From assembly GCA_963796275.1 (NCBI GenBank), contig CAWCKY010000006.1, positions 1,760,001 to 1,824,000 of the forward strand: a DNA stretch of 64,000 nucleotides, read 5' to 3'. Both the position numbers and the translations under genes were made by a program. Every line of letters begins with the position of its first letter. The stretch's first letter is position 1. This document shows, piece by piece, positions 1 to 64,000 of the stretch. The stretch comes from an uncultured Acidobacteriota bacterium. Its GTDB lineage: Bacteria > Acidobacteriota > Blastocatellia > RBC074. Under the pieces are notes generated by a model, which saw nothing but the letters and a program-made list of their open reading frames with translations, was not told the DNA's origin and ran no database searches.

Positions 1-1
1 T

Positions 2-1132
2 GCTACAAACGACTACTCGATCCGCTGGACGCGCAACCTCACGGCAACCGCCGGGACCTATCGCTTCTCGCTCACCGGTACTAACAGGATGATGCTCTAC
101 ATCGACGACGCCTTGCAGATCAATCAATTGGTGAATGGGACTGTGGCGACCAGCTATAACGTCGATGTGAACCTGTCGGCGGGCACTCATCGGATTAAGT
201 TGGAATATTTCCAGACTGAGGGCGATGCGATGGTGCGCTTGAGATGGAAGTTATTCGATCCCACCTGTTCGCAGACGGTAGCGGCTGAGCGCTGGAAGGG
301 CGAGTATTTCAACAATATAAATCTTGCCGGCAGCCCGGCGATGGTGAGCGATGAGGGCGTGGGGGATCTGGACAAGAGATTCGGGGTGGGCAGTCCCAAC
401 CCGGCCTGCGCTATGTTTGACGACCGATTCTCGGCGCGCTGGACGAGGTGGGTGGAGTTGGCCGCGGGACCGCATCGATTCTTCGTCGGAGGAGATGACG
501 GAGTGCGGTTCTATCTAAACGGAACGCGATTGGTGGATAGGTGGGTGGATCAGGGGTATACGGTCTATACGACCGAGGTCAATATCCCCATCCAAGGCAA
601 TTACAAACTTGAACTGGAGTTTTATGATAACGGATTGGATGCCCGGGCCAGTGTTAGATGGGATTCGGTGAATCCGCCGGCAAACCTGATAGCCACCGCG
701 GTGTCGGCCACACGGATCAACTTGAGCTGGATCGACGGCAATAGCATTGAGGATGGATTCAAAATAGAGCGGTGGAACGGCAGCAGTTTTGTCCAGCTTA
801 ACACGGTGGGCGCCAATGTTACGACGTATGCCGATTCGGGGCTTACCCCCTCAACCAACTACCGCTATCGTGTTAGGGCTTTTAACAGTATTGGGAACTC
901 AGGTTATTCCAATGAAAGCAGCGCGACAACATTGCCACCGCCGACACCACCACATTCTTGCCCTCAATCCTGCACGAATCCCCCCCTTGAATGTTATGCT
1001 GGCAACTATGATCCTTGTAGGTATCCTGGCACTGGATGTCCGTCTGGCAGTTTCAACATTGGCAATGGTTGCTGTAGATATCCTTTCGGGTGCGCTTCTT
1101 CTTTAGAACGACGGCAAAACCGCAAAAAATAA
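2..1132 (+). CDS. PA14-repeat / fibronectin type III domain protein with Cys-rich C-terminal tail (5' end lies outside the window)
   Basis: The frame is open from base 2 (ATNDYSIRWTR...). PA14 motifs: 'WKGEYFNN', 'FSARWTR', 'DDGVRFYLNG', 'LEFYDNG'. FN3 motif: 'PPANLIATAVSATRINLSW...YRYRVRAFN'. Confidence 0.85.
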   Translation, partial: ATNDYSIRWTRNLTATAGTYRFSLTGTNRMMLYIDDALQINQLVNGTVATSYNVDVNLSAGTHRIKLEYFQTEGDAMVRLRWKLFDPTCSQTVAAERWKGEYFNNINLAGSPAMVSDEGVGDLDKRFGVGSPNPACAMFDDRFSARWTRWVELAAGPHRFFVGGDDGVRFYLNGTRLVDRWVDQGYTVYTTEVNIPIQGNYKLELEFYDNGLDARASVRWDSVNPPANLIATAVSATRINLSWIDGNSIEDGFKIERWNGSSFVQLNTVGANVTTYADSGLTPSTNYRYRVRAFNSIGNSGYSNESSATTLPPPTPPHSCPQSCTNPPLECYAGNYDPCRYPGTGCPSGSFNIGNGCCRYPFGCASSLERRQNRKK

Positions 1133-1779
1133 GGCTTTTCCGCAAAATTGCCGCCCCATATAAGTTATTTTTTGGAGATATGACTATGAGGCAATAGCTA
1201 GACGTGAAAAATATGTGGCGTATTGGTTCTTCTACTCGGGATCCATTGTAAGGACTCGAAGCTAACAGATGAATACGGCAGCCGAAAGGTATTAAGCATG
1301 CTCATGGGAAAAATCTCTACATCGACGATCAATTGAAGATCATCAGTGGTTGCCAGCTGCAGGCACGCATACAGTAGCCAATGTTTCCTGGGCGCTCTGC
1401 CAGACCAGCATCATCGTCATATGTCCCGGCGCCTACTAGACGCCTAATCAGGGTGGGCTGGCTGTGAACTCTCAGTCGAACACGGGGCACGGAAGCACGG
1501 ATACATTATCGACGGTCGATGTTCCTGGAGGATGGAATTCCGGATCTATTTCTGCCGCCAAGTCGGCTCGGTGGTCATCTTTTCAATCGGTTTCGGGCGT
1601 GATTAGTACCAGGCTGAAGTTCGATTGGTCGATTAGCGGTTACGCAAGCGCGCAAGACAGTGTCGGCGGGAGCGCCTAGTCTAATTGGGGTTAATATTGC
1701 CTTCTCTATTGTAGAGAGAACGATTTGGAGTAACACCATAACTTTGGTTGTCTCTTCCATCATCGAAGGAGTTAATCGT

Positions 1780-4620
1780 ATGTTTCCTCGCGTGTGTGTC
1801 ATTCTTTTCTCAGTTCTTAGGTTCACTTTTCATATCCCTCACATCGCTCTATCTATTATTCGTCCATTTCATTTTACTAGTTTTTCATTAATTACTCTTC
1901 TTGTCATTACCACCTTCATTGCCCCCAGAGTGAATGCGCAATCCGGGACAATCTATGATGGCTATACTCCTACCGGCGTGGCGCCGGGGTCTCCTACCGG
2001 ATCGTATGCGGTCAGTGACCTGGAAGATATCAACCTGTTTAACGGCCATTTGAATTTGAACTTCCCATTGTTGAGAGTTGGCGGGCGTGGGGCGATTGGG
2101 CATACGGTCTTGTTGAATATTCAACCACTCCCGTGGCACATCAGGCCGGTCTTTTTTCTGCCAGGCAATGAACTTGATATAGCCAGTGACATTAGTTACG
2201 AACCCTTAGTTAAATATGGCCCAGGCGCTTTGCGCGTTCAACACGGGGTGGTTGGTGATCTATCCCCGTGCGATGGCACCCAATGGGTCTCAACCCTAGC
2301 CCGGCTAGTATTCTATACCTCGGATGGCACACAGCTCCGGCTTCATGACCAGGTATATCAAGGAAAAGCCGTAAGTCATCGCTGCTCGGATCATCCTGGC
2401 CCAAACCGTGGGAGAGTGTTCGTCAGCGCTGATGGCGGGTCTATGACATTCATATCCGATACCGACGTTATTGATCCGCCACCAGCTGTTAGTGGAATAG
2501 GCAACACTATATCGGGCAATCTGATGATGAAGGACGGCACTCTTTATCGTATCGATGTTGGTAATGTCAGTTTTATTCGCGATCGGAATGGCAATAAAAT
2601 CAACTTCACGTATCAAGGTTCCCTTGGCCAGGTAACTTCGATCACCGATTCGCTAAACCGGCAGGTCACGATCTCTTATGCCGATCAGGGCGTACCATAC
2701 GATACAATAACCTTTGATGGCTTTGGCGATGCTAACCGGGCAATTAAGGTCTGGTACAGTCCGTTGCAAGCAGTGCTTCGACCTGACTTCGCGATTAAAA
2801 CGTATAAGCAACTGTTTCCAACACCGGACGCAAATTGGGGTGGACCCTATGACGGCAACGAAATTTTTAACCCAGGACGTGTTTCAAAAATTGAACTGCC
2901 CAACCAGAAAGCCTATGAGTTGTATTATAACTCTTATGGTGAACTCGCGCGCTTAATCCTGCCCACGGGAGGCGGCGTTGACTATGATTATGTGAATGGA
3001 CACCGTGCCGGGCTCATGCTCAGTCGCCGGTTAAGCAAACGCACAAGCTATACAACCTTGACCTCCACAACCAATCCATCTAACCCGCCGCCAGGAACTG
3101 TGGAAGGCAAACAATTTTACAGTATGACCATCATTTCCCATGGTACGGGCGTTCCTGAAACTGTTGTTACAGTGGAGCACAAAGATGCCGGGAATCTTCT
3201 TTTGGCTCAAGAAAAACACTATTTCTATGCCTTTGCTACGGAGGAGGCTGGCGGGTGTCTACCTACTCTCTATTCACCCTGGTATTCAGGCCGAGAGTTC
3301 AAAACAGAAAGATACAGTGTCACCAATGGAGCTTTGGGAAGTGTGTTAAAGAGAATAGAGCATACGTGGTATCCAAATTTACCATCTATCCACTACGTTT
3401 GCCATCAGAATGTAAATGTAGACCCTGCCCCGAATCCGAGAATCATCCAGACCACTACTACCCTGTTGGACACCAACCAGGTGACCAGGCAGACTTTCAC
3501 TCATGATCAATACAACAACGTGGTCGAAGTTGATGAATATGGTTACGGTAACGGTGCGCCTGGCCCATTGATTCGGCGCACATATACTTCATATCTCACG
3601 AACAATCCCTGGCAGAATAACGTGAATTATGCAACCGATCCCAATATTCACATCAGGGACCTCCCGACCCAGATTTCTATCTTCGATAACAATGACACTG
3701 AATTCTCGAGAATGTCTTTTTACTATGATGTATATAGTCAAGCTCCACTCCAAGATTGCCCAAACATTGTTCAGCATGATGGTGGGTTTAATACCGAATA
3801 TGGCCCGCGCGGCAATCTGGTCAAGACAACCAAGGTAACCGATTTTGATCAAGCCGCAAATAATATTGACAATTACTTCCATTATGACATCGCCGGCAAT
3901 GTAGTTAAGACGATTGATGGGCGAGGATTCCCAATAGATTACGAATTCACTGACCGCTTCGGCTCGCCGGATGACGACGCACAGGAGAACACGCCGCCCA
4001 CCCAACTGAATGAGCAAATGACCTATGCGTTTCCCACTAAAGTCACCAACGCGCTCGAGCATACGACATATGCCCAATACGATTATTACATCGGCAAGCC
4101 CGTTAATGTGGAAGACACCAATGGGGTCGTCAGCAGCATTGCTTACAATGATACTCTCGACCGCCCGACCCTGAACATTCAGGCGAGATATATTGTAGGC
4201 AGCATACCAGCTATGAGAAGGCAGGCGGCTTTCACCTATGACGATGTGAATCGCGTGATCTCGACGACCATTGACCGTGCCAAATTCAACGACGATACCC
4301 CCTTGACCAGCAAATCTTATTACGTCGGCCTCGGCAGAAACTGGCGCAGTGCAGCATATGAAGGCTCCACCTGGGCAATCACAGACAAGCAGGCGGCTTC
4401 CCGTCTTCCCCACTACCGGGACAAACGGGGCACAGTTCTTTACCTTCCTGATACTATTTACTTATATACATCATCATGGTCAGAGGCAGACAAGGCCACG
4501 GAGAGAAGAGCAAACATTGACAGGTTTCTGGAAAGGCCACGTTATGCAGGGGGGACATATAGCCTTACGCCAAACAGGCAGGGAGGAAAGAGCTTTAGAC
4601 GTGGTGCTCGTAGATTTTAA
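1780..4620 (+). CDS. RHS/YD-repeat protein (N-terminal part) lacking the RHS core, apparently internally deleted
   Basis: ATG at 1780 follows GAAGGAG, and there is a signal-like N-terminus. It has 'DINLFNGHLNLNFPLL' and YD repeats ('DRNGNKINFTY', 'YDIAGNVVKTIDGRG'). The repeats stop abruptly after 'WAITDKQ' (~4392), with no RHS core or DPxG motif. Confidence 0.8.
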   Translation: MFPRVCVILFSVLRFTFHIPHIALSIIRPFHFTSFSLITLLVITTFIAPRVNAQSGTIYDGYTPTGVAPGSPTGSYAVSDLEDINLFNGHLNLNFPLLRVGGRGAIGHTVLLNIQPLPWHIRPVFFLPGNELDIASDISYEPLVKYGPGALRVQHGVVGDLSPCDGTQWVSTLARLVFYTSDGTQLRLHDQVYQGKAVSHRCSDHPGPNRGRVFVSADGGSMTFISDTDVIDPPPAVSGIGNTISGNLMMKDGTLYRIDVGNVSFIRDRNGNKINFTYQGSLGQVTSITDSLNRQVTISYADQGVPYDTITFDGFGDANRAIKVWYSPLQAVLRPDFAIKTYKQLFPTPDANWGGPYDGNEIFNPGRVSKIELPNQKAYELYYNSYGELARLILPTGGGVDYDYVNGHRAGLMLSRRLSKRTSYTTLTSTTNPSNPPPGTVEGKQFYSMTIISHGTGVPETVVTVEHKDAGNLLLAQEKHYFYAFATEEAGGCLPTLYSPWYSGREFKTERYSVTNGALGSVLKRIEHTWYPNLPSIHYVCHQNVNVDPAPNPRIIQTTTTLLDTNQVTRQTFTHDQYNNVVEVDEYGYGNGAPGPLIRRTYTSYLTNNPWQNNVNYATDPNIHIRDLPTQISIFDNNDTEFSRMSFYYDVYSQAPLQDCPNIVQHDGGFNTEYGPRGNLVKTTKVTDFDQAANNIDNYFHYDIAGNVVKTIDGRGFPIDYEFTDRFGSPDDDAQENTPPTQLNEQMTYAFPTKVTNALEHTTYAQYDYYIGKPVNVEDTNGVVSSIAYNDTLDRPTLNIQARYIVGSIPAMRRQAAFTYDDVNRVISTTIDRAKFNDDTPLTSKSYYVGLGRNWRSAAYEGSTWAITDKQAASRLPHYRDKRGTVLYLPDTIYLYTSSWSEADKATERRANIDRFLERPRYAGGTYSLTPNRQGGKSFRRGARRF

Positions 4621-4633
4621 GGGGAGGGTATTT

Positions 4634-5170
4634 ATGAAAAGGTTTCTTTCTTTCTTCACCGTTTTCTTCATTGTGATTGTTGTAGTTGTGTCAGCCCAGA
4701 CTAGACAGCCCATTAAACATTCATCTGAAATCCGCCTGTCTAGTGATAAGCCGAGTGTTTACATCTCCTATGTGCGGTCTGGGAAGCGTGAGCCTCTTAG
4801 GGCAGATGAAAGTGATGAAGGGATATGGCTACGACTTCACAACAATACGAAATGGACAATCATTTTCCCGGCTTTTGATGTTCCAGAAACACATGGAGAC
4901 GTTGGGATGTTCTACATCCTCGAATCGGTCTCAGCAGGAATCACTGATATACCCAAGGGAAATGAGATAAGAGGTGCACATTCTACAGATGAGTTGGGGC
5001 CTGGAGAATCAATTGTGTTCAGTGTACCTCGCGAGCATCTTCCCAAGAAGGCTGTGTTGCGGGTGAGTTTCAGCTACGAGTGGGAAGATCGGGCTGATGT
5101 TTTTGCGGGTAGAGAGGTCGAACACATCGCCTCCTTTTATGCGTCAAAGCTCCCAGGGCTGAAGCAGTGA
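4634..5170 (+). CDS. secreted hypothetical protein, putative RHS immunity protein
   Basis: ATG after GGGGAGG, 13 bp downstream of the RHS stop. Signal peptide MKRFLSFFTVFFIVIVVVVSA. Its position is typical of an immunity gene. Confidence 0.6.
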   Translation: MKRFLSFFTVFFIVIVVVVSAQTRQPIKHSSEIRLSSDKPSVYISYVRSGKREPLRADESDEGIWLRLHNNTKWTIIFPAFDVPETHGDVGMFYILESVSAGITDIPKGNEIRGAHSTDELGPGESIVFSVPREHLPKKAVLRVSFSYEWEDRADVFAGREVEHIASFYASKLPGLKQ

Positions 5171-5401
5171 TAATTAAAGCAAATGGGGAGTCGGAGGTCG
5201 GCTGATAACGCGTGTTATCATCTGCCCGGCTTCCATTGTCCACCCCCCTCGCGCAGCGGCTGCGGTCGCGGCTCGCGCGCTCCCTTCGCCGAACATCCCC
5301 GCATATGGGCTCCAGGCGGCGAGAATTTTACGGCTGGGCTTTCGGCTACGGCTGCAGTCCGAGCAGTTCATCGGTGGTCATTCCAAAGCCAATGAATTTA
5401 G

Positions 5402-5430
5402 CCGTGCGTTTTAACAGTTTTAACGCACGG
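5402..5430. repeat. REP-like inverted repeat
   Basis: Intergenic CCGTGCGTT ... AACGCACGG with an internal duplicated TTTTAAC. Confidence 0.4.
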
Positions 5431-5909
5431 AAAGCCAGTAAAACGCTCCGCGTCGTGGTGCACATTACCAACAACACAACAAGCAATGTAGTCAACGTCA
5501 GGTCGAAGGAGAACGGCTCGAATCAAACAAGCCTGGTCATTACGCCATAAATAGGCTGAGCATGGTGATCTCACCAGAGCAAGACCTACCGGTTAAGATT
5601 GAGCAAGTCCTGCCGCGCACCGAGAGGGACACCTTTCAAATGAAATGATCCTTATAGTTTATTATAGTATTTGACGATATTTATAGCCCCGCGCGTTATC
5701 CTTTAGTCGATTTGCGGCGGATCAACGACTCATAGTATTTTAAGGCAACATTTGGATTGACCGTAAACGCCGTTTCAATCCCAACTGCGTTATTATTCAA
5801 GCTTTCGGACCCGTTCCTGAAAGACCGAGCATTTCATTATGACCGGCATGGTCAGCCACGCGTTTGAGCTGGCGGTCGAAGTCAAATAACTGTATTGGAG
5901 GCTCGTTCG

Positions 5910-7169
5910 ATGAAGCATATAGCTTACCTGTTTGCGTCGCTCCTGCTCATTGCGGGTATCGTCAACGCTCAGAACTGGCCGCAGTTTCGCGGGCCGAACG
6001 TTCAAGGACATTCATCCGAAACCGGCCTTCCGCTTAAATGGAGCGCCACCGAGAACATCGCATGGAAGACTGAACTGCCTGGAGAATCCTGGTCTTCTCC
6101 CATCGTCTGGGGCGACCGAGTATTTGTAACCACCACGACCGAGGGCGGCGTCAGTTGCCGAGTCATGGCCATCGATCGAAATGGGGGCGCGATCCTCTGG
6201 AATAAGGAAGTCTTCAAACAGGCCATTCGGCGTAAAGAGGGCCGTAACAGTTACGCTACGCCTACCCCCGCGACAGACGGCAAGTTTATCTACACCTGTT
6301 TTGGTGATGGCAGTTTCGCGGCGCTCGATTTCGATGGCCGCATTGTCTGGATTAATCGTGATTACCAATTTTACGGTCAACATGGCCTGGGGACATCGCT
6401 TCTCCTGCATGACGGGCTTGTCATTATGGCGCGCGATGGCAGCAGTGACGGTCAGGACAAAAAAATCGGCTGGCAAATCCCCTGGGACAAATCCTACATT
6501 GTCGCGCTCGATGGAAAAACAGGTAAGGAGAGATGGAAGGCCATGCGTGGTCTTTCCAGAATTTCTCATGGCACGCCAGCGATCTGGAAAGCGCCGGATG
6601 GACGCGCGCAGGTCATCAGCGAAGCGGGAGATGTATTGCAAAGCTTCGATCTCAAAACCGGCAAGCGATTGTGGAGCAGCGAAGTGATTGGCGAGGGAAA
6701 AACTCCATCAGTTGTACTCGGCGATGGGCTTGCCTTCACTTCCGGTGGTTGGGGAGGCAAAGAAAGCATAAAGGCCTTCCGGTTGAGTGGATCGGGCGAC
6801 CTCAAGGAGTCGAACCTCGTCTGGGAACAGCGTAAGGGGATGCCTAAAGTTCCATCCATGATTTATGTGAAACCTCATCTGTTCGCCATCACCGACGGCG
6901 GCATCGCCACGTGTATGAAAGCGGACACTGGAGAATTGGTCTGGCAACAGCGCCTGGCTGGCAAATTCTCCGCGTCGCCGGTGGCGGCTGAGGGGCGTGT
7001 CTATTTTGTAGGCGACGACGGCGAGACAACTGTTATTGAGGCCGGTCCTGAGTTCAAAATGCTGGCGAAGAATCCCCTCGAAGCGAATGTCCAGGCTTCA
7101 CCAGCCATCTCGCATGGGAGGATCTACATTCGCACCGAGAGACATCTATTCGCTATCGGCCGGAAATAA
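5910..7169 (+). CDS. PQQ-binding-like beta-propeller repeat protein (BamB-like), secreted
   Basis: Signal peptide, then 'NWPQFRGP', 'SSPIVWGDRVFVT', 'TGKERW' and 'ASPAISHGRIYIRT' propeller motifs. Confidence 0.9.
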   Translation: MKHIAYLFASLLLIAGIVNAQNWPQFRGPNVQGHSSETGLPLKWSATENIAWKTELPGESWSSPIVWGDRVFVTTTTEGGVSCRVMAIDRNGGAILWNKEVFKQAIRRKEGRNSYATPTPATDGKFIYTCFGDGSFAALDFDGRIVWINRDYQFYGQHGLGTSLLLHDGLVIMARDGSSDGQDKKIGWQIPWDKSYIVALDGKTGKERWKAMRGLSRISHGTPAIWKAPDGRAQVISEAGDVLQSFDLKTGKRLWSSEVIGEGKTPSVVLGDGLAFTSGGWGGKESIKAFRLSGSGDLKESNLVWEQRKGMPKVPSMIYVKPHLFAITDGGIATCMKADTGELVWQQRLAGKFSASPVAAEGRVYFVGDDGETTVIEAGPEFKMLAKNPLEANVQASPAISHGRIYIRTERHLFAIGRK

Positions 7170-7326
7170 GACCGAATCTTACGAATAAATGGTTATTGAA
7201 TGGTTATTGATTGTAAAGCGCAGCCTTTTGAGTTTAGGCGCTAGCGGCAAATCTTCGTATGGGTGCTTCGCCAACTCTATTGAGATATTATCACCGCTAT
7301 CGGCGAGAGCCGGCGTTAGAAATGAA

Positions 7327-7362
7327 GTAAGAACCTAATTGTTCAGGTAAGAACTTAATTGT
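7327..7362 (+). promoter_or_regulatory. tandem 16-bp direct repeat immediately upstream of umuC (candidate SOS-type operator)
   Basis: GTAAGAACCTAATTGT / GTAAGAACTTAATTGT, 20-bp period, 15/16 identical. Contains GAAC-N6-GTTC. Confidence 0.45.
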
Positions 7363-7374
7363 CTGTGAATAACT

Positions 7375-8649
7375 ATGAAAGCCATTGCGCTGGTCGACGC
7401 CAATAATTTTTACTGCTCCTGCGAACGCGCCTTCAATCCGAAGCTGTGGGGCAAGCCGGTCGTCGTCTTGAGCAATAACGACGGATGTATCGTCTCACGA
7501 AGCAATGAATCGAAAGCGCTCGGGATACGGATGGGAGTGCCTGTCTTCCAGGCCGAAGAGCTCATCCGCAAGCACGGCGTATTCGTTTTTTCTTCGAACT
7601 ACGAGTTATACGGTGACCTTTCCCATCGAATGATGGACCTACTGGAGGATGCCTCACCCGAAGTCGAACGTTACTCTATCGACGAGGCTTTTATCGGGCT
7701 GGAAGCGCGCGATTATCGGGAACTGAGTGAGATCGGACGCGAGATTCGTCATCAGGTCAAACGGCAACTGGGTATTCCTGTATCCGTCGGCATCGCGGAG
7801 ACCAAGTCGCTCGCAAAGATTGCGGCGCACCATGCCAAGACGCGCGTTGAACTCAACGGTCTATTCAATCTCGCCGGCACACCCTCTTTGTGCGAAGCGG
7901 CGCTCAGGCGGACGCCCATCGCAGAGGTTTGGGGGATAGGGCGGCACTGGTGCGAGCTGTTGGCTAAACACAAATTCGAAACGGCGCACGATCTGACTCG
8001 CGCGGATGATCATTGGGTGCGGGCGAATCTGAACCTCACCGGGCTTCGCCTGATTCATGAGCTGCGCGGAATCCCCTGCCTGGAGGTCGAAGACAATCCG
8101 CCGCCGAAAAGATGCATAGCTTCGACGCGATCCTTTGGCGATGCGGTCGGATCGAAGGATGATATCAAGGCCGCGTTGGGCCTGTTCGTCACACGCGCGG
8201 GCGAAAAATTGCGTCAAGAGGGCCTCGCCGCCGGCGCGATCACAGTCTTTATCAAAACGAATAGCTACAGCCGAACGAATAGACCCTATTCCGATTCGAC
8301 GACGCTGGCGCTTGCGCCGATGTCGAACGTGACGACGGAACTGCAGGAAGTCGCTTTCCTAGGCCTCGATAAAATCTTCGTGGACGGGCTGTTGTACAAG
8401 AAGGCCGGCGTATATCTGAGCGATCTGCGCCCGGCGGATAATCTGCCGCAACGGTTGTGGGAGAACGATGGGCACGAACGAATGCTTAGTTTGATGAGCC
8501 AGATTGACCGCGTCAATCAACGCTTCGGGCGCGAGACTATCAGATGCGGCGTCTTTAAATCAGACGGGAAATGGCAGACAAAACTATCGCACCGCTCACC
8601 GCGATATACCACCCGGTGGGATGAGCTTCTTCACATCGAGGCGAAGTGA
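7375..8649 (+). CDS. umuC: Y-family DNA polymerase V catalytic subunit UmuC (C-terminal DUF4113)
   Basis: 'ALVDANNFYCSCERAFNP', 'VVVLSNNDGC', 'YSIDEAF', and C-terminal 'SPRYTTRWDEL'. Confidence 0.93.
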   Translation: MKAIALVDANNFYCSCERAFNPKLWGKPVVVLSNNDGCIVSRSNESKALGIRMGVPVFQAEELIRKHGVFVFSSNYELYGDLSHRMMDLLEDASPEVERYSIDEAFIGLEARDYRELSEIGREIRHQVKRQLGIPVSVGIAETKSLAKIAAHHAKTRVELNGLFNLAGTPSLCEAALRRTPIAEVWGIGRHWCELLAKHKFETAHDLTRADDHWVRANLNLTGLRLIHELRGIPCLEVEDNPPPKRCIASTRSFGDAVGSKDDIKAALGLFVTRAGEKLRQEGLAAGAITVFIKTNSYSRTNRPYSDSTTLALAPMSNVTTELQEVAFLGLDKIFVDGLLYKKAGVYLSDLRPADNLPQRLWENDGHERMLSLMSQIDRVNQRFGRETIRCGVFKSDGKWQTKLSHRSPRYTTRWDELLHIEAK

Positions 8650-8781
8650 TATTACCTTCGACGCGCCGCCGAGCTGCGGTGTCGGTCAGCATTCCCTTGT
8701 AACCAGCCGATGAACGGCTGCGTCTTTATTGTCAGCCAATCTGTCAGTATTACATTTCAAGCCCTTTCGAGGAGAGAACCC

Positions 8782-11700
8782 ATGAAACGATGTTATGCAT
8801 TTGCAATGTTGTTCACCTGCTGTCTAGCGTTCGCCGGATTCAGCCGCGAGGTGAAACTGGTGCGATATCCCGATTACCACCAGGGCCGCATTGTCTTCAC
8901 CTATTTGGGGGACATCTGGACCGCGGACGAAAACGGGCAGAACATCCATCGAGTCACCGTTCATCGCGCCCGCGACCTTTATCCGCGTTTCTCGCCCGAT
9001 GGCAGATGGATCTCATTTTCGTCAGACCGCAACGGCAATCTGGACGTCTACATCGTGCCGGCCGAAGGTGGGGCGGCTAAACAATTGACATTCCATTCCG
9101 CAGACGACACGGTTCAGGGCTGGGCGCCGGATGGCCGCACAGTCCTTTTCGCCAGTCAGCGCGGTGAAGATTTCATGGGGAAGCTCTATACGGTCGACGT
9201 AGACGATCGGAAGGAACGAAACGCCGGTTCTGATATGGGTGTTTATGCGACCTTTTCGCCCGACGGAAAGAAGCTGGCCATCAACCGCAAATCGCAATCC
9301 TACTGGCGCAAATATTACCGCGGCGCTTATCAGACAGACGTGACGGTGATGGACATCGCGGCGAGGAAGTTCACCGAACTGACCGATTTCGATGGTATGG
9401 ACTCGTGGCCTATGTGGAGCCGGGACGGGCACATCTACTTCGTCAGCGACCGTGAGGGCAATGGCCTGACCAATATCTGGCGCGTGAGCGAAAAAGGCGG
9501 CAAAGCGGAGCGCGTAACATCGTTCGCCGCCGGCGATGTACGCTGGCCGGCGATGAGCGACGACGGCAGGGTGATAGTCTTCGAACACGACTTCGAAGTC
9601 TGGAAACTGGATGTTGCCAGCCGCAAGGCCGCTCCGATCAAACTCGAGATCGCTGCCGAGACGCAAGAAAATATGGTAGAGGTGGCCGACTTCAACTCGC
9701 AGCTGGATGATTACGACCTCGCGCCTTCAGGCCGCCGCATTGTTCTATCCGTTCACGGAGAGCTCTTCACGGCGCCAACCGATGAAGGAGATCTGCGCCA
9801 GATCACCGATAGCCCCTGGCGGGACAAAGAGCCAAAATATTCGCCCGACGGCAAATGGATCGCTTTCATCTCCGACCGCAGCGGGCGCGAAGAGATTTAT
9901 ATCATCTCATACGATGGCGCGGGCGAGCCGCAGAAGGTCACAGACCTCGACGCGCTCAAATCGAGCTTTTCGTGGTCGCCCAACTCCAAAGAGATCGCCT
10001 TCACCGCGTCCGACAGCAAACTGCGCAAATTCTCGCTGGAGGGCAAGCAGACAGCTGAGCTGTCATCGTCCCGCTACGGCAATATCAGCGCGCCGGTCTG
10101 GTCGCCTGATAGCAAATGGCTCGCCTTCTCGAAGGCCGACGCGACGCGCAATGCCGATGTTTACCTGATCCCATCGGCCGGCGGTGAGGAAGGCAAGGTG
10201 ACCTTCGATTCATATAACGACGTCAATCCGCGTTTCAGCCCGGACGGACGCAAACTCTTCTTCATACGCAACGAAGGCGGCGGGGGTGGCGGGGGTGGCG
10301 GGGGCGGTCAGAATTCGGCCCAGATTTACTCCGTTGTGCTCGAACGCGAAGACCGCGATCCGAATGACCCGGAGATGCGCGCCGAACAGCCCGTCGCGTC
10401 CGACCAGGAGGGCGGCCCACGCCGCGCGGCTTCTCAGCAGCGGAACGAGCCCCAACGCGAGATCAACATTGACTGGGCCGGACTCAAGCGCCGTACGCGC
10501 CAACTTACGCGCATGCCTTCGTCAGTCTTCAACTACGCCATCACGCCGGACAGCCGCACCATCGTCTTTGTGACCAGCGAACTTGCCGATTTACGCAACA
10601 CGCCGGTCGTCTACTCGATTCAGGAGGACGGGCGCAGGCTCAATCGCATCACAGCGGGGCAGGGCAGCGGCGACGATGATGATGGTGAACGCCCCGGTCG
10701 AGGCGGATTTGGCGGCGGCATCGGTGAGCTGACAATCACGCGCGATGGCCGCTCGCTCTTCTTCCGCGAAGGCCAATCGGTCTACTCGATTTCGCTCTCT
10801 CCAGGGGGCGCCGGCGCGGGCAGCAGAAGCGGAGTTGGCGGTTCTGGCGGAGAACAGGGACGGCGCCGTCGCGTCAGCTTCATCGCAAAAGTCCGCATCG
10901 ACAAGCAAGCCGAATGGGCGGAAATGTTCGACGACGCCTGGCGCACCATGAAATACCGTTTCTACGACCCGCAGATGCACGGGCATAACTGGGACGCGGC
11001 CCGCGCCAAATATCAGCCGCTGGTGGCAGATGTAGGCGATCGCCAGGAGCTGCTCAACGTCGTCAATGAGATGATCGGCGAGTTGAATGCCTCACATACC
11101 GGAGCCGCGGTCGGCGCCCGGGGACGTGCGGGATCGGTGGCAACCGGCCATCTCGGCCTTGAGCTTGAATCCGACGAGCAGGCGGGCCGCTACCGCGTGA
11201 CGCACATTTACGAAGACGGCCCATCCGACAAAGATTGGGTGAAGGTCAGCGTGGGCGATTATCTGCTGGCAATCAACGGGCGCGCCGTCAAAGCGGGTGA
11301 TAATTATTGGCCCTTGCTCAATAGCAACAATCGGCTCAACCGCAAACTCGAAATTGCGTTCAACAATAAAGCATCGGAAGACGGCGCGTGGCGGACGCGT
11401 ATTGAGCCGATTTCGGGGCAAGCCTACAACCAGCTTCGCTATGAACGCTGGGTCAAACAGAGGCGCGAGACGGTCGAGAAACTCACGAACGGGCGAATCG
11501 GCTACTTGCACATTCAGGCTATGAACCAGCCCAGCCTGCGCAGATTCGAGAAGGATATCCGCGAAAACCGCAACAAAGAAGCGCTGATCATCGACCAGCG
11601 CTGGAATGGCGGAGGCAACATCGAGCAGGAACTGCTCGCCATCCTCGTCCAACGCCAGTACCAGGTCTGGCAGCCGCGCGGTACCGAACCTTCAGGCCGC

Positions 11701-12072
11701 CCCTTCGCCGGGTTCTTCGGCCCCAAGCTGGTATTGCAGAACTGGCGATCTGCATCCAACGCAGAAATGTTCCCCGCCGGCTTCCGGGCTTTGGGCCTGG
11801 GTAAGACTATCGGCACACCGACTATGGGCGCGGTGATCGGCACAGGCAGTTACTCCTTGATCGACGGTTCGACGGTGCGCACGCCGGGCGTGGGTGTTTA
11901 TCTGGCCGATCCCAAACGGACCAACATGGAGAATTACGGCGTGCAACCCGACCTCCTGATCGAAAACACGCCGGAGGATAACCTGGCAGGACGCGATCGA
12001 CAGCTCGAGACCGCCGTTCAGGAGCTGTTGAAGCAGATCGGGCAGAAGGGCGCCGTAGTGAAAAAAGAGTAG
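8782..12072 (+). CDS. Tricorn-like S41 peptidase (PD40 propellers, PDZ, S41 domain)
   Basis: PD40 repeats 'PRFSPDGRWISFSSDRNG', plus 'GELNASH', 'IDQRWNGGG', catalytic 'SASNAEMF', 'ENYGVQPD' and 'DRQLETAV'. Confidence 0.92.
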   Translation: MKRCYAFAMLFTCCLAFAGFSREVKLVRYPDYHQGRIVFTYLGDIWTADENGQNIHRVTVHRARDLYPRFSPDGRWISFSSDRNGNLDVYIVPAEGGAAKQLTFHSADDTVQGWAPDGRTVLFASQRGEDFMGKLYTVDVDDRKERNAGSDMGVYATFSPDGKKLAINRKSQSYWRKYYRGAYQTDVTVMDIAARKFTELTDFDGMDSWPMWSRDGHIYFVSDREGNGLTNIWRVSEKGGKAERVTSFAAGDVRWPAMSDDGRVIVFEHDFEVWKLDVASRKAAPIKLEIAAETQENMVEVADFNSQLDDYDLAPSGRRIVLSVHGELFTAPTDEGDLRQITDSPWRDKEPKYSPDGKWIAFISDRSGREEIYIISYDGAGEPQKVTDLDALKSSFSWSPNSKEIAFTASDSKLRKFSLEGKQTAELSSSRYGNISAPVWSPDSKWLAFSKADATRNADVYLIPSAGGEEGKVTFDSYNDVNPRFSPDGRKLFFIRNEGGGGGGGGGGGQNSAQIYSVVLEREDRDPNDPEMRAEQPVASDQEGGPRRAASQQRNEPQREINIDWAGLKRRTRQLTRMPSSVFNYAITPDSRTIVFVTSELADLRNTPVVYSIQEDGRRLNRITAGQGSGDDDDGERPGRGGFGGGIGELTITRDGRSLFFREGQSVYSISLSPGGAGAGSRSGVGGSGGEQGRRRRVSFIAKVRIDKQAEWAEMFDDAWRTMKYRFYDPQMHGHNWDAARAKYQPLVADVGDRQELLNVVNEMIGELNASHTGAAVGARGRAGSVATGHLGLELESDEQAGRYRVTHIYEDGPSDKDWVKVSVGDYLLAINGRAVKAGDNYWPLLNSNNRLNRKLEIAFNNKASEDGAWRTRIEPISGQAYNQLRYERWVKQRRETVEKLTNGRIGYLHIQAMNQPSLRRFEKDIRENRNKEALIIDQRWNGGGNIEQELLAILVQRQYQVWQPRGTEPSGRPFAGFFGPKLVLQNWRSASNAEMFPAGFRALGLGKTIGTPTMGAVIGTGSYSLIDGSTVRTPGVGVYLADPKRTNMENYGVQPDLLIENTPEDNLAGRDRQLETAVQELLKQIGQKGAVVKKE

Positions 12073-12155
12073 TCGCAAGCTGGCGAGTTTGATATTAATC
12101 ACGGAAACAGACGGATCGTCCGCGGCCGTCCCGATTTTGGTCATTTGAATAGGCC

Positions 12156-12400
12156 CTATTGCCGCAACCTAACGCCGGGTAGACTGTTGATGCGCGTGAG
12201 TAGCTCCTGGTTGATGATCTTCCTTCGCGCGATCGTATAACTGGCGGTATAGAGCCGTATCCTCATTGTCAACAAATTCTCAGTGTTGAACCCCGGTCGA
12301 CCGTCTGCACTCGCATGTAGCTCTTGATCAACAGACCCGCGCCGGTCAGCAGCGCCAGCGCGCCCTGGCGCTTTGAAACGCAACGCCGCGACCGCCTTCT
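12156..12400 (-). pseudogene. ADOP/MacB-type ABC permease fragment
   Basis: Split frames read 'ALALLTGAGLLIKSY' / 'PGFNTENLLTMRI...LLTRINSLPGV'. Confidence 0.7.
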
Positions 12401-12464
12401 TTCAGGCTCTCGTTGAGATCGATTCGTGAGGCTTGTAGCGCGGGGATGATGCCGGCAGCGACAC

Positions 12465-12497
12465 GGAACATTATCCGGAGGTTCTGGATAATGTTCC
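12465..12497. repeat. perfect 12-bp inverted repeat (hairpin or operator)
   Basis: GGAACATTATCC-GGAGGTTCT-GGATAATGTTCC, located 3' of the haloperoxidase gene. Confidence 0.5.
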
Positions 12498-12658
12498 ATT
12501 GACCTCATTACCCGACTTCACCAAAAGCGCCTCAGAATCCAATGTCGGCCTTTAGCTCGCGCAGCAAGCGCTGGTCAGGCTGGTCCCTGTTCCACCATAA
12601 ATCGATAGAGGACCAGCTGTAGGTGCCCTAAGGCTCATATTCGTACTCCTCGTTCTCT

Positions 12659-14356
12659 TCAGTGTTCTCGGTCCTCCTTATCGTCCTCCTTATCCGCGCG
12701 GTGGAACCGCTGCAAGAAGTTTAGATTGATGTAGTTGGCGATCGCTTCGCCCTCGGCATCGCTGATCTCGACTGTACTCGGGTAGTGCATGCCGCCCCAT
12801 ACCCGGGCGTTGTTACCGTCCGAACGCGCTTGTGCGATGCTGGTGTATCTGCGGTCCGGCAGATCGATCGTCGTCAGCGTAAATGTCTGGTGTCGTCGTC
12901 GAAAGTAACTGAGGAGAATGGTGGCAGCCGCACCGTTGAGGCTTGGGTGCCCAGCCGGGTATTCCGGATGCGACGGCGTGTTGATGAGTGGCTGCCAGTC
13001 CGGATCAGGATCGGTGTCAGGATTGCCGTCGGTTCCCGCTAATGGGATCGAGGTCACCGGCCGCCAGGTCACTTCGAACGGGGAGGAGCCGTAGAATCGT
13101 TTGGCGCTCCAGGTCGTGATCGCCGTGTCGGCCATCGCGATGTTAAGGACCGCGAGAAGCCGATTGCTGTCGGACATTGACAGGTGGTTAGCGCACGCCA
13201 TCTGATTCGCTGCCTGATTCCAGTGGATGCTGGCGTTGCCCTCCCAGAACGGAGCGAGCGCCGTCTGGTCCGGAGTGCGAATCGATTCGGTCTTGCGACC
13301 GAGCGCCTTGACCGCGTTGAAATCCTCGGTGTAGGTGGCGCTGATCAGACTTCGCGGTGGTCCTGGCCGGAATTGGGTGTTGTTGTTTAGGACGAACATC
13401 GAGGTGAATGCCAACCCCTGGGTGCTCATAGCCATGAATGATGGAGGTGTCGGCCGCCACTGACCCACGGCGGTCCCGCCAATGAATGCAGGGTAGCTCG
13501 TGTCGAACCCATCGGTCGCGCGCCAGACGAGCACGGCCTGCGCTACCTCGGTTCCCCAGGCGATGCCGCGCTCGATACGGCTCTTGCACGAGCGTTGTCC
13601 TCTGCGCGATCGATGGCCGTCATCGCAATTATCGCTCAGCGCCGCCAGCGAAGCCGCATAGCTCTCATCGAGCGCCGCCTGTTGTAATGGGAACAGGCCG
13701 ACCAGCGCAGTGTAGGCCGCAGCGATGACCGCCGCTCGGCGCGACGCCCGGTGGGGAGCCTCATCGTGAACGAAAATTGGTCTGTAGCGCTGTTCGATGC
13801 CGTTGTACGCATCGAAGATTGCCGTGTGAACGATTGCCCCGAGCCGCTGGCTGGCGGAGTTGGCCGTCTTCGTCGCAATGAGCGTCTTGATGAATATCTG
13901 ATTCCACTCCAGCACCTGGTCGGGGTTCTCATCGGTAGAACTGCTGACTTTGCCGGCCGGTTCACCGTCTTGATCACCGAGTGCCATGCAAGCGCGGGGC
14001 AGCCGGGGCAGCACGGAGAGAACCGGCGACCGTTCCTTGAAGCTTGAGTTGACGTTGGGTCCCAGGTTCATCGGCGGGCCCCCGATGGTCATAACGACAG
14101 CTACGCCGTGGGACCTAGATGTCTTGACCGCCGAATCCCCCGGGGCGGAGGCAACATAGAGGCTAAGGCTATTCTTGGACATGTCCGGCGAAAACTCCTC
14201 GAATTCAGAATTGACCATCAGGCCCAGCTTGACCGGGATGGACGAGTCCGAGATGTTTTTTGCACCTGCGACGGGATAGTAGACCACAAGAGCAGCTATC
14301 CAGACGAGGATAGCGGCCCAGATGAGTCTCACACTGCGGCTGTTACGTTTCATCAT
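12659..14356 (-). CDS. vanadium-dependent haloperoxidase / PAP2-family protein, secreted; N-terminus carries PD40-like remnants
   Basis: 'WSAKRFY...WRP', 'HPEYPAGH' and 'RVWGGMHY' vanadate/phosphate-binding motifs. The N-terminal 'NLGPNVNSSFKERSPVLS' resembles a PD40 repeat. Confidence 0.85.
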   Translation of the reverse strand: MMKRNSRSVRLIWAAILVWIAALVVYYPVAGAKNISDSSIPVKLGLMVNSEFEEFSPDMSKNSLSLYVASAPGDSAVKTSRSHGVAVVMTIGGPPMNLGPNVNSSFKERSPVLSVLPRLPRACMALGDQDGEPAGKVSSSTDENPDQVLEWNQIFIKTLIATKTANSASQRLGAIVHTAIFDAYNGIEQRYRPIFVHDEAPHRASRRAAVIAAAYTALVGLFPLQQAALDESYAASLAALSDNCDDGHRSRRGQRSCKSRIERGIAWGTEVAQAVLVWRATDGFDTSYPAFIGGTAVGQWRPTPPSFMAMSTQGLAFTSMFVLNNNTQFRPGPPRSLISATYTEDFNAVKALGRKTESIRTPDQTALAPFWEGNASIHWNQAANQMACANHLSMSDSNRLLAVLNIAMADTAITTWSAKRFYGSSPFEVTWRPVTSIPLAGTDGNPDTDPDPDWQPLINTPSHPEYPAGHPSLNGAAATILLSYFRRRHQTFTLTTIDLPDRRYTSIAQARSDGNNARVWGGMHYPSTVEISDAEGEAIANYINLNFLQRFHRADKEDDKEDREH

Positions 14357-14751
14357 TTTTTCCTTTCAATTGATTGCATTGCAAACTCGATCTAGAGATG
14401 GACACTATTGATTCATGGTAGAGTTCCTCCTTAACAAAATATCGCCGATCGGTGGTCCGTCCTCACTTTGGCCTTTCTTCCGCTCTGAGCTTGCCGTGAT
14501 GAAGACCAGGTAACCCCACCCGGCTCGAAAAGAGGAAATGGCTCCTGATGCTCCTTTAGTTAGAGGAAGGAGCGATCTGGAGCATTTCTGCATTGGGGGA
14601 CTCTCCCCGCTGCGTCATCGCAAGCATTGGGTTATCGAACCAATGGTTAATGCTTACCTCCCTATCACCCCGTAAGCCGAGTTAATCGAATAATCCAACG
14701 CCTGGAAAAATAGAGCCTGGCGATCTGGTTTGGCTGATCTCTTCTTTCCCG

Positions 14752-14790
14752 CACCTACATAAGGCGAAAATCGCAGCCAAAAACTGCCAC
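14752..14790 (-). promoter_or_regulatory. candidate ECF-sigma promoter (motif shared with 34760-34797)
   Basis: GTGGCAGTTTTTGG...TTCGCCTTA, with the same spacing as the copy upstream of 34634. Confidence 0.4.
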
Positions 14791-15839
14791 GCTCGACAAA
14801 ATAATTCGACGGCCTCATCGGGTCCCGTGTTTTAGGTTGAAACGTCCGACGTCTGTTAAGTGCCGAGAGTTGTGGAGTCGCGAGCGCTTGGCAATACTCG
14901 CATACAAAATCAGAAACCGAATCCGTTGATAGCTGATGATCTCTGGATTTGAGGCCGACTTGACCGCGCCGAATACTACTCCCTCAGCAGGAGTTTGGCG
15001 TGACCTTGATCACGAATGTTACGCCGAACCCACCGCGCCGGTCTCACACCGTCCAGGACCGCGCTGTTCCCAGCACCGGCACGACGAGGGTGACGCGCTT
15101 GGTGCGCCCGGAATCAGCGTTGCGACGATGTTCTCGTTGGTGTCGCCGCAGATCCGAAGAGCCTTCGTCGCTTGACGAGCAACGGTCGTGCGCGCGGAGC
15201 TCGTGAAGTCGCTGCGGAACACCACGAACGGTACGTCTCGCGGTGCATCCGTTCCCGGCGTTGCTGAGATCTCCACCAGGTGGCACCGCGCCGCGCCGCG
15301 TGCGCATGGGGTGCCGGGAATGTGGGATGTGTTTGTCCCGGTGTCCGTTTTGACCCATGTTCCCAGCAGGCGACCGGAAGCCACGAAGGTCGAATCCAGG
15401 TCGCGGGAGAGTTGTAAGAGCCGGCGCCCCCAATCGGCGCCGAATCGATAGCGTTACATTTTTTCTCCTACTATACCTAAACACCTAGTTAGGCTTTCTG
15501 CCGAGGAAAGACTGAGGACGCCGCTTGTAGTACTGCAATAAGACGAATAGCAGGCTCTCACCTGTGTAACTGAGCTTCGTCTTCTCACTTCGATAAGAAC
15601 GAATCGTTGTCATGGTCCCTATAAGCATCAGCTCCTCTATGCCGGTTACTTACGACAGACCTGGATGGTTGGATTTTCCAACATCAGACTACTAGATCCA
15701 TGGCGACGCGCTGGATTGTGCCATCTAAGCGCATGAGTTTAGAATGCACGCGGCTCCGGCTTTTGTGCCAGGTTCTCAGTTGTTTTGCACTTTGCCGCTC
15801 AAGAATTACCTGAACAACAATTCTAAGTCCTTCGGATTC

Positions 15840-15868
15840 TCGGAAGAAATTCGGGAGTATTTCGGAAG
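15840..15868 (+). promoter_or_regulatory. three TCGG(A/G)AG direct repeats with 11-bp period (candidate wHTH binding site)
   Basis: TCGGAAG at 15840, TCGGGAG at 15851 and TCGGAAG at 15862, directly upstream of an OmpR-type wHTH gene. Confidence 0.5.
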
Positions 15869-15881
15869 GAGATAGGGAGGG

Positions 15882-17786
15882 ATGGTTATGCCACAGCCAG
15901 ATAAGCATTTATATGAATTCGGCCCTTTCCGTTTTTACCCGACCGAGCGATCCCTATTGCGTGAGGGCGAGGTTGTTCCGCTACCGCCTAAGGTCTTCGA
16001 CATCCTCCTATTCTTAGTCCAGAACCACGGCCACCTGCTTCAGAAAGACACAATAATCAAGACGATCTGGCCAGAGTCCTTCGTCGAGGAGGGCAACCTC
16101 ACCCGCTACATCTCCACACTGAGGCAAGTACTAGGCGAGGGCAAGAACGGACAAACATACATCGAAACCGTACCGCGGATCGGCTATCGGTTTGTGGCGG
16201 AGGTGCGGGAGGTTGGAAGCAAAGGCCTCGACCCGGCAGCGCATTCCCGTGTCGCCGTTGAAGAAAAGAGAGAAGGCGACCAGGCGGCTGACAGCGACTT
16301 GACCAAGGAGGCTTACGCCCCGAGCATATGGTCTAAAGGCAAGTTGGCTGCGCCACGGGTCCGGCTGTGGGCGCTTGCCGCCAGTGTGGTTTTCCTTCTG
16401 GCCTTTGGCTGGATAGGGTTAGACAGATGGAAGCCTGAGACATCCGTGACGCCAAAACCCGCGACGATCGCGGTGATTCCGTTCGAGAATCTCAGCGCTG
16501 AGCCGGAGAGCGAGTATTTCGTCGATGGCCTGACGGATGAGATTATCCGCAACCTCTCGCTGATCGAGGGCCTGGAAGTGAGGTCGCGGACATCATCGTT
16601 CGCTTTCAAGGACAAGCCACGCAACATCCGAGAAGTCGGCGAGCAACTGAAGGTGGACTGGGTGGTGGAGGGTTCGGTTCTGCGGTCGGCCGGTAATCTG
16701 CGCGTCAACGCCCAGCTCGTCAGGGTGGCAGACGACTTTCCACTGTGGAGCGACCGTTTCGACCGCGATCTGAAGGACGTCTTCGCCATCCTGGACGAGA
16801 TTTCGCATGGCATCGTGAATAATCTGCGGCTGAAACTCGGCCGCGGCCGGAGGCGCTACGAAACCAGCGTCGAAGCCTACAGTCTGTACCTCCATGCACG
16901 CGCTCTACCGTTCCTTGCAGACCCCGGTTTGGGAGAAACTATCGAACGTTTCAAACGAGTGATTGCCAAAGATCCGTCTTTTGCGCCTGCATATGCAGGT
17001 CTCGCATCGGCTTATGCATGGCGATCCGTTCAGTTCCCCCTGGATCATCCCACTGACGAGTTGGCGAAAATGCGAGCCGCGGCGGAGAAGGCCATCCAGT
17101 TGGACCCCCTGCTCGCTGAAGCGCATGAGGCGCTCGGCCTGGCCTACGCTCGCGAAGCTCAATGGGGGCAGGCGGAAAAAAGCTTCCGCCATGCCATCGA
17201 GCTCAACCCCAATCGCTCAGAGACGTACTTTCACTTCGACAGATGGGTGTTGTCGGTACTCGGCCGTCTTGATGAGGCGCTTCAGCAATTGCGTGTCGCG
17301 GAGAAAGCTGACCCACTCTCAGCCCAGGTTCAGCTATCGCTGGCTGAATTGCTTATTTCGACAGGCCGATATGATGAGGCAGTCGGTTATTGCCAGAAGC
17401 TCCCTGCGCACGACTTATTCAAAGATCAATTTCTGGCTCGCGCCCGGCTAGGCCAGGGGAGAATCGACGAGGCAGTCCAGCTCCTGGCCAATGACCGAAC
17501 TCTATCTACTAATCCGCAAACTCGTGGTTTTCTCGGTTACGCCTATGCGCGGTCGGGCCGCCATGAGGAAGCCGAGAAGATGGCGGCTGCTTCCCGCTAC
17601 CCCAACGAACAAGCCCTGATCTTCGCTGGTCTCGGCGATAAAGATCGTACATTTGAAGCTCTCGATCGCATGGCCGCTCTAGGTTCCATCCGGATAGGTA
17701 CGTACCTCAATGGTCCAGAACTGGCTTTGGTACGTGGAGACCCGCGCCTGGCAGCTTTGCGCAAGAAGGTTGGCTTGCCCGAGTAA
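15882..17786 (+). CDS. transmembrane regulator: OmpR/ToxR-type winged HTH + TM + TolB-like + TPR
   Basis: 'YEFGPF...LPPKVFDILLFLV...WPESFVEEGNL...IETVPRIGYRF', a TM helix, 'IAVIPFENLS...YFVDGLTDEII' and TPR repeats. Confidence 0.9.
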   Translation: MVMPQPDKHLYEFGPFRFYPTERSLLREGEVVPLPPKVFDILLFLVQNHGHLLQKDTIIKTIWPESFVEEGNLTRYISTLRQVLGEGKNGQTYIETVPRIGYRFVAEVREVGSKGLDPAAHSRVAVEEKREGDQAADSDLTKEAYAPSIWSKGKLAAPRVRLWALAASVVFLLAFGWIGLDRWKPETSVTPKPATIAVIPFENLSAEPESEYFVDGLTDEIIRNLSLIEGLEVRSRTSSFAFKDKPRNIREVGEQLKVDWVVEGSVLRSAGNLRVNAQLVRVADDFPLWSDRFDRDLKDVFAILDEISHGIVNNLRLKLGRGRRRYETSVEAYSLYLHARALPFLADPGLGETIERFKRVIAKDPSFAPAYAGLASAYAWRSVQFPLDHPTDELAKMRAAAEKAIQLDPLLAEAHEALGLAYAREAQWGQAEKSFRHAIELNPNRSETYFHFDRWVLSVLGRLDEALQQLRVAEKADPLSAQVQLSLAELLISTGRYDEAVGYCQKLPAHDLFKDQFLARARLGQGRIDEAVQLLANDRTLSTNPQTRGFLGYAYARSGRHEEAEKMAAASRYPNEQALIFAGLGDKDRTFEALDRMAALGSIRIGTYLNGPELALVRGDPRLAALRKKVGLPE

Positions 17787-17929
17787 TATCTTCAAATGCT
17801 CACGCGTATGGCCAGTTGAAATGCGCGCGACCCGCCCGAACCGAGCACTCGCGTCGCCCGGATAGTGGGTTGCCCGAATGCGGCGATGTTAGTGAGATTA
17901 CCGCTGTGGCCAGACAGATTCTCGGCATT

Positions 17930-18264
17930 ATACAGGTTGAATACCTCGCCTATGAGCCGTTGGCGCGCCAGAAGACAATCAAAGGAGTGGTTCTCAGCAC
18001 AGATGGCAACCCCTGGCCGGCGTTCTGGTGAATCATGGCCAACCGAACGAGTTCATGACGAGCAACGTGAAGACTGATGAATACGGGCGTTTTTCGTTCA
18101 AGGCTTACGAAGGCGTGAAGTATTCGGTCAGAGTGATAATTGACCTGAGAGACAGCGAATACGCCTACTTCAACTGGGCTGACATGCCAGCGGATGCTGA
18201 GAAAGCGCCACTGAAAATAGTGATTGATCCGAATCGTCCCGAAAGCAAGGTGAAACTGAAGTAA
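17930..18264 (+). pseudogene. C-terminal fragment of a carboxypeptidase-regulatory-like domain protein
   Basis: 'TIKGVVLSTDGNP' / 'KTDEYGRFSF' in shifted frames. Confidence 0.45.
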
Positions 18265-18373
18265 CCATATTTGTATATGGTAAACTCGTTCTTGAAGTTA
18301 CTGTCAGTAGGACTGGCCGACCAACCTTCAAGCGATTGAGGTGAAGCGGAGTTTCAATCTTAATGCGTAATAT

Positions 18374-18745
18374 ATGAGACCAATAAAATTTAGGGTTTGG
18401 CACAAACCTGAACAGAAAATGCACCATTACCTGAAAGCAAAGTTTGGCAAAGCAACCAATATCACGCTGGAAGGGAAATTTAAGGACGTAGACCACGTCA
18501 CGACCAAAACCGTGCCGGTTGATGACCTTGAAATAATGCAGTTCACGGGTCTCGTGGATAAAAATGGTAAAGAGATATTCGAGGGGGATGTTGTTAAGCT
18601 ATTCAGAAATAAAACTGTATCGCAAGTTTACTTTATGGACGGAAGTTTTCTGATAGATGAACCCGAAAAAAAGACCTTACTATTTTCCATCTTGTGTGAA
18701 GTCATTGGCAACATCCACGAGCATCCAGAGATACTAAAGCAGTAA
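18374..18745 (+). CDS. YopX family phage protein
   Basis: 'MRPIKFRVW', 'IMQFTGLVDKNGKEIFEGDVV', 'EVIGNIHEHPEIL'. Confidence 0.92.
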   Translation: MRPIKFRVWHKPEQKMHHYLKAKFGKATNITLEGKFKDVDHVTTKTVPVDDLEIMQFTGLVDKNGKEIFEGDVVKLFRNKTVSQVYFMDGSFLIDEPEKKTLLFSILCEVIGNIHEHPEILKQ

Positions 18746-18747
18746 TT

Positions 18748-18845
18748 TACGACGGCGGGGAGCCAGGCGCGCAGCTCTCCTCCTGGTCGTTCGTCGAGAA
18801 TCTGAAGCGGTATGCCAGGGAGGCGGGGATCGGCGAGATTAAAGG
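18748..18845 (+). pseudogene. tyrosine recombinase/integrase fragment
   Basis: Translates as 'GEPGAQLSSWSFVENLKRYAREAGIGEI', the helix preceding the HxLRH box, then breaks off. Confidence 0.5.
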
Positions 18846-18867
18846 GAAGGCCGATGCTTGATTGCGA

Positions 18868-19080
18868 TTATTGACCGCGAAGCGGGAGGCTCGGCCCCCT
18901 GTAACGGCTTGTCGCAAACCTTTCCCGGTGGATGTAGGCATCTATGTCTGAGCCCCGAAAGCGCTGATGTCCGTCTACTTCGGTCGATTCAATCGATCCA
19001 CGATGCGCCAGGCGACGCGCTTCTTCAACAGATATCTGCGCGCGGGCCGCGAATTGTCTAAGAGTGAGAAGTCTATCCAT
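18868..19080 (-). CDS. excisionase-like helix-turn-helix protein
   Basis: 'LLTLRQFAARAQIS...RLAHRGSI...RFRGSDIDAY' matches the HTH_17/Xis pattern. Confidence 0.65.
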   Translation of the reverse strand: MDRLLTLRQFAARAQISVEEARRLAHRGSIESTEVDGHQRFRGSDIDAYIHRERFATSRYRGPSLPLRGQ

Positions 19081-19322
19081 GTCGCAAGTGTACCATTTCT
19101 TTACCAACCTCGTGCCTGCGCAGATACGGTTTGATCATTCTTATACCTGTGAGCATTAAAGAGCGCCGCACTTCCCCGCCCATGTACCTATTTAGGGGGG
19201 GCCGGAAATGGGAAACCGGTACCGATGTACCCTTTATCGCTCAGCCTAATGTGCCGGCCGTGCCTGAGTAGATTCGAGTCAGATCAAACAATTATGTCGG
19301 TTTTACCCACAAGAAGGCAGGT

Positions 19323-19455
19323 TTCAATCCGCGGTGCGGCGCGCTAAGCGGCCAGTTGGGCTTTCCCTACTACAGCTTCTTCGAGGCGATTGGATCACTC
19401 ATCGAACTCCTGGGCTACATGCTCACGATCGGCAGACTGGCCCTGGGACTGACTT
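19323..19455 (+). pseudogene. GT2 (PgaC/IcaA-like) glycosyltransferase fragment
   Basis: 'FNPRCGALSGQLGFPYYSFFEAIGSLIELLGY' resembles the membrane segment of these enzymes. Confidence 0.4.
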
Positions 19456-19904
19456 CATTCCTGGTGGCGACGCGCTTTTGTCTTTGATCTAGTTGGCCGT
19501 TTTGCCCGCCGTTTACCGAGCAACGCGTCTCTTGCCACAAGACAGCCCTGACTCCCCGGCTCAAACTCTCTGCAGAGCTTCGGCCTTACAGCGTAGATCG
19601 AGCAAGAGCATTTTTCGCCGATCGTCCCTTTGAGCGCTTTGCATTGCCATCGCCCGGTCACCCGCTTGCCCCTTAACCAGGACTCTTGCAGTGTGACCTT
19701 AGAATCGCAGAGCCTCACGATGTCGATGACGACCAGCTTTGTCGGAATCTTTGACACGTCTTTATTAGCGATCAAGAGACCCTTGCCGCGTATGCCCGGC
19801 AGTTCAAGGTCGCTCAGATCCTCATCGAAAAAGTGAGAGCAGCACGCGCCGCAGGATTGACAGTCGTATTCGTTCGCAAGGGCTGTTTCTGTGTTCTTTT
19901 TCAT
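19455..19904 (-). CDS. YkgJ/CxxCxxCC cysteine-cluster protein
   Basis: 'DCQSCGACC' and 'CSIYAVRPKLCREFEPGSQGCL'. Confidence 0.85.
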   Translation of the reverse strand: MKKNTETALANEYDCQSCGACCSHFFDEDLSDLELPGIRGKGLLIANKDVSKIPTKLVVIDIVRLCDSKVTLQESWLRGKRVTGRWQCKALKGTIGEKCSCSIYAVRPKLCREFEPGSQGCLVARDALLGKRRAKRPTRSKTKARRHQE

Positions 19905-20028
19905 CTTAGGTTCTTAAGTTTGTTTCTAGTTTCTCTTCAACATATCAATACTGCTTCTTCGCCATTGACATCTAGCTCGTTTAGAACAATCTTCTGCTCA
20001 GGGCGCTCACTCTGTCCATCAGTCTCCC

Positions 20029-20652
20029 CTAATCTGAGGAGGTTGGACTGCTTTTCTTAACAACCCACGTCGTCATACATCTGAGGTTTTCCACATTTGT
20101 CGTCTTTAGCGGATCCACCCTATTGGCCCCTAGCCTTTCAGCTGTTGCTGCGAGCATCTCCTCATCCACCAGGAATCGCTCGGTTCCATCTGGTAACAAG
20201 AAATATCCCTTTTTTTTTGGTTCGATTAGCTTCTCGATCCCGATAGAGCTTGCCATCCTTGCAAACAATATCCCATCTGGTTTGAGCACTCGCCACATCT
20301 CATTGAGCATTTTGTCAAAATGCTGCTTGTCGTGTGCAAAGTGTAATACTGCACTGCTTACTACCAGATCGAATCTCTCACTTGGAAGCGGCATATCGGC
20401 GACATCTGCAATGAGGAAGTTTTGTGATGGAAGATTAGGACTGAGTCTGGAAGCAAGCAGCCGGACCTGTTGAATAGATTCTGGGTTTGAATCAACAGCA
20501 AATACCTCGAAGTTATGGGAGAGGAAGTAGACCAGATTACGTCCCTCGCCACAACCTGCGTCCAGTAAAGAGATAGAAGGCGGAATTCTGTCCTTAAGAA
20601 GCTGGTCGAATAGATAGATATCGATGTTGCCAAACTGTTGTTGAAGATTCAT
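20029..20652 (-). CDS. class I SAM-dependent methyltransferase
   Basis: 'LLDAGCGEGRN', 'FDLVVSSAVLHF', 'RVLKPDG'. Confidence 0.9.
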   Translation of the reverse strand: MNLQQQFGNIDIYLFDQLLKDRIPPSISLLDAGCGEGRNLVYFLSHNFEVFAVDSNPESIQQVRLLASRLSPNLPSQNFLIADVADMPLPSERFDLVVSSAVLHFAHDKQHFDKMLNEMWRVLKPDGILFARMASSIGIEKLIEPKKKGYFLLPDGTERFLVDEEMLAATAERLGANRVDPLKTTNVENLRCMTTWVVKKSSPTSSD

Positions 20653-21498
20653 TGTTCACCCGATAATTGCCCTGTATTCACCACCAGATAACCCGTTTGG
20701 TCAAAAAATGCAAAAAACGGTTTTAGCTGATTTTTGTGCAAATAAGGTTTCTACACAAAAGCAGCACTTACTTTTCCTCCTGCAAATCAATGATTTCTGC
20801 CTGAACCTCAGCTAGTGCTGCCTCAATTGCGCTGATTCGAGGCAAAGTCCGCCAACTCCCAACGCGATAAACCTTCGGGGTTGATAACCCGTTCAGCCGA
20901 GACGCGCCTGTCAGCCACTGGGCCTGCTGTGGTGCAAGTTTCAACCGCTGACGCGCCGCCGTATATTCGCTCGTCGTAGCTGTTAAAATAAAGATTGTTT
21001 GCCTGGGATTGTCCTTATTTGATTTATCGCTCATTGGGCTAGTATAGCACTCTGTCAGAGCCATATCGGCCATAGCATGGGATATGGCTGTTAATGCTGT
21101 TACTCATAGGGTAACAGGTAACACGATATCGTGCACGGCCGCTTCTGTGGATAACCGCTAGTGCCGATGATGCGTTTTCTTCGCTGGTAGCACTTCCGGC
21201 AGTCGTACGCATCATCAACCAATACGTTCAGACAAACGTTGGCCAACTCGCTGTAGCGGAGCAAAAACAGGAGGTCCTTTGTTTCTGACGCAAGGGTGGG
21301 CGCGAAGATACGTTTAACGGATCAAACTGATTTGGTAATTGTTATTCGTTTATACGTGTTTTTTCCTTCAGAGTTGCTGCCCAACGAGAAGTCTGGTTCA
21401 GGTTCTTGCCGTCTCTCGGCAGTTTGCAACACAACCGACATCCCATATCGGGATACTGGTAAGCCATCGATCTTTTTCTCAACAGAGCTTGTTCTCCT

Positions 21499-22581
21499 TC
21501 ACCCTCGCTTAATAATGAAAACTGTTTTGTCGTCAATCCGATCCTCTTCTCCAATCTGTCGCAGATGGTCGTCGTCTTTTGTGGCGTGTTCTAGCAGCGC
21601 ATTGCAGATGTCTCTCGCTGATTTCAAATAGTGCTCCCGCATCACAGCTTCGAGGTGTTGGTGTTCTTCATCATCGCTCCCGTCATAGACGCCGTCGGTA
21701 TAAAGGAAAAGAATGTCGCCCGGGCTCATTAGAGTAATTTCGGCAATATCGGACGAGTTAGCCGGCCTAGGCCGAAATTGCATCGAGAAATACCGCTTAC
21801 GATCCGGATGATCAGCAGGGATCTGCAGGCCCAATGGCAGGAATTGCACCATTCGATCTTTGTCCAGCTCCACAAACTTGCGATATTCAGCAGAGAACAC
21901 GAGCGGTGGCGGGTGCCCAAAATTTACAAATCGGAAATAGCCGTAGGGATGCACTTCGCCATAAAGCATAGTCGCAATCTCGCGCGCATTTTCTCCCCCA
22001 CTTGTCCCCAGTGCGTTACGAGCCGTGACTGAAAGCGCCAAACGCAGGTTGATGTTTTCAAACAGCTCCGGCGTCGTCCTTCCGTGCTGATCAAGCTCGG
22101 AGAGCATGAAAGCATGAAACGTATCGTGTACAGTCGAGGCAATTTTCGCCGAAATAAGCCCGTGTCCCTGTGCGTCCACCAGCAGGACTCCTGCCGTACT
22201 ATAGAGCTCGTGGAGGGCTTCGGCGACCCGCACCTGCTCCGAGCTTCGCGCATCTCTGTATTCGGCTTCCATTTCGGACCTATAAGCCGGCCTCGACCTC
22301 AACCACTCCACATGATCGTCTACTGAATTACGCGGCGGTGCGCCTGGCGGGAGCGGATCAAGAAATTCCTTCGATAACTTCAGGGCCTGCCGAATGCGTG
22401 CATCGACGTCATAACGCTGCTGGAAGTTTAGATATTCAAATAGGTCCCCGCCGACACTTCCGGCAGGAACAGAATTCCCGTAAATCTCGATGCCGGGTAT
22501 ATGCGGAATCGCACCTTCCACCGGCATGAGCCGTTCACGCAAGTATTCATCGATACTCAGATTCGTGTGCTCTGTGGTCAT
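21499..22581 (-). CDS. SpoIIE/PP2C-family serine phosphatase
   Basis: 'VGGDLFEY', 'DAQGHG', 'NFGHPPPL', 'LYTDGV', 'DDKTVFII'. Confidence 0.88.
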   Translation of the reverse strand: MTTEHTNLSIDEYLRERLMPVEGAIPHIPGIEIYGNSVPAGSVGGDLFEYLNFQQRYDVDARIRQALKLSKEFLDPLPPGAPPRNSVDDHVEWLRSRPAYRSEMEAEYRDARSSEQVRVAEALHELYSTAGVLLVDAQGHGLISAKIASTVHDTFHAFMLSELDQHGRTTPELFENINLRLALSVTARNALGTSGGENAREIATMLYGEVHPYGYFRFVNFGHPPPLVFSAEYRKFVELDKDRMVQFLPLGLQIPADHPDRKRYFSMQFRPRPANSSDIAEITLMSPGDILFLYTDGVYDGSDDEEHQHLEAVMREHYLKSARDICNALLEHATKDDDHLRQIGEEDRIDDKTVFIIKRG

Positions 22582-22742
22582 AGCAAGATTTCGTGAGATT
22601 CAAAAGCGATAATGTCGGCGCGACGGGCGATCCGACTGCTTGTTGTCGGTTCACTGATAGAACCTTCGTGCATCACCCTCTCCCAGGGTCTCGGGTTCGA
22701 GGTTGCTCTTCTGATCTCTTCGTCAAACTTCAGATTTTCCAT
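22578..22742 (-). CDS. small hypothetical protein translationally coupled to the phosphatase
   Basis: GGAGG RBS before MENLKF, and an ATGA overlap with the downstream start. Confidence 0.45.
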   Translation of the reverse strand: MENLKFDEEIRRATSNPRPWERVMHEGSISEPTTSSRIARRADIIAFESHEILL

Positions 22743-23375
22743 GTTCTTTCCTCCTTGCATTAAAAACCTCGATCTCAAATATTCTATCTCGTACCGGGCC
22801 CTTCTGCCGAATGAGTTGCTATATTCTCGGCTGTGAGTCTCGCCGGCCCGTCAGTATTCCAAATCAATTTCCACTCGCTACAACGAACTGTTGTCACCGT
22901 GAGGTTTTAGATGAATAAAAAAGCATGCTTATGTATGGTCATTTGTACCATTTTATTGCACCCTGAGGATAGGAAACGGCAGTCTAGCGGGATGCGGTCC
23001 GTATCGCTCAATAGATTTTTTCTGCGATGACAATGGTTTAGTGATGGTAGTAGGGAAAAATACGGAGTAGAACCCAGTAGTGGTACGGTCATTGCACTTA
23101 GTATATACCGACAAGCAATGCTTTAGCAGTTTAGGTACTCGAATACGGAAGGTGTTGGGGGACATCTCAAGCAATTGTCGCGAATGTGGTGGTTGTGCCG
23201 TATATAGAGATGGGATGGCTGCTTGACTCCGCATAGTTCTTGGGGGAGGCTATACGGAATTAAGCAGCCATTCTTGCTTTTCAGATATCATTTCTACTTC
23301 GCACAACAATCTCTTATCCGTGATTCAGGGTGGGTTCATAAAAGATGGGGGCAGGTCACTCTAAGAGTCGAATCG

Positions 23376-23423
23376 CAAGCCCTCACTATAGTGAGTCTTC
23401 GAGCTTAGTGGCGGGTAATTGAC
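23376..23423. mobile_element. IS200/IS605-type terminal hairpin remnant
   Basis: CAAGCCCTCACTA...TAGTGGCGGGTAATTGAC, a hairpin followed by GTAATTGAC. This resembles ends of IS200/IS605-superfamily elements as I recall them. Confidence 0.45.
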
Positions 23424-23457
23424 TGTCAAAATGTGGTCTGCGCAGAATCAGGTTCTA

Positions 23458-25015
23458 TTATTTGTTACCCGTCAGCGGCTCGTTCAACTCCCGAAGCAAT
23501 GACGGCTCTGCCTTGATGAACTTCCGGTCGTAAGTCATAAACCCATTGACCTCGCCTTCGACGTCTGTGGTCTGCGTGTAGACTGCCGCTGATAATCCCA
23601 GATTCTGTTTCATCGGGACGAGCGCTTCCATCTTTTTGCTGAGAGCTTTCAAATAGGCGGTCTTTCCTGATACGTCTGATAACCCCAGTTGCGCATCTGC
23701 GGATTCCACAGGTGCTCTTGTATCGGCCAGCCTACGCCTCCGTATTCGCCCAGGACCACCGCCCGGTTCCCCTGTCTTTTCGGCGTCAACAGTGTCTCAT
23801 CGTAGGTCTGGACGTCGTACAGATCACCTTCGTTCATATCCAGCCAACCGCTGTTGGCATTGACCAATCGACGGCGGTCGATCGTCTTCACCCACTGCGC
23901 CATCGCTCTGGTCTCGTATTGCCCCCAGCCTTCATTGAAGACGACCCAGGTCACGATGCTCGGCGAGTTGTGCAGACGACCCAGCATGCGGCGCAACTCA
24001 AGTTCGTGCTGTTCGCGACTAACCGACAGGCGCACCGGCTCGCCCCGATCCGGAGGATGGTTGCGGAGCGCCTGATTGAATCCTGATGGCATATCCTGCC
24101 AGACAAGCATCCCGAGTTTGTCGCAGTGGTAGTAATAACGTGCGGGTTCGACCTTGATATGCTTGCGCAGCATATTGAACCCGGCCTGGCGGAGCCATTC
24201 GATCTCCCATCTGATCGCCTCAAATGCGGCCGTTCTCCCATTAGCCGTAGTGGTCAATCGTACGGCGTAAGTGTCATCGCCGATAGCCTCATTGGTCAGC
24301 CCGACGACGCGCAGGCCGCGGGCATCGAGATCGGGCGTCAGTCGCAATTCGGCCAGGTACAGGCCGGACGGCACGGGTTCCAGCCATACCGTTTGCCAGA
24401 TGCCCGAAACCGGCGTGTACCATATGCCCTGCGGTTTCAACTGTTGTTTGCCTCGCGGTTGCTCACCCGTATCTGAAGGATCGGTAACGGCCACGATCAA
24501 CTCGTTTGAGCCGTTTTTCAGAAACGGGGTCACGTCGAAGCCGAAAGCATCGAATCCGCCGAATCCGCCCTTATGCGCGTCAACGAGACCGCCGTTCACC
24601 CATACTATGCATTCATAATCAACTGCGCCGAAATGAAGCAGGATTCGTGGCCGTCCCACGCCGTGGGTACCGTGAAGTATCGCCGGTACCAGAGCCGCTC
24701 GGTGGGTTGCAACGTCTTTCCCACGCCCGAGAGCGCCGCTTCGAGAGCGAAGGGAACGAGTATCTGACCGTCGAATTCTGTGGGCGACGGCGCGGTCTTC
24801 GCCGTGACGGCATACTCCCACAGACCGTTCAGGTTCTGCCATCGCTCGCGCGTGAATTGCGGGCGAGGATATTCTAACCAGGCATTCTCAGGCGCGACAT
24901 TCGTGCCCCAATCGGTCATCAGTGTCACGGGCGCCGGTCTCCATTGCTGAGCCGCGCCGCCGACGGCGATTAGCATCGAGGCAAGGGATAATGCGGTTAA
25001 TCTGTTCATTCTCAT
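23458..25015 (-). pseudogene. glycoside hydrolase family 2 (beta-galactosidase/glucuronidase-like), frameshifted and internally deleted
   Basis: Three frames: signal + 'EYPRPQF...LNGLWEY'; 'LHFGAVDY...SGIWQTVWLE...RKHIKVEP...FNEGWGQ...GEYGG'; 'YTQTTDVEGEVNG'. The Ig domain appears absent near 24235. Confidence 0.85.
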
Positions 25016-25103
25016 ATTCGGTATTCGGTATTTGGTAGTCAGTAGTCGCTTGTCGGTTAGTTTGGGCGGATCGACAACCGGCAACCGGCGACCGGCGACC
25101 GGC
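25016..25103. repeat. degenerate heptanucleotide tandem repeats
   Basis: ATTCGGT-ATTCGGT-ATTTGGT-AGTCAGT and CAACCGG-CAACCGG-CGACCGG-CGACCGG. Confidence 0.55.
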
Positions 25104-25123
25104 TTGTATCACACCGATGATGG

Positions 25124-26332
25124 TCACTCCACAGCACCTCGCTCTCGCAACAGCATCACAGTTTTCCCCTCACCGCTGGGAAACCGCAGCGCGTATCCCA
25201 ACGGCGTGCATTCGACCACTTCGCCAGGTCGCTCATAAGCGCCAGGAAGTTTCACCCGAATGGAGAGATCCGCGCCGCGTTCCACCAACAATTGCGCCAC
25301 AGGAAATCCATACTCATTGAACTGCGTCGCCGCGTGGAAGATGGGCGTCTGGCCGCCGACGCCGTTTTCATCCACCGTTGCTTTCGCATCGACTTGCCCC
25401 CCGCGATCTAGGAGAAGCCTGGCGGCCTCAAGCTGGCCGTATTCCGCAGCCACGTGCAGCAGCGTCGCTCCTCGCAAGAGGAGAAGGCGATCGCCGGTTT
25501 GGCCGCAGTCGAGCTCAGGGAAACGTCTGTTGACAATGTCGGGGACTGCGTCAATCTGCTCCGACAGTCGATCGATATCGCCGCGAAGCAGTTCCAAGAT
25601 TCCCGGCGCATCGTATTTGGTCTTCCCGCCGGCTTCGAGAATGAGATCGATGCAAGCGGGGAAATGCGATGAGCGTGCGTACCCGCAGATCAGATAATCC
25701 AGCGCCGTCACGCACCCGTAGGCGTTGCCGCAATTCGGATTCGCTCCATGTTCCAACAGCCATTTGAGCGACACTGCGTTTACTGCTTCGCAAGCGGCGA
25801 AGAGGATGGGAAAATTGCCATTCCACTCGGCGTTCACATCCGCGCCGTAAGTCAGGAGTAATTCCATCATCGGAACACGCGTGGCATTGAGCGCCGCGCG
25901 CATGAGTGGCCCATCGCCTCCCTGATGTACATCCGAACCGTTCTCGATCATCCAGCGCGCCATCTCCAATCGCGCGGTGGATGGCGGCCCCCACGGCACG
26001 CGGCATTCGGCGACCCAGGTGAGCGGCCCGTTCTTCCCATAACCTAGCGGAGCGCGGTGCAGCGCCGGATTGCGCGTCATCATCGCTTTGACGCGTGCTA
26101 CATCCTCGGCGTCAATCGCCAGCTTGAGTTGGCCGATTTCCGCTAGCGAATCCACATGCGCTTTCAGCTTCGGCCAACTGGCGAAACCGTACAGCCGGGC
26201 GATTTTGAATTGTGCTTCGGTGAGTGTCGCGGCCTCACCCGCTCTCAGCATGTCCTTGGCTTGATCTTTCAGGTGTCGAAGATTGGGTTGTTCGGGCAGT
26301 AGACGCGGAGTTTCTTCAGAGTTGGTCGGCAT
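25124..26332 (-). CDS. ankyrin repeat protein with small N-terminal helical domain ('LPEQPNLRHLKDQAK...AQFKIARLYGFASWPKL')
   Basis: Ankyrin motifs 'TLLHVAAEYGQLEAARLLLDRG', 'GQTPIFHAA' and 'LLEHGANPN'. Confidence 0.9.
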   Translation of the reverse strand: MPTNSEETPRLLPEQPNLRHLKDQAKDMLRAGEAATLTEAQFKIARLYGFASWPKLKAHVDSLAEIGQLKLAIDAEDVARVKAMMTRNPALHRAPLGYGKNGPLTWVAECRVPWGPPSTARLEMARWMIENGSDVHQGGDGPLMRAALNATRVPMMELLLTYGADVNAEWNGNFPILFAACEAVNAVSLKWLLEHGANPNCGNAYGCVTALDYLICGYARSSHFPACIDLILEAGGKTKYDAPGILELLRGDIDRLSEQIDAVPDIVNRRFPELDCGQTGDRLLLLRGATLLHVAAEYGQLEAARLLLDRGGQVDAKATVDENGVGGQTPIFHAATQFNEYGFPVAQLLVERGADLSIRVKLPGAYERPGEVVECTPLGYALRFPSGEGKTVMLLRERGAVE

Positions 26333-26455
26333 AGCGAAATCCTTTCGTTGAATTGCCCGGTGTCCGCTTTGGCGGGCTGAAAGAATGTTCGCGAAAACTG
26401 ATTGGGAACAGATGAGCTTCTACTCTTTCCGCGGACCGGATGCCTTCTGCGGGCC
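26333..26455 (-). ncRNA. candidate structured cis-regulatory leader RNA of the ankyrin gene
   Basis: Nested complementary segments GCCCG/CGGGC, GUCCGC/GCGGAC, GAAAGAGU/AUUCUUUC and UGUUC/GAACA. It starts just after a TTGTAA-N17-TATTTT promoter (26491-26463). Confidence 0.55.
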
Positions 26456-26766
26456 AGGAGAGAAAATAGTCCTTCCGCGTAGTGATTACAAGGTCGGCCG
26501 CGAATTTTCGCCAAGTCCAAGGAGCCGCATCGCCGCCGCGTTTTTGAGTTCCGCGCGCTTTCGGCACCCGTGCTTCCGCCGCCCGGCTGGTAGACGATCT
26601 CACACGCTATGCCTTGACATTCTAGGCCTCTCTGCCTGCTCTACACGTATAATTTCTAATCAGAGTACTCATTCAAATCGGCAAAGTCGAGCTAAGTGTT
26701 CGCTAGCGTAACATTCGCTGCAAACCGCAGACAATTCGAAATCGATAGCCCAATCACGAAATTGAC

Positions 26767-27072
26767 TTATTCAAAGACTGGCCTGAAAAAACTTCTTTCA
26801 TAGCTCACAATACATTCTGTTTCCTCGGCGTACTTAAAAGCTGCCAGGCACTCTGTATCTGAGAATGATTTGGTTCGATACTGTTCGTAGGCTGCAAGGC
26901 TCGGAAAGGTGAAAAGAGCGAGGGCGATGTTGTTCGCTCCTTCCGAGGGCAAGAAATAACCGTGGTGTTTCCCACCAAACTTCTCTACTAACGGAATCCA
27001 TAGTTTCCCGTAGTGTTCAAATTCTTTCACTTTGGAAGGGGCGATTACGTAACGCAGATAACAGGTGACCAT
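26767..27072 (-). CDS. NIPSNAP family protein (integron cassette-like)
   Basis: 'VTCYLRY...FEHYGKLWIPLVEKFGGKHHGYFLPSEGANNIALALFTFPSLAAYEQYR'. It starts 25 bp after the R' box of an attC site. Confidence 0.88.
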   Translation of the reverse strand: MVTCYLRYVIAPSKVKEFEHYGKLWIPLVEKFGGKHHGYFLPSEGANNIALALFTFPSLAAYEQYRTKSFSDTECLAAFKYAEETECIVSYERSFFRPVFE

Positions 27073-27097
27073 TGCCTTTTCTCAGTTTGAATTTGGA

Positions 27098-27196
27098 GCA
27101 TAACGTCATGCCGCTCAGCCGCGAGCGGCGTTCCCGCATCCATCGAATAGCCCGTGATTCCCGTGCCACTCGTCGGCTGCTGCAGGCATGTTAGGC
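27098..27196 (-). mobile_element. integron attC site (99 bp)
   Basis: Minus strand: R'' GCCTAAC, L'' CAGCCGAC, L' GCGGCTG, R' GTTATGC, forming an imperfect palindrome. Confidence 0.8.
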
Positions 27197-27218
27197 GGTG
27201 ATGTGTTCATTACACAAG

Positions 27219-27420
27219 TCATGACGAGGGCGAGCCGGCCTCAACGAGTGCGGCTCGCTTGGCGAGCACCATTTGCCAGCCGGTTTCGTTGTCCCCGGGC
27301 GATAGGCTCGGTGGCAGTCTGTCATGCATCGCAAGAGGATCGGCACCGCCATCGGCATCTTCAAGCGTGATCGTGATCGTCATCTCGCCACAAAGCGAAT
27401 GATCTTCGGTCTAGAACTCG
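27219..27420 (-). pseudogene. SRPBCC (AHSA1-like) protein 3' fragment, cassette remnant
   Basis: 'GEMTITITLEDADGG...HDRLPPSLSPGDNETGWQMVLAK' ends just before the attC site. Confidence 0.65.
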
Positions 27421-27580
27421 TCCACAACTGGAACATTCACGAGAAGTGTTACGCGGATTCATGGTAATCACTGGCACGCCCACGAGCTTGGCCTTGTGCT
27501 CGATAAAGCAACGCAATTGACCGAACGACCAGGAATGCAATTCAGAACGTTTAGCCTTTCGAGCCATCAGGTGAGCATCA
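27421..27580 (-). mobile_element. tnpB: IS200/IS605 TnpB fragment (RuvC / zinc-ribbon region)
   Basis: 'LHSWSFGQLRCFIEHKAKLVGVPVITMNPRNTSRECSSCG'. Confidence 0.85.
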
Positions 27581-28189
27581 TCATCGCCTGTCACATCGCA
27601 CGCCCGGTTTGACTTCAACGCTCGATTCCTCGGCCTTATGTTCTAGGGAGGCACTCTCCGAATCGCGCGCGATCTGCTTCAACCTGCCGCGCAACTCTCT
27701 TGTCACGCTCGCATGACATCCGAGACATAGGGTTCGGATGTTTTCAATTCCGCATTCACCGCCGCCTTCGACGACAGACACAATATGGTCGGCTGCCCAG
27801 GGGCTAATAAACGGCGTGAACCATGGGAACTGCAGCCGAAACATATCGAGCGCCCCGTAACGCTCCGGCTCGCGCTCCACTTTCCAGGGGAATTGCGTCG
27901 CCTTAAGCCCCGCCTTTCGCAACAACGCCTTAAAGACCCTCATGACCTTATCGCAATCGGTTCCACAAAGCGCGCAGACCCCGAAATCGCGCTGAAAGAC
28001 TTGTTCCCGAAGGTAGCCCGGATCGCTGCGAAGTTTGTGTTCATGGATACAAGCGTAAGAACAAAATGACCGCCGTCCTTTCGGAACCTCGACGCCGCAC
28101 CACCGGCAAAGCGCGCGGCCATTCGCCCCCTGTGTAAGTTCTTTATGATTTTTCCAGCCCGATCCCGGCCGGACTCTGTGTTTGCTCAT
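27581..28189 (-). CDS. HNH endonuclease with N-terminal Zn-finger
   Basis: 'CRWCG...FCSYAC', 'RDFGVCALCG', 'DHIVSVVEGGG...NIRTLCLGCH'. Confidence 0.88.
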   Translation of the reverse strand: MSKHRVRPGSGWKNHKELTQGANGRALCRWCGVEVPKGRRSFCSYACIHEHKLRSDPGYLREQVFQRDFGVCALCGTDCDKVMRVFKALLRKAGLKATQFPWKVEREPERYGALDMFRLQFPWFTPFISPWAADHIVSVVEGGGECGIENIRTLCLGCHASVTRELRGRLKQIARDSESASLEHKAEESSVEVKPGVRCDRR

Positions 28190-28590
28190 CTCGCAAGACT
28201 TTCCGCCACTTCAAGTTCGTCATTAACCTTGACGCCCCTTTGTAATGATTCGCTTCAAGCTTTTCAAGCCGCGGCATCGTTGCTTTATTTGGTTCGCCCA
28301 CTAGCTGACAGGGCTGCGGCTGACGCCCACGTGGCGGCTGATCCCGGATCGGATGAGGTGGCGTTAGCGGAGGAAGCGATCAACTCCGTCTGCCTTTCTT
28401 CAAACCGCTCAGGAGTCAGATTACTGGTTGCCGCATGGGCAATCATTGTAATGCTAATAACTGAATCTCAATAGATACAGTTGGCAATATCAGGGCGATT
28501 GCCAGCGTTGGCAATCTTCAGAGCGGATGTCGGCATCCGCTGTATGGAGAGATGGGGGATAGGTCTTGCTTTCAGAAGGCACGGTTATTA

Positions 28591-29283
28591 TCAGTTCCCG
28601 TTAGATTCCAACACTTTCAATCCTAGTAAGTGTGCGAGATCTCGGGCCAGAGCAATCAACTGGAGCGAATCAATGATCGCACCCCGTAGGTCCTCGGCTC
28701 GCACCTGCAGGTCTTCTAATTGCGATCCGCGAAAGTCCGCCCCCTTCAAATTGGCGCCAGACAGTTGGGCGCCACGCAGATCGCAGCCGGAAAAAACGAC
28801 GCCTCGTAGATCTGCTCCATAGAAGTCTGCTTCTCGAAGGTTGCAATTCGAAAACCGGCAATCTTTAAAACTTGAGGTGCGAAACTGTGCGAGATCGATT
28901 TTACAATCTTCAATGGACGCATCTTTAATGTTGGAGTCGATTATCTTAATACCTGTCATTCTACAGTTGAGAACTTCGATCCGGCTTAAAGTTGATTGAT
29001 ACCAATCAGCATTGGCCAAATCACAATGATCAAATCGGGCGTCAGTCAGCTTAAGCAATCTCAATTTAGTAGAAGCCATCCCGACATCCTGAAAACGAGC
29101 GCTCAGGATAGAAACGCGCGGAGCAATCTGTCCGGTGAGACTCTGATTTGACAGCACAAGGTTGGCATAGCGATCTTGTTCATCTAGCTGTCCATTATTT
29201 AAAGAATCTATTATGTCTTCAGTGGGCAGCTCTGGTGAAGAAATAGAAATACTGGCTCCTGGTTTTCTCTGCTTATTACTCAT
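28591..29283 (-). CDS. pentapeptide repeat protein
   Basis: Runs such as 'CNLRE ADFYG ADLRG VVFSG CDLRG AQLSG ANLKG ADFRG'. Confidence 0.92.
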   Translation of the reverse strand: MSNKQRKPGASISISSPELPTEDIIDSLNNGQLDEQDRYANLVLSNQSLTGQIAPRVSILSARFQDVGMASTKLRLLKLTDARFDHCDLANADWYQSTLSRIEVLNCRMTGIKIIDSNIKDASIEDCKIDLAQFRTSSFKDCRFSNCNLREADFYGADLRGVVFSGCDLRGAQLSGANLKGADFRGSQLEDLQVRAEDLRGAIIDSLQLIALARDLAHLLGLKVLESNGN

Positions 29284-29466
29284 GCGGTCATTTCAAATCA
29301 ATTCTGAGGGGTTTTCGCGAAAGGGAATTTGAGATTATAACAGCGGTTAGCCCCGTCACGGGACCGCGTCGAGCTAAGTAGCAAATTGGAGAGCTGATGA
29401 AACGGGGAAGACCCGCCGGGTACTCGGCGGGCCTTCCCATTCGGCGCTTGAGCCCATTTGGCTTTA

Positions 29467-29817
29467 TTAGCCGCGACCGTAATGGCCGCGATTCTTGGCG
29501 AACCGGTAATACGCCTGCGCATAACCCTTACGGAATCCGACGCGGTAGTCATTGCTGACAAAACGGCGGTTAGCGGGTGCCGGATTTAATCTGCGGTGCG
29601 CGAGGGCGTCCGCCTTCCCTTCGGCCAGTCCGGCATTGAAGCCCTTCCGCTCTTCGAGTCGCTCCCAGCGACTGTCTATGCGGCCATCGCGGTCGTGATC
29701 GAACCGTTGCGGAACCTGGGCGGAAGCGCTCGATATGTCAGCGGCGCCAGCGGCAACCAAAAACGCAGCAGCAAAAGCGAATGAAAGTCCGATAGTTTTA
29801 ATAGCTTTGATAGTCAT
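29467..29817 (-). CDS. small secreted protein (Y/F-xxG-Y/F repeats)
   Basis: GGAGGAG RBS before MTIKAIK, a signal peptide, and 'GFNAGLAEG...DYRVGFRKGYAQAY'. Confidence 0.7.
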   Translation of the reverse strand: MTIKAIKTIGLSFAFAAAFLVAAGAADISSASAQVPQRFDHDRDGRIDSRWERLEERKGFNAGLAEGKADALAHRRLNPAPANRRFVSNDYRVGFRKGYAQAYYRFAKNRGHYGRG

Positions 29818-29896
29818 ATTTTCTCCTCCTTCTCCTAAGCCTGAGTCCCACAATGCCATCATAGCAACTGCGTCCCAGGGGTTCGCTGGACAGTAG

Positions 29897-29912
29897 TGCA
29901 TCTTGCGGGCCA
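29897..29912 (-). promoter_or_regulatory. candidate sigma-54 promoter
   Basis: TGGCCCGCAAGATGCA, with GG and GC 12 bp apart (-24/-12), about 80 bp upstream of the 29817 start. Confidence 0.5.
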
Positions 29913-30225
29913 CACGCCCTGCTGCGGCGTAAGTGATTGATTTATCGACGCCAAGCGGTCTCCCTGAGCGCGCCTGAACATCAAGAAACCAGGTTTGGGC
30001 GCACGAAAACGTTAACGCTCGAACCGAATGGGAGCTTTTCCTGAATGGAGGAACGGCGTTTTACTTGCCATTGACTTCTATTCCGATGGGATTGAGTCTC
30101 ACTGTTGTCGTGTAGGTGCTCGGTACTGCACACATAGCTGAAGAAGCGCAGGCCTTGCCAGAATAACGAATCTCCGACAATTCTTTCATCATGGAATTCC
30201 ACCGTTTATCATCCGCGAAAGAATA

Positions 30226-30264
30226 CTCCATTCAAGCTCGCCAAGATGCTCGCTATGGATGGAG
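30226..30264. repeat. 39-bp palindromic element, copy 1 (IS200/IS605 end-like)
   Basis: CTCCATTCAAGCTCGCCAAGATGCTCGCTATGGATGGAG, 37/39 identical to 47805-47843. Confidence 0.75.
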
Positions 30265-30583
30265 TAGTTACTCCTCCTACAATGTTGCAAAACTGATGAT
30301 AGAGTTCTCGACCAATATCCCGCGCGAACGGCTCCAACCGGGCTATGGTGACGGATTTTATGGTGCGCCTCTCAATACGGTGGAGCCTTCTCACATCCCA
30401 TCTGCGCGGGATCGAGGATGTCATCATCGTGGCAAGTCGAGAGCCAAAAAAGGCTCCTCTTCTGGAGGTCCGCGTCATGTATGAACCAAGCCGCATCTTT
30501 GCCAGCGCCGTCAAGATTGCCCTGAACCTCGGGTATGAGCAGTACGCCAGACACGTGGCCGTGCGTTTGAAGCGGGAGGCCCC

Positions 30584-30655
30584 GTCAAATCCGCCGTTGC
30601 AGCGGACGTGATCCTCGCATACGTTCGGGTTCACAGCACTGAACGGCAGTTAGGC
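30584..30655 (+). mobile_element. integron attC site (72 bp, degenerate R'')
   Basis: GTCAAAT-CCGCCGTTGCAGCGGAC...GCACTGAACGGCA-GTTAGGC. The upstream ORF ends '...PSNPPLQRT*', as cassette ORFs typically do. Confidence 0.7.
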
Positions 30656-30772
30656 GGCTGAGAATGAATTCGTAATCTCAAAACTGCCGCCGAATATTTG
30701 CATTCACTCGCCCAGGTTCTACGTAATTATCGGTGTCTAGCTAGACCAAATAAAAATAGATAGGAGAAAGGA

Positions 30773-31795
30773 ATGAGAGCACGGATTCGGACTGTTACTG
30801 TTCTAATGCTAATTGGGTTGCTTGCCATCTTCGCCTCTTCGCAAGCCCAGAAGCCGAGTGAAAAATGGCTCCCGTGGCCCATCGACCCTGCCCGCAAATT
30901 GGAAAGCCGCCGCGAGGCCTTGGATCAAGTGTTGAGACAGAAAGATGCCGGCCAGTTGCTCGCTCTACGGCAAGTCGAGGAACAACTCCACAATCCAATT
31001 GGCCTGCCCACCCGCCTTCCGCCACCGAAGATGAAATCGCTCGTGCGGGAGGAAATCATTGAGCATGGACGGCGATCGCACATTGCGCTAGGCTGGCTCT
31101 TCAAGCCAGAAAACGGGAAGTGGCAATTTTACCTTGCTGGTGCATTTCCGGTAACCGATGGTGGCGTGATCTGCACAGCCTATCATTTAATGGATATAGC
31201 CGACATAGTTCGCGAGCGCAAATTTCGCGACTGCTACCTGGTCGCTTTCAACTCAAAAGGCGAGTCGCTCCGCATCGAGAGGATCGTCGCCGCAAATAAG
31301 ACAATGGACACATGCCTCATTCAGGTTCGAGGCGAGACGGGGCCAGCGCTTCCGATGATTGACACCCCGCCGGGTGGCACGGTTTATTGCTTCAGCCAGC
31401 CGATGTGGTTGCACAGCTACTTCAGCGAAGGCATCGTCAACCGCTATTATTGGGACAGCGAAGTCCTCGGAAAACCTGGTAGCCTGGAAGAAGTCGCGCA
31501 TCTGCGCATGAATGTGAGTTGCCCGTGGGGCTCCGGGTCGAGCGGATCCGCGGTGCTCGACGAACGCGGTAATGTTTGTGGCATGGTCTCCGGCATAGAC
31601 GTGATAGGCGGAGAGTATTTAGCGCCTAGCCCTGAAGACGATTTTTCGAAAGATAAGAAAGATGGCGAGGGAACGGCTCAGGAGAAATCCTCTGGCAACG
31701 GTCCAGCCACGGGGCTCCAGGTTTACAGGGCTGTGCCAATGCGCGCTATTCGTGCTCTTGCGGTTCAGCAAGAATCGGGGACACAACCGAAATGA
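30773..31795 (+). CDS. secreted trypsin-like (S1) serine protease, cassette-like
   Basis: Signal peptide; 'CTAYH', 'MDTCLI' and 'GSSGSAVLD' catalytic triad motifs. Confidence 0.85.
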   Translation: MRARIRTVTVLMLIGLLAIFASSQAQKPSEKWLPWPIDPARKLESRREALDQVLRQKDAGQLLALRQVEEQLHNPIGLPTRLPPPKMKSLVREEIIEHGRRSHIALGWLFKPENGKWQFYLAGAFPVTDGGVICTAYHLMDIADIVRERKFRDCYLVAFNSKGESLRIERIVAANKTMDTCLIQVRGETGPALPMIDTPPGGTVYCFSQPMWLHSYFSEGIVNRYYWDSEVLGKPGSLEEVAHLRMNVSCPWGSGSSGSAVLDERGNVCGMVSGIDVIGGEYLAPSPEDDFSKDKKDGEGTAQEKSSGNGPATGLQVYRAVPMRAIRALAVQQESGTQPK

Positions 31796-31820
31796 AGAGT
31801 TCCGGAAGGCCAAGATTGCG

Positions 31821-31907
31821 GCGTAACGCCCCGGTTGACCGGAGCGCTGGCAGCGAGTTTCTTGACATTCTTTCAGTGCCGCCGCCCGCGCCCTGGTCAG
31901 CCGGGGC
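31821..31907 (+). mobile_element. attC-like site lacking R'
   Basis: GCGTAAC-GCCCCGGTTGACCGGAGCGC...GCGCCCTGGTCAGCCGGGGC. Confidence 0.55.
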
Positions 31908-31949
31908 CCAGCAGAAAAGGCGGTTGCGGAGACGAATGCAGAAGCAGGG

Positions 31950-32288
31950 CGTCTGGGATTAAAGCTGACAACGCTTACTGTGGGCGATGAGGAGTTCGAC
32001 TTCGGTAAAGGTCAGTGGGATCTCGGGGTGCTGAGCTATGTCAGCCTGCGATATCTAGGGCAACGAGTTTTCGATTCGCTCAAGCCAGGTGGCCGAGTAA
32101 TCGTAGAAGGCTTTCACCGTGAAGCGACCAAAGACGGTCCAATAGGAGGCGGGGTAGTCTTTGATACCAATGAGTTGTTGACGATCTTTAACAAGTTCCG
32201 GATTTTGTATTATAAGGATGTTCAAGGTGTTGGTGACTTTGGACTCAGAGATACTCGTCTTGTCCGGCTTTGTGCTCGAAAGCCATAA
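31950..32288 (+). pseudogene. class I SAM methyltransferase 3' fragment
   Basis: 'FDFGKGQWDL...LKPGGRVIVEGF...NELL'; motif I is missing. Confidence 0.6.
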
Positions 32289-32312
32289 TATTGCGTTTTA
32301 CACTATCGCTGC

Positions 32313-32410
32313 GCCTAACCCACGTTCCACCCGAGCCGCGCGAGAGATTTTGCATCAAGTTGAGCATTTACCACCATTGGGCTTGCTCCTGCGCACGGCC
32401 CGGGTGAACT
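32313..32410 (+). mobile_element. attC-like site lacking R'
   Basis: GCCTAAC-CCACGTTCCACCCGAGCCGCGCG...GCGCACGGCCCGGGTGAAC. Confidence 0.6.
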
Positions 32411-32464
32411 TCACATCGCACATTTTCTATCCTCTGCACTCCCATAATCAGTCCGCTATTTTTC

Positions 32465-33676
32465 CTATTCTGATCGGAGAACAATCAGCGGATCCACCTT
32501 CGTCGCCCGCCTCGCCGGGAGGTAACAAGCCAGCATCGCCACCCCCGCGAGCAATAGCGAGATGATGGCGAAGGTCGTTGTGTCGGTTTCGCTGATGCCG
32601 AAGAGCATGGCCTTCATCAGCCGCGTCAAACCAAACGCAGCCATCAGACCGATTGCCAGACCGCTCATCGCCAGAATCATCCCCTGTCGGACGACTAGCT
32701 TTAACACATCGCGCCGCTGTGCGCCCAGAGCCATCCGAATTCCGATCTCCTGCGTGCGTGCGCTAACCGCATAAGAGATCACGCCGTACACCCCAATCTG
32801 CGATATGACCAATGCCAGGACTGCGAACAGCACCAGTAGGATCGCGCCATAACGCACCTGCGCCGTCGCTTCTGTAAACTTTTCATCGATCGTCCTGATC
32901 GTGGCCACCAGGATATTACGATCAAGCGCTGCGATTTCTCGCCTGACCGCCATGGCTAGTGCGGCTTTCTCAATCGTGCCACGGACGCTCAGCGCGTTTG
33001 GGAGACGGCCGGTATGCTGTGTATTCGGAACGTAGACGCTTACTGCGGGGCTATCCTCGAGGCGCCAGTAAGGCACATCGGCGATGACACCGACTACTTC
33101 GATCCATTGTTCGTCCGATCCAAGACTGATCAGTGCGCCGAGCGGGTCTGCGCCTGGCCAGAACCTTCGGGCAGTGTTCTCACTAATTATCGTGACACGT
33201 TTGCCCCCGGTGCGATCATCGTAGGTAAAGTTCCGGCCGCGCGTGAGGGGGATACGGAATGTGGAAAGATATTCCGGTGAGATGTTATGAAGCTCTACTC
33301 CCCTGCCAGCCATGTCGGATGGGGTGAACTGCCCCTGTATCCTCATCGTTCGGTAGCCAACACTCACGCCAGAAAGCGGGGTGTTTTTGGATATGCTGGC
33401 CTGCTCGACTCCCGGTAGCACGGCGATGCGTTCACGCAGCTGATTGAAGAAGTTTTCGATTGTTCTCCGAACGCCACACTTGGAGGTCCATTCCATCTGC
33501 TCGAGATGCAAAAGAGCGGGATACATCGTCCCTTGATTGAGCTGAAAGCGGTCGGCGCTGATCTGTTCTATGGGCCTGGCGACCCCATAGCCGTGCAGCG
33601 GCCCGAGAGTCTCCAGAGTTTTGAGGATAATCAGATTGAGAGTCCCGGGAAGCAGCTGGCCCTTATTCTGTTCCAT
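32465..33676 (-). pseudogene. in-frame deletion fusion of PadR regulator N-terminus and ADOP ABC permease C-terminus
   Basis: 'GTLNLIILKTL...HGYGVA...QGTMYPALLHLE' is joined at ~33470 to 'FFNQLRERIAVLPGVE...RTQEIGIRMALGA...PARRATKVDP'. Confidence 0.8.
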
Positions 33677-34190
33677 TATTCCTCCTGTTGGTGAACAGCA
33701 GGAGAGTAAATCATACTCTGTCGGTAGTCAACACAAACGAGCGTGGTTCCCGTCGTAGGGGGGAGGGAATCAAAGTCCGGATTCGGCCCGAAGTGAGCTC
33801 GTTCAGGGTCACTGCCTGGCCGCCTAAAAATATCCCTACCAGCCAACCTCCAGGCACTTTCGGGGGATAGAAACTTGCTTTACTGCCATCGCTGAACTTT
33901 GCTTTTATTTCATCCCAATAAAGCATACGCCTCCTGATTATGGTTAACGAGGTTGTTGTGCGGAATGTGCCGCAACTGATAAAGCAAAGGCTGGTTGAAA
34001 TCATGATGAAATCAGCTGGCCTTGTCAGCATATCGGCTTTGCTGCACCGCGAGCTAATAATCCTCTTTCCGAATAGAGCCCAGGATAATCACATTTAGTG
34101 ACTATCCTGGACCTCGTAACTTACTATTGGCCGAGAACTGTCCGCGCTGAGTGATGCGACATCTCAACAACACAAGTAGACTCGCTCGTC

Positions 34191-34634
34191 TTAATGATAA
34201 GCAACGAGGGACACTGTTTGAGGCTCATTCGCGCTTTTAGACAGATTGCTCCTGGCGCGAATAAGCTCCCTTTCAGCGCGGGACATGAATGCCTCGCGCC
34301 CGGTTTTGTTTCCAGTCATCCATATCGTAGAGAGGAAATACTCGTCTCCATACCGGTGGAAGACTAGCGATGATTCATCTGGTGTCTCGCTGGCTCTAGC
34401 GCCGATCGTCGAAAAAATCTCAGTCGCGCTACCGTCTGCGTTTTCAATCACTAGAACGCCTTGGTACAGCTGCCTGACGGTGTATTCACCCGCCGGGAGT
34501 GCTTCATTCCAGACGGAGAATTCGAATGGGATGTTCACCTTGAGACGCAATTCGGATTGCGCATAGACGGACCCAGCCGCCAGCGTGACCAACAGACTCA
34601 ACATCGAAAAAATCTTGAGAACTTGCTTTTTCAT
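34191..34634 (-). CDS. secreted hypothetical protein (acidobacterial 'IPFEF...LPAGEY' family)
   Basis: Signal peptide; 'VNIPFEFSVWNEALPAGEYTV' and 'LVFHRYGDEYFLSTIW'. Confidence 0.8.
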   Translation of the reverse strand: MKKQVLKIFSMLSLLVTLAAGSVYAQSELRLKVNIPFEFSVWNEALPAGEYTVRQLYQGVLVIENADGSATEIFSTIGARASETPDESSLVFHRYGDEYFLSTIWMTGNKTGREAFMSRAERELIRARSNLSKSANEPQTVSLVAYH

Positions 34635-34759
34635 ATGACCTCCTTCTGGTCTTGATCAGGCAATGGCCGAAGGCGCTCGGCCTTCAGGTTTCACTTGGGC
34701 GACCATAGTCTCGTGACCAATCGCTGCGCCACCCGTGGGACCGGCCTGCGGACTGCCTT

Positions 34760-34797
34760 CACCGACTAAGGCGTAGCGCGTCTCCCAAAGCGGCCTC
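34760..34797 (-). promoter_or_regulatory. candidate ECF-sigma promoter
   Basis: GAGGCCGCTTTGGG...TACGCCTTA, matching 14752-14790. It is divergent from an ECF sigma gene. Confidence 0.45.
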
Positions 34798-34904
34798 GCC
34801 CGCCAAATACATTTTCGCCGGCTGTGTTCGGCGTCCTAGTAGTTCTCACCTGGTTGTGTTAAGGTGTATTAGAGGCAGCTAACCTTAGCCCAAGGAGGGA
34901 TCTT

Positions 34905-35489
34905 ATGAATATGCCCTCTTCGCATGAAGTCACTCAACTGCTTGTAGCTTGGAGTGACGGAGATCAAGCTGCCCTTGAGCGATTAACCCCGCTGGTCTAC
35001 AGAGAATTGCATCGGCTGGCTGAAGGATATATGCATCGAGAGCGTCCAGGCCATCTCCTGCAAACCACGGCACTTGTAAATGAAGCCTACCTGCGCCTGA
35101 TCAATTGGAAGAATGTGTGCTGGCAGAACCGCGCCCATTTCTTCGGAGTGGCAGCGCAGATGATGCGTCGTATTCTGGTGGATTTCGCTCGCGCTCGTCA
35201 GCAGGACAAGCACGGCGGCGCGCTGCGCCAGGTCTCGTTTGATGAAGCGGATGTGGCGCCAGTCGAGCAGAGTGCTGAGTTCATTGCCCTCGACGAGGCG
35301 CTCGAGCGATTGGCCGCCATTGATCCGCGCAGAAGCCGGATAGTGGAGCTGCGCTTTTTCGGCGGATTGAGTGAAGAGGAAACAGCCGTAGTGCTCAAGG
35401 TCTCGCCACGCACGGTGCGGCGGGAGTGGAGTTTGGCCCGGGCCTGGCTCCATCGCGAGTTGAGGCAGGGGAGGGACAATGAAGCCTGA
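34905..35489 (+). CDS. ECF sigma-70 factor (TIGR02999-like, kinase-associated)
   Basis: '[13 protein letters not shown]...[14 protein letters not shown]...[19 protein letters not shown]...VELRFFGGL'. Confidence 0.93.
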
Positions 35490-38478
35490 GCGATGGAAGC
35501 AAATCGAGAAACTCTATTACGCCGCCTTGGAGCTTGACGTGAGCCGGCGCGCAGCCTTCCTCGATCAAGCTTGCGCCGGCGACGAGGGGCTGCGCAGAGA
35601 AATCGCGTCGCTCCTGGCATCGGACGAGCAGGCGGGAAGCTTCCTGGCCGCGCCCGCCGTAGAGGTAGCGGCCCGTAGTATAGCCGCGGCGCCAATCTCA
35701 TCACCCATTGGGCGGCGGATCGGCCAATATCAAGTGGAGTCTCTGTTGGGCGTGGGCGGAATGGGCGAGGTCTACCAGGCGCGCGACGTCAGGCTCGACC
35801 GCACAGTAGCTCTGAAAATTCTACCTATCGAGTTCGCGAAGGACGAAAAGCGGATGTGTCGATTCATTCGCGAGGCGAAAGCCGCCTCGGCGCTCAATCA
35901 TCCACATGTTGCGACGATCTATGAAATCGGCGAGTCCGGAGGGCGGAACTTCATTGCCATGGAGTATGTCGAAGGGCAGACGCTCGCGGCCAGAATCAAC
36001 GGCCATCCGCTTAAGGTGGGTGAGCTCGTGGAGTTCGGAAGCCAGATTGCCGACGCACTGGATGAAGCGCATAGCAAGAGAATCATCCATCGTGATATTA
36101 AACCGACGAATGTCATGCTCAACTCACGCGGGCAGGTAAAGGTTCTCGACTTCGGATTGGCGAAAATCCATCAACCTCCTGAACAGTCTATCGATAAGAA
36201 CGGTATCACACTCGCGAAGACCGAGCCGGGCGTAGTGATGGGGACCTTGCCGTATCTGAGTCCGGAGCAAGCACTGGGACGTGATGTGGATCACCGTACC
36301 GACATCTTCAGTCTGGGGGTGATGCTTTATCAAATGGCGACTGGACGCTTGCCCTGGTCCGGAAAGAATTCAAGCGAATTGCTGGACCTGATCCTGCACG
36401 CGCAGCCGGAAGCGATAGCTCGATTCAATCACGACGCGCCCCCTGAGTTTGAGCAGATTGTGCGAAAATGTTTGGAGAAGGAGCGAGAGGCTCGCTACCA
36501 AACTATCAAAGAATTCCTGAACGATCTTGAGCCTATCAGAAGCAGCCTCGTCAGACCACACGCGACTGCGAACAATAAAGGCATAGGCACCAGAATCAAC
36601 CGCCATAAGATCGGTTGGGCCCTTGCTCTGATCGCGTTGATCCTGACGACTGTCGTTGCGATTTACCTGCCTTCTGTGATTCGAGATCGATCCCAAGCCG
36701 TCCAACCGGCGATCCGCCCATTGCGACGCTTGACCTCAGACCCGGGCTTGCAAAGCGAACCAACCTGGTCGCCCAAAAGTGACTTCATCGCTTACAGTTC
36801 CAACCGGAGCGGCAACTTCGACATTTGGGTTCAGCCAATCAGTGGGGGCGATCCGGTACAGGTGACCCACTCTCCCGAACACGACTGGCAGCCCGACTGG
36901 TCGCCTGACGGCAGTCAGATCGTTTTCCGCTCGGAGCGGGATGGCGGTGGGCTGTTCGTGGTTCCTGCTTTTGGTGGACACGAAAGCAAAATCTTCGCTT
37001 TCGGCTCTTACCCGCGATGGTCGCCTGACGGCACCAGGATTTTGTTCGGAGTTACGGGTTTTCAGCCCAGAGTGTATGTCGGAACTCTCGATGGCCTGCC
37101 GCCACACGAGGTTCAGCCTGAGTTTCTCTCTGACTTTGTCAACCTTTATGCATTTTTTTGGCATCCTGACGGCCAGCAGATCTCTCTTTATGGAGAGAAG
37201 AGCATGGATGAATGGAGTCACTGGTTAGCCCCACTGACTGGCGGACCGCCCAAAAAGTCCGAACTGGTTACTGAGGTCGAAAAGCAATTTCGGGAACACC
37301 AACTGCAGAGAGTAACCCGTGGCAGGTGGGCGCCTTCGGGGCGAAGCATCTACTTCTCCACCGTTTCGCTGGGCCTAAGAGACATCTGGAAGGTAACGGT
37401 TGACCCACAGACCTCGAGATGGATTGCAGGTCCCGAGAGGCTCTCGGTCGGCTTGGGAAGCGATACCGACTTTGCGCTTTCAGCAGACGGCAAACGACTG
37501 GCTTTCACCATGCGGGTCGAGACGATTCGTGCCTGGTCTTTCCCGTTCGATGCCGATGCCGGCAGAATCAAAGGTCAAGGCCAGCCTATCACCTCAACCG
37601 GGATGATTCCCACAGAAATCAACCTGACGCCAGACAGCAAGAAGATCGCCTTTAATGCAAATCGTCCCGGATCGCGAAAGTCCGAACTCTGGGAAAAGTC
37701 ATTGGATGATGGTCGAGAAACGTTATTGGCCACTCGGACTCAATCTACCAAGACCTTTTGTAGCCCGAGTTGGTCGCGCGATGGGGCACGCATCGCCTAC
37801 TTATTTTACGATCCAGCTACTCAGAAGAACGGTCCTCAAATTCTGACAAAACCTGCAGGTGGCGGTGACGAGCAGATCATTGCTTCAGGCGCAAACGATC
37901 TCCCCTCGGACTGGACCGCTGACGGGAAATGGATTCTCGCGACCACTGACCGCAAATCCCCGGGCAGGTATGGCTCAATCTGCCTTTATCCATTATCGGC
38001 TGCCCCTCACGCAGAAACGGAAATGCGCGTGATTACTTCCAGCCAGAAGTATCAACTTTTTAAGGCACGATTCTCTCCCGATGGTAAGTGGATTTGTTTT
38101 CTGGAGCAAAAGTCAGGTGCCGACTCCGCCATCTATGTCATGTCAGCGTCTGGCGGCGAGTGGACACCTATCACCGATGGCCAATCCTGGGATGATAAGC
38201 CGCAGTGGTCTCCCGACGGCAAGACCATCTATTTCGTTTCTTGCCACACCAGATTTTCTTGGCAAACCGGCATTTTCAACGTGTGGGGCCGCCGGTTCGA
38301 TCCGGCAATTGGAAAACCGGTAGGAGAACCCTTCCGCGTGACTAGCTTTGAAAGCCCGAGCCGAATGATCTATCCCAATACAACCCTCATGGATGTTGGG
38401 CTCGCTGCGGATCGTCTCGTCCTGCCGATCATGGAAGTATCAGGAAGCATTTGGATTTTGGAGAACGTAGATCGCTAA
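35479..38478 (+). CDS. membrane Ser/Thr protein kinase with periplasmic PD40/TolB-like propellers
   Basis: 'GVGGMGEVY', 'VALK', 'HRDIKPTN', 'DFGLAK', 'YLSPEQ', a TM segment and WSPDG repeats. Overlaps the sigma gene. Confidence 0.93.
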
Positions 38479-38742
38479 TTGTCAGGAGGGCAAGTAGTGC
38501 CGCGACTAAGGATTATCAACCAGAGGGCGGGTTTCTCTTTATTGCCCGTTCAACTTTAGGAATGACCCGCGAATGAACTCGGTTGAATCCGGAAATCCAA
38601 ACATAATCTTGAAAAGGCTGGAGCAATTCAACAACGTCGTTCCATCATTGATTCGGGAATGGGAAAAACTAACCACCATTGGATAGTTGCACTCCGTTTT
38701 ATCCAATGGCCCGAATCCATTCCATTTCGCGCCCGCATCTGT

Positions 38743-39606
38743 CTAGCATCTGGTAACTGGTAAGTATATGTCGGTCTGGTTCAGTCGCAATTGCGTATTC
38801 ACGCTGGCGGAATGGTATATCTCTATGGCGGGCAGACCAATCATTCGGTAGCCGGGGAGGGCGGTGACGCGCGGGAAAATGGCGGCATAGGCGGCGGGTA
38901 AGGTCTCAAACGAGCCAGCGTGCGTGGTTACGGCGAACTCGGCTCCAGCCAGCTTTTGATACCCGATCTGGCCATCCGGTTCGAATGGGCCAGGCGCCAC
39001 CAGCGCCGCGTCGAACCGTAAGTGTTCAGGAGGCGTTGTAATCGGCGCGTCGTGGCCAATCCCCAACCAGACTCTCGGCCCCGGTAAGCGCCGCTGCGTG
39101 GCCCACTGCTCTATAGCATCAAACAGCGTGGCCGGCACCGACTCGTACGGGCCGATATGACGTAGAAAGGCCAGATGCATTGAGCGCAAGCGAACTATTT
39201 TCGTGGAAGAAAGTTCAAACGCGGAGGTAACCTCCGCTGAGGCTTCGCGCGCTTGATGATTTCGTTCAAAAACCTGGAGCCGAATCCATTCGCGGTATTC
39301 ACTCGGTGTTTTGCCGAAGACTCGCCGAAAAGCGCGAATAAAGGTCTCATGATTTTGAAAGCCGCAATCGAGAGCGACATCTACCAACCTCGCATCGTGG
39401 AGTAGGAGTCGAAAAGCGCCCCGTTCGACGCGAAGCCGCATTACATATTCTCCTGGCGTCTCTCCGATGGCCGCTTTGAATAAACGATGGAAATACGAGG
39501 GCGACAACCCCGCTTTCCCGCTGAGCGCCGCCAAACTTAGATCGCCATCCAGATTCGCCTGTATGTGAATCAACAGGGGCAATAATTTTTGCCAGTCTTC
39601 GTTCAC
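38743..39606 (-). CDS. AraC family regulator with GyrI-like effector domain
   Basis: GTG start overlaps the upstream stop. 'LSPSYFHRLFK', 'DVALDCGFQNHETFIRAF', 'HIGPY', 'LRFDAA'. Confidence 0.9.
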   Translation of the reverse strand: MNEDWQKLLPLLIHIQANLDGDLSLAALSGKAGLSPSYFHRLFKAAIGETPGEYVMRLRVERGAFRLLLHDARLVDVALDCGFQNHETFIRAFRRVFGKTPSEYREWIRLQVFERNHQAREASAEVTSAFELSSTKIVRLRSMHLAFLRHIGPYESVPATLFDAIEQWATQRRLPGPRVWLGIGHDAPITTPPEHLRFDAALVAPGPFEPDGQIGYQKLAGAEFAVTTHAGSFETLPAAYAAIFPRVTALPGYRMIGLPAIEIYHSASVNTQLRLNQTDIYLPVTRC

Positions 39607-40040
39607 CGCGTCGCCTCGACCGGCTGCCTCAAGCCGTGCTGCCCTCCGAGATAACACGCCAATAGCTTGGTCGCATAACTCAACCCTATCAGCCACAGTA
39701 TCGCGATGGCAGACGGACCTCTCATCAGCAGGAGCAGGAGTACGTCGAGAGTCAGAAAGACTCCGAACAGGGCTAAAGCTGTGGGCAAAGACCTGGCGAT
39801 CCAGCGGCTGGCAGAGTAGAAGATGGGAAAGCCGGCGATAATTGACACCCAAGGCCCTGATGCTTGCGCATGTTGTTCATAAACCGTCATCGGTTGGCCG
39901 GCATTCAAAACGTGACTGTAGATCGCCACCCAAACGACAGCCGCAATCACTTGCGCGACTTCAGCCAATAATGCCCCGCCCACCGCCGCGCCCCAACGGA
40001 TTCGCTGTATGCTCATAAACGAAGCTTTTTTTGTGTCCAT
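39603..40040 (-). CDS. membrane hypothetical protein
   Basis: About four hydrophobic segments; coupled to the AraC gene by a GTGA overlap. Confidence 0.7.
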   Translation of the reverse strand: MDTKKASFMSIQRIRWGAAVGGALLAEVAQVIAAVVWVAIYSHVLNAGQPMTVYEQHAQASGPWVSIIAGFPIFYSASRWIARSLPTALALFGVFLTLDVLLLLLMRGPSAIAILWLIGLSYATKLLACYLGGQHGLRQPVEATR

Positions 40041-40329
40041 CCAGAAATTCTACGCGCCCCCCTGTCGATTGTCTTGACGAATCTTGCTGCGGAGGTGGAA
40101 TTTGCAGCCTGAATGATTACGCCGCCAGGTTCTGTTACCGCGACGCCGCAAGGACACCATCGGCTCCTGTAATCCCGTCCGCTTCTGCTAATGCTAAGCT
40201 CAGGCTCCAATGAAGCGGCTCAGCGCCAGGGTCGCCACGTTGTAATAGACGGTCTTTATTCATGTAGGAGGGTGATTGCCGGATGAGGATGTCGATTGCA
40301 ACAGAAACACATATGACGCTTGAACAATA

Positions 40330-40680
40330 GAAGTGTCAGGCGTGAAGCGCGAAGCGTGATGTGGCTGGTGATCAGCCGCGTGTGGTTGGTGATGATCGTG
40401 GTAGCCTCGATTCGGCGTCAGGCTGAGCGCGCGCCGGAATGATCACGTATTCATCTAGCTCGTCCATGCCGAAGTTTATGATGCGGAAGAGCGGGTCTTT
40501 CATTCCTTTGATGTGATGATAGACGCCTGCCTCGGTAAGCCCGACAGCTTCGGCGATGTCGTTATGGATGTGGCGTCGTAGCCCTTTCGCAAATTAGCAC
40601 AGCCGCCACGCGGTAAATCTCCCCCAGACGATTCGTTTCGTCCAAAGCGGAGAGCTTGAATGAGGATTTCGTTCTCAATG
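40330..40680 (-). pseudogene. TetR/AcrR regulator, frameshifted
   Basis: Across frames: 'EIYRVAAVLICE-GYDATS-NDIAEAVGLTEAGVYHHIKG...LFRIINFGMD'. Confidence 0.7.
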
Positions 40681-40700
40681 TCGTTTCTCCTGATTTATGT

Positions 40701-41132
40701 TCATTTGGCGCCCCTCTCTTTCGTTTGCTTTGGGCCGATGCTGTGAATGTAGTTGATGATTTGCCATATCTGCTTCTCCTTGAGCCTCTCTCGGTAAGCC
40801 AGCATGTCAGCCGACACGCCATCGCGGATGACGACGAAGATTTCGCCGTCGGTAGAGCCGTAATCCCAGACGTCGTCGGTCAGGTCGGACGGCTCGCCGC
40901 CTGAGAGCGCCAGTCCGCCGTCGCCCTTGCCGTTCGGGCCGTGACACGCGGCGCAATAGCGCTGGTAGAGCTCCTTTCCGGCTTCAATGGATTCAGCGTT
41001 TTGCGGCTCGGGATTCTTAAGCTTCTGCGCTTCGAGATTGCGGCGCTGCTCTTGCGCCTGAAGCGTCGGCCAAAGTCCGGTCATGACGAGTGCGAGCACC
41101 AGCCAAATGATCCTGTTATTCCTGAGGGACAT
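40701..41132 (-). CDS. periplasmic class I cytochrome c
   Basis: Signal peptide, CAACH heme motif and distal Met 'ADMLAY'. Confidence 0.9.
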
Positions 41133-41619
41133 CGAAATTCTCCATCAGATATTCGGGGTGTCGCTCTCGCAGGTGCAGAAACAGTTCATGCGCCAGATTG
41201 ACGATGCGTTTGACCCCATACGCGTATTGATTGTTTTTGACTTTGAGCGAAACTGAAACAACGCCTCCCTGGTTCGAGCAGGAAACCTCGGCTCGTTTGC
41301 GATCGATCCGCCGGTGTTCTGGCAACTCCTTGTCGTGCCGCCGCTCGATGAAGCTCTTCAATTCGGCGTAGAGGGCGGATTTCGCCGGAATGTTGGGCAG
41401 AAGCCGGTTGAATCGCAACTCGTGTTTCTCTGTGTTCACTCTCAATTCCATCAGGTGATTGACCGCCCAAACGAATTGGAAGCGCTTGTTTTTGGTTTCA
41501 CTGAAGCCGCGAAAGACGCCACGGTCAGCGTAAGCCTGTAAGCTTTCTCTGACCACGGTCAGTGGTTTATTTATTTGTTCTCGGGCGACTGCCATAGAAT
41601 TGGTAGATGGATTCGCCAA
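41116..41619 (-). CDS. conserved hypothetical protein
   Basis: Well-formed ORF overlapping the cytochrome c start; no motif recognised. Confidence 0.65.
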
Positions 41620-41851
41620 GCGTGATGGCGCTCGTTTCCTTTGCTTAGAACGTCATCAAGGTCTTTTCGCGTCCGGCTGCAAGTTTGAAGAGATGAGAAT
41701 TATGCCCGGGCATTGCCCTACGAAGCGTTGATCTTCATTCGAGCATTCAACGATCATCCATGCCGCGCACTCATTCATTCTTTCACCTCTTTGATTTTCC
41801 AGGCGTATTATTGCAGTTTGCCGAAGATCGCCTGAGCGCACGCCACGACGC

Positions 41852-43801
41852 TCAATGGTTGTACGACATGCAGCCCGGCTCGATCGTGCCCAAGAAGCCC
41901 GGCGGGTACTGCTGATTGGACCAGAATTCCTTCTTCGCCTGGCAGTTGATGAGCGCAGGCCGGCTCTCTTTGACAGCGATCTGGTAGCAGCGTTCGAGCG
42001 CGACGCGGAAATCTTCCGGTCTGGTAACGTACTCGCCGTGCGCGCCGAGGCCTTCGGCGACCTTGTCGTAACGCACGTTCTCCTGGAAAAGGTGGAGACT
42101 CAACGTCACAGGGTTGCGGCTGTTACCCGTCCACGTGCCCCAGGCGTTGTTGTTGTATACGATGACAATGATCGGCATTCGGTATTTCGAAGCGGTTTCG
42201 AGTTCCATGATCGTGTAGCCCACGCCGGCGTCGCCCGTGACGCAGATCACCGGGGAGCCTTTGTACGCAGCCTGCACGCCGACGCCGTTCTGCACCGCCA
42301 CCGCAGCGCCGATGGCGTAACCGACGTCGGGCCCGATCGCGCCGTATTGATACGCCCCATTCAGAATCTGGCCCGGGCGATAGCCGCGCAACCAGCGGCG
42401 CACGTATCTGGCGATGCCATATCCGCCGGAGACGAAGGTAGTCTGCTCTTTGGGCAGTTTGCCATGGTACATAAAATCGGTCAGCTCTTTGGCGATCACC
42501 GCCGGGTGGACAGCATCGGTATAGCTCAGGCCCTTCGCGTAGAATGATTCATTTTCGTCTTCGAACTTCTTCCGCGCCGCTGCAATCTCGGCCACCCACG
42601 CTTCGCGTTTCATCGCGGGCATGGCGTCGGCGAGCGACTCGATCGCGGCCTTTTCGCAACTGACCATGCCGACGTCTATCGGCACGTTGCGACCGATGTC
42701 TTCGGGGCATGGGTCGATGCGGATGTATTTCGCATCCGGCCCGAAGGCGAATTCGCCTACCTTCGGCATGCAATACTGGCCGACCAGCACGACGACGTCG
42801 GCGCTGGGGAGCGCGCCAGGCGCGGCGTTGGCCGAAAGCGGACCCGCGTCCGAGAATTGCCCCTTCATCGCGCCTGATTCGACGACGGGAATCTGCGCCT
42901 TCTCGGCCAGTCTCTTCAACGCGTCCCAGGCGCGGCTGTAAAAAACGCCGTTGCTCGAGACGATGATCGGGCGCTGGGCGTTTTTGAGCAGCTCGACCGC
43001 CGCCGCGACGTCCTTCGGCCCCGGATGCGGCTTGGCGGTCGTGCGGTATTTGGCCTTGTCGTAGTAGCCCTCGAGGTCGCCAGGTTTCTCGAAGCGCGCG
43101 CGCGTAACTTCCGCCGGGAAATCGAGGTGCGTGGGGCGCGGGACGCCCGATCGCAACTGCCGAAACGCGTAAGCGCCGTACTCGTGAATGCGCTTCGGAG
43201 TGATCAATCGTTTGCCGTATTTCTTCAGCCCTTCGGTGGTCGGCTGCTGATAGGCCAACTGGATGCCTGCCTCTGTATCTTCATTGGCGACCGTCATGTT
43301 GCTGGCGAGCACGAGCACCGGCGAGCGCGCCGCGTTGGCTGCGGCGATGGCGTTGATCATGTCTGTGAAGCCCGGCCCTTCCGTGCCTGACGCGGCCGCG
43401 ATTTCCCCAGTCACCCGACAGAAGCCGTCGGCGGCGTGGCACATCGCGCCTTCGTGGCGACCGGAGTAGGTCGGAATGCCTTCGAGCGCGATGGCGTTGA
43501 CGATGGAATAATTGCCGGGGCAGGAGAAGAGCGCGGCGAGTCCCTCTTCCTTGCAGAGTCGCGCGAAGACCTGCGCCCCAGTCATCGGGAAGGCGGCCTT
43601 TACCGGAGCGGTTTTGGCGGCCTGGGCGAATTCGTCTGGCACCTTGATCGGTTTGTTTTCAGCAGTGTCGGCGGCGTTCGCCCTGTTTCCGTCAAAGGCG
43701 ATAACCGTGGTCATTCCGGCCCCGGCCACCGCTTTGCTTATGAATTTTCTCCTGGAAACGTCAGTTTTTTTCACCCTATTTTTGTCGTCTATTTTTGCCA
43801 T
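41852..43801 (-). CDS. thiamine-diphosphate-dependent enzyme (ALS/HACL/benzaldehyde-lyase superfamily) with twin-arginine signal
   Basis: 'SRRKFI' + hydrophobic stretch + ANA, then 'MTGAQ', '[12 protein letters not shown]' and the ThDP motif 'GDAGVGY...VYNN'. Confidence 0.9.
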
Positions 43802-43956
43802 AGCCTCTCCTCCGATTTGCCCATTTTGCCTCTTTCGATGGATGGATGAGCGGGTTTACAAGCCGCCCTCGCGCAATCTTGTACCGCGCCCTGGCGTTGG
43901 AATACAAATTTAGTGTTTGAGCAAAAAATTAAAAAGATGGTAATGATGGTAAAGAA

Positions 43957-43980
43957 TACTTGCCTACCGGCCGGTAAGTA
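43957..43980. promoter_or_regulatory. palindromic operator, copy 1 (TetR-like)
   Basis: TACTTGCCTACCGGCCGGTAAGTA between divergent genes; its reverse complement matches 44963-44983. Confidence 0.65.
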
Positions 43981-44032
43981 TAGTGAAATTGGCGGCGTCT
44001 GGCAATATCTCTCCCAAATCTGAAGCGAACAG

Positions 44033-44893
44033 ATGCGAAAACTTTTCCCGTTCTCCCTTTTGCTGTTATTGATTCCGATGGTTCCGCCATCAACCGGCGG
44101 AATGACGCAGGAAACATCGAACGCCACAAGCTTCCATCATGTCCACCTGAATTCGACCGATCCGTCGAAGGCGATTGATTTCTACACGCGGACATTCGAC
44201 GTAACGAAGAAGATGCGGCTCGCCGGCTTTGACGGGATTCAGAGCGAGAAGATCTATCTACTCTTCAACAAGGTGGACATTCCTCCAGCGACCTCACCCG
44301 ACAGCGCCATCTGGCATTTCGGGTGGGGAAGCACAACGATGGAAGCCGATTACCAGAAGCATCTCTCGCATGGCGTGACGTTTCATACGCCGATAACCAG
44401 GCTTGGGTCGGGACTGTTGTTCGCTTATATGAAAGCGCCGGATGGAGCGTTGGCAGAGATCAACACATCGAACACCCGCGCCTTCATTCACATCCATTTG
44501 TACAGTGACGCGCCGCTCTGCGCCGCCGAATGGTATATCAAACATCTCGGCGCGAGCAGTCGCTTGCAGCGCAGCGGCCCGTGTGAAGTCCCATTCGCCG
44601 CGCCCAGCGAGCCGCTCGGAGTTATTCGGTCGCCGGCGACTACGGTTCGTTTCGGCGAGATCAGTTTGATAATCTACCCGCGCCAGCGCCCCAGCCCTCT
44701 GGTCAGCCCGCGCGGCCACGTCGTTGATCATATCGCGTTCGGCGTCACTGATTTGGTAGACGCGCTCGATCGGTTGCGGAAATCGAGAGTGAAAGTGTTG
44801 GAAGAAGCGCGCTTGTTTGGCGACGGTAAAACTCGCGCGGCGATGATCGAAGGACCGGATGCGATTGCAATCGAACTCGTTGAAATGAAGTGA
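44033..44893 (+). CDS. secreted VOC/glyoxalase-fold protein (two modules)
   Basis: Signal peptide; 'FHHVHLNS', 'WHFGW', 'HIHL', 'DHIAF' and 'GPDAIAIELVE'. Confidence 0.85.
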   Translation: MRKLFPFSLLLLLIPMVPPSTGGMTQETSNATSFHHVHLNSTDPSKAIDFYTRTFDVTKKMRLAGFDGIQSEKIYLLFNKVDIPPATSPDSAIWHFGWGSTTMEADYQKHLSHGVTFHTPITRLGSGLLFAYMKAPDGALAEINTSNTRAFIHIHLYSDAPLCAAEWYIKHLGASSRLQRSGPCEVPFAAPSEPLGVIRSPATTVRFGEISLIIYPRQRPSPLVSPRGHVVDHIAFGVTDLVDALDRLRKSRVKVLEEARLFGDGKTRAAMIEGPDAIAIELVEMK

Positions 44894-44935
44894 AAGGCGA
44901 ATGGTTATTTGTATTTACCGAGCCCGAGGTTGATC

Positions 44936-44983
44936 TTGACAAGGTTTGGGGGGGGGCTATAGACTTACCAACCGGTAGGTAGT
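44936..44983 (+). promoter_or_regulatory. sigma70 promoter with G9 spacer tract and overlapping operator copy 2
   Basis: TTGACA (44936), G9 (44948-44956), TATAGACT; operator ACTTACCAACCGGTAGGTAGT. Confidence 0.65.
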
Positions 44984-45164
44984 TGCGCCTCCGGTTCGAT
45001 TATTTCCGGTGGCAAGGCGCCTCCAATGGCGGAATCAACCCAGGTTTCGTAGTTCAACGCATTTCTTTATTTCTGAGATTACTGATTGATTCAGACGATC
45101 GGGCGGGCTGATCTCCGGTCTAGTTCTACATCGGTCCATCAACTTACGAGGGAATGATTCCACC

Positions 45165-46319
45165 ATGCTACGCAACCTTATTTTGCTCGTCATTACATTT
45201 GTTTTTGCGTTAAAAGGTTCCGTTGACACCGCTCGCGTCGGATTGTTAGCCATTGCCGTCGCGCTGTCGTTTGCGGGAACGGCGAACGCCCAGGAAAAAC
45301 GCTTCCAGTTTCCCGGCACGACCTGCACAGCCGGCGCTCCATACTTGCACTGTCCCGACCGTGAGTGCTCAGGGGCCACGGTAATCAATCAGGGAAACGT
45401 GGTCGAGATGAAGACGCGCCGCACTTACTTCCTTGATTATCCGTGCGATATGAAGAAGGGCGAGAAGGTCACTTTCATAATGAGTCTGCACGGCGGCGGC
45501 TCATACGGAAACTGGCAGCGACATTATTTCCCGCTGCTGGATTACGTGGACAAATATCGCCTGGTTGTCGCCACTCCGAACTCACCGACGCGAGCGTGGG
45601 CGCAAGCTGACGACGAGTACTTGCAGAACATTGTCAACTATGTCATCGAACAAGTTGGCAAGGAAAATATCAATGCCTTCTGGCTGGTTGGACATTCGCA
45701 GGGCGGCATGACTTCCAACCGGCTCCTGCGAACGGACTTCTTCAAGGACAGAGTGGATGGGTGGCTCAGCCTCTCCGGCGGTCGATTGGGCGGAAATCCG
45801 GGACGCAGCTCGACTTTCGCTCCCACCGGCGCCGCAGCGCCTGGCGGCGCAAGTTCAGGAGCGCCCGGCGGTAACAACCCGAGGGCGTCAGCTATGGCGG
45901 CATTGCGCGAGCTTCCCACCGCGGACTTCTCTCACATTTTCGAGACAGGCCAGCGCGAAGTGGACGAGAAGGGCGTGCCAGAGACATCCGATTGGGCCAA
46001 GAAATATTCTTGCGGCCCGCGACTCGCGCCGAGGGAGGTCGAAGACGTCAAGGCAGGCTACGTCTATGACAGCAACCGCTTGAATTTGTTGCGTCCGGGT
46101 TGGGGACTCCTGCCAGCGCCCGGCAGGGCGCAGGTCCTCGCATATCCCGACTGCAAGGACGGCCGTGTGGTCGCCGACGTCGTTCGCCTCGATAAGGGAC
46201 ACACCGAAGGGCTCGAGCCGAAAGTTACCGAAGAGCTGATCAAGTTGATGCTCTCAGGCCGGGGCGGTAAGCTTCAACAAATCACTACCACGTCCGCGTC
46301 GACTCAGGAAAAACGCTGA
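45165..46319 (+). CDS. secreted alpha/beta hydrolase (PHB-depolymerase/esterase-like)
   Basis: 'SLHGGGS', nucleophile 'GHSQGG', and 'KGHTEG'. Confidence 0.85.
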
Positions 46320-46417
46320 TCGAAATCATAGGGAAAGTTTATCGCCGGCTTCGCAACGGGTCTGATCCCTAAGCCAACGACAAATGAAGTTTGTCGGATA
46401 TTTCAGAGAAAAGAAAC

Positions 46418-47689
46418 ATGCCAACAATCAAGCGTTCAATTCTGCTTCCCTTAATTCTGACCGTTTGCGTGGCTGCGCAGGTCATTGTCCAGTCCCAGGC
46501 CGAAATCATTCCGGACTTGATCTACGGCCACAAAGGCGGTCTTGCAATGACATTCGATGCGCTCAAGCCGCAGGCGAACGCCAACGGCGCCGCAAAATCC
46601 AAAAACGATTACAGCAAGGCCGATACATGGTTATGTCGCCCGGGCAGAGATGACGCTTGCTCAGCTGACTTAACGACAACCATCGTCGCCGCCAACGGTA
46701 AGTTGACAGAGGAGAAATGGAAGGCCAATCCGAACGCGCCGATTGATTGTTTTTACGTCTATCCGACGATCTCCAACGATCCGACCCCGAACAGCGATAT
46801 GAGCGCCGGGCCGGAAGAGCGCCGCGTCATTCAGCATCAGTTCGCGCGCTTCGGATCGCAATGCCGTCCGTACGCGCCGCTCTATCGCCAGGTGACGTTG
46901 ACGACGCTGCGCGCCAATCTGTCGGGGAAGCCGATGGCGGTTGATCGCGTGCTCGCTTACTCCGACGTGCTGGACGCCTGGAAATATTATCTCGAACACG
47001 ACAATCGAGGGCGCGGCGTCGTTCTCATAGGCCATTCGCAAGGCTCCAGCGTTTTGATCCAGCTCATCAAGAATGAAATTGACGGCAAGCCCGTCCAGGA
47101 TCGCATCGTTTCCGCGTTGATATTGGGATTGAATGTCGCCGTGCCGATTGGCAAAGATGTCGGCGGCGCTTTTCAAAAGATGCCGTTGTGTCGCGCGGCG
47201 AATCAGACCGGATGCGTGATCTCCTACGTCACGTTTCGCGAAAACTCGCCGCCGCCCACCAACTCATTCTTCGGCCGCCCGCCAGCCGATGGGATGGTCG
47301 CGGCATGCGCGAATCCGGCGGCGTTGGGTGGCGGCAGCGGCGAATTGCGTGCCTATCTGGCGGCGGGCAGGGGCGCGGTTACCTCATCTGCTGCGCCAAA
47401 ACCCTGGGTGACCCCCGAACGACCGATCAGGACACCGTTTGTGAGCGTGCCGGGATTGCTCTCGGCCAAATGTGTGTCCGACGATCACGGTTCATACCTT
47501 GCGCTGAAAGTTCACGGCGATCCCGCCGATCCGCGCACTGACGACATCGCCGGCGATGTCGTGACGAACGGGCAGGCGCAAGCGAATTGGGGATTGCACC
47601 TGATTGATGTGCAGGCGACGATTGGCAACCTGGTGGATATTGTCGGCCTGCAGGGAAAGACTTATCAGGCAAAAAACAAGAAGAAATAG
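46418..47689 (+). CDS. DUF3089 alpha/beta hydrolase, secreted (chimeric N-terminus)
   Basis: 'WLCRPG', 'IDCFYVYPT', 'APLYRQ', 'GHSQG', 'WGLHLID'. Confidence 0.85.
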   Translation: MPTIKRSILLPLILTVCVAAQVIVQSQAEIIPDLIYGHKGGLAMTFDALKPQANANGAAKSKNDYSKADTWLCRPGRDDACSADLTTTIVAANGKLTEEKWKANPNAPIDCFYVYPTISNDPTPNSDMSAGPEERRVIQHQFARFGSQCRPYAPLYRQVTLTTLRANLSGKPMAVDRVLAYSDVLDAWKYYLEHDNRGRGVVLIGHSQGSSVLIQLIKNEIDGKPVQDRIVSALILGLNVAVPIGKDVGGAFQKMPLCRAANQTGCVISYVTFRENSPPPTNSFFGRPPADGMVAACANPAALGGGSGELRAYLAAGRGAVTSSAAPKPWVTPERPIRTPFVSVPGLLSAKCVSDDHGSYLALKVHGDPADPRTDDIAGDVVTNGQAQANWGLHLIDVQATIGNLVDIVGLQGKTYQAKNKKK

Positions 47690-47804
47690 GAGTAATCGCC
47701 GCTAGCGGCTTCGAGCAGGCATTAAGGGTCGCGAGCGCGTTCCGGACAACAGCTCTGTACTTGAAGAGATTTACCGTGCTAAGTCGCGCGGTCTCAAAAT
47801 TCCT

Positions 47805-47843
47805 CTCCATCCAAGCTCGCCCAGATGCTCGCTATGGATGGAG
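47805..47843. repeat. 39-bp palindromic element, copy 2 (IS200/IS605 end-like)
   Basis: CTCCATCCAAGCTCGCCCAGATGCTCGCTATGGATGGAG. Confidence 0.75.
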
Positions 47844-47860
47844 TTCCTTTTGAGGTTTAG

Positions 47861-50008
47861 ATGAAGGTGGCTCTCTCAAACCGCCAAAACACGATTATAG
47901 CCTTCGCCGTTCTTGGCGTTCTTGCGTATTTCAGCGGTGTCGTGGGATTTTCCCAAGCGGCCACGCGGCTGGAGCTCAGGACACTGTCGTCGCGACCCGA
48001 CCTGGTCAGTGGTGGCGACGCGCTGGTCGAAATCAAAACTCCTGCAGGCGCGCAACTGAACCAGCTCAGACTGACGCTCAACGGCAAGGATGTCACTAAC
48101 CGGTTGAGGCTCGATGCGGCCTCGGGCGGCTTTCGCGGATTGATCGGCGGAATGGTTGTAGGAGAAAACACGCTGATTGCGAAGATCAAATCGCCAAAAC
48201 CTGCTCAGGCGAGCCTGAAAGTCACGAACTATCCGATCACGGGGCCGATTCTTTCGGGGCCGCATCTGACTCCTTACGAATGCCGCACAGTCGAATCGGG
48301 CCTGGGCGAGGCGCTCGACGCCGCCTGTTCAGCCAAACAGAAGATCGAATATTTCTATCGCGCGTCGAACGACACTTTCAAACCGCTCGCAAATCCGACC
48401 GGGGCGCGACCGTCCGATCTGATCAACACGACAACCAACGACGGAAAGACCGTACCCTACATCGTGCGCGTCGATTCGGGCACGATCAATCGCAGCATCT
48501 ACCGCATCGCGATCCTCGACGAGCCGAACACCGAGACGTCGCCCATAAACGGGGATCAGGTCGAATGGAGGCCCGGGCCGGGTTGGAATCGTAAATTGGC
48601 CGTGAGCTTCGGCGGCGGCGCGGGCACGCAATACAATCAGGGCGTCAACCAGGGGACCGCCGCGCTGAATCACCTCTACCTGTCGCGCGGCTTCGCTTTC
48701 ATGGTCTCGACCGAACTGGTCAATCAGCAGCACGGCAATGCGGTGTTGCAGGGCGAGGCGCTGATGATGCTCAAAGAGTATTTCATTGAGCGCTACGGCC
48801 TGCCGGAATGGACTGTTGGCAATGGCGGGTCGGGCGGAGCGATCCAGCAGTTGGTGATCACGCAAATCTATCCGGGCTTGCTCGACGGCTTGCAGCCGAC
48901 GCTTTCGTTTCCGGACTCATCGCTTCACACATCGGATTCAGGGCTGTTACAAAATTTCTGGCGGAAGGCCGATCCGTCTGTCTGGACCGACGCTAAGAAA
49001 ACGGCGGTCGAAGGCTTTACCAAAGGGACCACCGCCGCCTGGGAACGGTCATTCGTACCGGTGCTGACCGCAACCAACGCGCGCGGATGCGCGATGAATG
49101 ACGCCAGCAAGATTTATGATCCTGTAAAAAATCCCAAGGGCGCCCGCTGTACGATGCAGGAAATGCGCGCAAATATCTACGGACGCGATTTGATGACCGG
49201 CTTCGCGCGCAAGCCTCAGGACAATGTCGGATTGCAATACGGATTGGCGGCGTTGAATGACGGCGCGATCAGCGTGGACGAATTCCTGGAGCTGAACGAG
49301 AAAATCGGCGGCAATGATATTGACGGGAACTTCATTCCGCAGCGCGCCGTGGGAGACCCGATCGCGCTGCGGGCGATTTACGCGAGTGGTCTTATGAATT
49401 CGGGCGGCGGCGGGTTGGCCAACGTTCCGATCCTTCACGCGCGGCCTTACACCGACGCGATAGGCGACATCCATGACCGTCATCGCGACTTGACGATCCG
49501 AGCCCGCCTGGAACGGACCAACGGGCGCTCGGATAATCAGGTGATCTGGACGGGGCCGCCGCGCGGGCTGAATCAAACCGATCAGAATCGAGGCGTAAAC
49601 CTGGCAGCGCTCTCACTCGACACTATGAACGAATGGCTCGACGCCATCGCGGCCGATCCGGCGCCGCTCTCGACAGACAAGATCGTGCGCCACAAACCGG
49701 CGGAGGCCGTTGACGCCTGCTGGGATACTGAAGGCAATAAGATCGTCGAGAAGGCCCGTTTCGATGGCAAGGGAAAGTGCAACACGCTTTATCCGGCGCA
49801 CAGCGAGCCGCGGCTGGTGGCCGGAGCGCCGCTCACGAATGACATCGTCAAATGCCAGTTGAAGCCGATTAACTTCGCCGATTACAGGGTAACTTTCACC
49901 ACCGCGCAGAAGGCGCGTATGAAGGCCGCCTTCCCGGCTGGCGTCTGCGATTTCGGCAAGCCAGGCGTGGGCCAAGGGCCGCTTAAAGGGACGTATCAGC
50001 GGTATTGA
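47861..50008 (+). CDS. DUF6351 family (tannase/feruloyl-esterase-like) secreted protein
   Basis: 'LSSRPDLVSGGDALVE', 'NYPITGPILSGP', 'GGSGGAIQQ', 'DNVGLQYGL', 'KCQLKP', 'FPAGVCD'. Confidence 0.85.
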   Translation: MKVALSNRQNTIIAFAVLGVLAYFSGVVGFSQAATRLELRTLSSRPDLVSGGDALVEIKTPAGAQLNQLRLTLNGKDVTNRLRLDAASGGFRGLIGGMVVGENTLIAKIKSPKPAQASLKVTNYPITGPILSGPHLTPYECRTVESGLGEALDAACSAKQKIEYFYRASNDTFKPLANPTGARPSDLINTTTNDGKTVPYIVRVDSGTINRSIYRIAILDEPNTETSPINGDQVEWRPGPGWNRKLAVSFGGGAGTQYNQGVNQGTAALNHLYLSRGFAFMVSTELVNQQHGNAVLQGEALMMLKEYFIERYGLPEWTVGNGGSGGAIQQLVITQIYPGLLDGLQPTLSFPDSSLHTSDSGLLQNFWRKADPSVWTDAKKTAVEGFTKGTTAAWERSFVPVLTATNARGCAMNDASKIYDPVKNPKGARCTMQEMRANIYGRDLMTGFARKPQDNVGLQYGLAALNDGAISVDEFLELNEKIGGNDIDGNFIPQRAVGDPIALRAIYASGLMNSGGGGLANVPILHARPYTDAIGDIHDRHRDLTIRARLERTNGRSDNQVIWTGPPRGLNQTDQNRGVNLAALSLDTMNEWLDAIAADPAPLSTDKIVRHKPAEAVDACWDTEGNKIVEKARFDGKGKCNTLYPAHSEPRLVAGAPLTNDIVKCQLKPINFADYRVTFTTAQKARMKAAFPAGVCDFGKPGVGQGPLKGTYQRY

Positions 50009-50229
50009 ACGAACAATTACCTGTACATCTATCTCAAGGAGGGCGGTTTGGCGAATCGCCGCTCGAAGGCGCGATCAAAAGCAAGGAGGTCAAGTTCTCC
50101 GTAAAGCTGAACGCGCAAGGGCAGGAATTCTTACTCGAATACGCCGGGGCTGTCGAGGGCGATACGATGAAGGGCAAGGTAAAATTCGGGGATAGAGGCG
50201 AGGCGGACTTCTCCGGTAAGAAAGAATAA
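50005..50229 (+). pseudogene. 3' fragment of a small secreted beta-protein
   Basis: 'LEYAGAVEGDTMKGKVKFG' without a start or signal peptide. Confidence 0.4.
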
Positions 50230-50251
50230 TTATTTGCATCAGGAGACGTTT

Positions 50252-51364
50252 ATGTCATGGCATCCGCGTTTATGTCAGGTCGGCGTACTCGCCGCATTGA
50301 CGTTCGCGTCAGGTCTGGCTGGCGCCGCGGCGTCGGCCCAGATCAAGACCGACATCATCGAAAAGTATCGCGCGGAATTGCAAAAGCAAGCCGCCGATCC
50401 CGAGATGAAGCGCGAGCGCGGCACACAGCCCCAGGATTGGATTTTCGCGCTGCCCGAAGGCGTCAGGTCGCGGCAGATCACATTCTACAGCGATGGGACA
50501 CCCTGTTACGGAAGAATCTTCTTCCCGAAAACTTTCAACACGCGGGGCAGGTGGCCGGCGGTCGTGGTAGGGCATGGCATCAACGCGCAGGTTGTCGGCA
50601 TCGAGAAATACGCGGCGCGCTTCGCTGAACGTGGACTTGTGGCGATGGCGATTGACTATCGCACCTACGGCTACAGCGGCGGCGACGTCTTGCTGCTCGA
50701 ATCGGACACGACCACCGACGAACGCGCGGTGTGGGAGAAGGACGCGCGCATTCAAATCAAGCGGACGAACCTGAACAATTTTCGAGAGACCGAAGATTTT
50801 CGCGCGGCCATCTCTTACATTCAGACCGAGCCTGGCGTCGATCCTGAGCGGATCGGCGTCTGGGGGTCGTCGAACGGCGCGAGCGTGGCATTGATGGTGG
50901 CCGCTCAGGACGCCCGCGTCATAGCGGTAGTCGCGCAAGTGGGCGCGGTCGGCGGACTCAACGCGAGTGGCCCGGTCGCGATCCCGCCACGAATGGTCGA
51001 AGAAGGCATCAGGCGCGCTCGCACGGGCCAGGGCTCTGAAGTTGACGGCGGCTTCTCTTTTAAGAGCAAAATTGATATGTGGAGCGGCCAGGTCAACCGT
51101 GAGTTCCGTCCGGGAGCCGCGCTCGACCGCATCCCTGAAACAACGAAGATTCTCTGGATTCCTGTTGAGAAGGACGAGTTGTTGCCGCCGCGCGGCCCCA
51201 GCGGGCCTTACGCGGGATCGAAGGCGTTTGTGGGGACATCGCAGGTCGCGGAGATTCCGTATCTGACGCACTTTCAGATTTATTCTTTCGCCGGGTTCGA
51301 GGTGAGTTCAAATCTGGCGGCGGACTGGTTCCTGACGTATCTGGGAAGGCGCGTGACAGAGTAG
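50252..51364 (+). CDS. secreted alpha/beta hydrolase (CocE/dienelactone-hydrolase-like)
   Basis: 'IDYRTYGYSGG', 'VDPERIGVWGSSNGA', 'LTHFQIY'. Confidence 0.85.
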   Translation: MSWHPRLCQVGVLAALTFASGLAGAAASAQIKTDIIEKYRAELQKQAADPEMKRERGTQPQDWIFALPEGVRSRQITFYSDGTPCYGRIFFPKTFNTRGRWPAVVVGHGINAQVVGIEKYAARFAERGLVAMAIDYRTYGYSGGDVLLLESDTTTDERAVWEKDARIQIKRTNLNNFRETEDFRAAISYIQTEPGVDPERIGVWGSSNGASVALMVAAQDARVIAVVAQVGAVGGLNASGPVAIPPRMVEEGIRRARTGQGSEVDGGFSFKSKIDMWSGQVNREFRPGAALDRIPETTKILWIPVEKDELLPPRGPSGPYAGSKAFVGTSQVAEIPYLTHFQIYSFAGFEVSSNLAADWFLTYLGRRVTE

Positions 51365-51469
51365 TTTCCCGATCCGTCGTTCGCCTGGATTTAGAGCGAT
51401 TGGAAGATGAAGAACCGGACCGCATCCGCTATAAGCGGTTAAAGGAGTCAACGAAGAGATCGACGAAGC

Positions 51470-52459
51470 ATGAGACAGGAATTGATCATACTTATAACTA
51501 TGATTGTTCTGACAGGCCCATTGTCTCCGCGCGCCGGTTCGCAAACTCACGGGCAAACAATGCGGTACCGGGCTATGGCGACGATTGAGTCACTGCCGGA
51601 TGGCGTCGCCGCAAAAGATGTTCGTTTCTACAGCGAAGGTATCGAGTGCCATGGAAAGATTTTTACGCCGAAAAACTTCTCGGCCGAGGGCAAAGCGCCT
51701 GCGGTGGCGCTCGCGCCCGACTGGGGCGAGACGGCCGCGTCAATCGAGAAATACGCCGCGCATTTCGCCTCGCGCGGACTGGTGGCGATGGTCATTGATT
51801 ATCGCGGATGGGGAAGGAGCGGCGGTTTCCCCCAAACGTTGGATGCAGTCAAGACTGATGACCGACTTCGCTTTTCGCAGATGACCGCGAGAGTGCGCAT
51901 TCATCGCAAGCGTCTCATCCCGCGGGAGCAGATTCTGGACATTCGCAACGCCCTCTATTACCTGCAGGGCGAGCCTGGCGTCGATCGCGCGCGTGTCGGC
52001 GTGTGGGGCGCCGGCATGGCGGGCGGGCATATGATCGTCATCGCCGCAACCGACGCCCGTGTCAATGCCGTAGTCGCCCAGACGCCGATCATCGAGGGCA
52101 AGGACGCGCCGCGGAAAGCTTACGCTCCGACGGGCGAGTTGCTGCTTGCCGAACAAAGGCGCGCGCGCGTTGGTTATTTGCCCGGCGCCGGCGCTTCGGT
52201 CGATGTCGAGACCAGGCTCGCGCTGGCCGAGTATCGTCCGTTCTGGTATGTCGAACAGATACCGCAGAAGACGGCTGCGCTGTTTGTCGTCGCCGAGGAA
52301 GGACCCAGAACGAATATCGCCATCGCCGCGTCGAAGTTGCTCAAAGGGCCGACAGACGTGGCACGCGTCCCCGGCGTAAGGCGCATGCGGATTGACGCAG
52401 GCCAAACGTTCAATACGGCTGCTAATGCGGCAGCCGAATGGTTTTTGAAGCGCCTGTGA
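51470..52459 (+). CDS. alpha/beta hydrolase paralog with degenerate catalytic motif
   Basis: '[11 protein letters not shown]'; '[16 protein letters not shown]' with the nucleophile Ser replaced by Gly. Confidence 0.8.
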
Positions 52460-52544
52460 TTGGCCGCTCTCCGCGGTCTTAAGCAGGCTAGCGAGATTCG
52501 CCTATTCGGGCGACGGATTTTTCACCTTTTCAAGGAGGTTTGTC

Positions 52545-53873
52545 ATGAAAGGCGCCATCAGATTGACCATGATCGCCGCCGCGCTCGCGCTGGCGTTTTT
52601 CCTTGCGCCGCGACTCAGCCGCGGAGCCGAAAAGACGGCCGGTGTAACATTCGCCAAGGACGTCGCGCCGGTTCTTCAGAAAAACTGCGTGGTCTGTCAT
52701 CGGCCGGGCGAGGTCGCGCCGATGTCATTTACGAACTACAAAGAGGTTCGGCCCTGGGCAAAGGCCATCCGCGAAAAGGTGGTGACACGCGCGATGCCGC
52801 CCTGGTTCGCCGATCCCGCCCACGGCGAATTCTCTAACGATCCGCGGCTCTCGCAAAAGGAGATTGACACAATTGTCGCCTGGGTCGATGGCGGCGCGAA
52901 GGAAGGCGATCTGAAAGACTTGCCGCCATCTCCAAAATATACCGAGGGCTGGCAGATCGGCAAACCTGACGTCACATTCTCGATGCCCATCGAATACAGC
53001 GTGCCCGCCGAGGGCGTAATCCCATACAAATATTTCGCCGTGCCGACCAACTTCACCGAGGACAAGTACGTGCAATTGGCCGAGATTCGCCAGGGCAATC
53101 GCCGGATCGTGCATCACGTGATCGTTGATGTGCGTTATCCGGAACATGGCAAACTGCCGGAGCCTGGCGAGATCCCGCCCAATGAACTCCTCTCCGTGCG
53201 ACGCGGCGGGGGCCAGCGAGGCGAACGTCCCGCCGATTCGGATGGGCGTTTGGTCGGATGGGCGCCCGGCGAAGCCCCGCTGGCTCTGCGCGCCGGTCAG
53301 GCGAAACTGATCAAAAAAGGCTCAATGCTCATATTCCAGATTCACTATGTCACGACCGGCGAAGCTGGAACCGATCGCACCAGCATCGGCATGATCTTCT
53401 CGAAAGACCCGGTCGAAAAGCGCGTCATTACCGCAGGCGCTATCCAAGCCAATTTCGTGATCCCGCCCGGCGATCCCAACTATGAAGTCAAGTCAGAATT
53501 CGCTTTCAAGGAGGACAGCCACATTGACAGCTTGCATCCGCACATGCACCTGCGCGGCAAGGATTTCAAATACACTCTCGTTTATCCGGACGGGACGTCG
53601 AAGGTGTTGCTGTCAGTGCCGCGCTGGGATTTCGGCTGGCAGATGACATATGTCTTCAAGGAGGAGGTCGCCGCGCCGAAGGGAAGCAAGCTTGTCTGCG
53701 TGGCCCATTACGACAACTCGCTCAACAACAAGTTCAACCCCGACCCGACGAATGAAGTTCGTTGGGGGGCGCAGACCTGGGAAGAGATGATGATCGGTTA
53801 TCTCGATTACACTCTCGACAAACAGGACTTGCGAATGTCGCGACCGCAGGCCGCAAGCACCAGCGGCCGATAA
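52545..53873 (+). CDS. heme c + copper type II (PHM/DBH-like) monooxygenase fusion
   Basis: Signal peptide, CVVCH, 'MPPW', CuH 'VHHV'/'QIHY', CuM 'PHMHLRG'/'EEMM'. Confidence 0.85.
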
Positions 53874-53970
53874 TCAAATTCCTTCACCAAGCCACAAGAA
53901 GGAACGCGAGGTTTATCCTTTCTCCATGTCTTTCTTGCCGCTTTGTGGAGGGGGCTTTGAGGAGGAAATC

Positions 53971-55414
53971 ATGAAACGTTTATTCATCGTTCTGCTCATA
54001 ATGCTGACTGCGGCTGCGGCAGTGAGCAGGAAGCGGAACGACGCCGCGAGTGTGACTTTCAGCAAAGACGTCGCGCCGATCATCTTCAACAAGTGCGCCA
54101 ACTGCCATCGCTCTGGTGAGGTCGCGCCGATGCCGCTCACCTCATACGCCGAAGCTGCGCCCGTGGAGCAAAGCCATCCGCGAAGAGGTCATCGAACGCT
54201 CGATGCCGCCCTGGTTCGCCGATCCGCACACCTCGACTCTCAAATTCGGCAACGACCGCAGGCTCTCGCAAAAAGAGATCGATACCATCGTCGCCTGGGT
54301 CGACGCCGGGGCGCCGAAAGGCGATGACAAAGACCTCCCGCCGTTTCCGAAATACACTCCCGGCTGGACGTTCGGCGAGCCTGATATGGTGATCGAGATG
54401 CCGGTTGATTTCGAGGTTCCGGCGGAAGGCGAACTGCCGATGCAGAATTTTTACGCGCCGGTTCCCTTTACGGAAGAACGATGGGTCGAAAAGGTCGAAC
54501 TGCGTCCGGGCAATCCGGCGGTCGTGCATCATTCAATCGCCAACGTGGTCAAACTGCCGGAAGGAACAAAGATCGTGGACGGCAAGGCTGTCCGCGCGGA
54601 TGGCGCGGCCGCCGGTAGGCTCAACAGCCAATCGGCGCGCGAGACCGGAGGATTGAGCGAAGGCGGATCGCGTGAAGTGTTCTTGAGCCAGGATTCGTTC
54701 ACACGCGCCGGCGCGTTCAAGCTCGTCGGACAGGCTCCGGGCAAGGGATTCGAGCAGCATTACCCCGGCACCGCCAAGCGCATCCTGCCGGGGATGTACG
54801 TACAGTTCAATATGCATTACCAGCCGAGCGGACGTTCTGAAAAAGACCGCTCGCGCCTCGGTCTCTGGTTCGCCAAAAAACCAGTGACGCACGAAGTCCT
54901 CACGAAGGGCGTCAGCGACACGATCTACATTGGTGGCAAGGAACTGAGTGAAACCCGCACGATCAACGGCAAGGAAGTCAAAGTGCGAGGCCGCATTCCC
55001 AACATCCCGCCGAACGTTGACAACTGGGAGATCGGCGGCGAAGTGACGATCAAGGATGCGATCACGCTCTACGCCTTCGCGCCGCACATGCACCTGCGCG
55101 GCAAAGACATCAAATACACGCTCGTCTGGCCCGACGGTCGCCGGCAGGTGCTGCTCGACGTGCCGAAGTTCGACTTCAACTGGCAACTCCATTACGAGCT
55201 TGCCGAACCGCTGAAGATTCCCGCAGGCAGTAAACTGATCTCCCTCGCCCACTACGATAACTCGATCAAGAACCGCTACAACCCGGCGCCCGACAAAGAA
55301 GTATTCTGGAGCGAGCAGAGCTGGGATGAGATGTTCATCCCGTGGTTCGAGTACACGGTGGACAGTAAAGTTTTGACGAAACCCGGCGTCACTCAAAGCG
55401 CGAGCAAACAATAA
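53971..55414 (+). pseudogene. second heme c-copper monooxygenase, +1 frameshift near 54155 (possibly sequencing error)
   Basis: CANCH in the first frame. Removing one C in GAAG(C)TGCGCCCG restores 'EVRPW'. Then 'VHHS', 'NMHY', 'PHMHLRG', 'DEMF'. Confidence 0.8.
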
Positions 55415-55440
55415 AAGCCGGCTGGTTAACGGAGGTATTT

Positions 55441-56418
55441 ATGATGAGTGTACTGCAAGCGATTGCGCTAACTTCCGCAATGCTTACAGGGGGAGTAGAA
55501 CCGGCGGCGGCCGCCAGATGTTTTATTCCTGTCAGCGTATTAGAAGAACTCGAAAAGTCCGACGCCGTCTTCGCGGGTAAAGTCATCGCCGAAGAATACC
55601 GCCCTCTGAAGACGTCTACGGACAAGGGCGAAGTTTTAACCGTCAAGTTTGCCGTTGGGAATTGGTGGAAAGGCGGAAAGAGCGAAGAAGTGATTCTGTA
55701 TACCTCGAAAATCAGCTATTCAACAGGAATTCAGTTCATGGTCGAGGACTTTCATTTCACCGTGGGTGAGCGCTATCTGGTCTATGCGTCCGGCGCGCCA
55801 GACAATCTAAAAACCAATGGTTGCAGGAGAACGAAGAAGCTGGAAACAGCGGATGAGGACCTGCAAAAGCTTGGCGAAGGCAAGGCGCCTGAACCGCTGC
55901 TCCAACAACTTGCACAGCAACCTTCCCGGCCTACTGATCCGAACGATCCGATGCCGCCGCCGAATATGGATTACTTCGTCGGCGCATGGACCTTTGACTG
56001 GAATGTGCCTGAATCGCCGCTCGGCCCAGCAGGGAAGTTGAAAGGCAAAGAGACGTACAAGAAGACGTCCGACGGCGATTACGAAAGCGAGATCGAAGGC
56101 GAGGGCCCGCAGGGGGCTTTCAAAGGGCGCGCGACCACCAATTACAACGAGAAGGAGAGGTCAGTCACGCGTTCCGAGACGGGATTGTTCGGCGCGTCGA
56201 TCGTCAAGACCGGGCCAATTGGCGGCGACCTCGGCGGGTATTACACGATTTACTGGGAGACGCAGCCCATCAAAAAAGACGGCAAGACGATCAAACTGAA
56301 AGGCAAGACGCTGATGCTCTCGCCGGCCAATTACCGGTTGCAGGTTCAGATCTCGGTTGACGGCGGGCCGTATGCCAATTTCGGCAGCCCGTGGTTCCGC
56401 AAGTTTGAAGACAAATGA
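55441..56418 (+). CDS. secreted two-part hypothetical protein (TIMP/NTR-like N-part + DUF1579-like C-part)
   Basis: 'C...SDAVFAGKV...GERYLVYA...CRRTK', then '[12 protein letters not shown]...QISVDGG'. Confidence 0.6.
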
Positions 56419-56543
56419 AACCATAGACAATTCGGGTCGGTACCGCGGGCGGTAGCGAGAATAACTCCCTGAGGCGCATTTTCGCCGAAGTCATACTCGT
56501 TACCGCTCGCGGCGCTGCCTCGGTGTCCGATAGAGCAAATCCA

Positions 56544-58457
56544 ATGAAAGCGCCAAGCAAGATCCTCGTCGCAAGTTTGTTCTCCGTAATCCTGTTTTCC
56601 TCGCTCCTCTTCCACGCCGTCTCTTTGCGCTTTGAGAGCAGCGCCACTTCCATCGGAGAAGCCGCGCCGCAGCGACAAGCGCCCGCCACTTCTCCTGAGG
56701 GTGCTGAACTGTACAAGCAAAAATGCTCGGTCTGCCACGACAACCCGCAGGATCGCATTCCGCCGCTGTTCCTCATCCGCCGGCGCTCGGCGGAAGATGT
56801 GGTCATGACCCTGACCTCAGGCTCGATGAAGCAGCAGGCGGCGGGTTTGACCGCTGAGCAGATTCACGCCTTGGCGATTCACTTGACCGGTAAAGCGCCA
56901 GGCCCCCCGATCGAAGAGAACATGGGAGCAAACCGATGCGCGGGAGCTGCGGCGCCGATAAATCTGAAAGGGCCGCAATGGAACGGCTGGGGCATCGATC
57001 TCGACAACTCCCGCTTCCAGCCGAAGCCGGGTATCAGGGCCGAGGACGTTCCGAGGTTGAAGGTCAAATGGGCATGGGCGCATCCTGGGCCGATGGCGAC
57101 AGGTCAGCCGACCGTCATAGGCGACCGCCTCTACCTGACCATCGAAGCGGGGATTGTCGTCAGCTTGAACGCGCAAACCGGCTGCACCTACTGGGCGATG
57201 CAGCCGGGCGCGGCGGTGCGCGCCGCCGTCAGCGTGGGGCCTCTCCCAACCGGACCGAGGTCTTCCGGATCGAAGGCCAAATACGCAGTCTATTTCGGCG
57301 ATGAGAAATCGAACGTTCAGGCGCTGGACGCCGACACAGGCAAGCTGCTCTGGAAGACAAAAGTCGAAGACCATTTTCTCTCTCGCATTACCGGCGCGCC
57401 CACGCTCTATCGTAATCGCCTCTACGTGCCGGTCTCCTCGTTCGAAGAGACGGCCGGACGCGATCCTAAATATGAATGCTGCACCTTTCGCGGCAGTCTC
57501 CTCGCGCTCGACGCTTACACTGGGAAAATAATCTGGAAGAGTTTCACAGTTCAGCAGGAACCGAAGCCTTTCAAGAAGAATTCCGTCGGAACGCAGATGT
57601 ATGGCCCCGCGGGCGGCGCGATCTGGTCTGCGCCAACCATCGATCCGAAGCGCGGGTTGATCTACGTCGGCACTGGCAATTCCTACACCGACGTCGAGAC
57701 CAGGCATACGGACGCGATCGTGGCGTTCGAGATGAAAACGGGCAAGATTAAATGGGTGAACCAGGTTAGCGCCAAAGACAACTTTCTGGTCGGTTGTCGC
57801 CAACCGGGCGTCGGCAACTGCCCTGATCATGCAGGGCCTGATCACGATTTCGGCAGTTCGCCGGTTTTGCGCAAGTTGCCCAACGGCAGACAAATTCTTT
57901 TAGGCGGCCAGAAATCCGGTGTGATGTGGGCGTTCGATCCGGACAATAATGGCAAGGTCTTGTGGCAGGTGAAAGTTGGCGGCGGCGGCGCCCTGGGCGG
58001 CATCGAATGGGGCTTCGCGGCTGACGCGGAGAACGTCTACATTCCGGTCGCCGACCCTTTCGGAGGGGAGACTCGCAAACCCGGACTGACCGCTCTGAAG
58101 ATCGCAACAGGGGAGCGGCTTTGGAACATCCCCGCGCCTCCGGCGAAATGCGATTGGGGCGCGACTCGCTGCAACAACTCGCAATCGGCCGCGGCGACGG
58201 TCATTCCTGGCGTGGTCTTTTCAGGCACGGCAGATGGGCGCCTGCGCGCTTATTCGACCAAAGACGGCGCGATCATCTGGGTCGTCGACACTGCGCAACA
58301 GATCGCCACAGTCAACGCCGGGCGGGCGAAGGGCGGCACGCTTGACGGCGGCGGGCCGACCATAGCCAACGGCGTCCTTTACACAAATTCCGGCTACGGC
58401 CGCCTCATCGGGCACCCTGGCAATCTGTTGCTGGCCTTCACAGTGGATGGCAAATAG
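56544..58457 (+). CDS. PQQ-dependent quinohemoprotein, polyvinyl-alcohol-dehydrogenase-like
   Basis: Signal peptide, N-terminal CSVCH, 'WNGWG', vicinal 'ECCTFRGS', 'GGAIWSAP', '[10 protein letters not shown]', 'GGIEWG'. Confidence 0.88.
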
Positions 58458-58814
58458 TATTCATCATCGGGGTCTGAACGAACAGCGGTGCCGCGAAGCG
58501 ATTCAGGCTTATTACGCCTCGATCACGTCGCGCCACGAATCGCACATTTGAGTTACTGGATATTTATCCAACACGTCGCTCGCCGGAGACGGTTTAGGAT
58601 AGTTCGAGCAACTCGGCGCACAGGCGTAATCGCCCAGACGAGAGCCAGCCGTTCTTTGCCGTCTGAGCATTACTGGTAGAACAATCACCACGAACCAATA
58701 CTGACGCCGCATTTCTGGCGGTTCCATTAACAGCCTACGAGCGAAGGGACGAACAAGTATCCAAAGATGAGAGCTCGTTCGACCTTGCTTGCGATAAATT
58801 ATGGAGGCCCATCA

Positions 58815-61656
58815 ATGCCTATTCGAAAACTAACAATTCTCCTAAAGACCGTCATGACCTTCACTTGCGCCGGCTTGGTCCTGGCGCAGACATCGGCGGG
58901 CAGTATTCGCGGCTCCGTCACCGACCAGACGGGCTCTGTTCTGCCTAACGCCACGGTTACCGTCAAGAATCTCGATACCAACAGTGATCGTAAACTGACA
59001 ACCAATGACGACGGGCTATACAACGCCGACAACCTCCTGCCCGGCGTTTACGAGGTGGGAGTCGAAGTCCGGGGGTTTCAACGCTCCATCAAACGGGTCA
59101 CCGTGCTCACCGGCAACACGCACACTGCCGATTTCTCGTTAACCATCGGCGCCAGCAACGAGACGGTGACCATTACGTCGGAGGCGGCGCAGGTCAATAC
59201 GAACGACTACAAGATTGATGGCGTCATCACCAGAGAGCGTATCGATGCGCTGCCGCTCAACGGGCGGAATTTCCTTGAATTGGGGCAGATGGAGCCGGGC
59301 GTTTCCGTCACGATCACTGGGAACCCAGGTGGCTCCGCCAATAGTTTTACACAGGTCAGTGTGGCTGGCGCCGGAGCTGGTTTGACTCGCATCACGGTCG
59401 ATGGAGGCAATGTCGGCGACCGCGTCACCGGCGGGTCGGCCACAAACTTCTCGCAGGAGTCGGTCCAGGAGTTCCAGATCTCGACCTTCAACTTCGACCT
59501 CTCCACGGGAGTGACTTCGACCGGTGCGGTCAACATCATTTCCCGAACCGGCACAAACGCTTATCACGGCAGCGGGTTCTTTTTCTTCCGCGACCACAAT
59601 ATGGCGGCCTACCCGAATCTCAGGCGGAGCGCCGCCAATCCGGCCCCCTTCTTCGCCCGACGCCAGGGTGGGTTCTCACTGGGCGGCCCCGTCAAAAAAG
59701 ACAAGCTCTTCTGGTTCACCAATTTTGAATATGGCAATCAACTAGGCGTAGCAGAGGTCTCCCACCTGACGACTGTAGGCGACGGAGGGGCCTTCGCGGC
59801 CAATTTCAACCACAACGGCGAATTGCCTCTTCGGAATAAGCTCTTCAACGCGCGACTCGACTACAAGGTGAACGACAGGCACAACACCTTCCTGCGCTAC
59901 AGCGAAGACCATAGCAAACTACGGCAGTTCACAGCCGTCAACGAATCGTCCGGCTCCACCAGCGAAAACAACGCTTACAACGCGGTGCTGGGCCTCACCA
60001 GTGTCCTTTCGGCGAGCTTGGTAAACGATGTCCGTTTCAACTACAACTTTCTCGCGAGCGCGCTCGGCGCCCCCGGCCCTGAGGATTGCGCCGGCTCAAT
60101 CGGCTGCCTTGGCGCGCTGGGGCCGCAATTCAATGTCGGAGGTGTCGGTTTCAGGATCGGGGTCGCCAGCGGATTGCCGACCGATCGCGCCAACCGAACC
60201 TACCAGGTCACCGATACGGTCAGCTGGTCGAAGGGCGCGCATCGCATCCGCTTCGGCGGCGAATTTGAGAAGTATGTGCGGTTCGGCTCGTTAGCCACGA
60301 ACGACACAGGAACAATAAATCTTTTCGGACCTGAACAAGTGCGTGTCCAGAATCCGACTCTCTACGCCGCCCTCCCAGCAAGTTTGAAGAGTCCGGCGGC
60401 CGGGCCGATCTCCTTGGCGGACATCCTGAGTCTACCCGTCCAGACCTTCTCGATCGGGGTCGGAGATCCGGGTTCCCCCGCGCCCTTCAATCTCGAGAGT
60501 GCGCGCCGCACCAACCGCTATCGCCTTTTCTTCCAGGATGGCTGGCAGGTCCGCCCGAATTTCACATTCAATTTCGGCATGGCTTGGGCCTACGAATCCA
60601 ATCTCCGGAATTACGACTTACCCAAGCCTCAATGGCTGGCACCGCTTATAGGAGATGGGGAAAATCTGGAGGCGCCTGGCCGAGAGTACAAGAACTTTTC
60701 TCCCGCCATTGGCTTCGCATGGTCGATGGGCAAGGAGAAAAAGACTGTGATTCGCGGCGGATCGGGAATTTATTTCGATTCAGATCTGGGGTCCAATCGC
60801 ATCGCGGAGCGGCGCATCCTCGGCCCGTCGGGCAATGGCCGCGTGGTCATTGACGGCACGGGAATCGCGAATCCGCTCTTAGGTCAGGCGGATCAACCTT
60901 CGACACTGAGCCCCACGGCGACACCTACGACCTTAACCGGGCAACAAGTAGTGAACCTGATCCCACAGATCAAAGCCGCGGAGACTGCGCGGTTCGGTCT
61001 GCTTGGAGATCTTTCAGTTCGAAATATCGAGTTGCTTAAGTCCACGGGGACTGGTCAGGCCATCTCCCCTACGCGGCCTACTCAACGGATGGCAGTTCTC
61101 GACGATCAATCAATTCCAAAGTTCTCCGCCCTCCAATCCGAACATCGCGATCGACGTGGACGGGGAGGGGACGTCCATTTACACCTTGCCTGGGATCGGT
61201 TGGAATGGTTTCGGGCGAAACGCTAACCCCGACGACATACGGAAAGCGGTCGAAACGTACAACGCCGACGTGCTGGCGCGGAGCAACCCCCTGCCCGCTA
61301 ACGCGACCGCCGAGCACCGGGCGGCCTGTACTCTGGTTGTAAATGGCCGGACGCTTTGTGCCCCCAGGACACCACGTAACCAGGTCTACCCGCTGATCAA
61401 CTTACCTGCGGCCTTCTCCAACGGGGACACATTCATCACAAACGATCTCCGCGTCACTCGGATCATCAAGCTCGGGGAAAAGGTCAGGCTGGCGCTGATC
61501 GGCGAGGGCTTCAACATTTTCAATATCGCAAATCTCGCCGGCTATAACGAGGACCTGCAATCGGCGAACTTCGGAACTCCCACCACTCGGACGAATCAGG
61601 TTTTTGGTTCGGGCGGCCCGCGCGCTTTCCAGATCGCCGCAAGACTGAACTTCTGA
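58815..61656 (+). pseudogene. Oar-type TonB-dependent receptor with internal deletion/frameshift near 61060
   Basis: CarboxypepD_reg N-domain, 'LPLNGRNFLEL', 'GTNAYHGSGFFFFR'. The C-terminal 'GGPRAFQIAARLNF' is in another frame. Confidence 0.85.
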
Positions 61657-62009
61657 ACGTGTGACCAGGTTTTGTTGACACAAAAAATTGGAGTTGACCC
61701 GATCTGGTGGACACCTCATGATTTGAAATAAAGTGTTCACCAAATCGGGTCCAATGCAAGAAGATTCTGGATGTTGAAAATACCCGATATAATTGTAGCT
61801 GCCTCCGGAGGCATTTTCGCTTATCTCAAACCTGGTATTTTTGTCAGTGATCGCGGGCGCAATCTCAAGCGCCTGTATTCTTTTAGATGGGATTAACCCT
61901 GGTGGCCAATTGAGAAATACTCACTAGACGATGAAGTCGTTTGCTCTACACGTTGCGTCTCTTTACTGCCACCTCATTCATCCAATTTCCATCGGCCTTT
62001 CAACGATCG

Positions 62010-63854
62010 TTATTTGAAAGCCGCGATAGGATTTTTCAGGGTGCCCGCGAATTTCAGACAGCTGACGGGATCAGGATCGGTCAGATCGATCATTTGCTGA
62101 TGATTGGCCAGCTGCAGCCTGTTTAAGCAAGATCGTATGAACTCAGGCGCGAAAAGGTCGTAACGTGCGAATTTATCCTTCAATTCTGGATGTAATCGCT
62201 GATACTCCAGTACACACTTAGCTACCTGTTCCCAGAACCGCGTTTCAGGGTAGTCGCTGTGCTCAATCAGTATTTGCGCCATGTATCGAAAGATACAATC
62301 GAAAACATCGATGAAGATGGATAGTGTTTTCAGTTCTTCCGGGACCGATATTGACAGGCGTTGTATGTTTTCGGGCAGCTTAATCTCGGTATTCATTACG
62401 CCCGTCTCCTCCGCGATGTCCTTCAGAATCGCGCGCACAGGCACGTTATTCTGTAATACCAGTATCAGGTTTTCACAGTGAGGCATAAAGACCATGTCGT
62501 ACGCATAAAAACAATGTAACAAGGGGCTCAGGTAACAGCTCAGATATTGCTGGAGCCAGCTGGTTGTGCTCGTTCCGGATGATTTAATCAATTCCGGCAA
62601 CAACGCCGTCCCGTCACGGTCAATGTGGAGAAGGGAAGCCATTGTCATGAGACGTTGACCCGGTTGTATCGTCGGCACCGGGCTTTCACGCCAGAGAACT
62701 GCCAGCATTTTCTTATAGGGGCTGCTGCCTTTCACGGCCTTTTCGTAATAGACATTCTGATAACCCACGGTGGCGACTTCGCGCAGTATGCTGAATCCCT
62801 TCTCCTGAAGATAGGCGTCCTCCTCAATCACCTTGTTTATCCATTCATTGATCTCTGGTGTCGTGCGCATATAGTAAGGGGAAAGACCACGCATGAATCC
62901 CATGTTCAGTATGGATAGCGATGTTTTTACATAGAATTTGTGTGGGTTGCTGATATTAAAAAATGTTCGGATAGATTGCTGCGCCAGGTACTCATCCTTG
63001 CTGAACCCTAGGCACACCAGATTACGAGAAGCGATATCAGGTGCAAATATCATGGCCAATTTGTGATACCACTGCCATGGGTGTACGGGAAAAAGAATAT
63101 AGGAGGCCGGATCCAGTCCTTGCGCTTCCAGTATCTGGTCGAATGATTGCAGTGTGGGTTCATCCAGCTCTTGTCGCAGAATATCTCGGTATGTCAGTCC
63201 CTTGATACTAGAAAATTCGGCTCTGCTCTTGTGTGCGGCAACCCAGATTAGCATTACAGGCGTCGCCGCTTCGGGAGCATAGGCCCTGTAATCGACCGCG
63301 TCGAAACCGATACGACCGTTGTTCGCGACGAATACTGGATGCCCTTCCATCATCGCACTCTCTACCTCCTGAAAACCGGCTCGCGTCAGATCGCCGGCAC
63401 CTGGTCCCTCCTTCGCATGCTTGAATGCGCTGCCATATAGAGTGCTGGTGATCTCTTCCATATATGTTGGAAGCATAGCCGGGGGAATCCCCAGGCTCTC
63501 GCTGAATTCGATGATAAAGTTGAGGGAATCCAGCGGCTCTCTCTTGTCACCGACGAATTTTTCGATCGAGTCTTTATCGATATACCAGTGATCCAGACTG
63601 AGCTTCCGCGCGCGAAAACGATATTCAATATTAGGCAGGTCGGCAGACAACACATAGTTGCCCCATCCGCCTTTAGAATATTGCAGCTTGGGATGTATCA
63701 ATAATTCGTGCGCAAATTCACTGATGGCCTTGCGAATGTGCAACGCATTTACTTTAGCCCATAATTCGGGTCGGAGATTGATCGCTGCCAGTTCGGGGGA
63801 CGATTCAATGGATGTTTTCATTTGAAGATTTCTTGTTGTTGTTGTTAGATTCAT
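62010..63854 (-). CDS. IucA/IucC-family NRPS-independent siderophore synthetase (DesD/AlcC-like)
   Basis: 'RKAISEFAHE', 'EGHPVFVANNGRIGF', 'PVHPWQW', 'AQQSIRTF', 'MPHCENL', 'SCLNRLQL'. Confidence 0.93.
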   Translation of the reverse strand: MNLTTTTRNLQMKTSIESSPELAAINLRPELWAKVNALHIRKAISEFAHELLIHPKLQYSKGGWGNYVLSADLPNIEYRFRARKLSLDHWYIDKDSIEKFVGDKREPLDSLNFIIEFSESLGIPPAMLPTYMEEITSTLYGSAFKHAKEGPGAGDLTRAGFQEVESAMMEGHPVFVANNGRIGFDAVDYRAYAPEAATPVMLIWVAAHKSRAEFSSIKGLTYRDILRQELDEPTLQSFDQILEAQGLDPASYILFPVHPWQWYHKLAMIFAPDIASRNLVCLGFSKDEYLAQQSIRTFFNISNPHKFYVKTSLSILNMGFMRGLSPYYMRTTPEINEWINKVIEEDAYLQEKGFSILREVATVGYQNVYYEKAVKGSSPYKKMLAVLWRESPVPTIQPGQRLMTMASLLHIDRDGTALLPELIKSSGTSTTSWLQQYLSCYLSPLLHCFYAYDMVFMPHCENLILVLQNNVPVRAILKDIAEETGVMNTEIKLPENIQRLSISVPEELKTLSIFIDVFDCIFRYMAQILIEHSDYPETRFWEQVAKCVLEYQRLHPELKDKFARYDLFAPEFIRSCLNRLQLANHQQMIDLTDPDPVSCLKFAGTLKNPIAAFK

Positions 63855-64000
63855 ATTGTTCTCTAGTGCAAAACCCCAGATATGCTGTTTTATTGGGTAA
63901 ATCGATTATTTGTTGATACTCGAACCCCGCCCGCTTGTTCAGAATATGTATCTTTTCGTTTCTGACATCCGGTTCTACTACTATTCGGCTCACTCTTGCA
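63805..64000 (-). CDS. siderophore N-acyltransferase (IucB/DesC/AlcB-like GNAT), 3' end
   Basis: 'RIVVEPDVRNEKIHILNKRAGFEY...KTAYLGFCTREQY'; partial at the window edge. Confidence 0.85.
   Translation of the reverse strand, partial: ARVSRIVVEPDVRNEKIHILNKRAGFEYQQIIDLPNKTAYLGFCTREQYESNNNNKKSSNENIH

Follow-up and report, generated by a model that had tools for sequence, protein, structure and literature searches.

A leader RNA family with a loop-loop kiss precedes genes whose products start with one three-helix domain in at least five bacterial phyla

Introduction

Among the described systems that come closest to the RNA reported here are the autoregulatory leaders of ribosomal-protein and similar operons, such as the L10, S15 and ThrRS leaders. 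Like these, the present RNA is a structured 5' leader that extends over the ribosome-binding site and shows a strict association with a single protein's gene; unlike these, it displays no evident rRNA or tRNA mimicry, no sequence or Rfam likeness to them was found, and its presumed binder is a small domain fused to Ank, LRR and other parts. Riboswitches provide another point of comparison. SAM-II, preQ1-II and guanidine-III are translational pseudoknot riboswitches in which the Shine-Dalgarno sequence (SD) is part of the aptamer, purine riboswitches feature loop-loop kissing, and a known riboswitch class as a rule governs multiple gene families that belong to one pathway. The present leader shares with the pseudoknot and purine riboswitches a long-range loop contact, burial of the SD in the conserved fold and many invariant unpaired letters, whereas it matches no Rfam model and is associated with a single protein domain rather than with a pathway. 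Lastly, ROSE and fourU are SD-masking RNA thermometers. They resemble this leader in placing the SD within an imperfect helix immediately upstream of the start codon, but the present RNA is far more elaborate (with P0, Pa, P3 and a kiss, see below) and its masking helix is far more stable. Nor is it the simple marginal hairpin in front of heat-shock or virulence genes that typifies such thermometers; its genes encode Ank/LRR proteins.

We analysed a window of 64,000 nt from an uncultured Acidobacteriota bacterium (GCA_963796275.1 CAWCKY010000006.1:1760001-1824000), in which an earlier note, made from the sequence alone, had proposed a structured leader RNA in front of an ankyrin protein gene. 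This leader represents a hitherto undescribed family of cis-acting RNAs, ~110-125 nt in length. The note could not assign it to a class, and the leader indeed belongs to no Rfam 15 family: a search of window positions 25800-27100 with the 4227 models at E <= 10 returned no family, just a 12-nt chance match at the edge, outside the element, and 18 diverse copies of the leader gave 0 matches to Rfam at E <= 1. No paper on the RNA or the domain was found in the searched literature, with subscription journals, unpublished motif collections and bioRxiv supplements lying outside its scope. A term search of the main text of PMC11109978 revealed no mention of ankyrin, leucine-rich, Acidobacteri, Gemmatimon, kissing or Planctomyc, and the passages of PMC3482391 on Imm-ank/Imm-LRR do not mention the domain described below. 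We rate the leader as a new family of a known kind, the structured leader that masks the SD; what is unusual is its coupling to a protein domain.

Results

A conserved block directly upstream of an ankyrin gene

A protein search of 61 related genomes identified full-length orthologues of the ankyrin protein (70-79% identical) in four of them (G004, G011, G036 and G001), and alignment of the orthologous leaders revealed an element of 115 nt (Table 1) with a mean column identity of 89% among the five orthologues, the window's included. The DNA beyond the 5' edge of this block, at 26444, is unalignable among the same five, and full-length covariance model (CM) matches to the element span model positions 1-114. 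The earlier note had let pairing begin exactly at a start site at ~26455; the conserved block starts ~12 nt downstream of that point. Taken alone, the window's leader is not unusually stable, the minimum free energy (MFE) of 26325-26460 (minus strand) being -37.8 kcal/mol and 53 of 200 shuffles folding as well. As the corresponding z-score (-0.64) is no better than chance, the single-sequence fold is uninformative.

Table 1. Positions of the leader, its helices and neighbouring features in the window
Feature	Position	Strand	Remark or basis
Conserved leader element	26330..26444	-	115 nt, 3' end is the ATG (26332-26330); orthologue alignment and CM
P0 stem, U5-A17, C6-G16, C7-G15	26440-26438 with 26430-26428	-	closes the 7-nt loop holding GUCCGC
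5' kissing strand GUCCGC	26436-26431	-	in P0 loop
Hairpin Pa, GAGU (26425-22), loop AGAA, GCUC (26417-14)	26414..26425	-	covariation
Variable linker, contains the UGUUC arm of the earlier note	26393..26413	-	length 15-35 nt in 91 copies
P2 5' strand (anti-Shine-Dalgarno), GCGAA-C-AUUCUUUC	26379..26392	-	pairs with 26346-26334; in window MFE fold
Hairpin P3, GCCCG (26377-73) / CGGGC (26359-55)	26355..26377	-	covariation
3' kissing strand GCGGAC	26362..26367	-	in P3 loop; pairs with GUCCGC
P2 3' strand GAAAGGAUUUCGC, with Shine-Dalgarno core AAGGA (26344-26340)	26334..26346	-	covariation
Gene presumed to be regulated, 402-aa protein with N-terminal three-helix domain and ankyrin repeats	25124..26332	-	ORF, Pfam, AF2 model
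N-terminal three-helix domain, ~aa 10-62	26147-26305	-	AF2 model
Outer GCCCG arm of the earlier note	26450..26454	-	outside element; differs in 4/4 orthologues
Promoter-like hexamers of the earlier note, TTGTAA-N17-TATTTT	26463..26491	-	putative, present in sequence

Compensatory changes define the fold

Two covariance models were used, R1, built from five leaders (the window's and those of the four orthologues), and R2, built from 96 copies. The sequence from G004, an unpublished genome, is contained in alignments A1-A3 and in the R1 seed; it was left out of everything later, R2 included. Pair counts were made on alignment A8, whose 91 copies were all found by covariance models and none by DNA pattern, while a pattern-derived set (A4) was uninformative on the kissing contact because the pattern itself had fixed those letters. 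In A8, 93.5% of 2827 cells pair and double changes occur in 30 of 32 pairs (290 cells, covariation figures being counts of cells and not of independent events). None of 500 shuffles reached the A8 values on any measure and, in a control in which the partner was slid by 1-3 columns, 41-51% of the cells paired. The nested helices were part of the structure of R2 and their paired percentage is somewhat inflated; the kissing pairs and P0 were absent from that structure, so the alignment was not fitted to either.

The pairing of GUCCGC (26436-31) with GCGGAC (26367-62), which the earlier note had listed among its nested helices, is conserved and covaries. It is paired in 99.3% of the cells from the 91 copies, with double changes in five of its six pairs, and variants include GUUCGC/GCGAAC, ACCCGC/GCGGGU, GUCCAC/GUGGAC, GUCUGC/GCAGAC, GCCUGC/GCAGGC and AUCCGC/GCGGAU. 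P0 consists of 2-3 bp, its pair 6-19 being CG in 82 copies, UA in four and AU and GC in one each, and its pair 7-17 CG in 87, UG in two and AU and UA in one each (91 copies). Because P0 closes the loop that holds GUCCGC, the contact is a loop-loop kiss between P0 and P3. A divergent leader from Nonomuraea (L248, 1785-1905, minus strand) has the kiss fully swapped to GACUCG/CGAGUC; the N-terminal domain of its gene scores above the cut-off of PF20066 (a Pfam model discussed below) and the CM gives this leader only 13 bits, which indicates that the RNA family is wider than the models detect.

Hairpin Pa is paired in 100% of the cells and shows double changes in all four of its pairs (91 copies); a compensatory change separates GAGU/GCUC in the window from GGGU/GCCC in orthologues, and the purine-rich AGAAGC that the earlier note had left unpaired corresponds to its loop. 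P3 is paired in 98.4% of cells, with a fourth pair that is C-G in 67 copies and U-A in 20 (GCCUG/CAGGC). The GCCCG at 26377-73, described in the note as a second copy, does pair with CGGGC, as the note had thought possible, but as the true P3 partner rather than as a competitor for it. P2 joins a pyrimidine strand to the SD strand over ~14 bp and stops 1-3 nt before the start codon. Covariation extends to 9/9 of its inner and 5/5 of its outer pairs, its mean energy is -14.8 kcal/mol (both in the 91 copies), and within it AUUCUUUC (26386-79) pairs with the SD strand GAAAGGAU, with a compensatory A-U to C-G change among the orthologues. All 91 copies end at a start-like codon (ATG in 76, GTG in 12, CTG in two and TTG in one), and an SD-like core lies 4-8 nt before it in 86 of them. 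The linker is 15-35 nt long in these copies and has no conserved letters. Of the 113 consensus positions, 35 are at least 90% conserved, and unpaired letters among these are G2, C3, the A that precedes Pa and the ACC that follows it.

G-U cells outnumber A-C cells (175 versus 60 in the 91 copies), which argues that the sense strand is the folded strand. The notion that the conservation reflects a DNA site or an unrecognised coding extension is scarcely credible: an open frame does run 29 codons 5' of the ATG (431 versus 402 aa), but the conservation is not codon-periodic, the helices covary with G-U pairs that are strand-specific, the linker varies in length and all copies end at a start codon with an SD before it. 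The leader is almost certainly a real structured sense-strand RNA, and conservation and covariation in relatives thus bear out the first proposal of the earlier note. Neither of the outcomes that the note had named as speaking against that proposal, a lack of conservation and covariation upstream of homologues or a match to a described Rfam family, was found.

The particular fold drawn in the note, four nested helices from ~26455 with the ribosome-binding site in a CGAAA-GGA-UUUCG hairpin, fared differently. All of its listed helices exist in the window and pair correctly (0 bad pairs), the nested fold amounts to -23.3 kcal/mol versus -22.1 for the nested consensus helices in the window, and it contains the real GUCCGC/GCGGAC contact. 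This contact is the only one of the four helices to be retained. The outer helix GCCCG (26454-50)/CGGGC (26359-55) uses an arm that lies outside the conserved block and differs in 4/4 orthologues, and UGUUC/GAACA falls in the variable linker. In a set of 30 copies, GAAAGAGU/AUUCUUUC is devoid of double changes and 27 of the copies break its last pair; across the 91 copies the duplex averages -6.3 versus -5.9 kcal/mol for shuffles, with a median of 43% of shuffles doing as well family-wide. Having no double changes and being no better than shuffles, this helix was also rejected, as a family feature, for the role of a conserved alternative state. Compensatory changes back instead the competing pairs of Pa, P2 and P3, and we consider it highly improbable that the nested fold is the working structure. 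In the window itself the GAAAGAGU/AUUCUUUC duplex reaches -7.8 versus -4.4 for shuffles, 7% of which do as well, and it may be an open conformer specific to the window.

No conserved alternative (ON) pairing by which the gene might be switched on was found, either in a pair check on 30 copies or by comparison of duplex energies with shuffles in 91 copies, and P2 is stable on its own. A ligand-free structure, be it an RNA thermometer or a constitutive brake that holds translation low, would fit this absence of a conserved alternative fold and the masking of the SD by a bulged helix that contains G-U pairs. However, the kiss, the second hairpin and the invariant unpaired letters across phyla exceed the needs of a simple SD-masking hairpin, a P2 of ~-15 kcal/mol would hardly melt at growth temperatures and the controlled genes are not heat-shock genes. 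We deem a ligand-free role very unlikely. Similarly, comparison of the leader with the first 420 nt of the coding sequence uncovered no conserved pairing, a single 5-bp candidate among all column pairs being taken as chance, and the coupling between the RNA and the encoded domain described below is therefore not mediated by an RNA helix.

Region upstream of the leader

The earlier note had derived its start site from a promoter, TTGTAA-N17-TATTTT. These hexamers are present at 26491-26463, but a sigma-70 scan of 25900-27200 listed no promoter, this one included. By eye, similar hexamers at the same spacing are seen in two of the four orthologues (TTGTCA-N17-TATTGT in G011 and TTGTAA-N17-TATCGT in G036), while the other two have a TGGTAAGAT-like -10 instead. 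Since promoter-like hexamers recur in orthologues, a transcription start ~10-17 nt before the element is plausible. Short contigs from soil RNA libraries overlap the leader, such as X2 (151 nt, 26340-26490), which differs from the window at one position and crosses the proposed start site, and X17 (159 nt, 26290-26445), which stems from a relative and has six differences. Contigs of this origin reveal neither strandedness nor transcript ends and may derive from residual DNA; likewise, gaps in their coverage and the lack of one spanning the gene carry no information. X17 ends at 26445, level with the 5' edge of the conserved block, an agreement too thin to call a transcript end. Further upstream on the same strand lie a 101-aa NIPSNAP-family ORF (26767-27072, minus strand) and a 202-aa ORF with an HNH endonuclease motif (27581-28189, minus strand), and no link of either to the leader was seen.

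The leader recurs in at least five phyla

Searching the 87 genomes of the window's family with R1 yielded 36 full-length matches in 21 genomes. A second copy resides in the window's own genome (C7:400253-400376), directly 5' of the sole other gene there with the same N-terminal domain; DNA similarity revealed no leader paralogues in this genome, the C7 copy being detected by CM only. A DNA pattern of the most conserved letters occurs at no fewer than 120 places (at least 120) in a collection of species-representative genomes, and R1 confirmed 79 of the 80 loci examined out of these. Phyla named among the pattern loci are Acidobacteriota, Actinomycetota, Planctomycetota, Gemmatimonadota, Chloroflexota, Armatimonadota, Eremiobacterota and others. 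Verrucomicrobiota was rejected as a carrier phylum and left uncounted: a metagenomic locus (L096, MAG) matched the DNA pattern, but the CM found nothing there.

When even samples of 151 genomes per phylum were searched with R2, the element was found in 13 Acidobacteriota, seven Actinomycetota, nine Planctomycetota and 37 Gemmatimonadota, counts that are lower bounds owing to strict filters. In a plasmid collection, four of the six proteobacterial genes that start with the domain are preceded by a strong R2 match ending exactly at the annotated start codon; these four carriers are on plasmids of Methylosinus, Azospirillum, Burkholderia and Variovorax. By model search, the element is therefore present in at least five phyla, Acidobacteriota, Gemmatimonadota, Planctomycetota, Actinomycetota and Proteobacteria.

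Two Rhizobiales plasmid genes annotated 'VOC family protein' (L254, 354-506, and L255, 348-500) also start with the domain and have weak partial CM matches (9.2 and 6.5 bits). Their upstream regions share a different motif, GUAGGG...GAGCCG...GGGCA..GCCCGCCUACA, which may be a sister RNA.

RNA and N-terminal domain are linked in both directions

The earlier note had proposed that similar leaders precede other genes beginning LP..PNL..LK.QAK...IAR.YGF.SW, which relatives confirm: 29 of 30 family copies precede an ORF opening LP.RP.LEQL.KQAK...AQ..IAR.YGF.SW. Using block HMMs, which were built from the same set and serve as a presence test only, we detected the domain within 560 nt downstream of CM rows in 107 of 110 cases for the first block and in 103 of 110 for the last. 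The rows without the first block are L090, where 24 nt of downstream DNA are left, L030 and L099; those with the first block and no last block are four truncated genes. The ORF of L045, cut to 22 aa, still opens with the domain motif. No intact copy among the 110 precedes a gene that does not start with the domain.

Conversely, a profile search with A5 and reading of the resulting table identified 35 genes that start with the domain in the 87 genomes of the window's family, and the RNA lies upstream of 34 of them (32 by the R1 search and two more with filters off). The remaining gene lies 27 nt from where its contig stops. Next to copies of the domain that are internal or C-terminal, no RNA was found. 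The C-terminal parts of the downstream proteins vary (Ank, LRR, DUF1835-annotated, VOC and other) whereas the N-terminal domain is constant, and the coupling is thus to this small helical domain and not to the ankyrin part, as the note had suggested. The element and the genes that open with this three-helix domain are tied to each other in both directions, a strict co-occurrence of the RNA with the gene of its presumed binder. If the RNA were merely inherited together with the first, exon-like portion of the gene, an equally strict link could arise in the absence of physical contact.

Decayed copies were seen as well. One (L030, G002:C284:3185-3298) is a leader that has neither start codon nor gene, and others stand before genes cut by stops or frameshifts (L035 in G008:C26, L045 in G001:C155, L065, L076 and L086).

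These gene contexts bear on the possibility that the RNA is a riboswitch, in which a small molecule or ion would bind in a pocket made by the P0/P3 kissing fold and Pa, thereby locking P2 and stopping translation, and the proteins with the N-terminal domain would act in the biology of that ligand. With no Rfam match, the leader would then be an orphan riboswitch class. The covarying, aptamer-like 5' UTR fold (30/32 pairs with double changes), the many conserved letters (35/113 positions at >=90%, unpaired ones among them), a core kept across phyla and an SD within the conserved fold, as in pseudoknot riboswitches, are all in line with this proposal. However, the absence of any intact copy before other genes among the 110, and the nature of the controlled proteins, which are repeat scaffolds (Ank, LRR) and not enzymes or transporters, speak against it; the downstream proteins share the N-terminal domain only rather than one metabolic or transport theme, and no tandem copies were seen. 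A riboswitch is possible, if somewhat doubtful.

The N-terminal domain

The window's protein scores 80.7 bits with the Pfam model Ank_2 (cut-off 27.3), four other Ank models also exceed their cut-offs, and the repeats lie in the second half of the 402-aa protein. AlphaFold2 applied to 58 sequences of the N-terminal domain predicts helices at positions 18-31, 37-47 and 53-74 with a mean pLDDT of 77. The domain is mildly basic, with a mean net charge of +3.5 and K/R at positions 22, 26, 46 and 55 in 86-100% of members.

No Pfam model scores above its cut-off for this domain. Its nearest listed relatives are PF20066 (Glyoxalase_8) and NF004629 ('DNA helicase'), of which the first ~55 profile positions align with it: among 58 members, 23 match the N-terminal part of PF20066 at E <= 1 (best 2.9e-5) and 28 match that of NF004629 (best 7.8e-7). 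The window's protein reaches 14.3 bits with PF20066 (cut-off 23.7; profile positions 4-56 of 143 matched) and 20.2 bits with NF004629 (cut-off 156); it lacks the glyoxalase and helicase bodies of these families and carries ankyrin repeats instead. A PDB profile search returned nothing below E 0.06, Foldseek against PDB nothing at E <= 0.001 and the ESM Atlas nothing usable, and the domain is thus without detectable likeness to a known RNA-binding fold. The domain family is unnamed and large, with at least 7952 members: that many of the 8000 candidates scored reach E <= 1e-5, most of them annotated as 'hypothetical'. Most genes downstream of the leader open with proline-rich strings in the first 10-20 codons, for instance ALPLPPRPNLEQYKK (L029, L057 and L068).

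Copies of the domain away from the N-terminus are found after an ECF-sigma-like region (L186, L188) and at the C-terminus of long Ank proteins (L189, L190, L191). Its occurrence inside ECF-sigma fusions and at Ank C-termini fits a protein-protein module as well as an RNA binder. Two relatives share a layout that looks syntenic (L249, G029:C1:1132000-1151900, and L250, G030:C4:655000-672000): 9-12 kb separate an LRR gene from an Ank gene for a 441-aa protein, each of them preceded by the RNA, with an ECF sigma gene in between. In G029 the ECF sigma is fused to ankyrin repeats (883 aa), while in G030 it is separate and the Ank protein after the sigma gene ends with a further copy of the domain.

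Discussion

P2 hides the SD in the conserved state, so the element should limit translation initiation, and it is likely that this is the step on which it acts: the folded RNA would hold the ribosome off the start site and thereby set translation of the gene. As to what reads the fold, we tentatively favour autogenous repression by the N-terminal domain of the encoded protein over a small-molecule riboswitch, since this domain is the sole constant partner across phyla and architectures. Moreover, the RNA is present only when the domain is translated first, which would allow binding in cis, and the domain may thus act on the very mRNA from which it has just emerged. That the N-terminal domain is itself the effector is a fair guess and should be read as tentative.

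Alternatively, another trans-acting factor might read the leader, such as a small RNA, some other RNA-binding protein or a component of the ECF-sigma/ankyrin systems that neighbour such genes in relatives. The location of RNA-led LRR and Ank genes within 9-12 kb of an ECF sigma gene in two relatives would accord with the latter, but the window's gene has no such neighbour (the ORFs upstream are those with NIPSNAP and HNH motifs), and the phyla that carry the RNA differ widely in their regulators, whereas the N-terminal domain is the one constant partner observed. We regard such a factor as unlikely.

In its most far-reaching form, autoregulation by the N-terminal domain would make the leader and the first ~70 codons one portable regulatory cassette. 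The three-helix domain, on leaving the ribosome, would clamp the kissing-loop fold of its own mRNA and block further initiation, such that each clamped message would give rise to few protein molecules, and, across many phyla of soil bacteria, the cassette would have been pasted before bodies of the Ank, LRR, VOC, kinase-like and other types. A self-limiting cassette of this sort, with the domain as a new RNA-binding fold, is a rather unlikely proposition at present.

The leader adds a large, phylum-spanning class of structured RNA that is absent from Rfam and from the searched papers. Its covariation support is on par with that of validated riboswitches, and its gene association is unusual in that it involves one small N-terminal domain and not a pathway. 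Should the domain bind the RNA, a modular autoregulatory cassette would be defined along with a new RNA-binding fold; should a metabolite bind, the leader would represent a new class of orphan riboswitch, one that Gemmatimonadota and Acidobacteriota commonly carry. In both cases it provides a first entry point to the thousands of Ank/LRR proteins from soil bacteria that are now called 'hypothetical'.

Follow-up and report, generated by a model that had tools for sequence, protein, structure and literature searches.

The window analyzed here comprises 64,000 nucleotides from a soil acidobacterium (Blastocatellia, Acidobacteriota), and the locus of interest lies at 40.3–61.7 kb. A preliminary description had listed a cytochrome c, a Tat-exported ThDP enzyme, a VOC protein, four alpha/beta hydrolases, a DUF6351 protein, two heme c-copper monooxygenases, a PQQ-heme dehydrogenase and a TonB receptor, most of them exported. 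All listed genes were found, but the second monooxygenase, the receptor, the position of a TetR remnant and the export of one small protein (unk167) had to be corrected. A crude hydropathy heuristic (not SignalP) detected an N-terminal hydrophobic segment in 13 of 14 locus proteins, the exception being unk167, so that exported proteins are indeed in the majority. As described before, Pfam revealed no glycoside hydrolase family among the 15 locus ORFs.

The edge of the locus is formed by the expected remnant of a TetR-family repressor, which six-frame reading and tblastn placed at 40360–40672 on the minus strand. Only the N-terminal HTH half is left, and it is distributed over three frames. Two intact TetR proteins matched the remnant in tblastn searches, one from the related locus L005 (4405–5037; 47% identity over 97 aa, E 2e-20) and one from L065 (9146–9784; 63% over 54 aa, E 1e-17). 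By sequence similarity, the remnant is thus a member of a TetR family that is found intact beside these two loci. The repressor is a remnant, and therefore expression of this copy may be constitutive or controlled in trans.

Three further genes are encoded on the minus strand. The ThDP enzyme (41852–43801) contains all three TPP domains according to Pfam, and its nearest sequences in the PDB are oxalyl-CoA decarboxylase (E 1.4e-45), 2-hydroxyacyl-CoA lyase and benzaldehyde lyase (E 9e-36). It shares with this branch the three domains, the catalytic Glu and the GDG...NN-type motif, which are represented by the invariant HEG Glu117 and GDAG...NNN. In contrast to the branch, it carries a twin-arginine export signal (SRRKFI; [ST]RRxFI in 8/8 orthologues), and CoA thioesters are therefore unlikely substrates. 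A second difference is the strict linkage of its gene to a partner of 150–167 aa without a known family and to a cytochrome c. In the window, the partner is unk167 (41116–41619), the 3′ end of which overlaps the start of the cytochrome c gene (40701–41132) by 17 nt. The cytochrome is a mono-heme protein (Pfam Cytochrome_CBB3 and Cytochrom_C) with a CxxCH motif at residue 60 and a signal-like N-terminus, and its gene follows unk167 in all seven loci possessing the triad.

No Pfam or NCBIfam match was obtained for unk167, the heuristic predicted no signal peptide, and all of its 1655 homologous clusters are named hypothetical; the only lead came from the Atlas (DUF2299). Modeling of a complex with the ThDP enzyme yielded a score of 0.70, whereas the best of three controls scored 0.00. 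Among solved complexes, 116 of 157 attain this mark, and among mismatched pairs 2 of 215, counts that apply approximately here because own alignments were used. The model runs shared at least 75% of contacts, the pLDDT of the partner was at least 82, and the modeled interface of unk167 (Y30, R33–V35, P100, H102, R103, N141, H144, E145) is invariant in its alignment. However, the score may echo a resemblance to solved catalytic-regulatory complexes of acetohydroxyacid synthase.

All other genes are located on the plus strand. The VOC gene (44033–44893) encodes a secreted two-domain metalloprotein (Pfam Glyoxalase and Glyoxalase_4), in which H35, H36, H38, H95 and H233 are invariant across 13 family members. 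The predicted monooxygenases, CuMO1 (52545–53873) and CuMO2 (53971–55414), are paralogues with 42% identity. CuMO1 combines a cytochrome c domain (CxxCH at residue 48) with a two-copper core of the PHM/DBH type, and its residues H190, H191, H267, H333, H335 and M415 align with all six copper ligands of PHM. Both proteins have a CxxCH motif. Their Cu2_monoox_C scores, 22.3 and 22.9, are slightly below the curated cut-off of 23 bits, and Pfam did not report the N-terminal PHM domain family for either of them. A profile of the family retrieved PHM from the PDB (E 5.9e-6) in an alignment that matched each of the six ligand positions. The ligands are retained in 99 of 110 family members and the CxxCH motif in all 110. 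The predicted structure of CuMO1 (pLDDT 90.1, pTM 0.85) had human DBH (4zel) and rat PHM as its best Foldseek matches (E 1e-13 to 1e-10, probability 1.00), at a sequence identity of only 15–17% in the structure-match comparison. CuMO1 and its orthologues form a clade of 14 sequences with a support of 0.998. The claim of two such enzymes was thus borne out, with the qualification that the frame of CuMO2 is split by one extra base near 54155 relative to all three orthologues compared. The 14 CuMO2 orthologues in the alignment retain CxxCH and all six ligands.

On the basis of sequence and modeled structure, the CuMOs are PHM/DBH homologues and predicted copper monooxygenases with a fused cytochrome c. 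Like PHM, DBH and tyramine beta-monooxygenase, the eukaryotic non-coupled two-copper enzymes, they have two beta-sandwich domains, and the CuH ligands His-His...His and the CuM ligands His-x-His...Met align. Unlike these enzymes, they are bacterial and are predicted to be exported to the periplasm, they carry an N-terminal mono-heme cytochrome c domain in place of the ascorbate, DOMON or cytochrome b561 arrangement, and their genes occur in tandem pairs or arrays (at least two copies in 41 of 78 loci). Such a cytochrome c-fused PHM/DBH-type monooxygenase appears to be a form unstudied in bacteria.

The ORF downstream of CuMO2 (55441–56418, 325 aa) is a fusion, as seen in the alignment, of a window-specific N-terminal part and a conserved DUF1579-like domain (about residues 165–325). 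The DUF1579 match is weak (E 0.0065), and for the N-terminal part there is a weak TIMP-like lead from the Atlas only (0.79). It is followed by a quinohaemoprotein dehydrogenase (56523–58457; PQQ, 106 bits, and Cytochrome_CBB3) of PVADH-type architecture, in which the CxxCH motif for heme c (residue 68) precedes the propeller. Its best PDB match is a type II quinohaemoprotein alcohol dehydrogenase (E 5e-15), and the propeller fits standard alcohol dehydrogenase models over its first half only (NCBIfam TIGR03075, 123.5 bits versus a cut-off of 480).

Between the VOC gene and CuMO1, the four alpha/beta hydrolases and the DUF6351 protein were recovered as described. ABH1 (45165–46319) is an exported protein with weak Abhydrolase_6 and Abhydrolase_1 matches and GxSxG motifs; it is followed by a DUF3089 hydrolase-like protein (46391–47689; 175 bits, GHSQG motif), the tannase-like DUF6351 protein (47861–50008; 807 bits), and two esterases of the dienelactone hydrolase/AXE1 type assigned by Pfam. 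These are DLH1 (50234–51364; best PDB matches PA2218 and YcjY) and its paralogue DLH2 (51470–52459; 36% identity by blastp). A sequence search of the PDB with DUF6351 gave one match and no usable relative. A small secreted-protein gene at 50041–50229 is a 5′-truncated remnant and marks a rearrangement scar; tblastn with the intact gene of L002 (1753–2139) matched residues 67–128 of 128 with 79% identity, so that only the 3′ half is present.

The last gene of the locus (58767–61656) encodes a TonB-receptor-like outer-membrane barrel. CarboxypepD_reg and barrel matches support the earlier assignment, but the gene is a pseudogene. The Pfam barrel pieces span profile positions 139–534 and 689–833 of 838, Plug and TonB_dep_Rec domains were not reported at E ≤ 0.001, and the receptor of L010 matched in tblastn with residues 1–764 and 949–1145 in different frames. 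This corresponds to an internal loss of about 150–180 residues together with a frame change at 61043–61069. The ORF at 61003–61656 encodes the C-terminal end of this barrel and is no regulator. An IucA/IucC siderophore-synthetase gene (62010–63854) is convergent with the receptor gene.

The shared operator was confirmed at two positions. Site 1 (43963–43979, minus-strand sequence ACTTACCGGCCGGTAGG) overlaps the −10 element of a promoter-like site (44005–43977) that faces the ThDP operon. Site 2 (44963–44979, ACTTACCAACCGGTAGG) belongs to a promoter-like region before ABH1 (44936–44979, plus strand) with TTGACA-18-TAGACT and a G9 run within the spacer. In both cases the operator begins within the −10 hexamer, and the two promoter-like matches concerned are the best relevant ones. 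With at most three mismatches, the 17-bp palindrome has three matches in the window, one of them its own reverse strand, against a chance expectation of 0.06. In 1.07 Mb of loci, 11 matches with at most two mismatches were found versus 2.4 ± 1.4 (maximum 6) in 40 shuffles. Matches lie 97–137 bp upstream of the ThDP gene in L003, L007 and L012, and also upstream of a CuMO gene in L027 and of the receptor gene in L010, where the 17-mer is identical to site 2. One more match precedes the ThDP gene in L004, and variants adjoin the TetR genes that are intact in L005 and L065. The palindrome is therefore regarded as a real, though predicted, operator that is conserved across genomes before the same operons.

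Gene order was compared in 78 related loci, which came from the 80 best among 553 confirmed matches; 16 of these loci are orthologous. The preliminary description had named lack of synteny in other genomes as an argument against the locus, and for the redox genes synteny was clearly found: CuMO1 and CuMO2 adjoin in 16/16 orthologous loci, and the DUF1579-like gene comes next in all 14 that extend far enough. The ThDP-unk167-cytochrome c triad occurs in 7/16, always complete and in constant order, the PQQ-heme gene in 7/16, and the VOC gene (at least 67% identity) in 4/16. The PQQ gene is missing from L009, L010, L011 and L015, all of which extend far enough, and in the hydrolase-type loci L001, L002, L005 and L010 the triad does not occur within the stretch that was sequenced; because each is missing from some loci, no single pathway needs all parts. 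The commonest neighbours in the 78 loci are DUF1579-like (27), Amidohydro_2 (25), VOC (22) and PQQ (15) genes. The hydrolases, by contrast, are not conserved along with the core. DLH-type genes were found in 2/16 orthologous loci (DLH1 in L002, 83%; DLH2 in L001 and L002, 76%), ABH1 with DUF3089 in 2/16 (L005 and L010; DUF3089 also in L031 and L065), and DUF6351 in 1/16 (L010, 78%). A receptor gene (40% identical) was found in 1/16, and receptors are present in 9/78 loci overall. An import step is unsupported for this copy because the receptor is a pseudogene here and occurs in just one orthologous locus.

In summary, the gene comparisons indicate that the locus is a conserved redox core with a variable shell of esterases and receptor. 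The core consists of the Tat-ThDP enzyme, unk167 and a soluble cytochrome c, in this order, plus CuMO1, CuMO2 and the secreted DUF1579-like protein; the PVADH-type dehydrogenase and the secreted VOC protein often accompany it. The copy in the window is, judged from its genes, a rearranged and partly decayed version with four lesions. These affect the repressor (a remnant), the small gene (5′-truncated), CuMO2 (frameshifted) and the receptor (a pseudogene). Three window junctions (VOC|ABH1, DUF6351|DLH1, PQQ|receptor) have no counterpart in other loci, and the arrangement may for this reason have originated by chimeric assembly.

It might be argued that the redox core alone is the functional unit and that rearrangement or assembly has placed unrelated esterases and an unrelated receptor next to it, the receptor perhaps serving the siderophore-synthetase gene. 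The varying hydrolase content, the truncated gene at the DUF6351|DLH1 junction, the 309-bp gap without an operator in front of the receptor, and the convergent, pseudogenised state of the receptor gene are in agreement with this view, as is an IS200-type transposase inside the core of L003 and L007. However, operator site 2 and the best promoter-like site directly precede ABH1, and the genes from ABH1 to PQQ are co-directional with gaps of 26–225 bp. In L010, the identical 17-mer precedes one co-directional string of receptor, DUF3089, DUF6351, ABH1, CuMO1, CuMO2 and DUF1579-like genes, and in L005 an intact TetR gene and an operator variant precede carboxylesterase, ABH1, DUF3089 and CuMO1. 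Esterases lie immediately upstream of CuMO1 in 4/16 orthologous loci (L001, L002, L005, L010), and the G+C content of the receptor (0.58–0.59) is like that of the locus and unlike that of the siderophore gene (0.48). We thus consider this separation unlikely, and the sequence data speak for a coherent oxidative locus, co-regulated and with mostly exported products, and not for a neighbourhood formed by chance.

The nature of the substrate is a separate question. A PHM-like action of the CuMOs on peptides (C-terminal glycine or another backbone C-alpha), for catabolism or modification, with the remaining module recycling electrons and products, appears quite improbable: PHM is the closest solved sequence relative and some paralogous loci contain genes of peptidase type (M48, a beta-lactamase-fold protein, amidohydrolases), but the fold matches to DBH, a benzylic hydroxylase, equal those to PHM, and Pfam revealed no lyase partner, precursor peptide or peptidase in the window's locus. 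Moreover, VOC proteins, Amidohydro_2 proteins and esterases are the most frequent neighbours, and proteins of these kinds occur more typically in the catabolism of aromatics or esters. The preliminary description had drawn an analogy to polyvinyl alcohol (PVA) degradation, which would imply a 1,3-diol or beta-hydroxyketone polymer, a PQQ-heme dehydrogenase followed by a beta-diketone hydrolase, and cytochrome c as acceptor. The pathways described for Sphingopyxis sp. 113P3 and for Pseudomonas sp. VM15C comprise PVA dehydrogenase, oxidised-PVA hydrolase and cytochrome c. The pva operon and the locus both group serine hydrolases and a cytochrome c with a PQQ dehydrogenase that has a heme c site (PMC11644497). 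The analogy holds for the dehydrogenase architecture (heme c site and PQQ propeller) and for the cytochrome c gene only. Pfam also revealed serine hydrolases in the locus. The JGI automatic name "polyvinyl alcohol dehydrogenase (cytochrome)" on many of the 120 listed dehydrogenase homologues also fits, but an automatic name is no test. The analogy fails for the hydrolase: no oxidised-PVA-hydrolase relative is among the PDB matches of ABH1 (4), DLH1 (60 listed of 70) and DUF6351 (1), and no Esterase_PHB-type Pfam match exists in the locus. In related loci, the neighbours of the dehydrogenase gene are the CuMO/DUF1579 genes and no hydrolase gene, four orthologous loci are without the dehydrogenase gene, and the pva operon as described lacks the copper monooxygenases, ThDP enzyme and VOC protein of the locus, which has a DUF1579-like protein in addition. 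A PVA-type pathway is therefore rated as very improbable.

We consider it somewhat better than an even chance that the locus is a cluster for the extracytoplasmic oxidative breakdown of a probably ester-linked organic substrate under control of a TetR-type palindromic operator. In this best explanation, we infer the class of substrate, the sequence of reactions and the path of the electrons. The esterases would free monomers or oligomers, either periplasmically or on the cell surface, and the CuMOs would hydroxylate an activated C-H bond that is benzylic or alpha to a heteroatom. The two electrons for this reaction would arrive via the fused heme c and not from ascorbate, supplied by a c-type cytochrome pool that the PQQ-heme dehydrogenase, and possibly also the ThDP enzyme via the adjacent cytochrome c, may feed. 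The dehydrogenase would oxidise the alcohols formed, and the ThDP enzyme would split an alpha-hydroxyketone or 2-oxo intermediate, with unk167 bound to its middle domain as a co-exported subunit or a cytoplasmic chaperone. The order proposed previously, i.e., import, C-H hydroxylation, alcohol oxidation, and ester/diketone hydrolysis or C-C cleavage, is reasonable and chemically sensible as a conjecture.

The proposed route resembles that of cellobiose dehydrogenase and lytic polysaccharide monooxygenase, in which a heme domain passes electrons to an extracellular copper monooxygenase. By analogy, an extracytoplasmic copper monooxygenase would receive single electrons from a substrate-oxidising dehydrogenase, with a cytochrome as the intermediate, but the components are unrelated, heme b/FAD and histidine-brace copper there versus heme c/PQQ or ThDP and a PHM fold here. 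With polysaccharide utilisation loci, the locus has in common exported degradative enzymes, a local regulator with an operator, and an outer-membrane receptor gene (in L010 and the window). In contrast to them, it is devoid of glycoside hydrolase and SusD-type genes in Pfam, its enzymes are oxidative and esterolytic, and the receptor is infrequent in the related loci. The esterase set around the redox core differs from genome to genome, and an outer-membrane receptor is added now and then.

The redox core of the locus, which is built on cytochrome c-fused copper monooxygenases of the PHM/DBH type, is its most interesting element, rather than a periplasmic oxidative 'utilisation locus' as a whole. 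The preliminary description had proposed the latter; what it had observed was largely right, and its interpretation was partly supported. ORF listing and Pfam and NCBIfam domain scans bore out the gene content of the region of 40.3-61.7 kb. On the minus strand, the domain scan identified a cytochrome c gene (40701-41132), the ORF listing a gene for a 167-aa protein that matched no family in the domain scans (unk167; 41116-41619), and Pfam a ThDP enzyme (41852-43801) in which each of the three TPP domains is present. The plus strand encodes a two-domain VOC protein, the hydrolases ABH1, DUF3089 and DUF6351 (807 bits), two DLH/AXE1-like esterases (DLH1 and DLH2), two proteins with CxxCH and Cu2_monoox_C (CuMO1, 52545-53873, and CuMO2, 53971-55414), an ORF of 325 aa, a PQQ propeller with an N-terminal heme, and a CarboxypepD_reg domain with an outer-membrane barrel. 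As had been stated, domain scans matched no glycoside hydrolase among the 15 locus ORFs. Export signals had been attributed to most of the genes, and 13 of 14 proteins indeed have an N-terminal hydrophobic segment according to a simple hydropathy rule, a crude stand-in for signal-peptide prediction, but unk167 has none. Rfam reported no RNA family in 39800-62100, and a literature search for DUF6351 yielded nothing usable. An AraC/GyrI-like regulator (38743-39852) was rejected as a locus member; it has no counterpart in any of 78 related loci.

PHM/DBH-type two-copper monooxygenases are ascorbate-dependent enzymes of hormone and neurotransmitter synthesis in animals. The two CuMO proteins scored 22.3 and 22.9 bits for Cu2_monoox_C, below the curated Pfam cut-off of 23, and Pfam did not report the N-terminal PHM family Cu2_monooxygen. 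A single-sequence PDB search with CuMO1 gave nothing relevant. The profile of an alignment of 110 family members drawn from related loci matched rat PHM in the PDB (E 5.9e-6). C48, C51 and H52 are invariant in this alignment, and H190, H191, H267, H333, H335 and M415 are each conserved at 90% or more. The latter six residues of CuMO1 align to the copper-ligand positions in the VHH, QVHY, HTH and EM motifs of PHM, so that CuMO1 has both the CuH (His-His...His) and the CuM (His-x-His...Met) site of the PHM/DBH type II enzymes. All six copper ligands are kept in 99 of the 110 relatives, one has H267R, and most are absent from ten divergent paralogues. The structure of CuMO1 was modelled with the 110-sequence alignment (pLDDT 90.1, pTM 0.85); this model replaced a first one from a shallow alignment (20 sequences, 71-90% identity), which was discarded at a pLDDT of 43.9. 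Foldseek retrieved human DBH (4zel) and rat PHM as top PDB matches (E 1e-13 to 1e-10, probability 1.00), and the PHM matches had TM (target) values of 0.6-0.66 and shared the two-domain beta-sandwich core. Because of the ligand alignment, the PHM profile match, the model and the fold matches, the earlier designation of two heme c-Cu monooxygenases, as putative enzymes, is well supported by sequence and predicted fold.

The family is large. At least 7990 relatives of CuMO1 (clusters at 90% identity) were found at E<=1e-5 among 8000 candidates scored. Among those scored, the nearest belong to Blastocatellia and carry the names 'cytochrome c' or 'thiol-disulfide isomerase' or are annotated as hypothetical; no domain match backs the second of these names. 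In the family tree, CuMO1 belongs to a clade of 14 sequences with a support of 0.998. A literature search, with coverage that left out most subscription journals, found no paper describing bacterial cytochrome c-fused proteins of this kind. Tandem CuMO arrays are common in Acidobacteriota. The ten ligand-poor paralogues (in the related loci L039, L041, L047, L051, L055, L056, L063, L064, L067 and L070; e.g. L039:11312-12604) retain the CxxCH heme motif and are 30-35% identical to CuMO1, and several of them lie directly downstream of ligand-bearing copies in such arrays.

The gene neighbourhood was analyzed with one genome per species and the CuMO1 alignment as anchor. The best 80 of 553 confirmed matches represent 78 loci on Acidobacteriota-type MAG contigs, several of which were labelled otherwise by their depositors. 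Seventeen proteins of the window served as tblastn queries against these loci (E<=1e-8, coverage of at least 0.4). Sixteen of the loci, with an anchor identity of 62-84% (45% in the truncated L016), were treated as the orthologous set. The redox genes turned out to be syntenic across related loci. CuMO2 directly follows CuMO1 in all 16 orthologous loci, and the DUF1579-like gene is next in all 14 that are long enough (13 detected by tblastn and L001 through ORF clustering). The complete ordered triad of ThDP enzyme, unk167 and cytochrome c genes is present in seven of the 16. Six of these seven have the triad upstream of CuMO1 in the same orientation; it adjoins CuMO1 in five, and in L012 the PQQ gene is interposed. 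The PQQ-heme gene itself occurs in 7 of the 16 loci and is missing from L009, L010, L011 and L015, all of which are long enough to show one. A VOC gene with at least 67% identity was found in 4 of the 16. The hydrolases vary: L001 has DLH2, L002 has DLH1, DLH2 and another hydrolase, L005 has a carboxylesterase, ABH1 and DUF3089, and L010 has DUF3089, DUF6351 and ABH1 behind a receptor that is 40% identical to that of the window. The locus thus consists of a conserved redox core and a variable esterase shell. The window copy combines blocks that are found separately elsewhere, and its ThDP block is inverted.

De novo ORF clustering of the 78 loci, i.e. of the best 80 of 553 matches, showed at least two CuMO genes in 41 loci and revealed DUF1579-like (27) and Amidohydro_2 (25) proteins as the commonest CuMO neighbours, followed by VOC proteins (22), PQQ propellers (15), receptors (9) and multi-heme cytochromes (8). 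One cluster, 'Family 6' (10 loci), was discarded as antisense shadow ORFs over CuMO genes. The Amidohydro_2 protein of about 506 aa (25 of 78 loci, e.g. L030:11358-12878) is the second most frequent CuMO neighbour in paralogous loci; its gene is usually accompanied by VOC and two-domain DUF1579-like genes and is lacking in the window. In L003 (13548-14003) and L007 (13518-13976), an IS200-type (Y1_Tnp) transposase gene lies between the DUF1579-like and the PQQ-heme genes; the L007 ORF was assigned through its membership of the cluster that holds the L003 gene. In the window, alignment showed the 325-aa ORF to be a composite of an N-terminal part specific to the window and the DUF1579-like domain conserved elsewhere. 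The profile of the DUF1579-like family had no significant PDB match, and the Atlas leads for the ORF were weak (0.79; TIMP in 19% of one cluster). The conserved residues of the domain include no His, Cys or Met, and therefore the idea of a copper chaperone was abandoned.

In a PDB sequence search, the ThDP enzyme was nearest to oxalyl-CoA decarboxylase, 2-hydroxyacyl-CoA lyase and benzaldehyde lyase. It has the Pfam N, M and C domains of the ThDP superfamily, the invariant catalytic Glu E117 and, as the GDG-(X)n-NN cofactor motif, the likewise invariant residues G523-D524-A525-G526...N550-N552. Its N-terminus contains the Tat motif SRRKFI followed by a hydrophobic stretch, and [ST]RRxFI is present in 8 of 8 orthologues. 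Because the enzyme is predicted to be periplasmic, a CoA ester is an unlikely substrate, and an acyloin or a 2-oxo compound would be more plausible. A literature search on Tat-exported ThDP lyases retrieved nothing usable. The protein unk167, whose gene overlaps the start of the cytochrome c gene, shows strong conservation; its 1655 clusters all bear the name hypothetical. A complex model of the ThDP enzyme and unk167 reached a score of 0.70, and the best of three controls 0.00. The 0.70 mark was attained by 116 of 157 solved complexes and by 2 of 215 mismatched pairs, counts that apply only approximately, since own alignments were used. The model runs had a contact agreement of at least 75% and a partner pLDDT of at least 82, and the predicted contacts involve the middle domain of the ThDP enzyme (residues 276-405) and invariant residues of unk167. 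The modelling supports a predicted interaction between unk167 and the ThDP enzyme, although part of the high score may stem from resemblance to solved acetohydroxyacid synthase holoenzymes.

The shared operator described previously was confirmed at two sites, ACTTACCGGCCGGTAGG on the minus strand (43963-43979) and ACTTACCAACCGGTAGG (44963-44979). Each begins within the -10 hexamer of a promoter-like match that ranks among the best; one of these matches (44005-43977) points to the ThDP operon and the other (44936-44965) to ABH1. Terminator-like and promoter-like sites were no commoner than in shuffles, and the analysis kept just the two promoter-like sites coinciding with the operator. At these two sites a palindromic operator overlaps a putative promoter, as in TetR-repressed operons. 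A run of nine G residues (G9, 44948-44956) lies in the 18-nt -35/-10 spacer of the ABH1 promoter-like site; it could change the spacer length by slippage or be an assembly-prone homopolymer. The 17-bp palindrome recurs in related loci above the shuffled expectation: at up to 2 mismatches it was found 11 times in 1.07 Mb, compared with 2.4 +/- 1.4 (maximum 6) in 40 block shuffles. Among the matches, those in L003, L007 and L012 precede the ThDP gene by 97-137 bp; in L010 one lies 316 bp ahead of the receptor gene with which the string begins, and in L027 one lies 288 bp ahead of a CuMO gene. A looser pattern adds L004 (upstream of the ThDP gene), L026 and L031. Close variants are present in the promoter regions adjoining both intact TetR genes, in L005 and L065, and from this position the TetR family of these two loci is the putative cognate of the operator. 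An intact cognate repressor gene was not found at the window locus. The TetR remnant reported at its edge is located at 40360-40672(-), is frameshifted and covers the N-terminal part only, with 47-63% identity to the N-terminal half of the intact TetRs. With no more than a remnant of the repressor left, the genes of the locus may be expressed constitutively in the window or be regulated in trans.

The window copy is rearranged, with three junctions that no other locus shares, and has four lesions, some of which may be assembly artefacts. A TonB receptor had been listed, and a CarboxypepD_reg/barrel gene is indeed present, but it is split and has an internal loss. In tblastn, residues 1-764 and 949-1145 of the L010 receptor matched the window in two different frames, 26 nt apart, and the two Pfam pieces skip profile positions 535-688; the frame change and the skipped positions identify the gene as a pseudogene. 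The ORF 61003-61656 is the C-terminus of its barrel in six-frame reading. By the same reading, CuMO2 starts at about 53971 and its frame shifts near 54150; it has one extra base at about 54155 compared with all three orthologous loci aligned. Between the DUF6351 and DLH1 blocks, 50041-50229 corresponds to the 3' half of a small secreted-protein gene that is intact in L002 and, judged from the sequence, marks a rearrangement scar.

Several further observations were made in the window. At 17795-17956(-), a stretch of 54 residues aligns with the L010 receptor over the last 70 residues of the latter (43% identity, E 1e-9); it resembles a further receptor fragment, with no full-length gene nearby. 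A 397-aa ORF (23649-24842, minus strand) has only parts of GH2 N-terminal and TIM-barrel domains, and a 403-aa ORF (32465-33676, minus strand) combines PadR, MacB_PCD and FtsX pieces. Both look truncated or fused, which suggests many gene remnants in the region. When small ORFs next to other gene fragments of the window were scanned with Pfam, no additional split pieces came to light. An IucA/IucC-type siderophore synthetase gene with an FhuF-like domain (62010-63854, minus strand) is convergent with the receptor pseudogene and has a G+C content of 0.48, much below that of the locus (0.53-0.62). A 565-aa ORF (12659-14356, minus strand) weakly matches the second helical-bundle domain of vanadium chloroperoxidase (E 2.5e-6).

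The preliminary description had compared the locus with the degradation of PVA. According to the review PMC11644497, this pathway comprises a PQQ-dependent PVA dehydrogenase with a heme c site and an oxidised-PVA serine hydrolase, and cytochrome c is the acceptor in Sphingopyxis sp. 113P3. The window PQQ dehydrogenase has a predicted architecture of this kind, with a heme c site, and many of its listed homologues bear an automatic JGI name as PVA dehydrogenase. Its propeller scored 106 bits for Pfam PQQ (cut-off 26.7), at profile positions 1-290 of 595 only, and 123.5 for TIGR03075 (cut-off 480). A cytochrome c gene is present as well (40701-41132, minus strand), but in related loci its linkage is with the ThDP gene rather than the PQQ gene. 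No relative of the oxidised-PVA hydrolase was among the listed PDB matches of ABH1, DLH1 and DUF6351, the three hydrolases covered by the search. Nor was such a hydrolase found beside the dehydrogenase, whose neighbours in related loci are instead the monooxygenase and DUF1579-like genes. A PVA-type function of the locus is considered unlikely. A literature search for PVA dehydrogenase in Acidobacteria retrieved no papers. In contrast to a polysaccharide utilisation locus (PUL), an intact TonB-dependent receptor is missing from the window, and Pfam matched neither a SusD nor a Plug domain in the locus.

In the mechanism that we propose for the locus, electrons would reach the copper monooxygenases via the fused heme c and would be supplied by the PQQ-heme dehydrogenase and/or the ThDP enzyme through cytochrome c. 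Ester hydrolysis would come first, then hydroxylation of a C-H bond, oxidation of the alcohol and cleavage of a C-C bond. Judged from the types of neighbouring genes alone (tannase-like, feruloyl-esterase-like, carboxylesterase, VOC and Amidohydro_2), the putative substrate would be an ester-linked, possibly phenolic, plant or soil compound. A wider reading, which we consider speculative and rather doubtful, is that the cytochrome c-fused proteins are a large uncharacterised class of bacterial extracytoplasmic C-H hydroxylases that are independent of ascorbate and receive their electrons from a dedicated periplasmic c-heme chain. Two enzymes would feed this chain, namely a quinohaemoprotein dehydrogenase and a ThDP enzyme that is exported by the Tat route and has a new small subunit. 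Combined with exchangeable esterase cassettes that share a single TetR operator, the hydroxylases would form an oxidative counterpart of PULs for recalcitrant ester-linked plant and soil organic matter.

Among the defined parts that the cluster supplies for experiments are a putative repressor/operator pair, a Tat-exported ThDP enzyme together with the new partner predicted for it, and candidate esterases. A bacterial branch of copper monooxygenases with a built-in cytochrome c would show another route of feeding electrons to the two-copper site. This branch is abundant in soil Acidobacteriota, where it lies within a conserved, operator-controlled periplasmic redox module, and it would also point to an unrecognised oxidative route of soil carbon turnover.

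Follow-up and report, generated by a model that had tools for sequence, protein, structure and literature searches.

The locus

The window analysed here, a 64,000-nucleotide stretch of DNA from an uncultured Acidobacteriota bacterium, carries on its minus strand a ThDP-dependent enzyme encoded by a single 649-residue open reading frame (41852–43801), followed by a gene for a small protein, p167, and a gene for a cytochrome c. The features at the locus are as follows.

44033–44893, plus strand: signal-bearing, two-domain VOC/glyoxalase-fold protein (PF00903), divergently transcribed
43977–44005, minus strand: promoter-like site TTGCCA-17-TATACT (10/12 consensus positions), some 175 nt ahead of the start codon
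43804–43813, minus strand: purine-rich Shine-Dalgarno-like run GGAGGAGAGG, read from the sequence just upstream of the ATG at 43801
43673–43801, minus strand: predicted Tat signal peptide, residues 1–43 (sequence, conservation, AlphaFold pLDDT)
43733–43756, minus strand: twin-arginine motif S16-R-R-K-F-I-S-K23 (sequence; RR conserved in homologues)
43586–43672, minus strand: linker of the mature protein, residues 44–72, with a conserved P-I-[KR]-[VI]-P-[DE]-E-F stretch
41852–43585, minus strand: ThDP enzyme core, residues 73–649 plus stop, with Pyr, middle and PP domains (Pfam, model, alignment)
41855–41935, minus strand: family-specific C-terminal tail, residues 623–649 (alignment; mostly gaps in the outgroup)
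41656–41841, minus strand: short ORF in the spacer between enzyme and p167
41116–41619, minus strand: p167, longest ORF 167 residues; likely start M9 at 41595, giving 159 residues
40701–41132, minus strand: monohaem class-I cytochrome c of 143 residues with a Sec-type signal and a CAACH motif (PF13442, 4.3e-14; PF00034, 7.1e-12)

The last 17 nt of the p167 gene are also the first 17 of the cytochrome c gene. The p167 gene, the conserved third member lying between enzyme and cytochrome, was absent from an earlier reading of this DNA made from sequence alone (hereafter, the sequence-only reading). The spacer ORF matches 13 of the 20 N-terminal residues of a 79-residue protein inserted at the same place in a related locus (L011), and is probably the remnant of a small inserted gene that lies outside the module. 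Evidence for the promoter is weak because it consists of a consensus match only, with two such sites found against 1.3 expected in shuffles; in a search for a terminator between enzyme and p167, terminator-like sites were no commoner than in shuffles (5 versus 5.3). The VOC/glyoxalase-fold neighbour is frequent without being constant, occurring in 18/62 neighbourhoods. Other periplasmic redox enzymes, namely a PQQ dehydrogenase and cytochrome-c/Cu-monooxygenase-like proteins, are also encoded in the window and in related loci.

The ThDP core and its nearest relatives

Three Pfam domains matched the enzyme above their cut-offs: PF02776 (TPP_enzyme_N, residues 73–175, 86.2 bits), for which M73 is the first matched residue; PF00205 (TPP_enzyme_M, 265–389, 81.3 bits); and PF02775 (TPP_enzyme_C, 467–620, 87.5 bits). 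The core contains R115-H116-E117 and G523-D524-A525...N550-N551-N552, with E117 conserved in 22/23 family rows and 27/27 outgroup rows, and D524 in all 50 rows. Judged by these residues, the ThDP core is catalytically intact, in agreement with the sequence-only reading, which had noted the RHE glutamate and the GDx...NN motif. The AlphaFold model has a pLDDT of 85, and its top fold matches are 2-hydroxyacyl-CoA lyase (HACL) and oxalyl-CoA decarboxylase (OXC).

By sequence, HACL/HACS and OXC are likewise the closest matches (E 1e-44 to 1e-45), the best solved examples (8vzk, 8vzj, 6xn8, 7pt1-4, 2q27, 2c31) scoring E 1.4e-45 to 5e-40 and the best fold match being 6xn8 (E 3.8e-41, TM 0.72/0.86). 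Common to these proteins and the enzyme are a ThDP fold of three domains, the activating Glu, the GD...NN motif and a conserved Gln, Q181 in the enzyme; however, identity is only 24–27% and NCBIfam scores fall far under the cut-offs. Unlike HACL/OXC, the enzyme possesses a Tat leader and linker, replacements at three CoA contacts, W557 aligned with the catalytic glutamate E493 of AcHACL, a C-terminal tail and conserved partner genes. The sequence-only reading had been reminded of benzaldehyde lyase. That kinship holds, with benzaldehyde lyase/formolase (2ag0, 2uz1, 3iae, 4qq8) on the same branch at E about 1e-35 (1e-36 to 2.4e-35; Foldseek 3.5e-37), but benzaldehyde lyase is ruled out as the closest relative, since HACL/HACS/OXC are closer by both sequence and fold. 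As a CoA-free, FAD-free ThDP lyase, it shows that free aldehydes and acyloins are within reach of the scaffold, yet it is the more distant, is cytoplasmic and lacks partner proteins.

No NCBIfam model reached its cut-off for the enzyme, including the OXC/HACL equivalogs NF006721 (188.6 versus 557), TIGR03254 (175.3 versus 739.4) and NF058623 (154.3 versus 600). The 27 nearest leaderless representatives also reached no NCBIfam cut-off, the best model being NF004516 (at most 533.9 bits versus 587). The next-best full-length proteins are leaderless and show at most 34% identity and at most 228 bits, compared with 605–857 bits within the family. As for the placement of the protein among ThDP enzymes, a quick tree with leaders cut off sets the Tat family on one side of a branch (SH-aLRT 100, stem length 1.86). 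A further family character is the C-terminal tail, in which F636, G638 and H649 are conserved in 21–22 of 23 family rows.

The CoA groove and active site

The residues named for AcHACL in PMC8760513 are Q255, R273, S274, R362, R417 and K564 for CoA binding, with E493 as the catalytic residue. They were mapped by hand through a phmmer alignment to 7pt2_A (chain number = native + 11), in which identity is 24% and positions can be one residue off; K564 falls outside the alignment, leaving five mappable CoA contacts. Three of these are replaced in the enzyme (Q255 by G310, R273 by P328 and S274 by G329), one is conservatively changed (R362 to K412) and one is kept (R417 as R468), while E493 aligns with W557. 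By this hand mapping at 24% identity, the enzyme lacks the full OXC/HACL set of CoA-binding residues and catalytic E493. The proposal of the sequence-only reading that the enzyme is CoA-independent is partly upheld: the replaced contacts and the predicted filling of the groove by p167 (see below) speak for it, R468 being retained and K412 a conservative change.

Q181 aligns with AcHACL Q128, and the position after the first Gly-rich turn is Tyr98 in 23/23 family rows but mostly His in the outgroup (18/27). Of the benzaldehyde lyase residues that we take to be catalytic, His29 and Gln113, the former presumably corresponds to the Tyr98 position and the latter to Q181. Additional family-specific Tyr and Trp residues surround the active site, so that the set comprises Y98, Y184, Y461, Y484, Y486, Y549 and W557. 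The middle-domain equivalents of FAD/ADP-pocket residues, Q342, P364 and D368, are invariant (23/23 family rows), a pattern in the alignment which shows that the pocket matters and says nothing of its occupant.

The partner protein p167

p167 carries no signal peptide in either of the two clades described below and matched no Pfam or NCBIfam family; its conserved motifs include ENFDVPQE. Prediction of a p167–enzyme complex gave a score of 0.75 (runs 0.75, 0.83 and 0.73), the best of three controls scoring 0.00. The mark for this score was reached by 116/157 solved complexes and 2/215 mismatched pairs, counts that hold only roughly because our own alignments were used. The runs share at least 70% of contacts, with a p167 pLDDT of at least 82. 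The predicted site on the enzyme comprises the middle domain, the 557–559 loop beside the active site and the family-specific C-terminal tail (residues 636–640 and 648); it falls within residues 276–648, with none in 1–72, and residues left unnamed by the prediction are uncertain, so that the leader may also make contact. In this placement, p167 is predicted to sit over the groove occupied by the CoA nucleotide in HACL/OXC.

Conservation was compared with the predicted interface on both sides. Among the 27 interface residues of p167 are 9 of its 21 invariant columns, versus 3.4 expected (hypergeometric p = 0.0016), and the interface residues of the enzyme that are conserved in the family and differ from the outgroup are P328, E405, Y461 (Gly in the outgroup), W557, G559 and F636-L-G-T639. 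Of 265 candidates, none scored as a fused or longer form of p167; this counts as weak evidence. The idea that the C-terminal ...FDVPQE of p167 forms a catalytic arm is weakened because clade 2 proteins end differently, in ...FDLDPDKM.

Two roles for p167 were weighed. The first, that it is a small subunit co-exported as a hitchhiker, is slightly favoured, and we give it about an even chance. The second, which we rate somewhat lower but still as a serious contender, is that p167 is a private cytoplasmic chaperone that caps the folded enzyme, perhaps in an inactive state, until Tat export, and then stays behind. Such a role would agree with the missing signal peptide in both clades and with a predicted site that includes the active-site loop and the C-terminal tail, and release of p167 before export would ease the problem of cargo size. 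It would also agree with the fold, which is most like type III secretion chaperones and YbjN-like proteins, the nearest named set in the Atlas being DUF2299; however, that match is weak, with scores in the common range. SigE (1k3s), SicP (1jyo), ExsC (3kxy) and AmyR (5fr7) show only 8–13% identity to p167, without sequence similarity or a type III system context, and the client predicted for p167 is a folded domain, whereas that of a type III chaperone is an extended peptide. Known Tat chaperones of the TorD type bind the leader. p167 is not a sequence member of the TorD/DmsD-type maturation proteins, and it is predicted to touch the mature domain alone, off the leader, which argues against the chaperone role. 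The p167/cytochrome gene overlap in clade 1 also hints at production matched to that of a periplasmic protein.

The cytochrome c and the three-gene module

Sixty-one loci of the family were taken, of which 8 were set aside because they contain too little downstream DNA. Both p167 and the cytochrome c lie downstream of the enzyme in 51/53 evaluable loci, and because of this recurrence the cytochrome c is, on gene-neighbourhood grounds, a conserved partner and not a chance neighbour; the sequence-only reading had pointed to the co-oriented cytochrome as a possible partner, and this suggestion stands. Of 201 sampled genomes of the class, 65 contain p167 and 63 a member of the enzyme family, and a comparison of the two tables places both in 62 of 66 carrier genomes. 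p167 occurs without the enzyme in three genomes, two of them fragments, and the enzyme without p167 in one, at a contig end. A second, paralogous clade at 55–57% identity has the order p167–cytochrome c–enzyme and its own Tat leader (L065).

These associations lead us to lean, by a narrow measure, towards a three-gene module in which p167 and the cytochrome c accompany a ThDP-dependent enzyme active in the periplasm, and from the gene content the periplasmic enzyme is probably oxidative. An unlikely alternative, corresponding to the acyloin/C-C lyase of the sequence-only reading, has the enzyme acting in the periplasm without redox chemistry, as a ThDP lyase, carboligase or decarboxylase, and the cytochrome serving another enzyme of the periplasmic island or only maintaining the enzyme's redox state. 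The closest solved relatives (HACL/HACS/OXC and benzaldehyde lyase) are indeed lyases and decarboxylases, there is no sign of FAD, and the nearby PQQ dehydrogenase and cytochrome-c/Cu-monooxygenase-like proteins could use a cytochrome. However, the neighbouring PQQ dehydrogenases bring a cytochrome c domain of their own, and the cytochrome gene accompanies the enzyme not only in nearly all evaluable loci but also in the second clade, where the gene order differs.

The twin-arginine leader

The leader consists of an n-region extending to D14, the motif S16-RRKFISK23, a 13-residue h-region (A24–F36) and a c-region with R40, followed by A41-N42-A43 and then A44-D45; cleavage is predicted after A41-N-A43. 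The sequence thereby contains a motif of the S/T-R-R-x-F-L-K type, a moderately hydrophobic h-region and an AxA site, as in Tat substrates. Among the query and its 120 best homologues, the twin arginine is retained in 113/121, and the pattern [ST]RR.[FLIVM][LIVMF] occurs inside the first 60 residues in 111/121. The 10 misses comprise two ARRRFI, four SGRK, in which RR is lost, and four shortened annotated N-termini. RR is also kept in family representatives at 49–61% identity (P0122 TRRGFF, P0123 SRRKFI and P0125 SRRRFV), and an AxA-type site follows the h-region in most homologues.

Leader codons give dN/dS values of 0.14–0.73 where computable (9/12 comparisons, the other three being saturated), against a reference of 0.04–0.12 for the mature part; by this measure the leader is under purifying selection. 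The 29-residue linker gives 0.11–0.53. In the AlphaFold model, pLDDT is below 50 across residues 1–54, and a short helix is modelled at residues 56–62 within the linker at pLDDT 50–67. The same genome encodes TatC (229.4 bits) and two TatA/B/E proteins (63.7 and 60.1 bits), one gene of which adjoins tatC. Together, the sequence data support a Tat leader that is real, conserved and family-defining, with an RR pattern beyond chance. The sequence-only reading, in describing SRRKFI, a hydrophobic stretch and A-N-A ahead of the usual MTGA start, had recognised this leader correctly.

Tat leaders are able to serve as anchors, and a conserved linker follows this one, so that the leader might stay uncleaved and, like that of Rieske proteins, anchor the N-terminus in the membrane, holding the enzyme at the outer surface of the inner membrane; the AxA-type site past the h-region, here and in most homologues, and the shortness of the h-region make this improbable. 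Least credible of all is a cytoplasmic protein, whose N-terminal extension is no working export signal or which is translated from M73: every characterised relative is cytoplasmic, and the SGRK and shortened homologues noted above could be read this way, but relatives as distant as 49% identity still show RR, h-region and AxA, the leader's protein sequence is conserved, with dN/dS under 1, and the partner cytochrome has a Sec signal. A start at the internal MTGAQ, which would have undone the export claim, is itself rejected because a Shine-Dalgarno-like run precedes M1 only, and because the leader is conserved and under selection; no such run occurs upstream of M73, where the sequence is gccgccttcccgATG.

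Comparison with known systems

For the proposed chemistry, the model is pyruvate oxidase, including E. coli PoxB, in which the enamine passes electrons to an acceptor to give acyl-ThDP. The kinship is distant (E 1.4e-20, covering part of the protein), and pyruvate oxidase uses FAD with quinone or O2, resides in the cytoplasm or at the membrane periphery, and lacks a Tat leader, a cytochrome c partner and p167. For operon logic, the parallels are systems of the TorCAD type and the fructose dehydrogenase of Gluconobacter, which likewise combine a Tat-exported cofactor enzyme, a cytochrome c that leaves by the Sec route and a small third protein with or without a signal. For Tat redox enzymes with a dedicated cytochrome, it is established that a subunit lacking a signal can be exported as a hitchhiker. 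The present enzyme differs from these systems in that its cofactor is ThDP, and in that p167 is not TorD/DmsD-like and is predicted to bind the mature domain instead of the leader. The three-subunit FAD/haem composition of the fructose-dehydrogenase type is described in PMC8601194.

The cargo cofactors named in a 2026 review of the Tat pathway are Fe-S, Mo, NiFe, flavin, F420, NADP, haem, PLP and B12, and thiamine, ThDP and TPP have no occurrences in its main text. A literature search covering mostly titles and abstract openings returned no paper describing a ThDP enzyme that is exported by Tat or located in the periplasm.

A proposed mechanism

ThDP sites lie at subunit interfaces in the superfamily. 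We propose that the 649-residue protein would fold in the cytoplasm, bind ThDP-Mg2+ and, because of this placement of the sites, dimerise, as general knowledge of the superfamily suggests. The signal-less p167 would then bind the folded enzyme through the predicted contacts with the middle domain, the 557–559 loop and the C-terminal tail. The Tat system would export the folded, cofactor-loaded enzyme by means of SRRKFISK, with the leader cut after A41-N-A43, as sequence and conservation indicate. In the periplasm, E117 would activate ThDP, and a small carbonyl substrate, possibly a 2-oxoacid or an aldehyde, would add to the cofactor's C2 atom. The module's own cytochrome c, exported by Sec, might then oxidise the enamine so formed, one electron at a time in two steps, the acyl-ThDP being hydrolysed to the acid and the cytochrome handing the electrons on to respiration; this periplasmic redox chemistry is read from the conserved cytochrome gene only.

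Taken to its full extent, this scheme would amount to a respiratory dehydrogenase of a new class: a periplasmic ThDP enzyme without FAD that oxidises small aldehydes or 2-oxoacids and passes electrons directly to its own cytochrome c, perhaps relayed by the family-specific Tyr and Trp residues around the active site, and that is exported by Tat in complex with a chaperone-shaped subunit that lacks a signal and is lodged in the ancestral CoA groove. We put forward this fuller version tentatively, as a possibility short of even likelihood.

Implications

ThDP enzymes are textbook cytoplasmic or organellar catalysts, known, to our knowledge, only from inside the cell. The conserved export signal, together with p167 and the cytochrome c, suggests from sequence an unstudied enzyme system outside the cytoplasm. 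If this is true, carbanion chemistry at C-C bonds would also take place in the bacterial periplasm, and ThDP would be a new cofactor class carried by Tat. A CoA-independent relative of HACL, OXC and benzaldehyde lyase that is stable outside the cell would be of interest for engineered C1 and acyloin carboligations, and p167 offers a test case for hitchhiker export versus a private chaperone, with a fold not yet linked to Tat. For the abundant Acidobacteria of soil, the module, which reaches about a third of the 201 sampled genomes of the class, would point to a so far unrecognised way of drawing respiratory electrons from small carbonyl compounds without import of those compounds.

The enzyme gene and its predicted export signal

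The sequence-only reading had placed a ThDP enzyme with a Tat-type N-terminus at 41852–43801, and this reading frame is present:

43801–41852, minus strand: enzyme, single open reading frame, 649 aa
43804–43813, minus strand: purine-rich ribosome-binding run GGAGGAGAGG, preceding the enzyme ATG

Inspection of the sequence upstream of the internal Met73 revealed no run comparable to GGAGGAGAGG. The leader comprises an n-region that is polar and basic and ends in S16-R-R-K-F-I-S-K23, an h-region of 13 residues (A24–F36) and a c-region containing R40 and A41-N-A43, and a 29-residue linker separates it from the ThDP domains. In the AlphaFold model residues 1–54 have pLDDT below 50, with a confident fold beyond. 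A strict Tat pattern lies within the first 60 residues of 111 of 121 sequences (the query and its 120 best homologues, 79–90% identity, from Blastocatellia/Acidobacteria metagenome bins); the ten off-pattern sequences include two reading ARRRFI, four reading SGRK, with one arginine lost, and four with shortened annotated N-termini. The twin arginine singled out earlier is thus conserved, and it is kept in members of the family (relatives bearing the leader) down to 49% identity; those with complete N-termini combine it with a hydrophobic stretch (e.g. TRRGFF, SRRKFI, SRRRFV, SRRDFV, SRRSFL). In codon comparisons with 12 loci, dN/dS was 0.14–0.73 for leader codons 1–44 (computable for 9 of 12) versus 0.04–0.12 for the mature part; the leader is therefore translated and under selection, though more loosely than the mature part. 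Looser selection is usual for signal peptides. Genes for TatC and two TatA/B proteins are present in the host genome, which has a single copy of the family.

One close sub-branch (proteins P0017, P0049, P0064 and P0105; locus L004:5462–7438) has a linker reading '...ATLSPASFPMTGAQ', and in four of its members GR stands in place of RR. Its L004 member, a second copy from the same bin as locus L001, lacks p167 (the signal-less partner protein) and cytochrome c in its vicinity; its flanking genes are acyl-CoA-dehydrogenase-like and PhyH genes. In this sub-branch the Tat signal may be decaying where the module partners are absent.

ThDP core, relatives and CoA site

The enzyme contains the Pfam domains TPP_enzyme_N (73–175), TPP_enzyme_M (265–389) and TPP_enzyme_C (467–620). 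The activating glutamate (R115-H-E117) and the diphosphate–Mg motif (G523-D524-A...N550-N-N552) are intact, as first read, and conserved across a shared alignment of 23 family rows and 27 outgroup rows, the latter being the nearest leaderless ThDP proteins. By sequence, the closest solved structures are 2-hydroxyacyl-CoA lyases/synthases (HACL) and oxalyl-CoA decarboxylases (OXC; E = 1.4e-45 to 5e-40), followed by a second tier of BbmA (1e-40) and benzaldehyde lyase/formolase (1e-36 to 2e-35); FAD enzymes rank far lower (glyoxylate carboligase, 1e-27; pyruvate oxidase, 1e-20). A fold search returned the same order. The suggested likeness to benzaldehyde lyase holds as a relationship, but HACL and OXC are closer.

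The family is sharply bounded. Across 1.84 billion cluster representatives, searched exhaustively, members of full length scored 857, 699 and 605 bits at 59%, 52% and 49% identity, and the next full-length proteins outside it, which begin right at the ThDP fold without a leader, reached at most 228 bits and 34% identity. With leaders removed, a quick maximum-likelihood tree likewise set the family apart on one side of a branch (SH-aLRT 100; stem, 1.86 changes per site). No curated NCBIfam model came near its cut-off for the enzyme (best, 212.5 bits versus 571); for the 27 leaderless representatives, all uncharacterised proteins, the best model was NF004516, with none at its cut-off. At 171 positions, 21 or more of the 23 family rows share a residue that no more than 4 of the 27 outgroup rows carry. 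Among these residues are many Tyr and Trp that lie in or close to active-site elements (examples of family-specific positions are 98, 184, 461, 484, 486, 549, 557, 570, 574 and 649, the last being the conserved C-terminal His649).

AcHACL residues mapped onto the enzyme by hand via the phmmer alignment to 7pt2_A (CoA contacts and catalytic residue as named in the AcHACL structure paper, PMC8760513)
Q255, CoA contact: G310
R273, CoA contact: P328
S274, CoA contact: G329
R362, CoA contact: K412
R417, CoA contact: R468
E493, catalytic: W557
Q128, conserved Gln: Q181

All of the mapped enzyme residues are conserved within the family. Because residues mapped to AcHACL contacts are replaced, and conserved as such, the CoA site appears largely, but not completely, dismantled. 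The proposed CoA-independence accordingly finds agreement in the equivalents of Q255, R273 and S274, but not in that of R417, kept as R468.

Partner genes and their conservation

Two genes follow that of the enzyme:

41619–41116, minus strand: p167, first gene after the enzyme gene, same strand
41132–40701, minus strand: monohaem cytochrome c, 143 aa, Sec-type signal, second gene after the enzyme

The start of the cytochrome c gene overlaps the end of the p167 gene by 17 nt. The true start of p167 is probably M9, since most homologues are annotated at 153–160 aa; the protein lacks a signal peptide and belongs to no Pfam or NCBIfam family, and those sources that name it list it as 'hypothetical protein'. 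Both partners are present in 51 of the 53 related genome loci with enough downstream DNA (61 in total, 8 set aside), making the co-oriented cytochrome c a conserved neighbour; L004 and L034 have neither. Of 201 genomes sampled from the class, 65 carry p167 and 63 a member of the enzyme family, with carriers limited to two taxonomic families (35/55 and 29/49); comparison of the two tables places them together in 62 of 66 carriers. Three genomes have p167 without the enzyme, two of them as fragments, and one has the enzyme without p167, its gene lying at a contig end. Some genomes hold a second, paralogous module (55–57% identity), whose clade has the order p167–cytochrome c–enzyme and the Tat leader STRRKFLL. 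That this trio is retained in two clades and two gene orders argues most strongly for the three proteins working together.

The spacer that separates the enzyme gene from p167 is a hot spot for insertions in relatives. Inserts include small genes without assignment, toxin–antitoxin pairs (Fic/Doc plus a small antitoxin, HigB plus an HTH protein, and a PIN-like pair; loci L010, L013, L023, L052, L053, L041, L055 and L006) and a signal-less luciferase-like oxidoreductase of ~280 aa (PF00296, 179 bits; loci L003, L010, L011, L013, L015, L017, L019, L022, L028, L035 and L047). The last occurs in 14 of 62 neighbourhoods and is absent from this place in the window, where the 232-nt spacer holds a remnant candidate:

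41656–41841, minus strand: 61-aa open reading frame

Its residues 30–49 match, at 13 of 20 residues, the N-terminus of a 79-aa protein without a Pfam family, encoded in the same spacer of two relatives (L011:8140–8379 and L031:2469–2708); it is probably a truncated remnant of a small inserted gene.

Predicted complex of p167 and the enzyme

Complex prediction for full-length enzyme and p167 scored 0.75 (runs 0.75, 0.83 and 0.73; best of three controls, 0.00). Scores this high were obtained for 116 of 157 solved complexes versus 2 of 215 mismatched pairs, a calibration that is rough because custom alignments were used. At least 70% of contacts recur across the runs, with p167 pLDDT of at least 82, and the predicted interface lies wholly on the mature part of the enzyme:

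Enzyme: 276–277, 328, 332–333, 347–356, 374, 405, 461, 557–559
Enzyme, C-terminal tail: 636–640, 648
p167: conserved YADRG and PEHRR motifs, last helices

Nine of 21 invariant p167 columns fall in this interface (3.4 expected, p = 0.0016), and the enzyme-side residues are conserved in the family and different in the outgroup. Two of them, P328 and W557, stand where AcHACL has the CoA-binding R273 and the catalytic E493 (PMC8760513); by this mapping, p167 would sit over the former CoA groove, beside the active-site loop. Both proteins have interface regions that vary from one clade to the other (the enzyme tail reads FLGTI or NAMNP; the p167 C-termini vary too), which would fit co-evolution. 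The prediction is compatible with p167 both as a permanent co-exported subunit and as a cytoplasmic chaperone.

Proposed role

We propose a periplasmic ThDP enzyme acting with p167 and the cytochrome, most likely an oxidative one. The enzyme would be exported folded by Tat and act with both partners in the periplasm, where cytochrome c would take electrons from the substrate–ThDP enamine before hydrolysis of acyl-ThDP. Sequence and comparative data support export and the three-way association well; the redox step, drawn solely from the conserved cytochrome gene, is the most likely reading. The non-redox chemistry of the closest relatives, the lack of any indication of FAD and the two loci without partner genes speak against this step. 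A periplasmic lyase without redox chemistry is the chief alternative; against it stands the cytochrome's conservation. An uncleaved leader acting as a membrane anchor is a lesser alternative, as is a cytoplasmic enzyme, which sits poorly with the conserved twin arginine.

The literature searched (titles and openings of abstracts) yielded no description of a ThDP enzyme that is periplasmic or exported by Tat. A 2026 Tat review lists Fe-S, Mo, NiFe, flavin, F420, NADP, haem, PLP and B12 as cargo cofactors, and a term search of its main text returned no mention of thiamine.

Genomic surroundings

Of 62 neighbourhoods in relatives, 27 have cytochrome-c/Cu-monooxygenase-like proteins immediately downstream of the module, 20 have a PQQ dehydrogenase carrying a cytochrome c domain as an immediate neighbour, and 18 have a secreted VOC-fold protein. 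The window holds all three, with secreted alpha/beta-hydrolases between them:

44033–44893: VOC-fold protein
45165–52459, plus strand: five signal-bearing hydrolases, between the VOC and cytochrome/Cu-monooxygenase-like genes
52545–53873 and 54116–55414, plus strand: cytochrome-c/Cu-monooxygenase-like tandem paralogues
56523–58457, plus strand: PQQ-dependent dehydrogenase, N-terminal cytochrome c domain (quinohaemoprotein type)

The hydrolases comprise an alpha/beta hydrolase, a DUF3089 protein, a tannase-like DUF6351 protein (807 bits) and two DLH/AXE1/PETase-like esterases. Both paralogues combine a haem-binding CxxCH N-terminus with a weak Cu2_monoox_C match (PHM/DBH-like; 22–23 bits, at cut-off); some of their relatives are fused to an AhpC/redoxin domain. 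Further genes are:

34905–35489, plus strand: ECF-type sigma factor, overlapping the next gene (35479–38478)
58767–61226: TonB-dependent-type outer-membrane barrel, adjoining the synthetase gene
62010–63854, minus strand: IucA/IucC-family siderophore synthetase, FhuF-like C-terminal domain (278 and 146 bits)

The 999-aa protein at 35479–38478 (plus strand) has, by eye, a Ser/Thr-kinase-like region at its N-terminus and TolB/PD40-like repeats at its C-terminus.

Judged by its gene content, the region resembles an island of enzymes for periplasmic catabolism and redox reactions, which fits an extracytoplasmic role for the module. A periplasmic route from alcohol to aldehyde to acid is conceivable.
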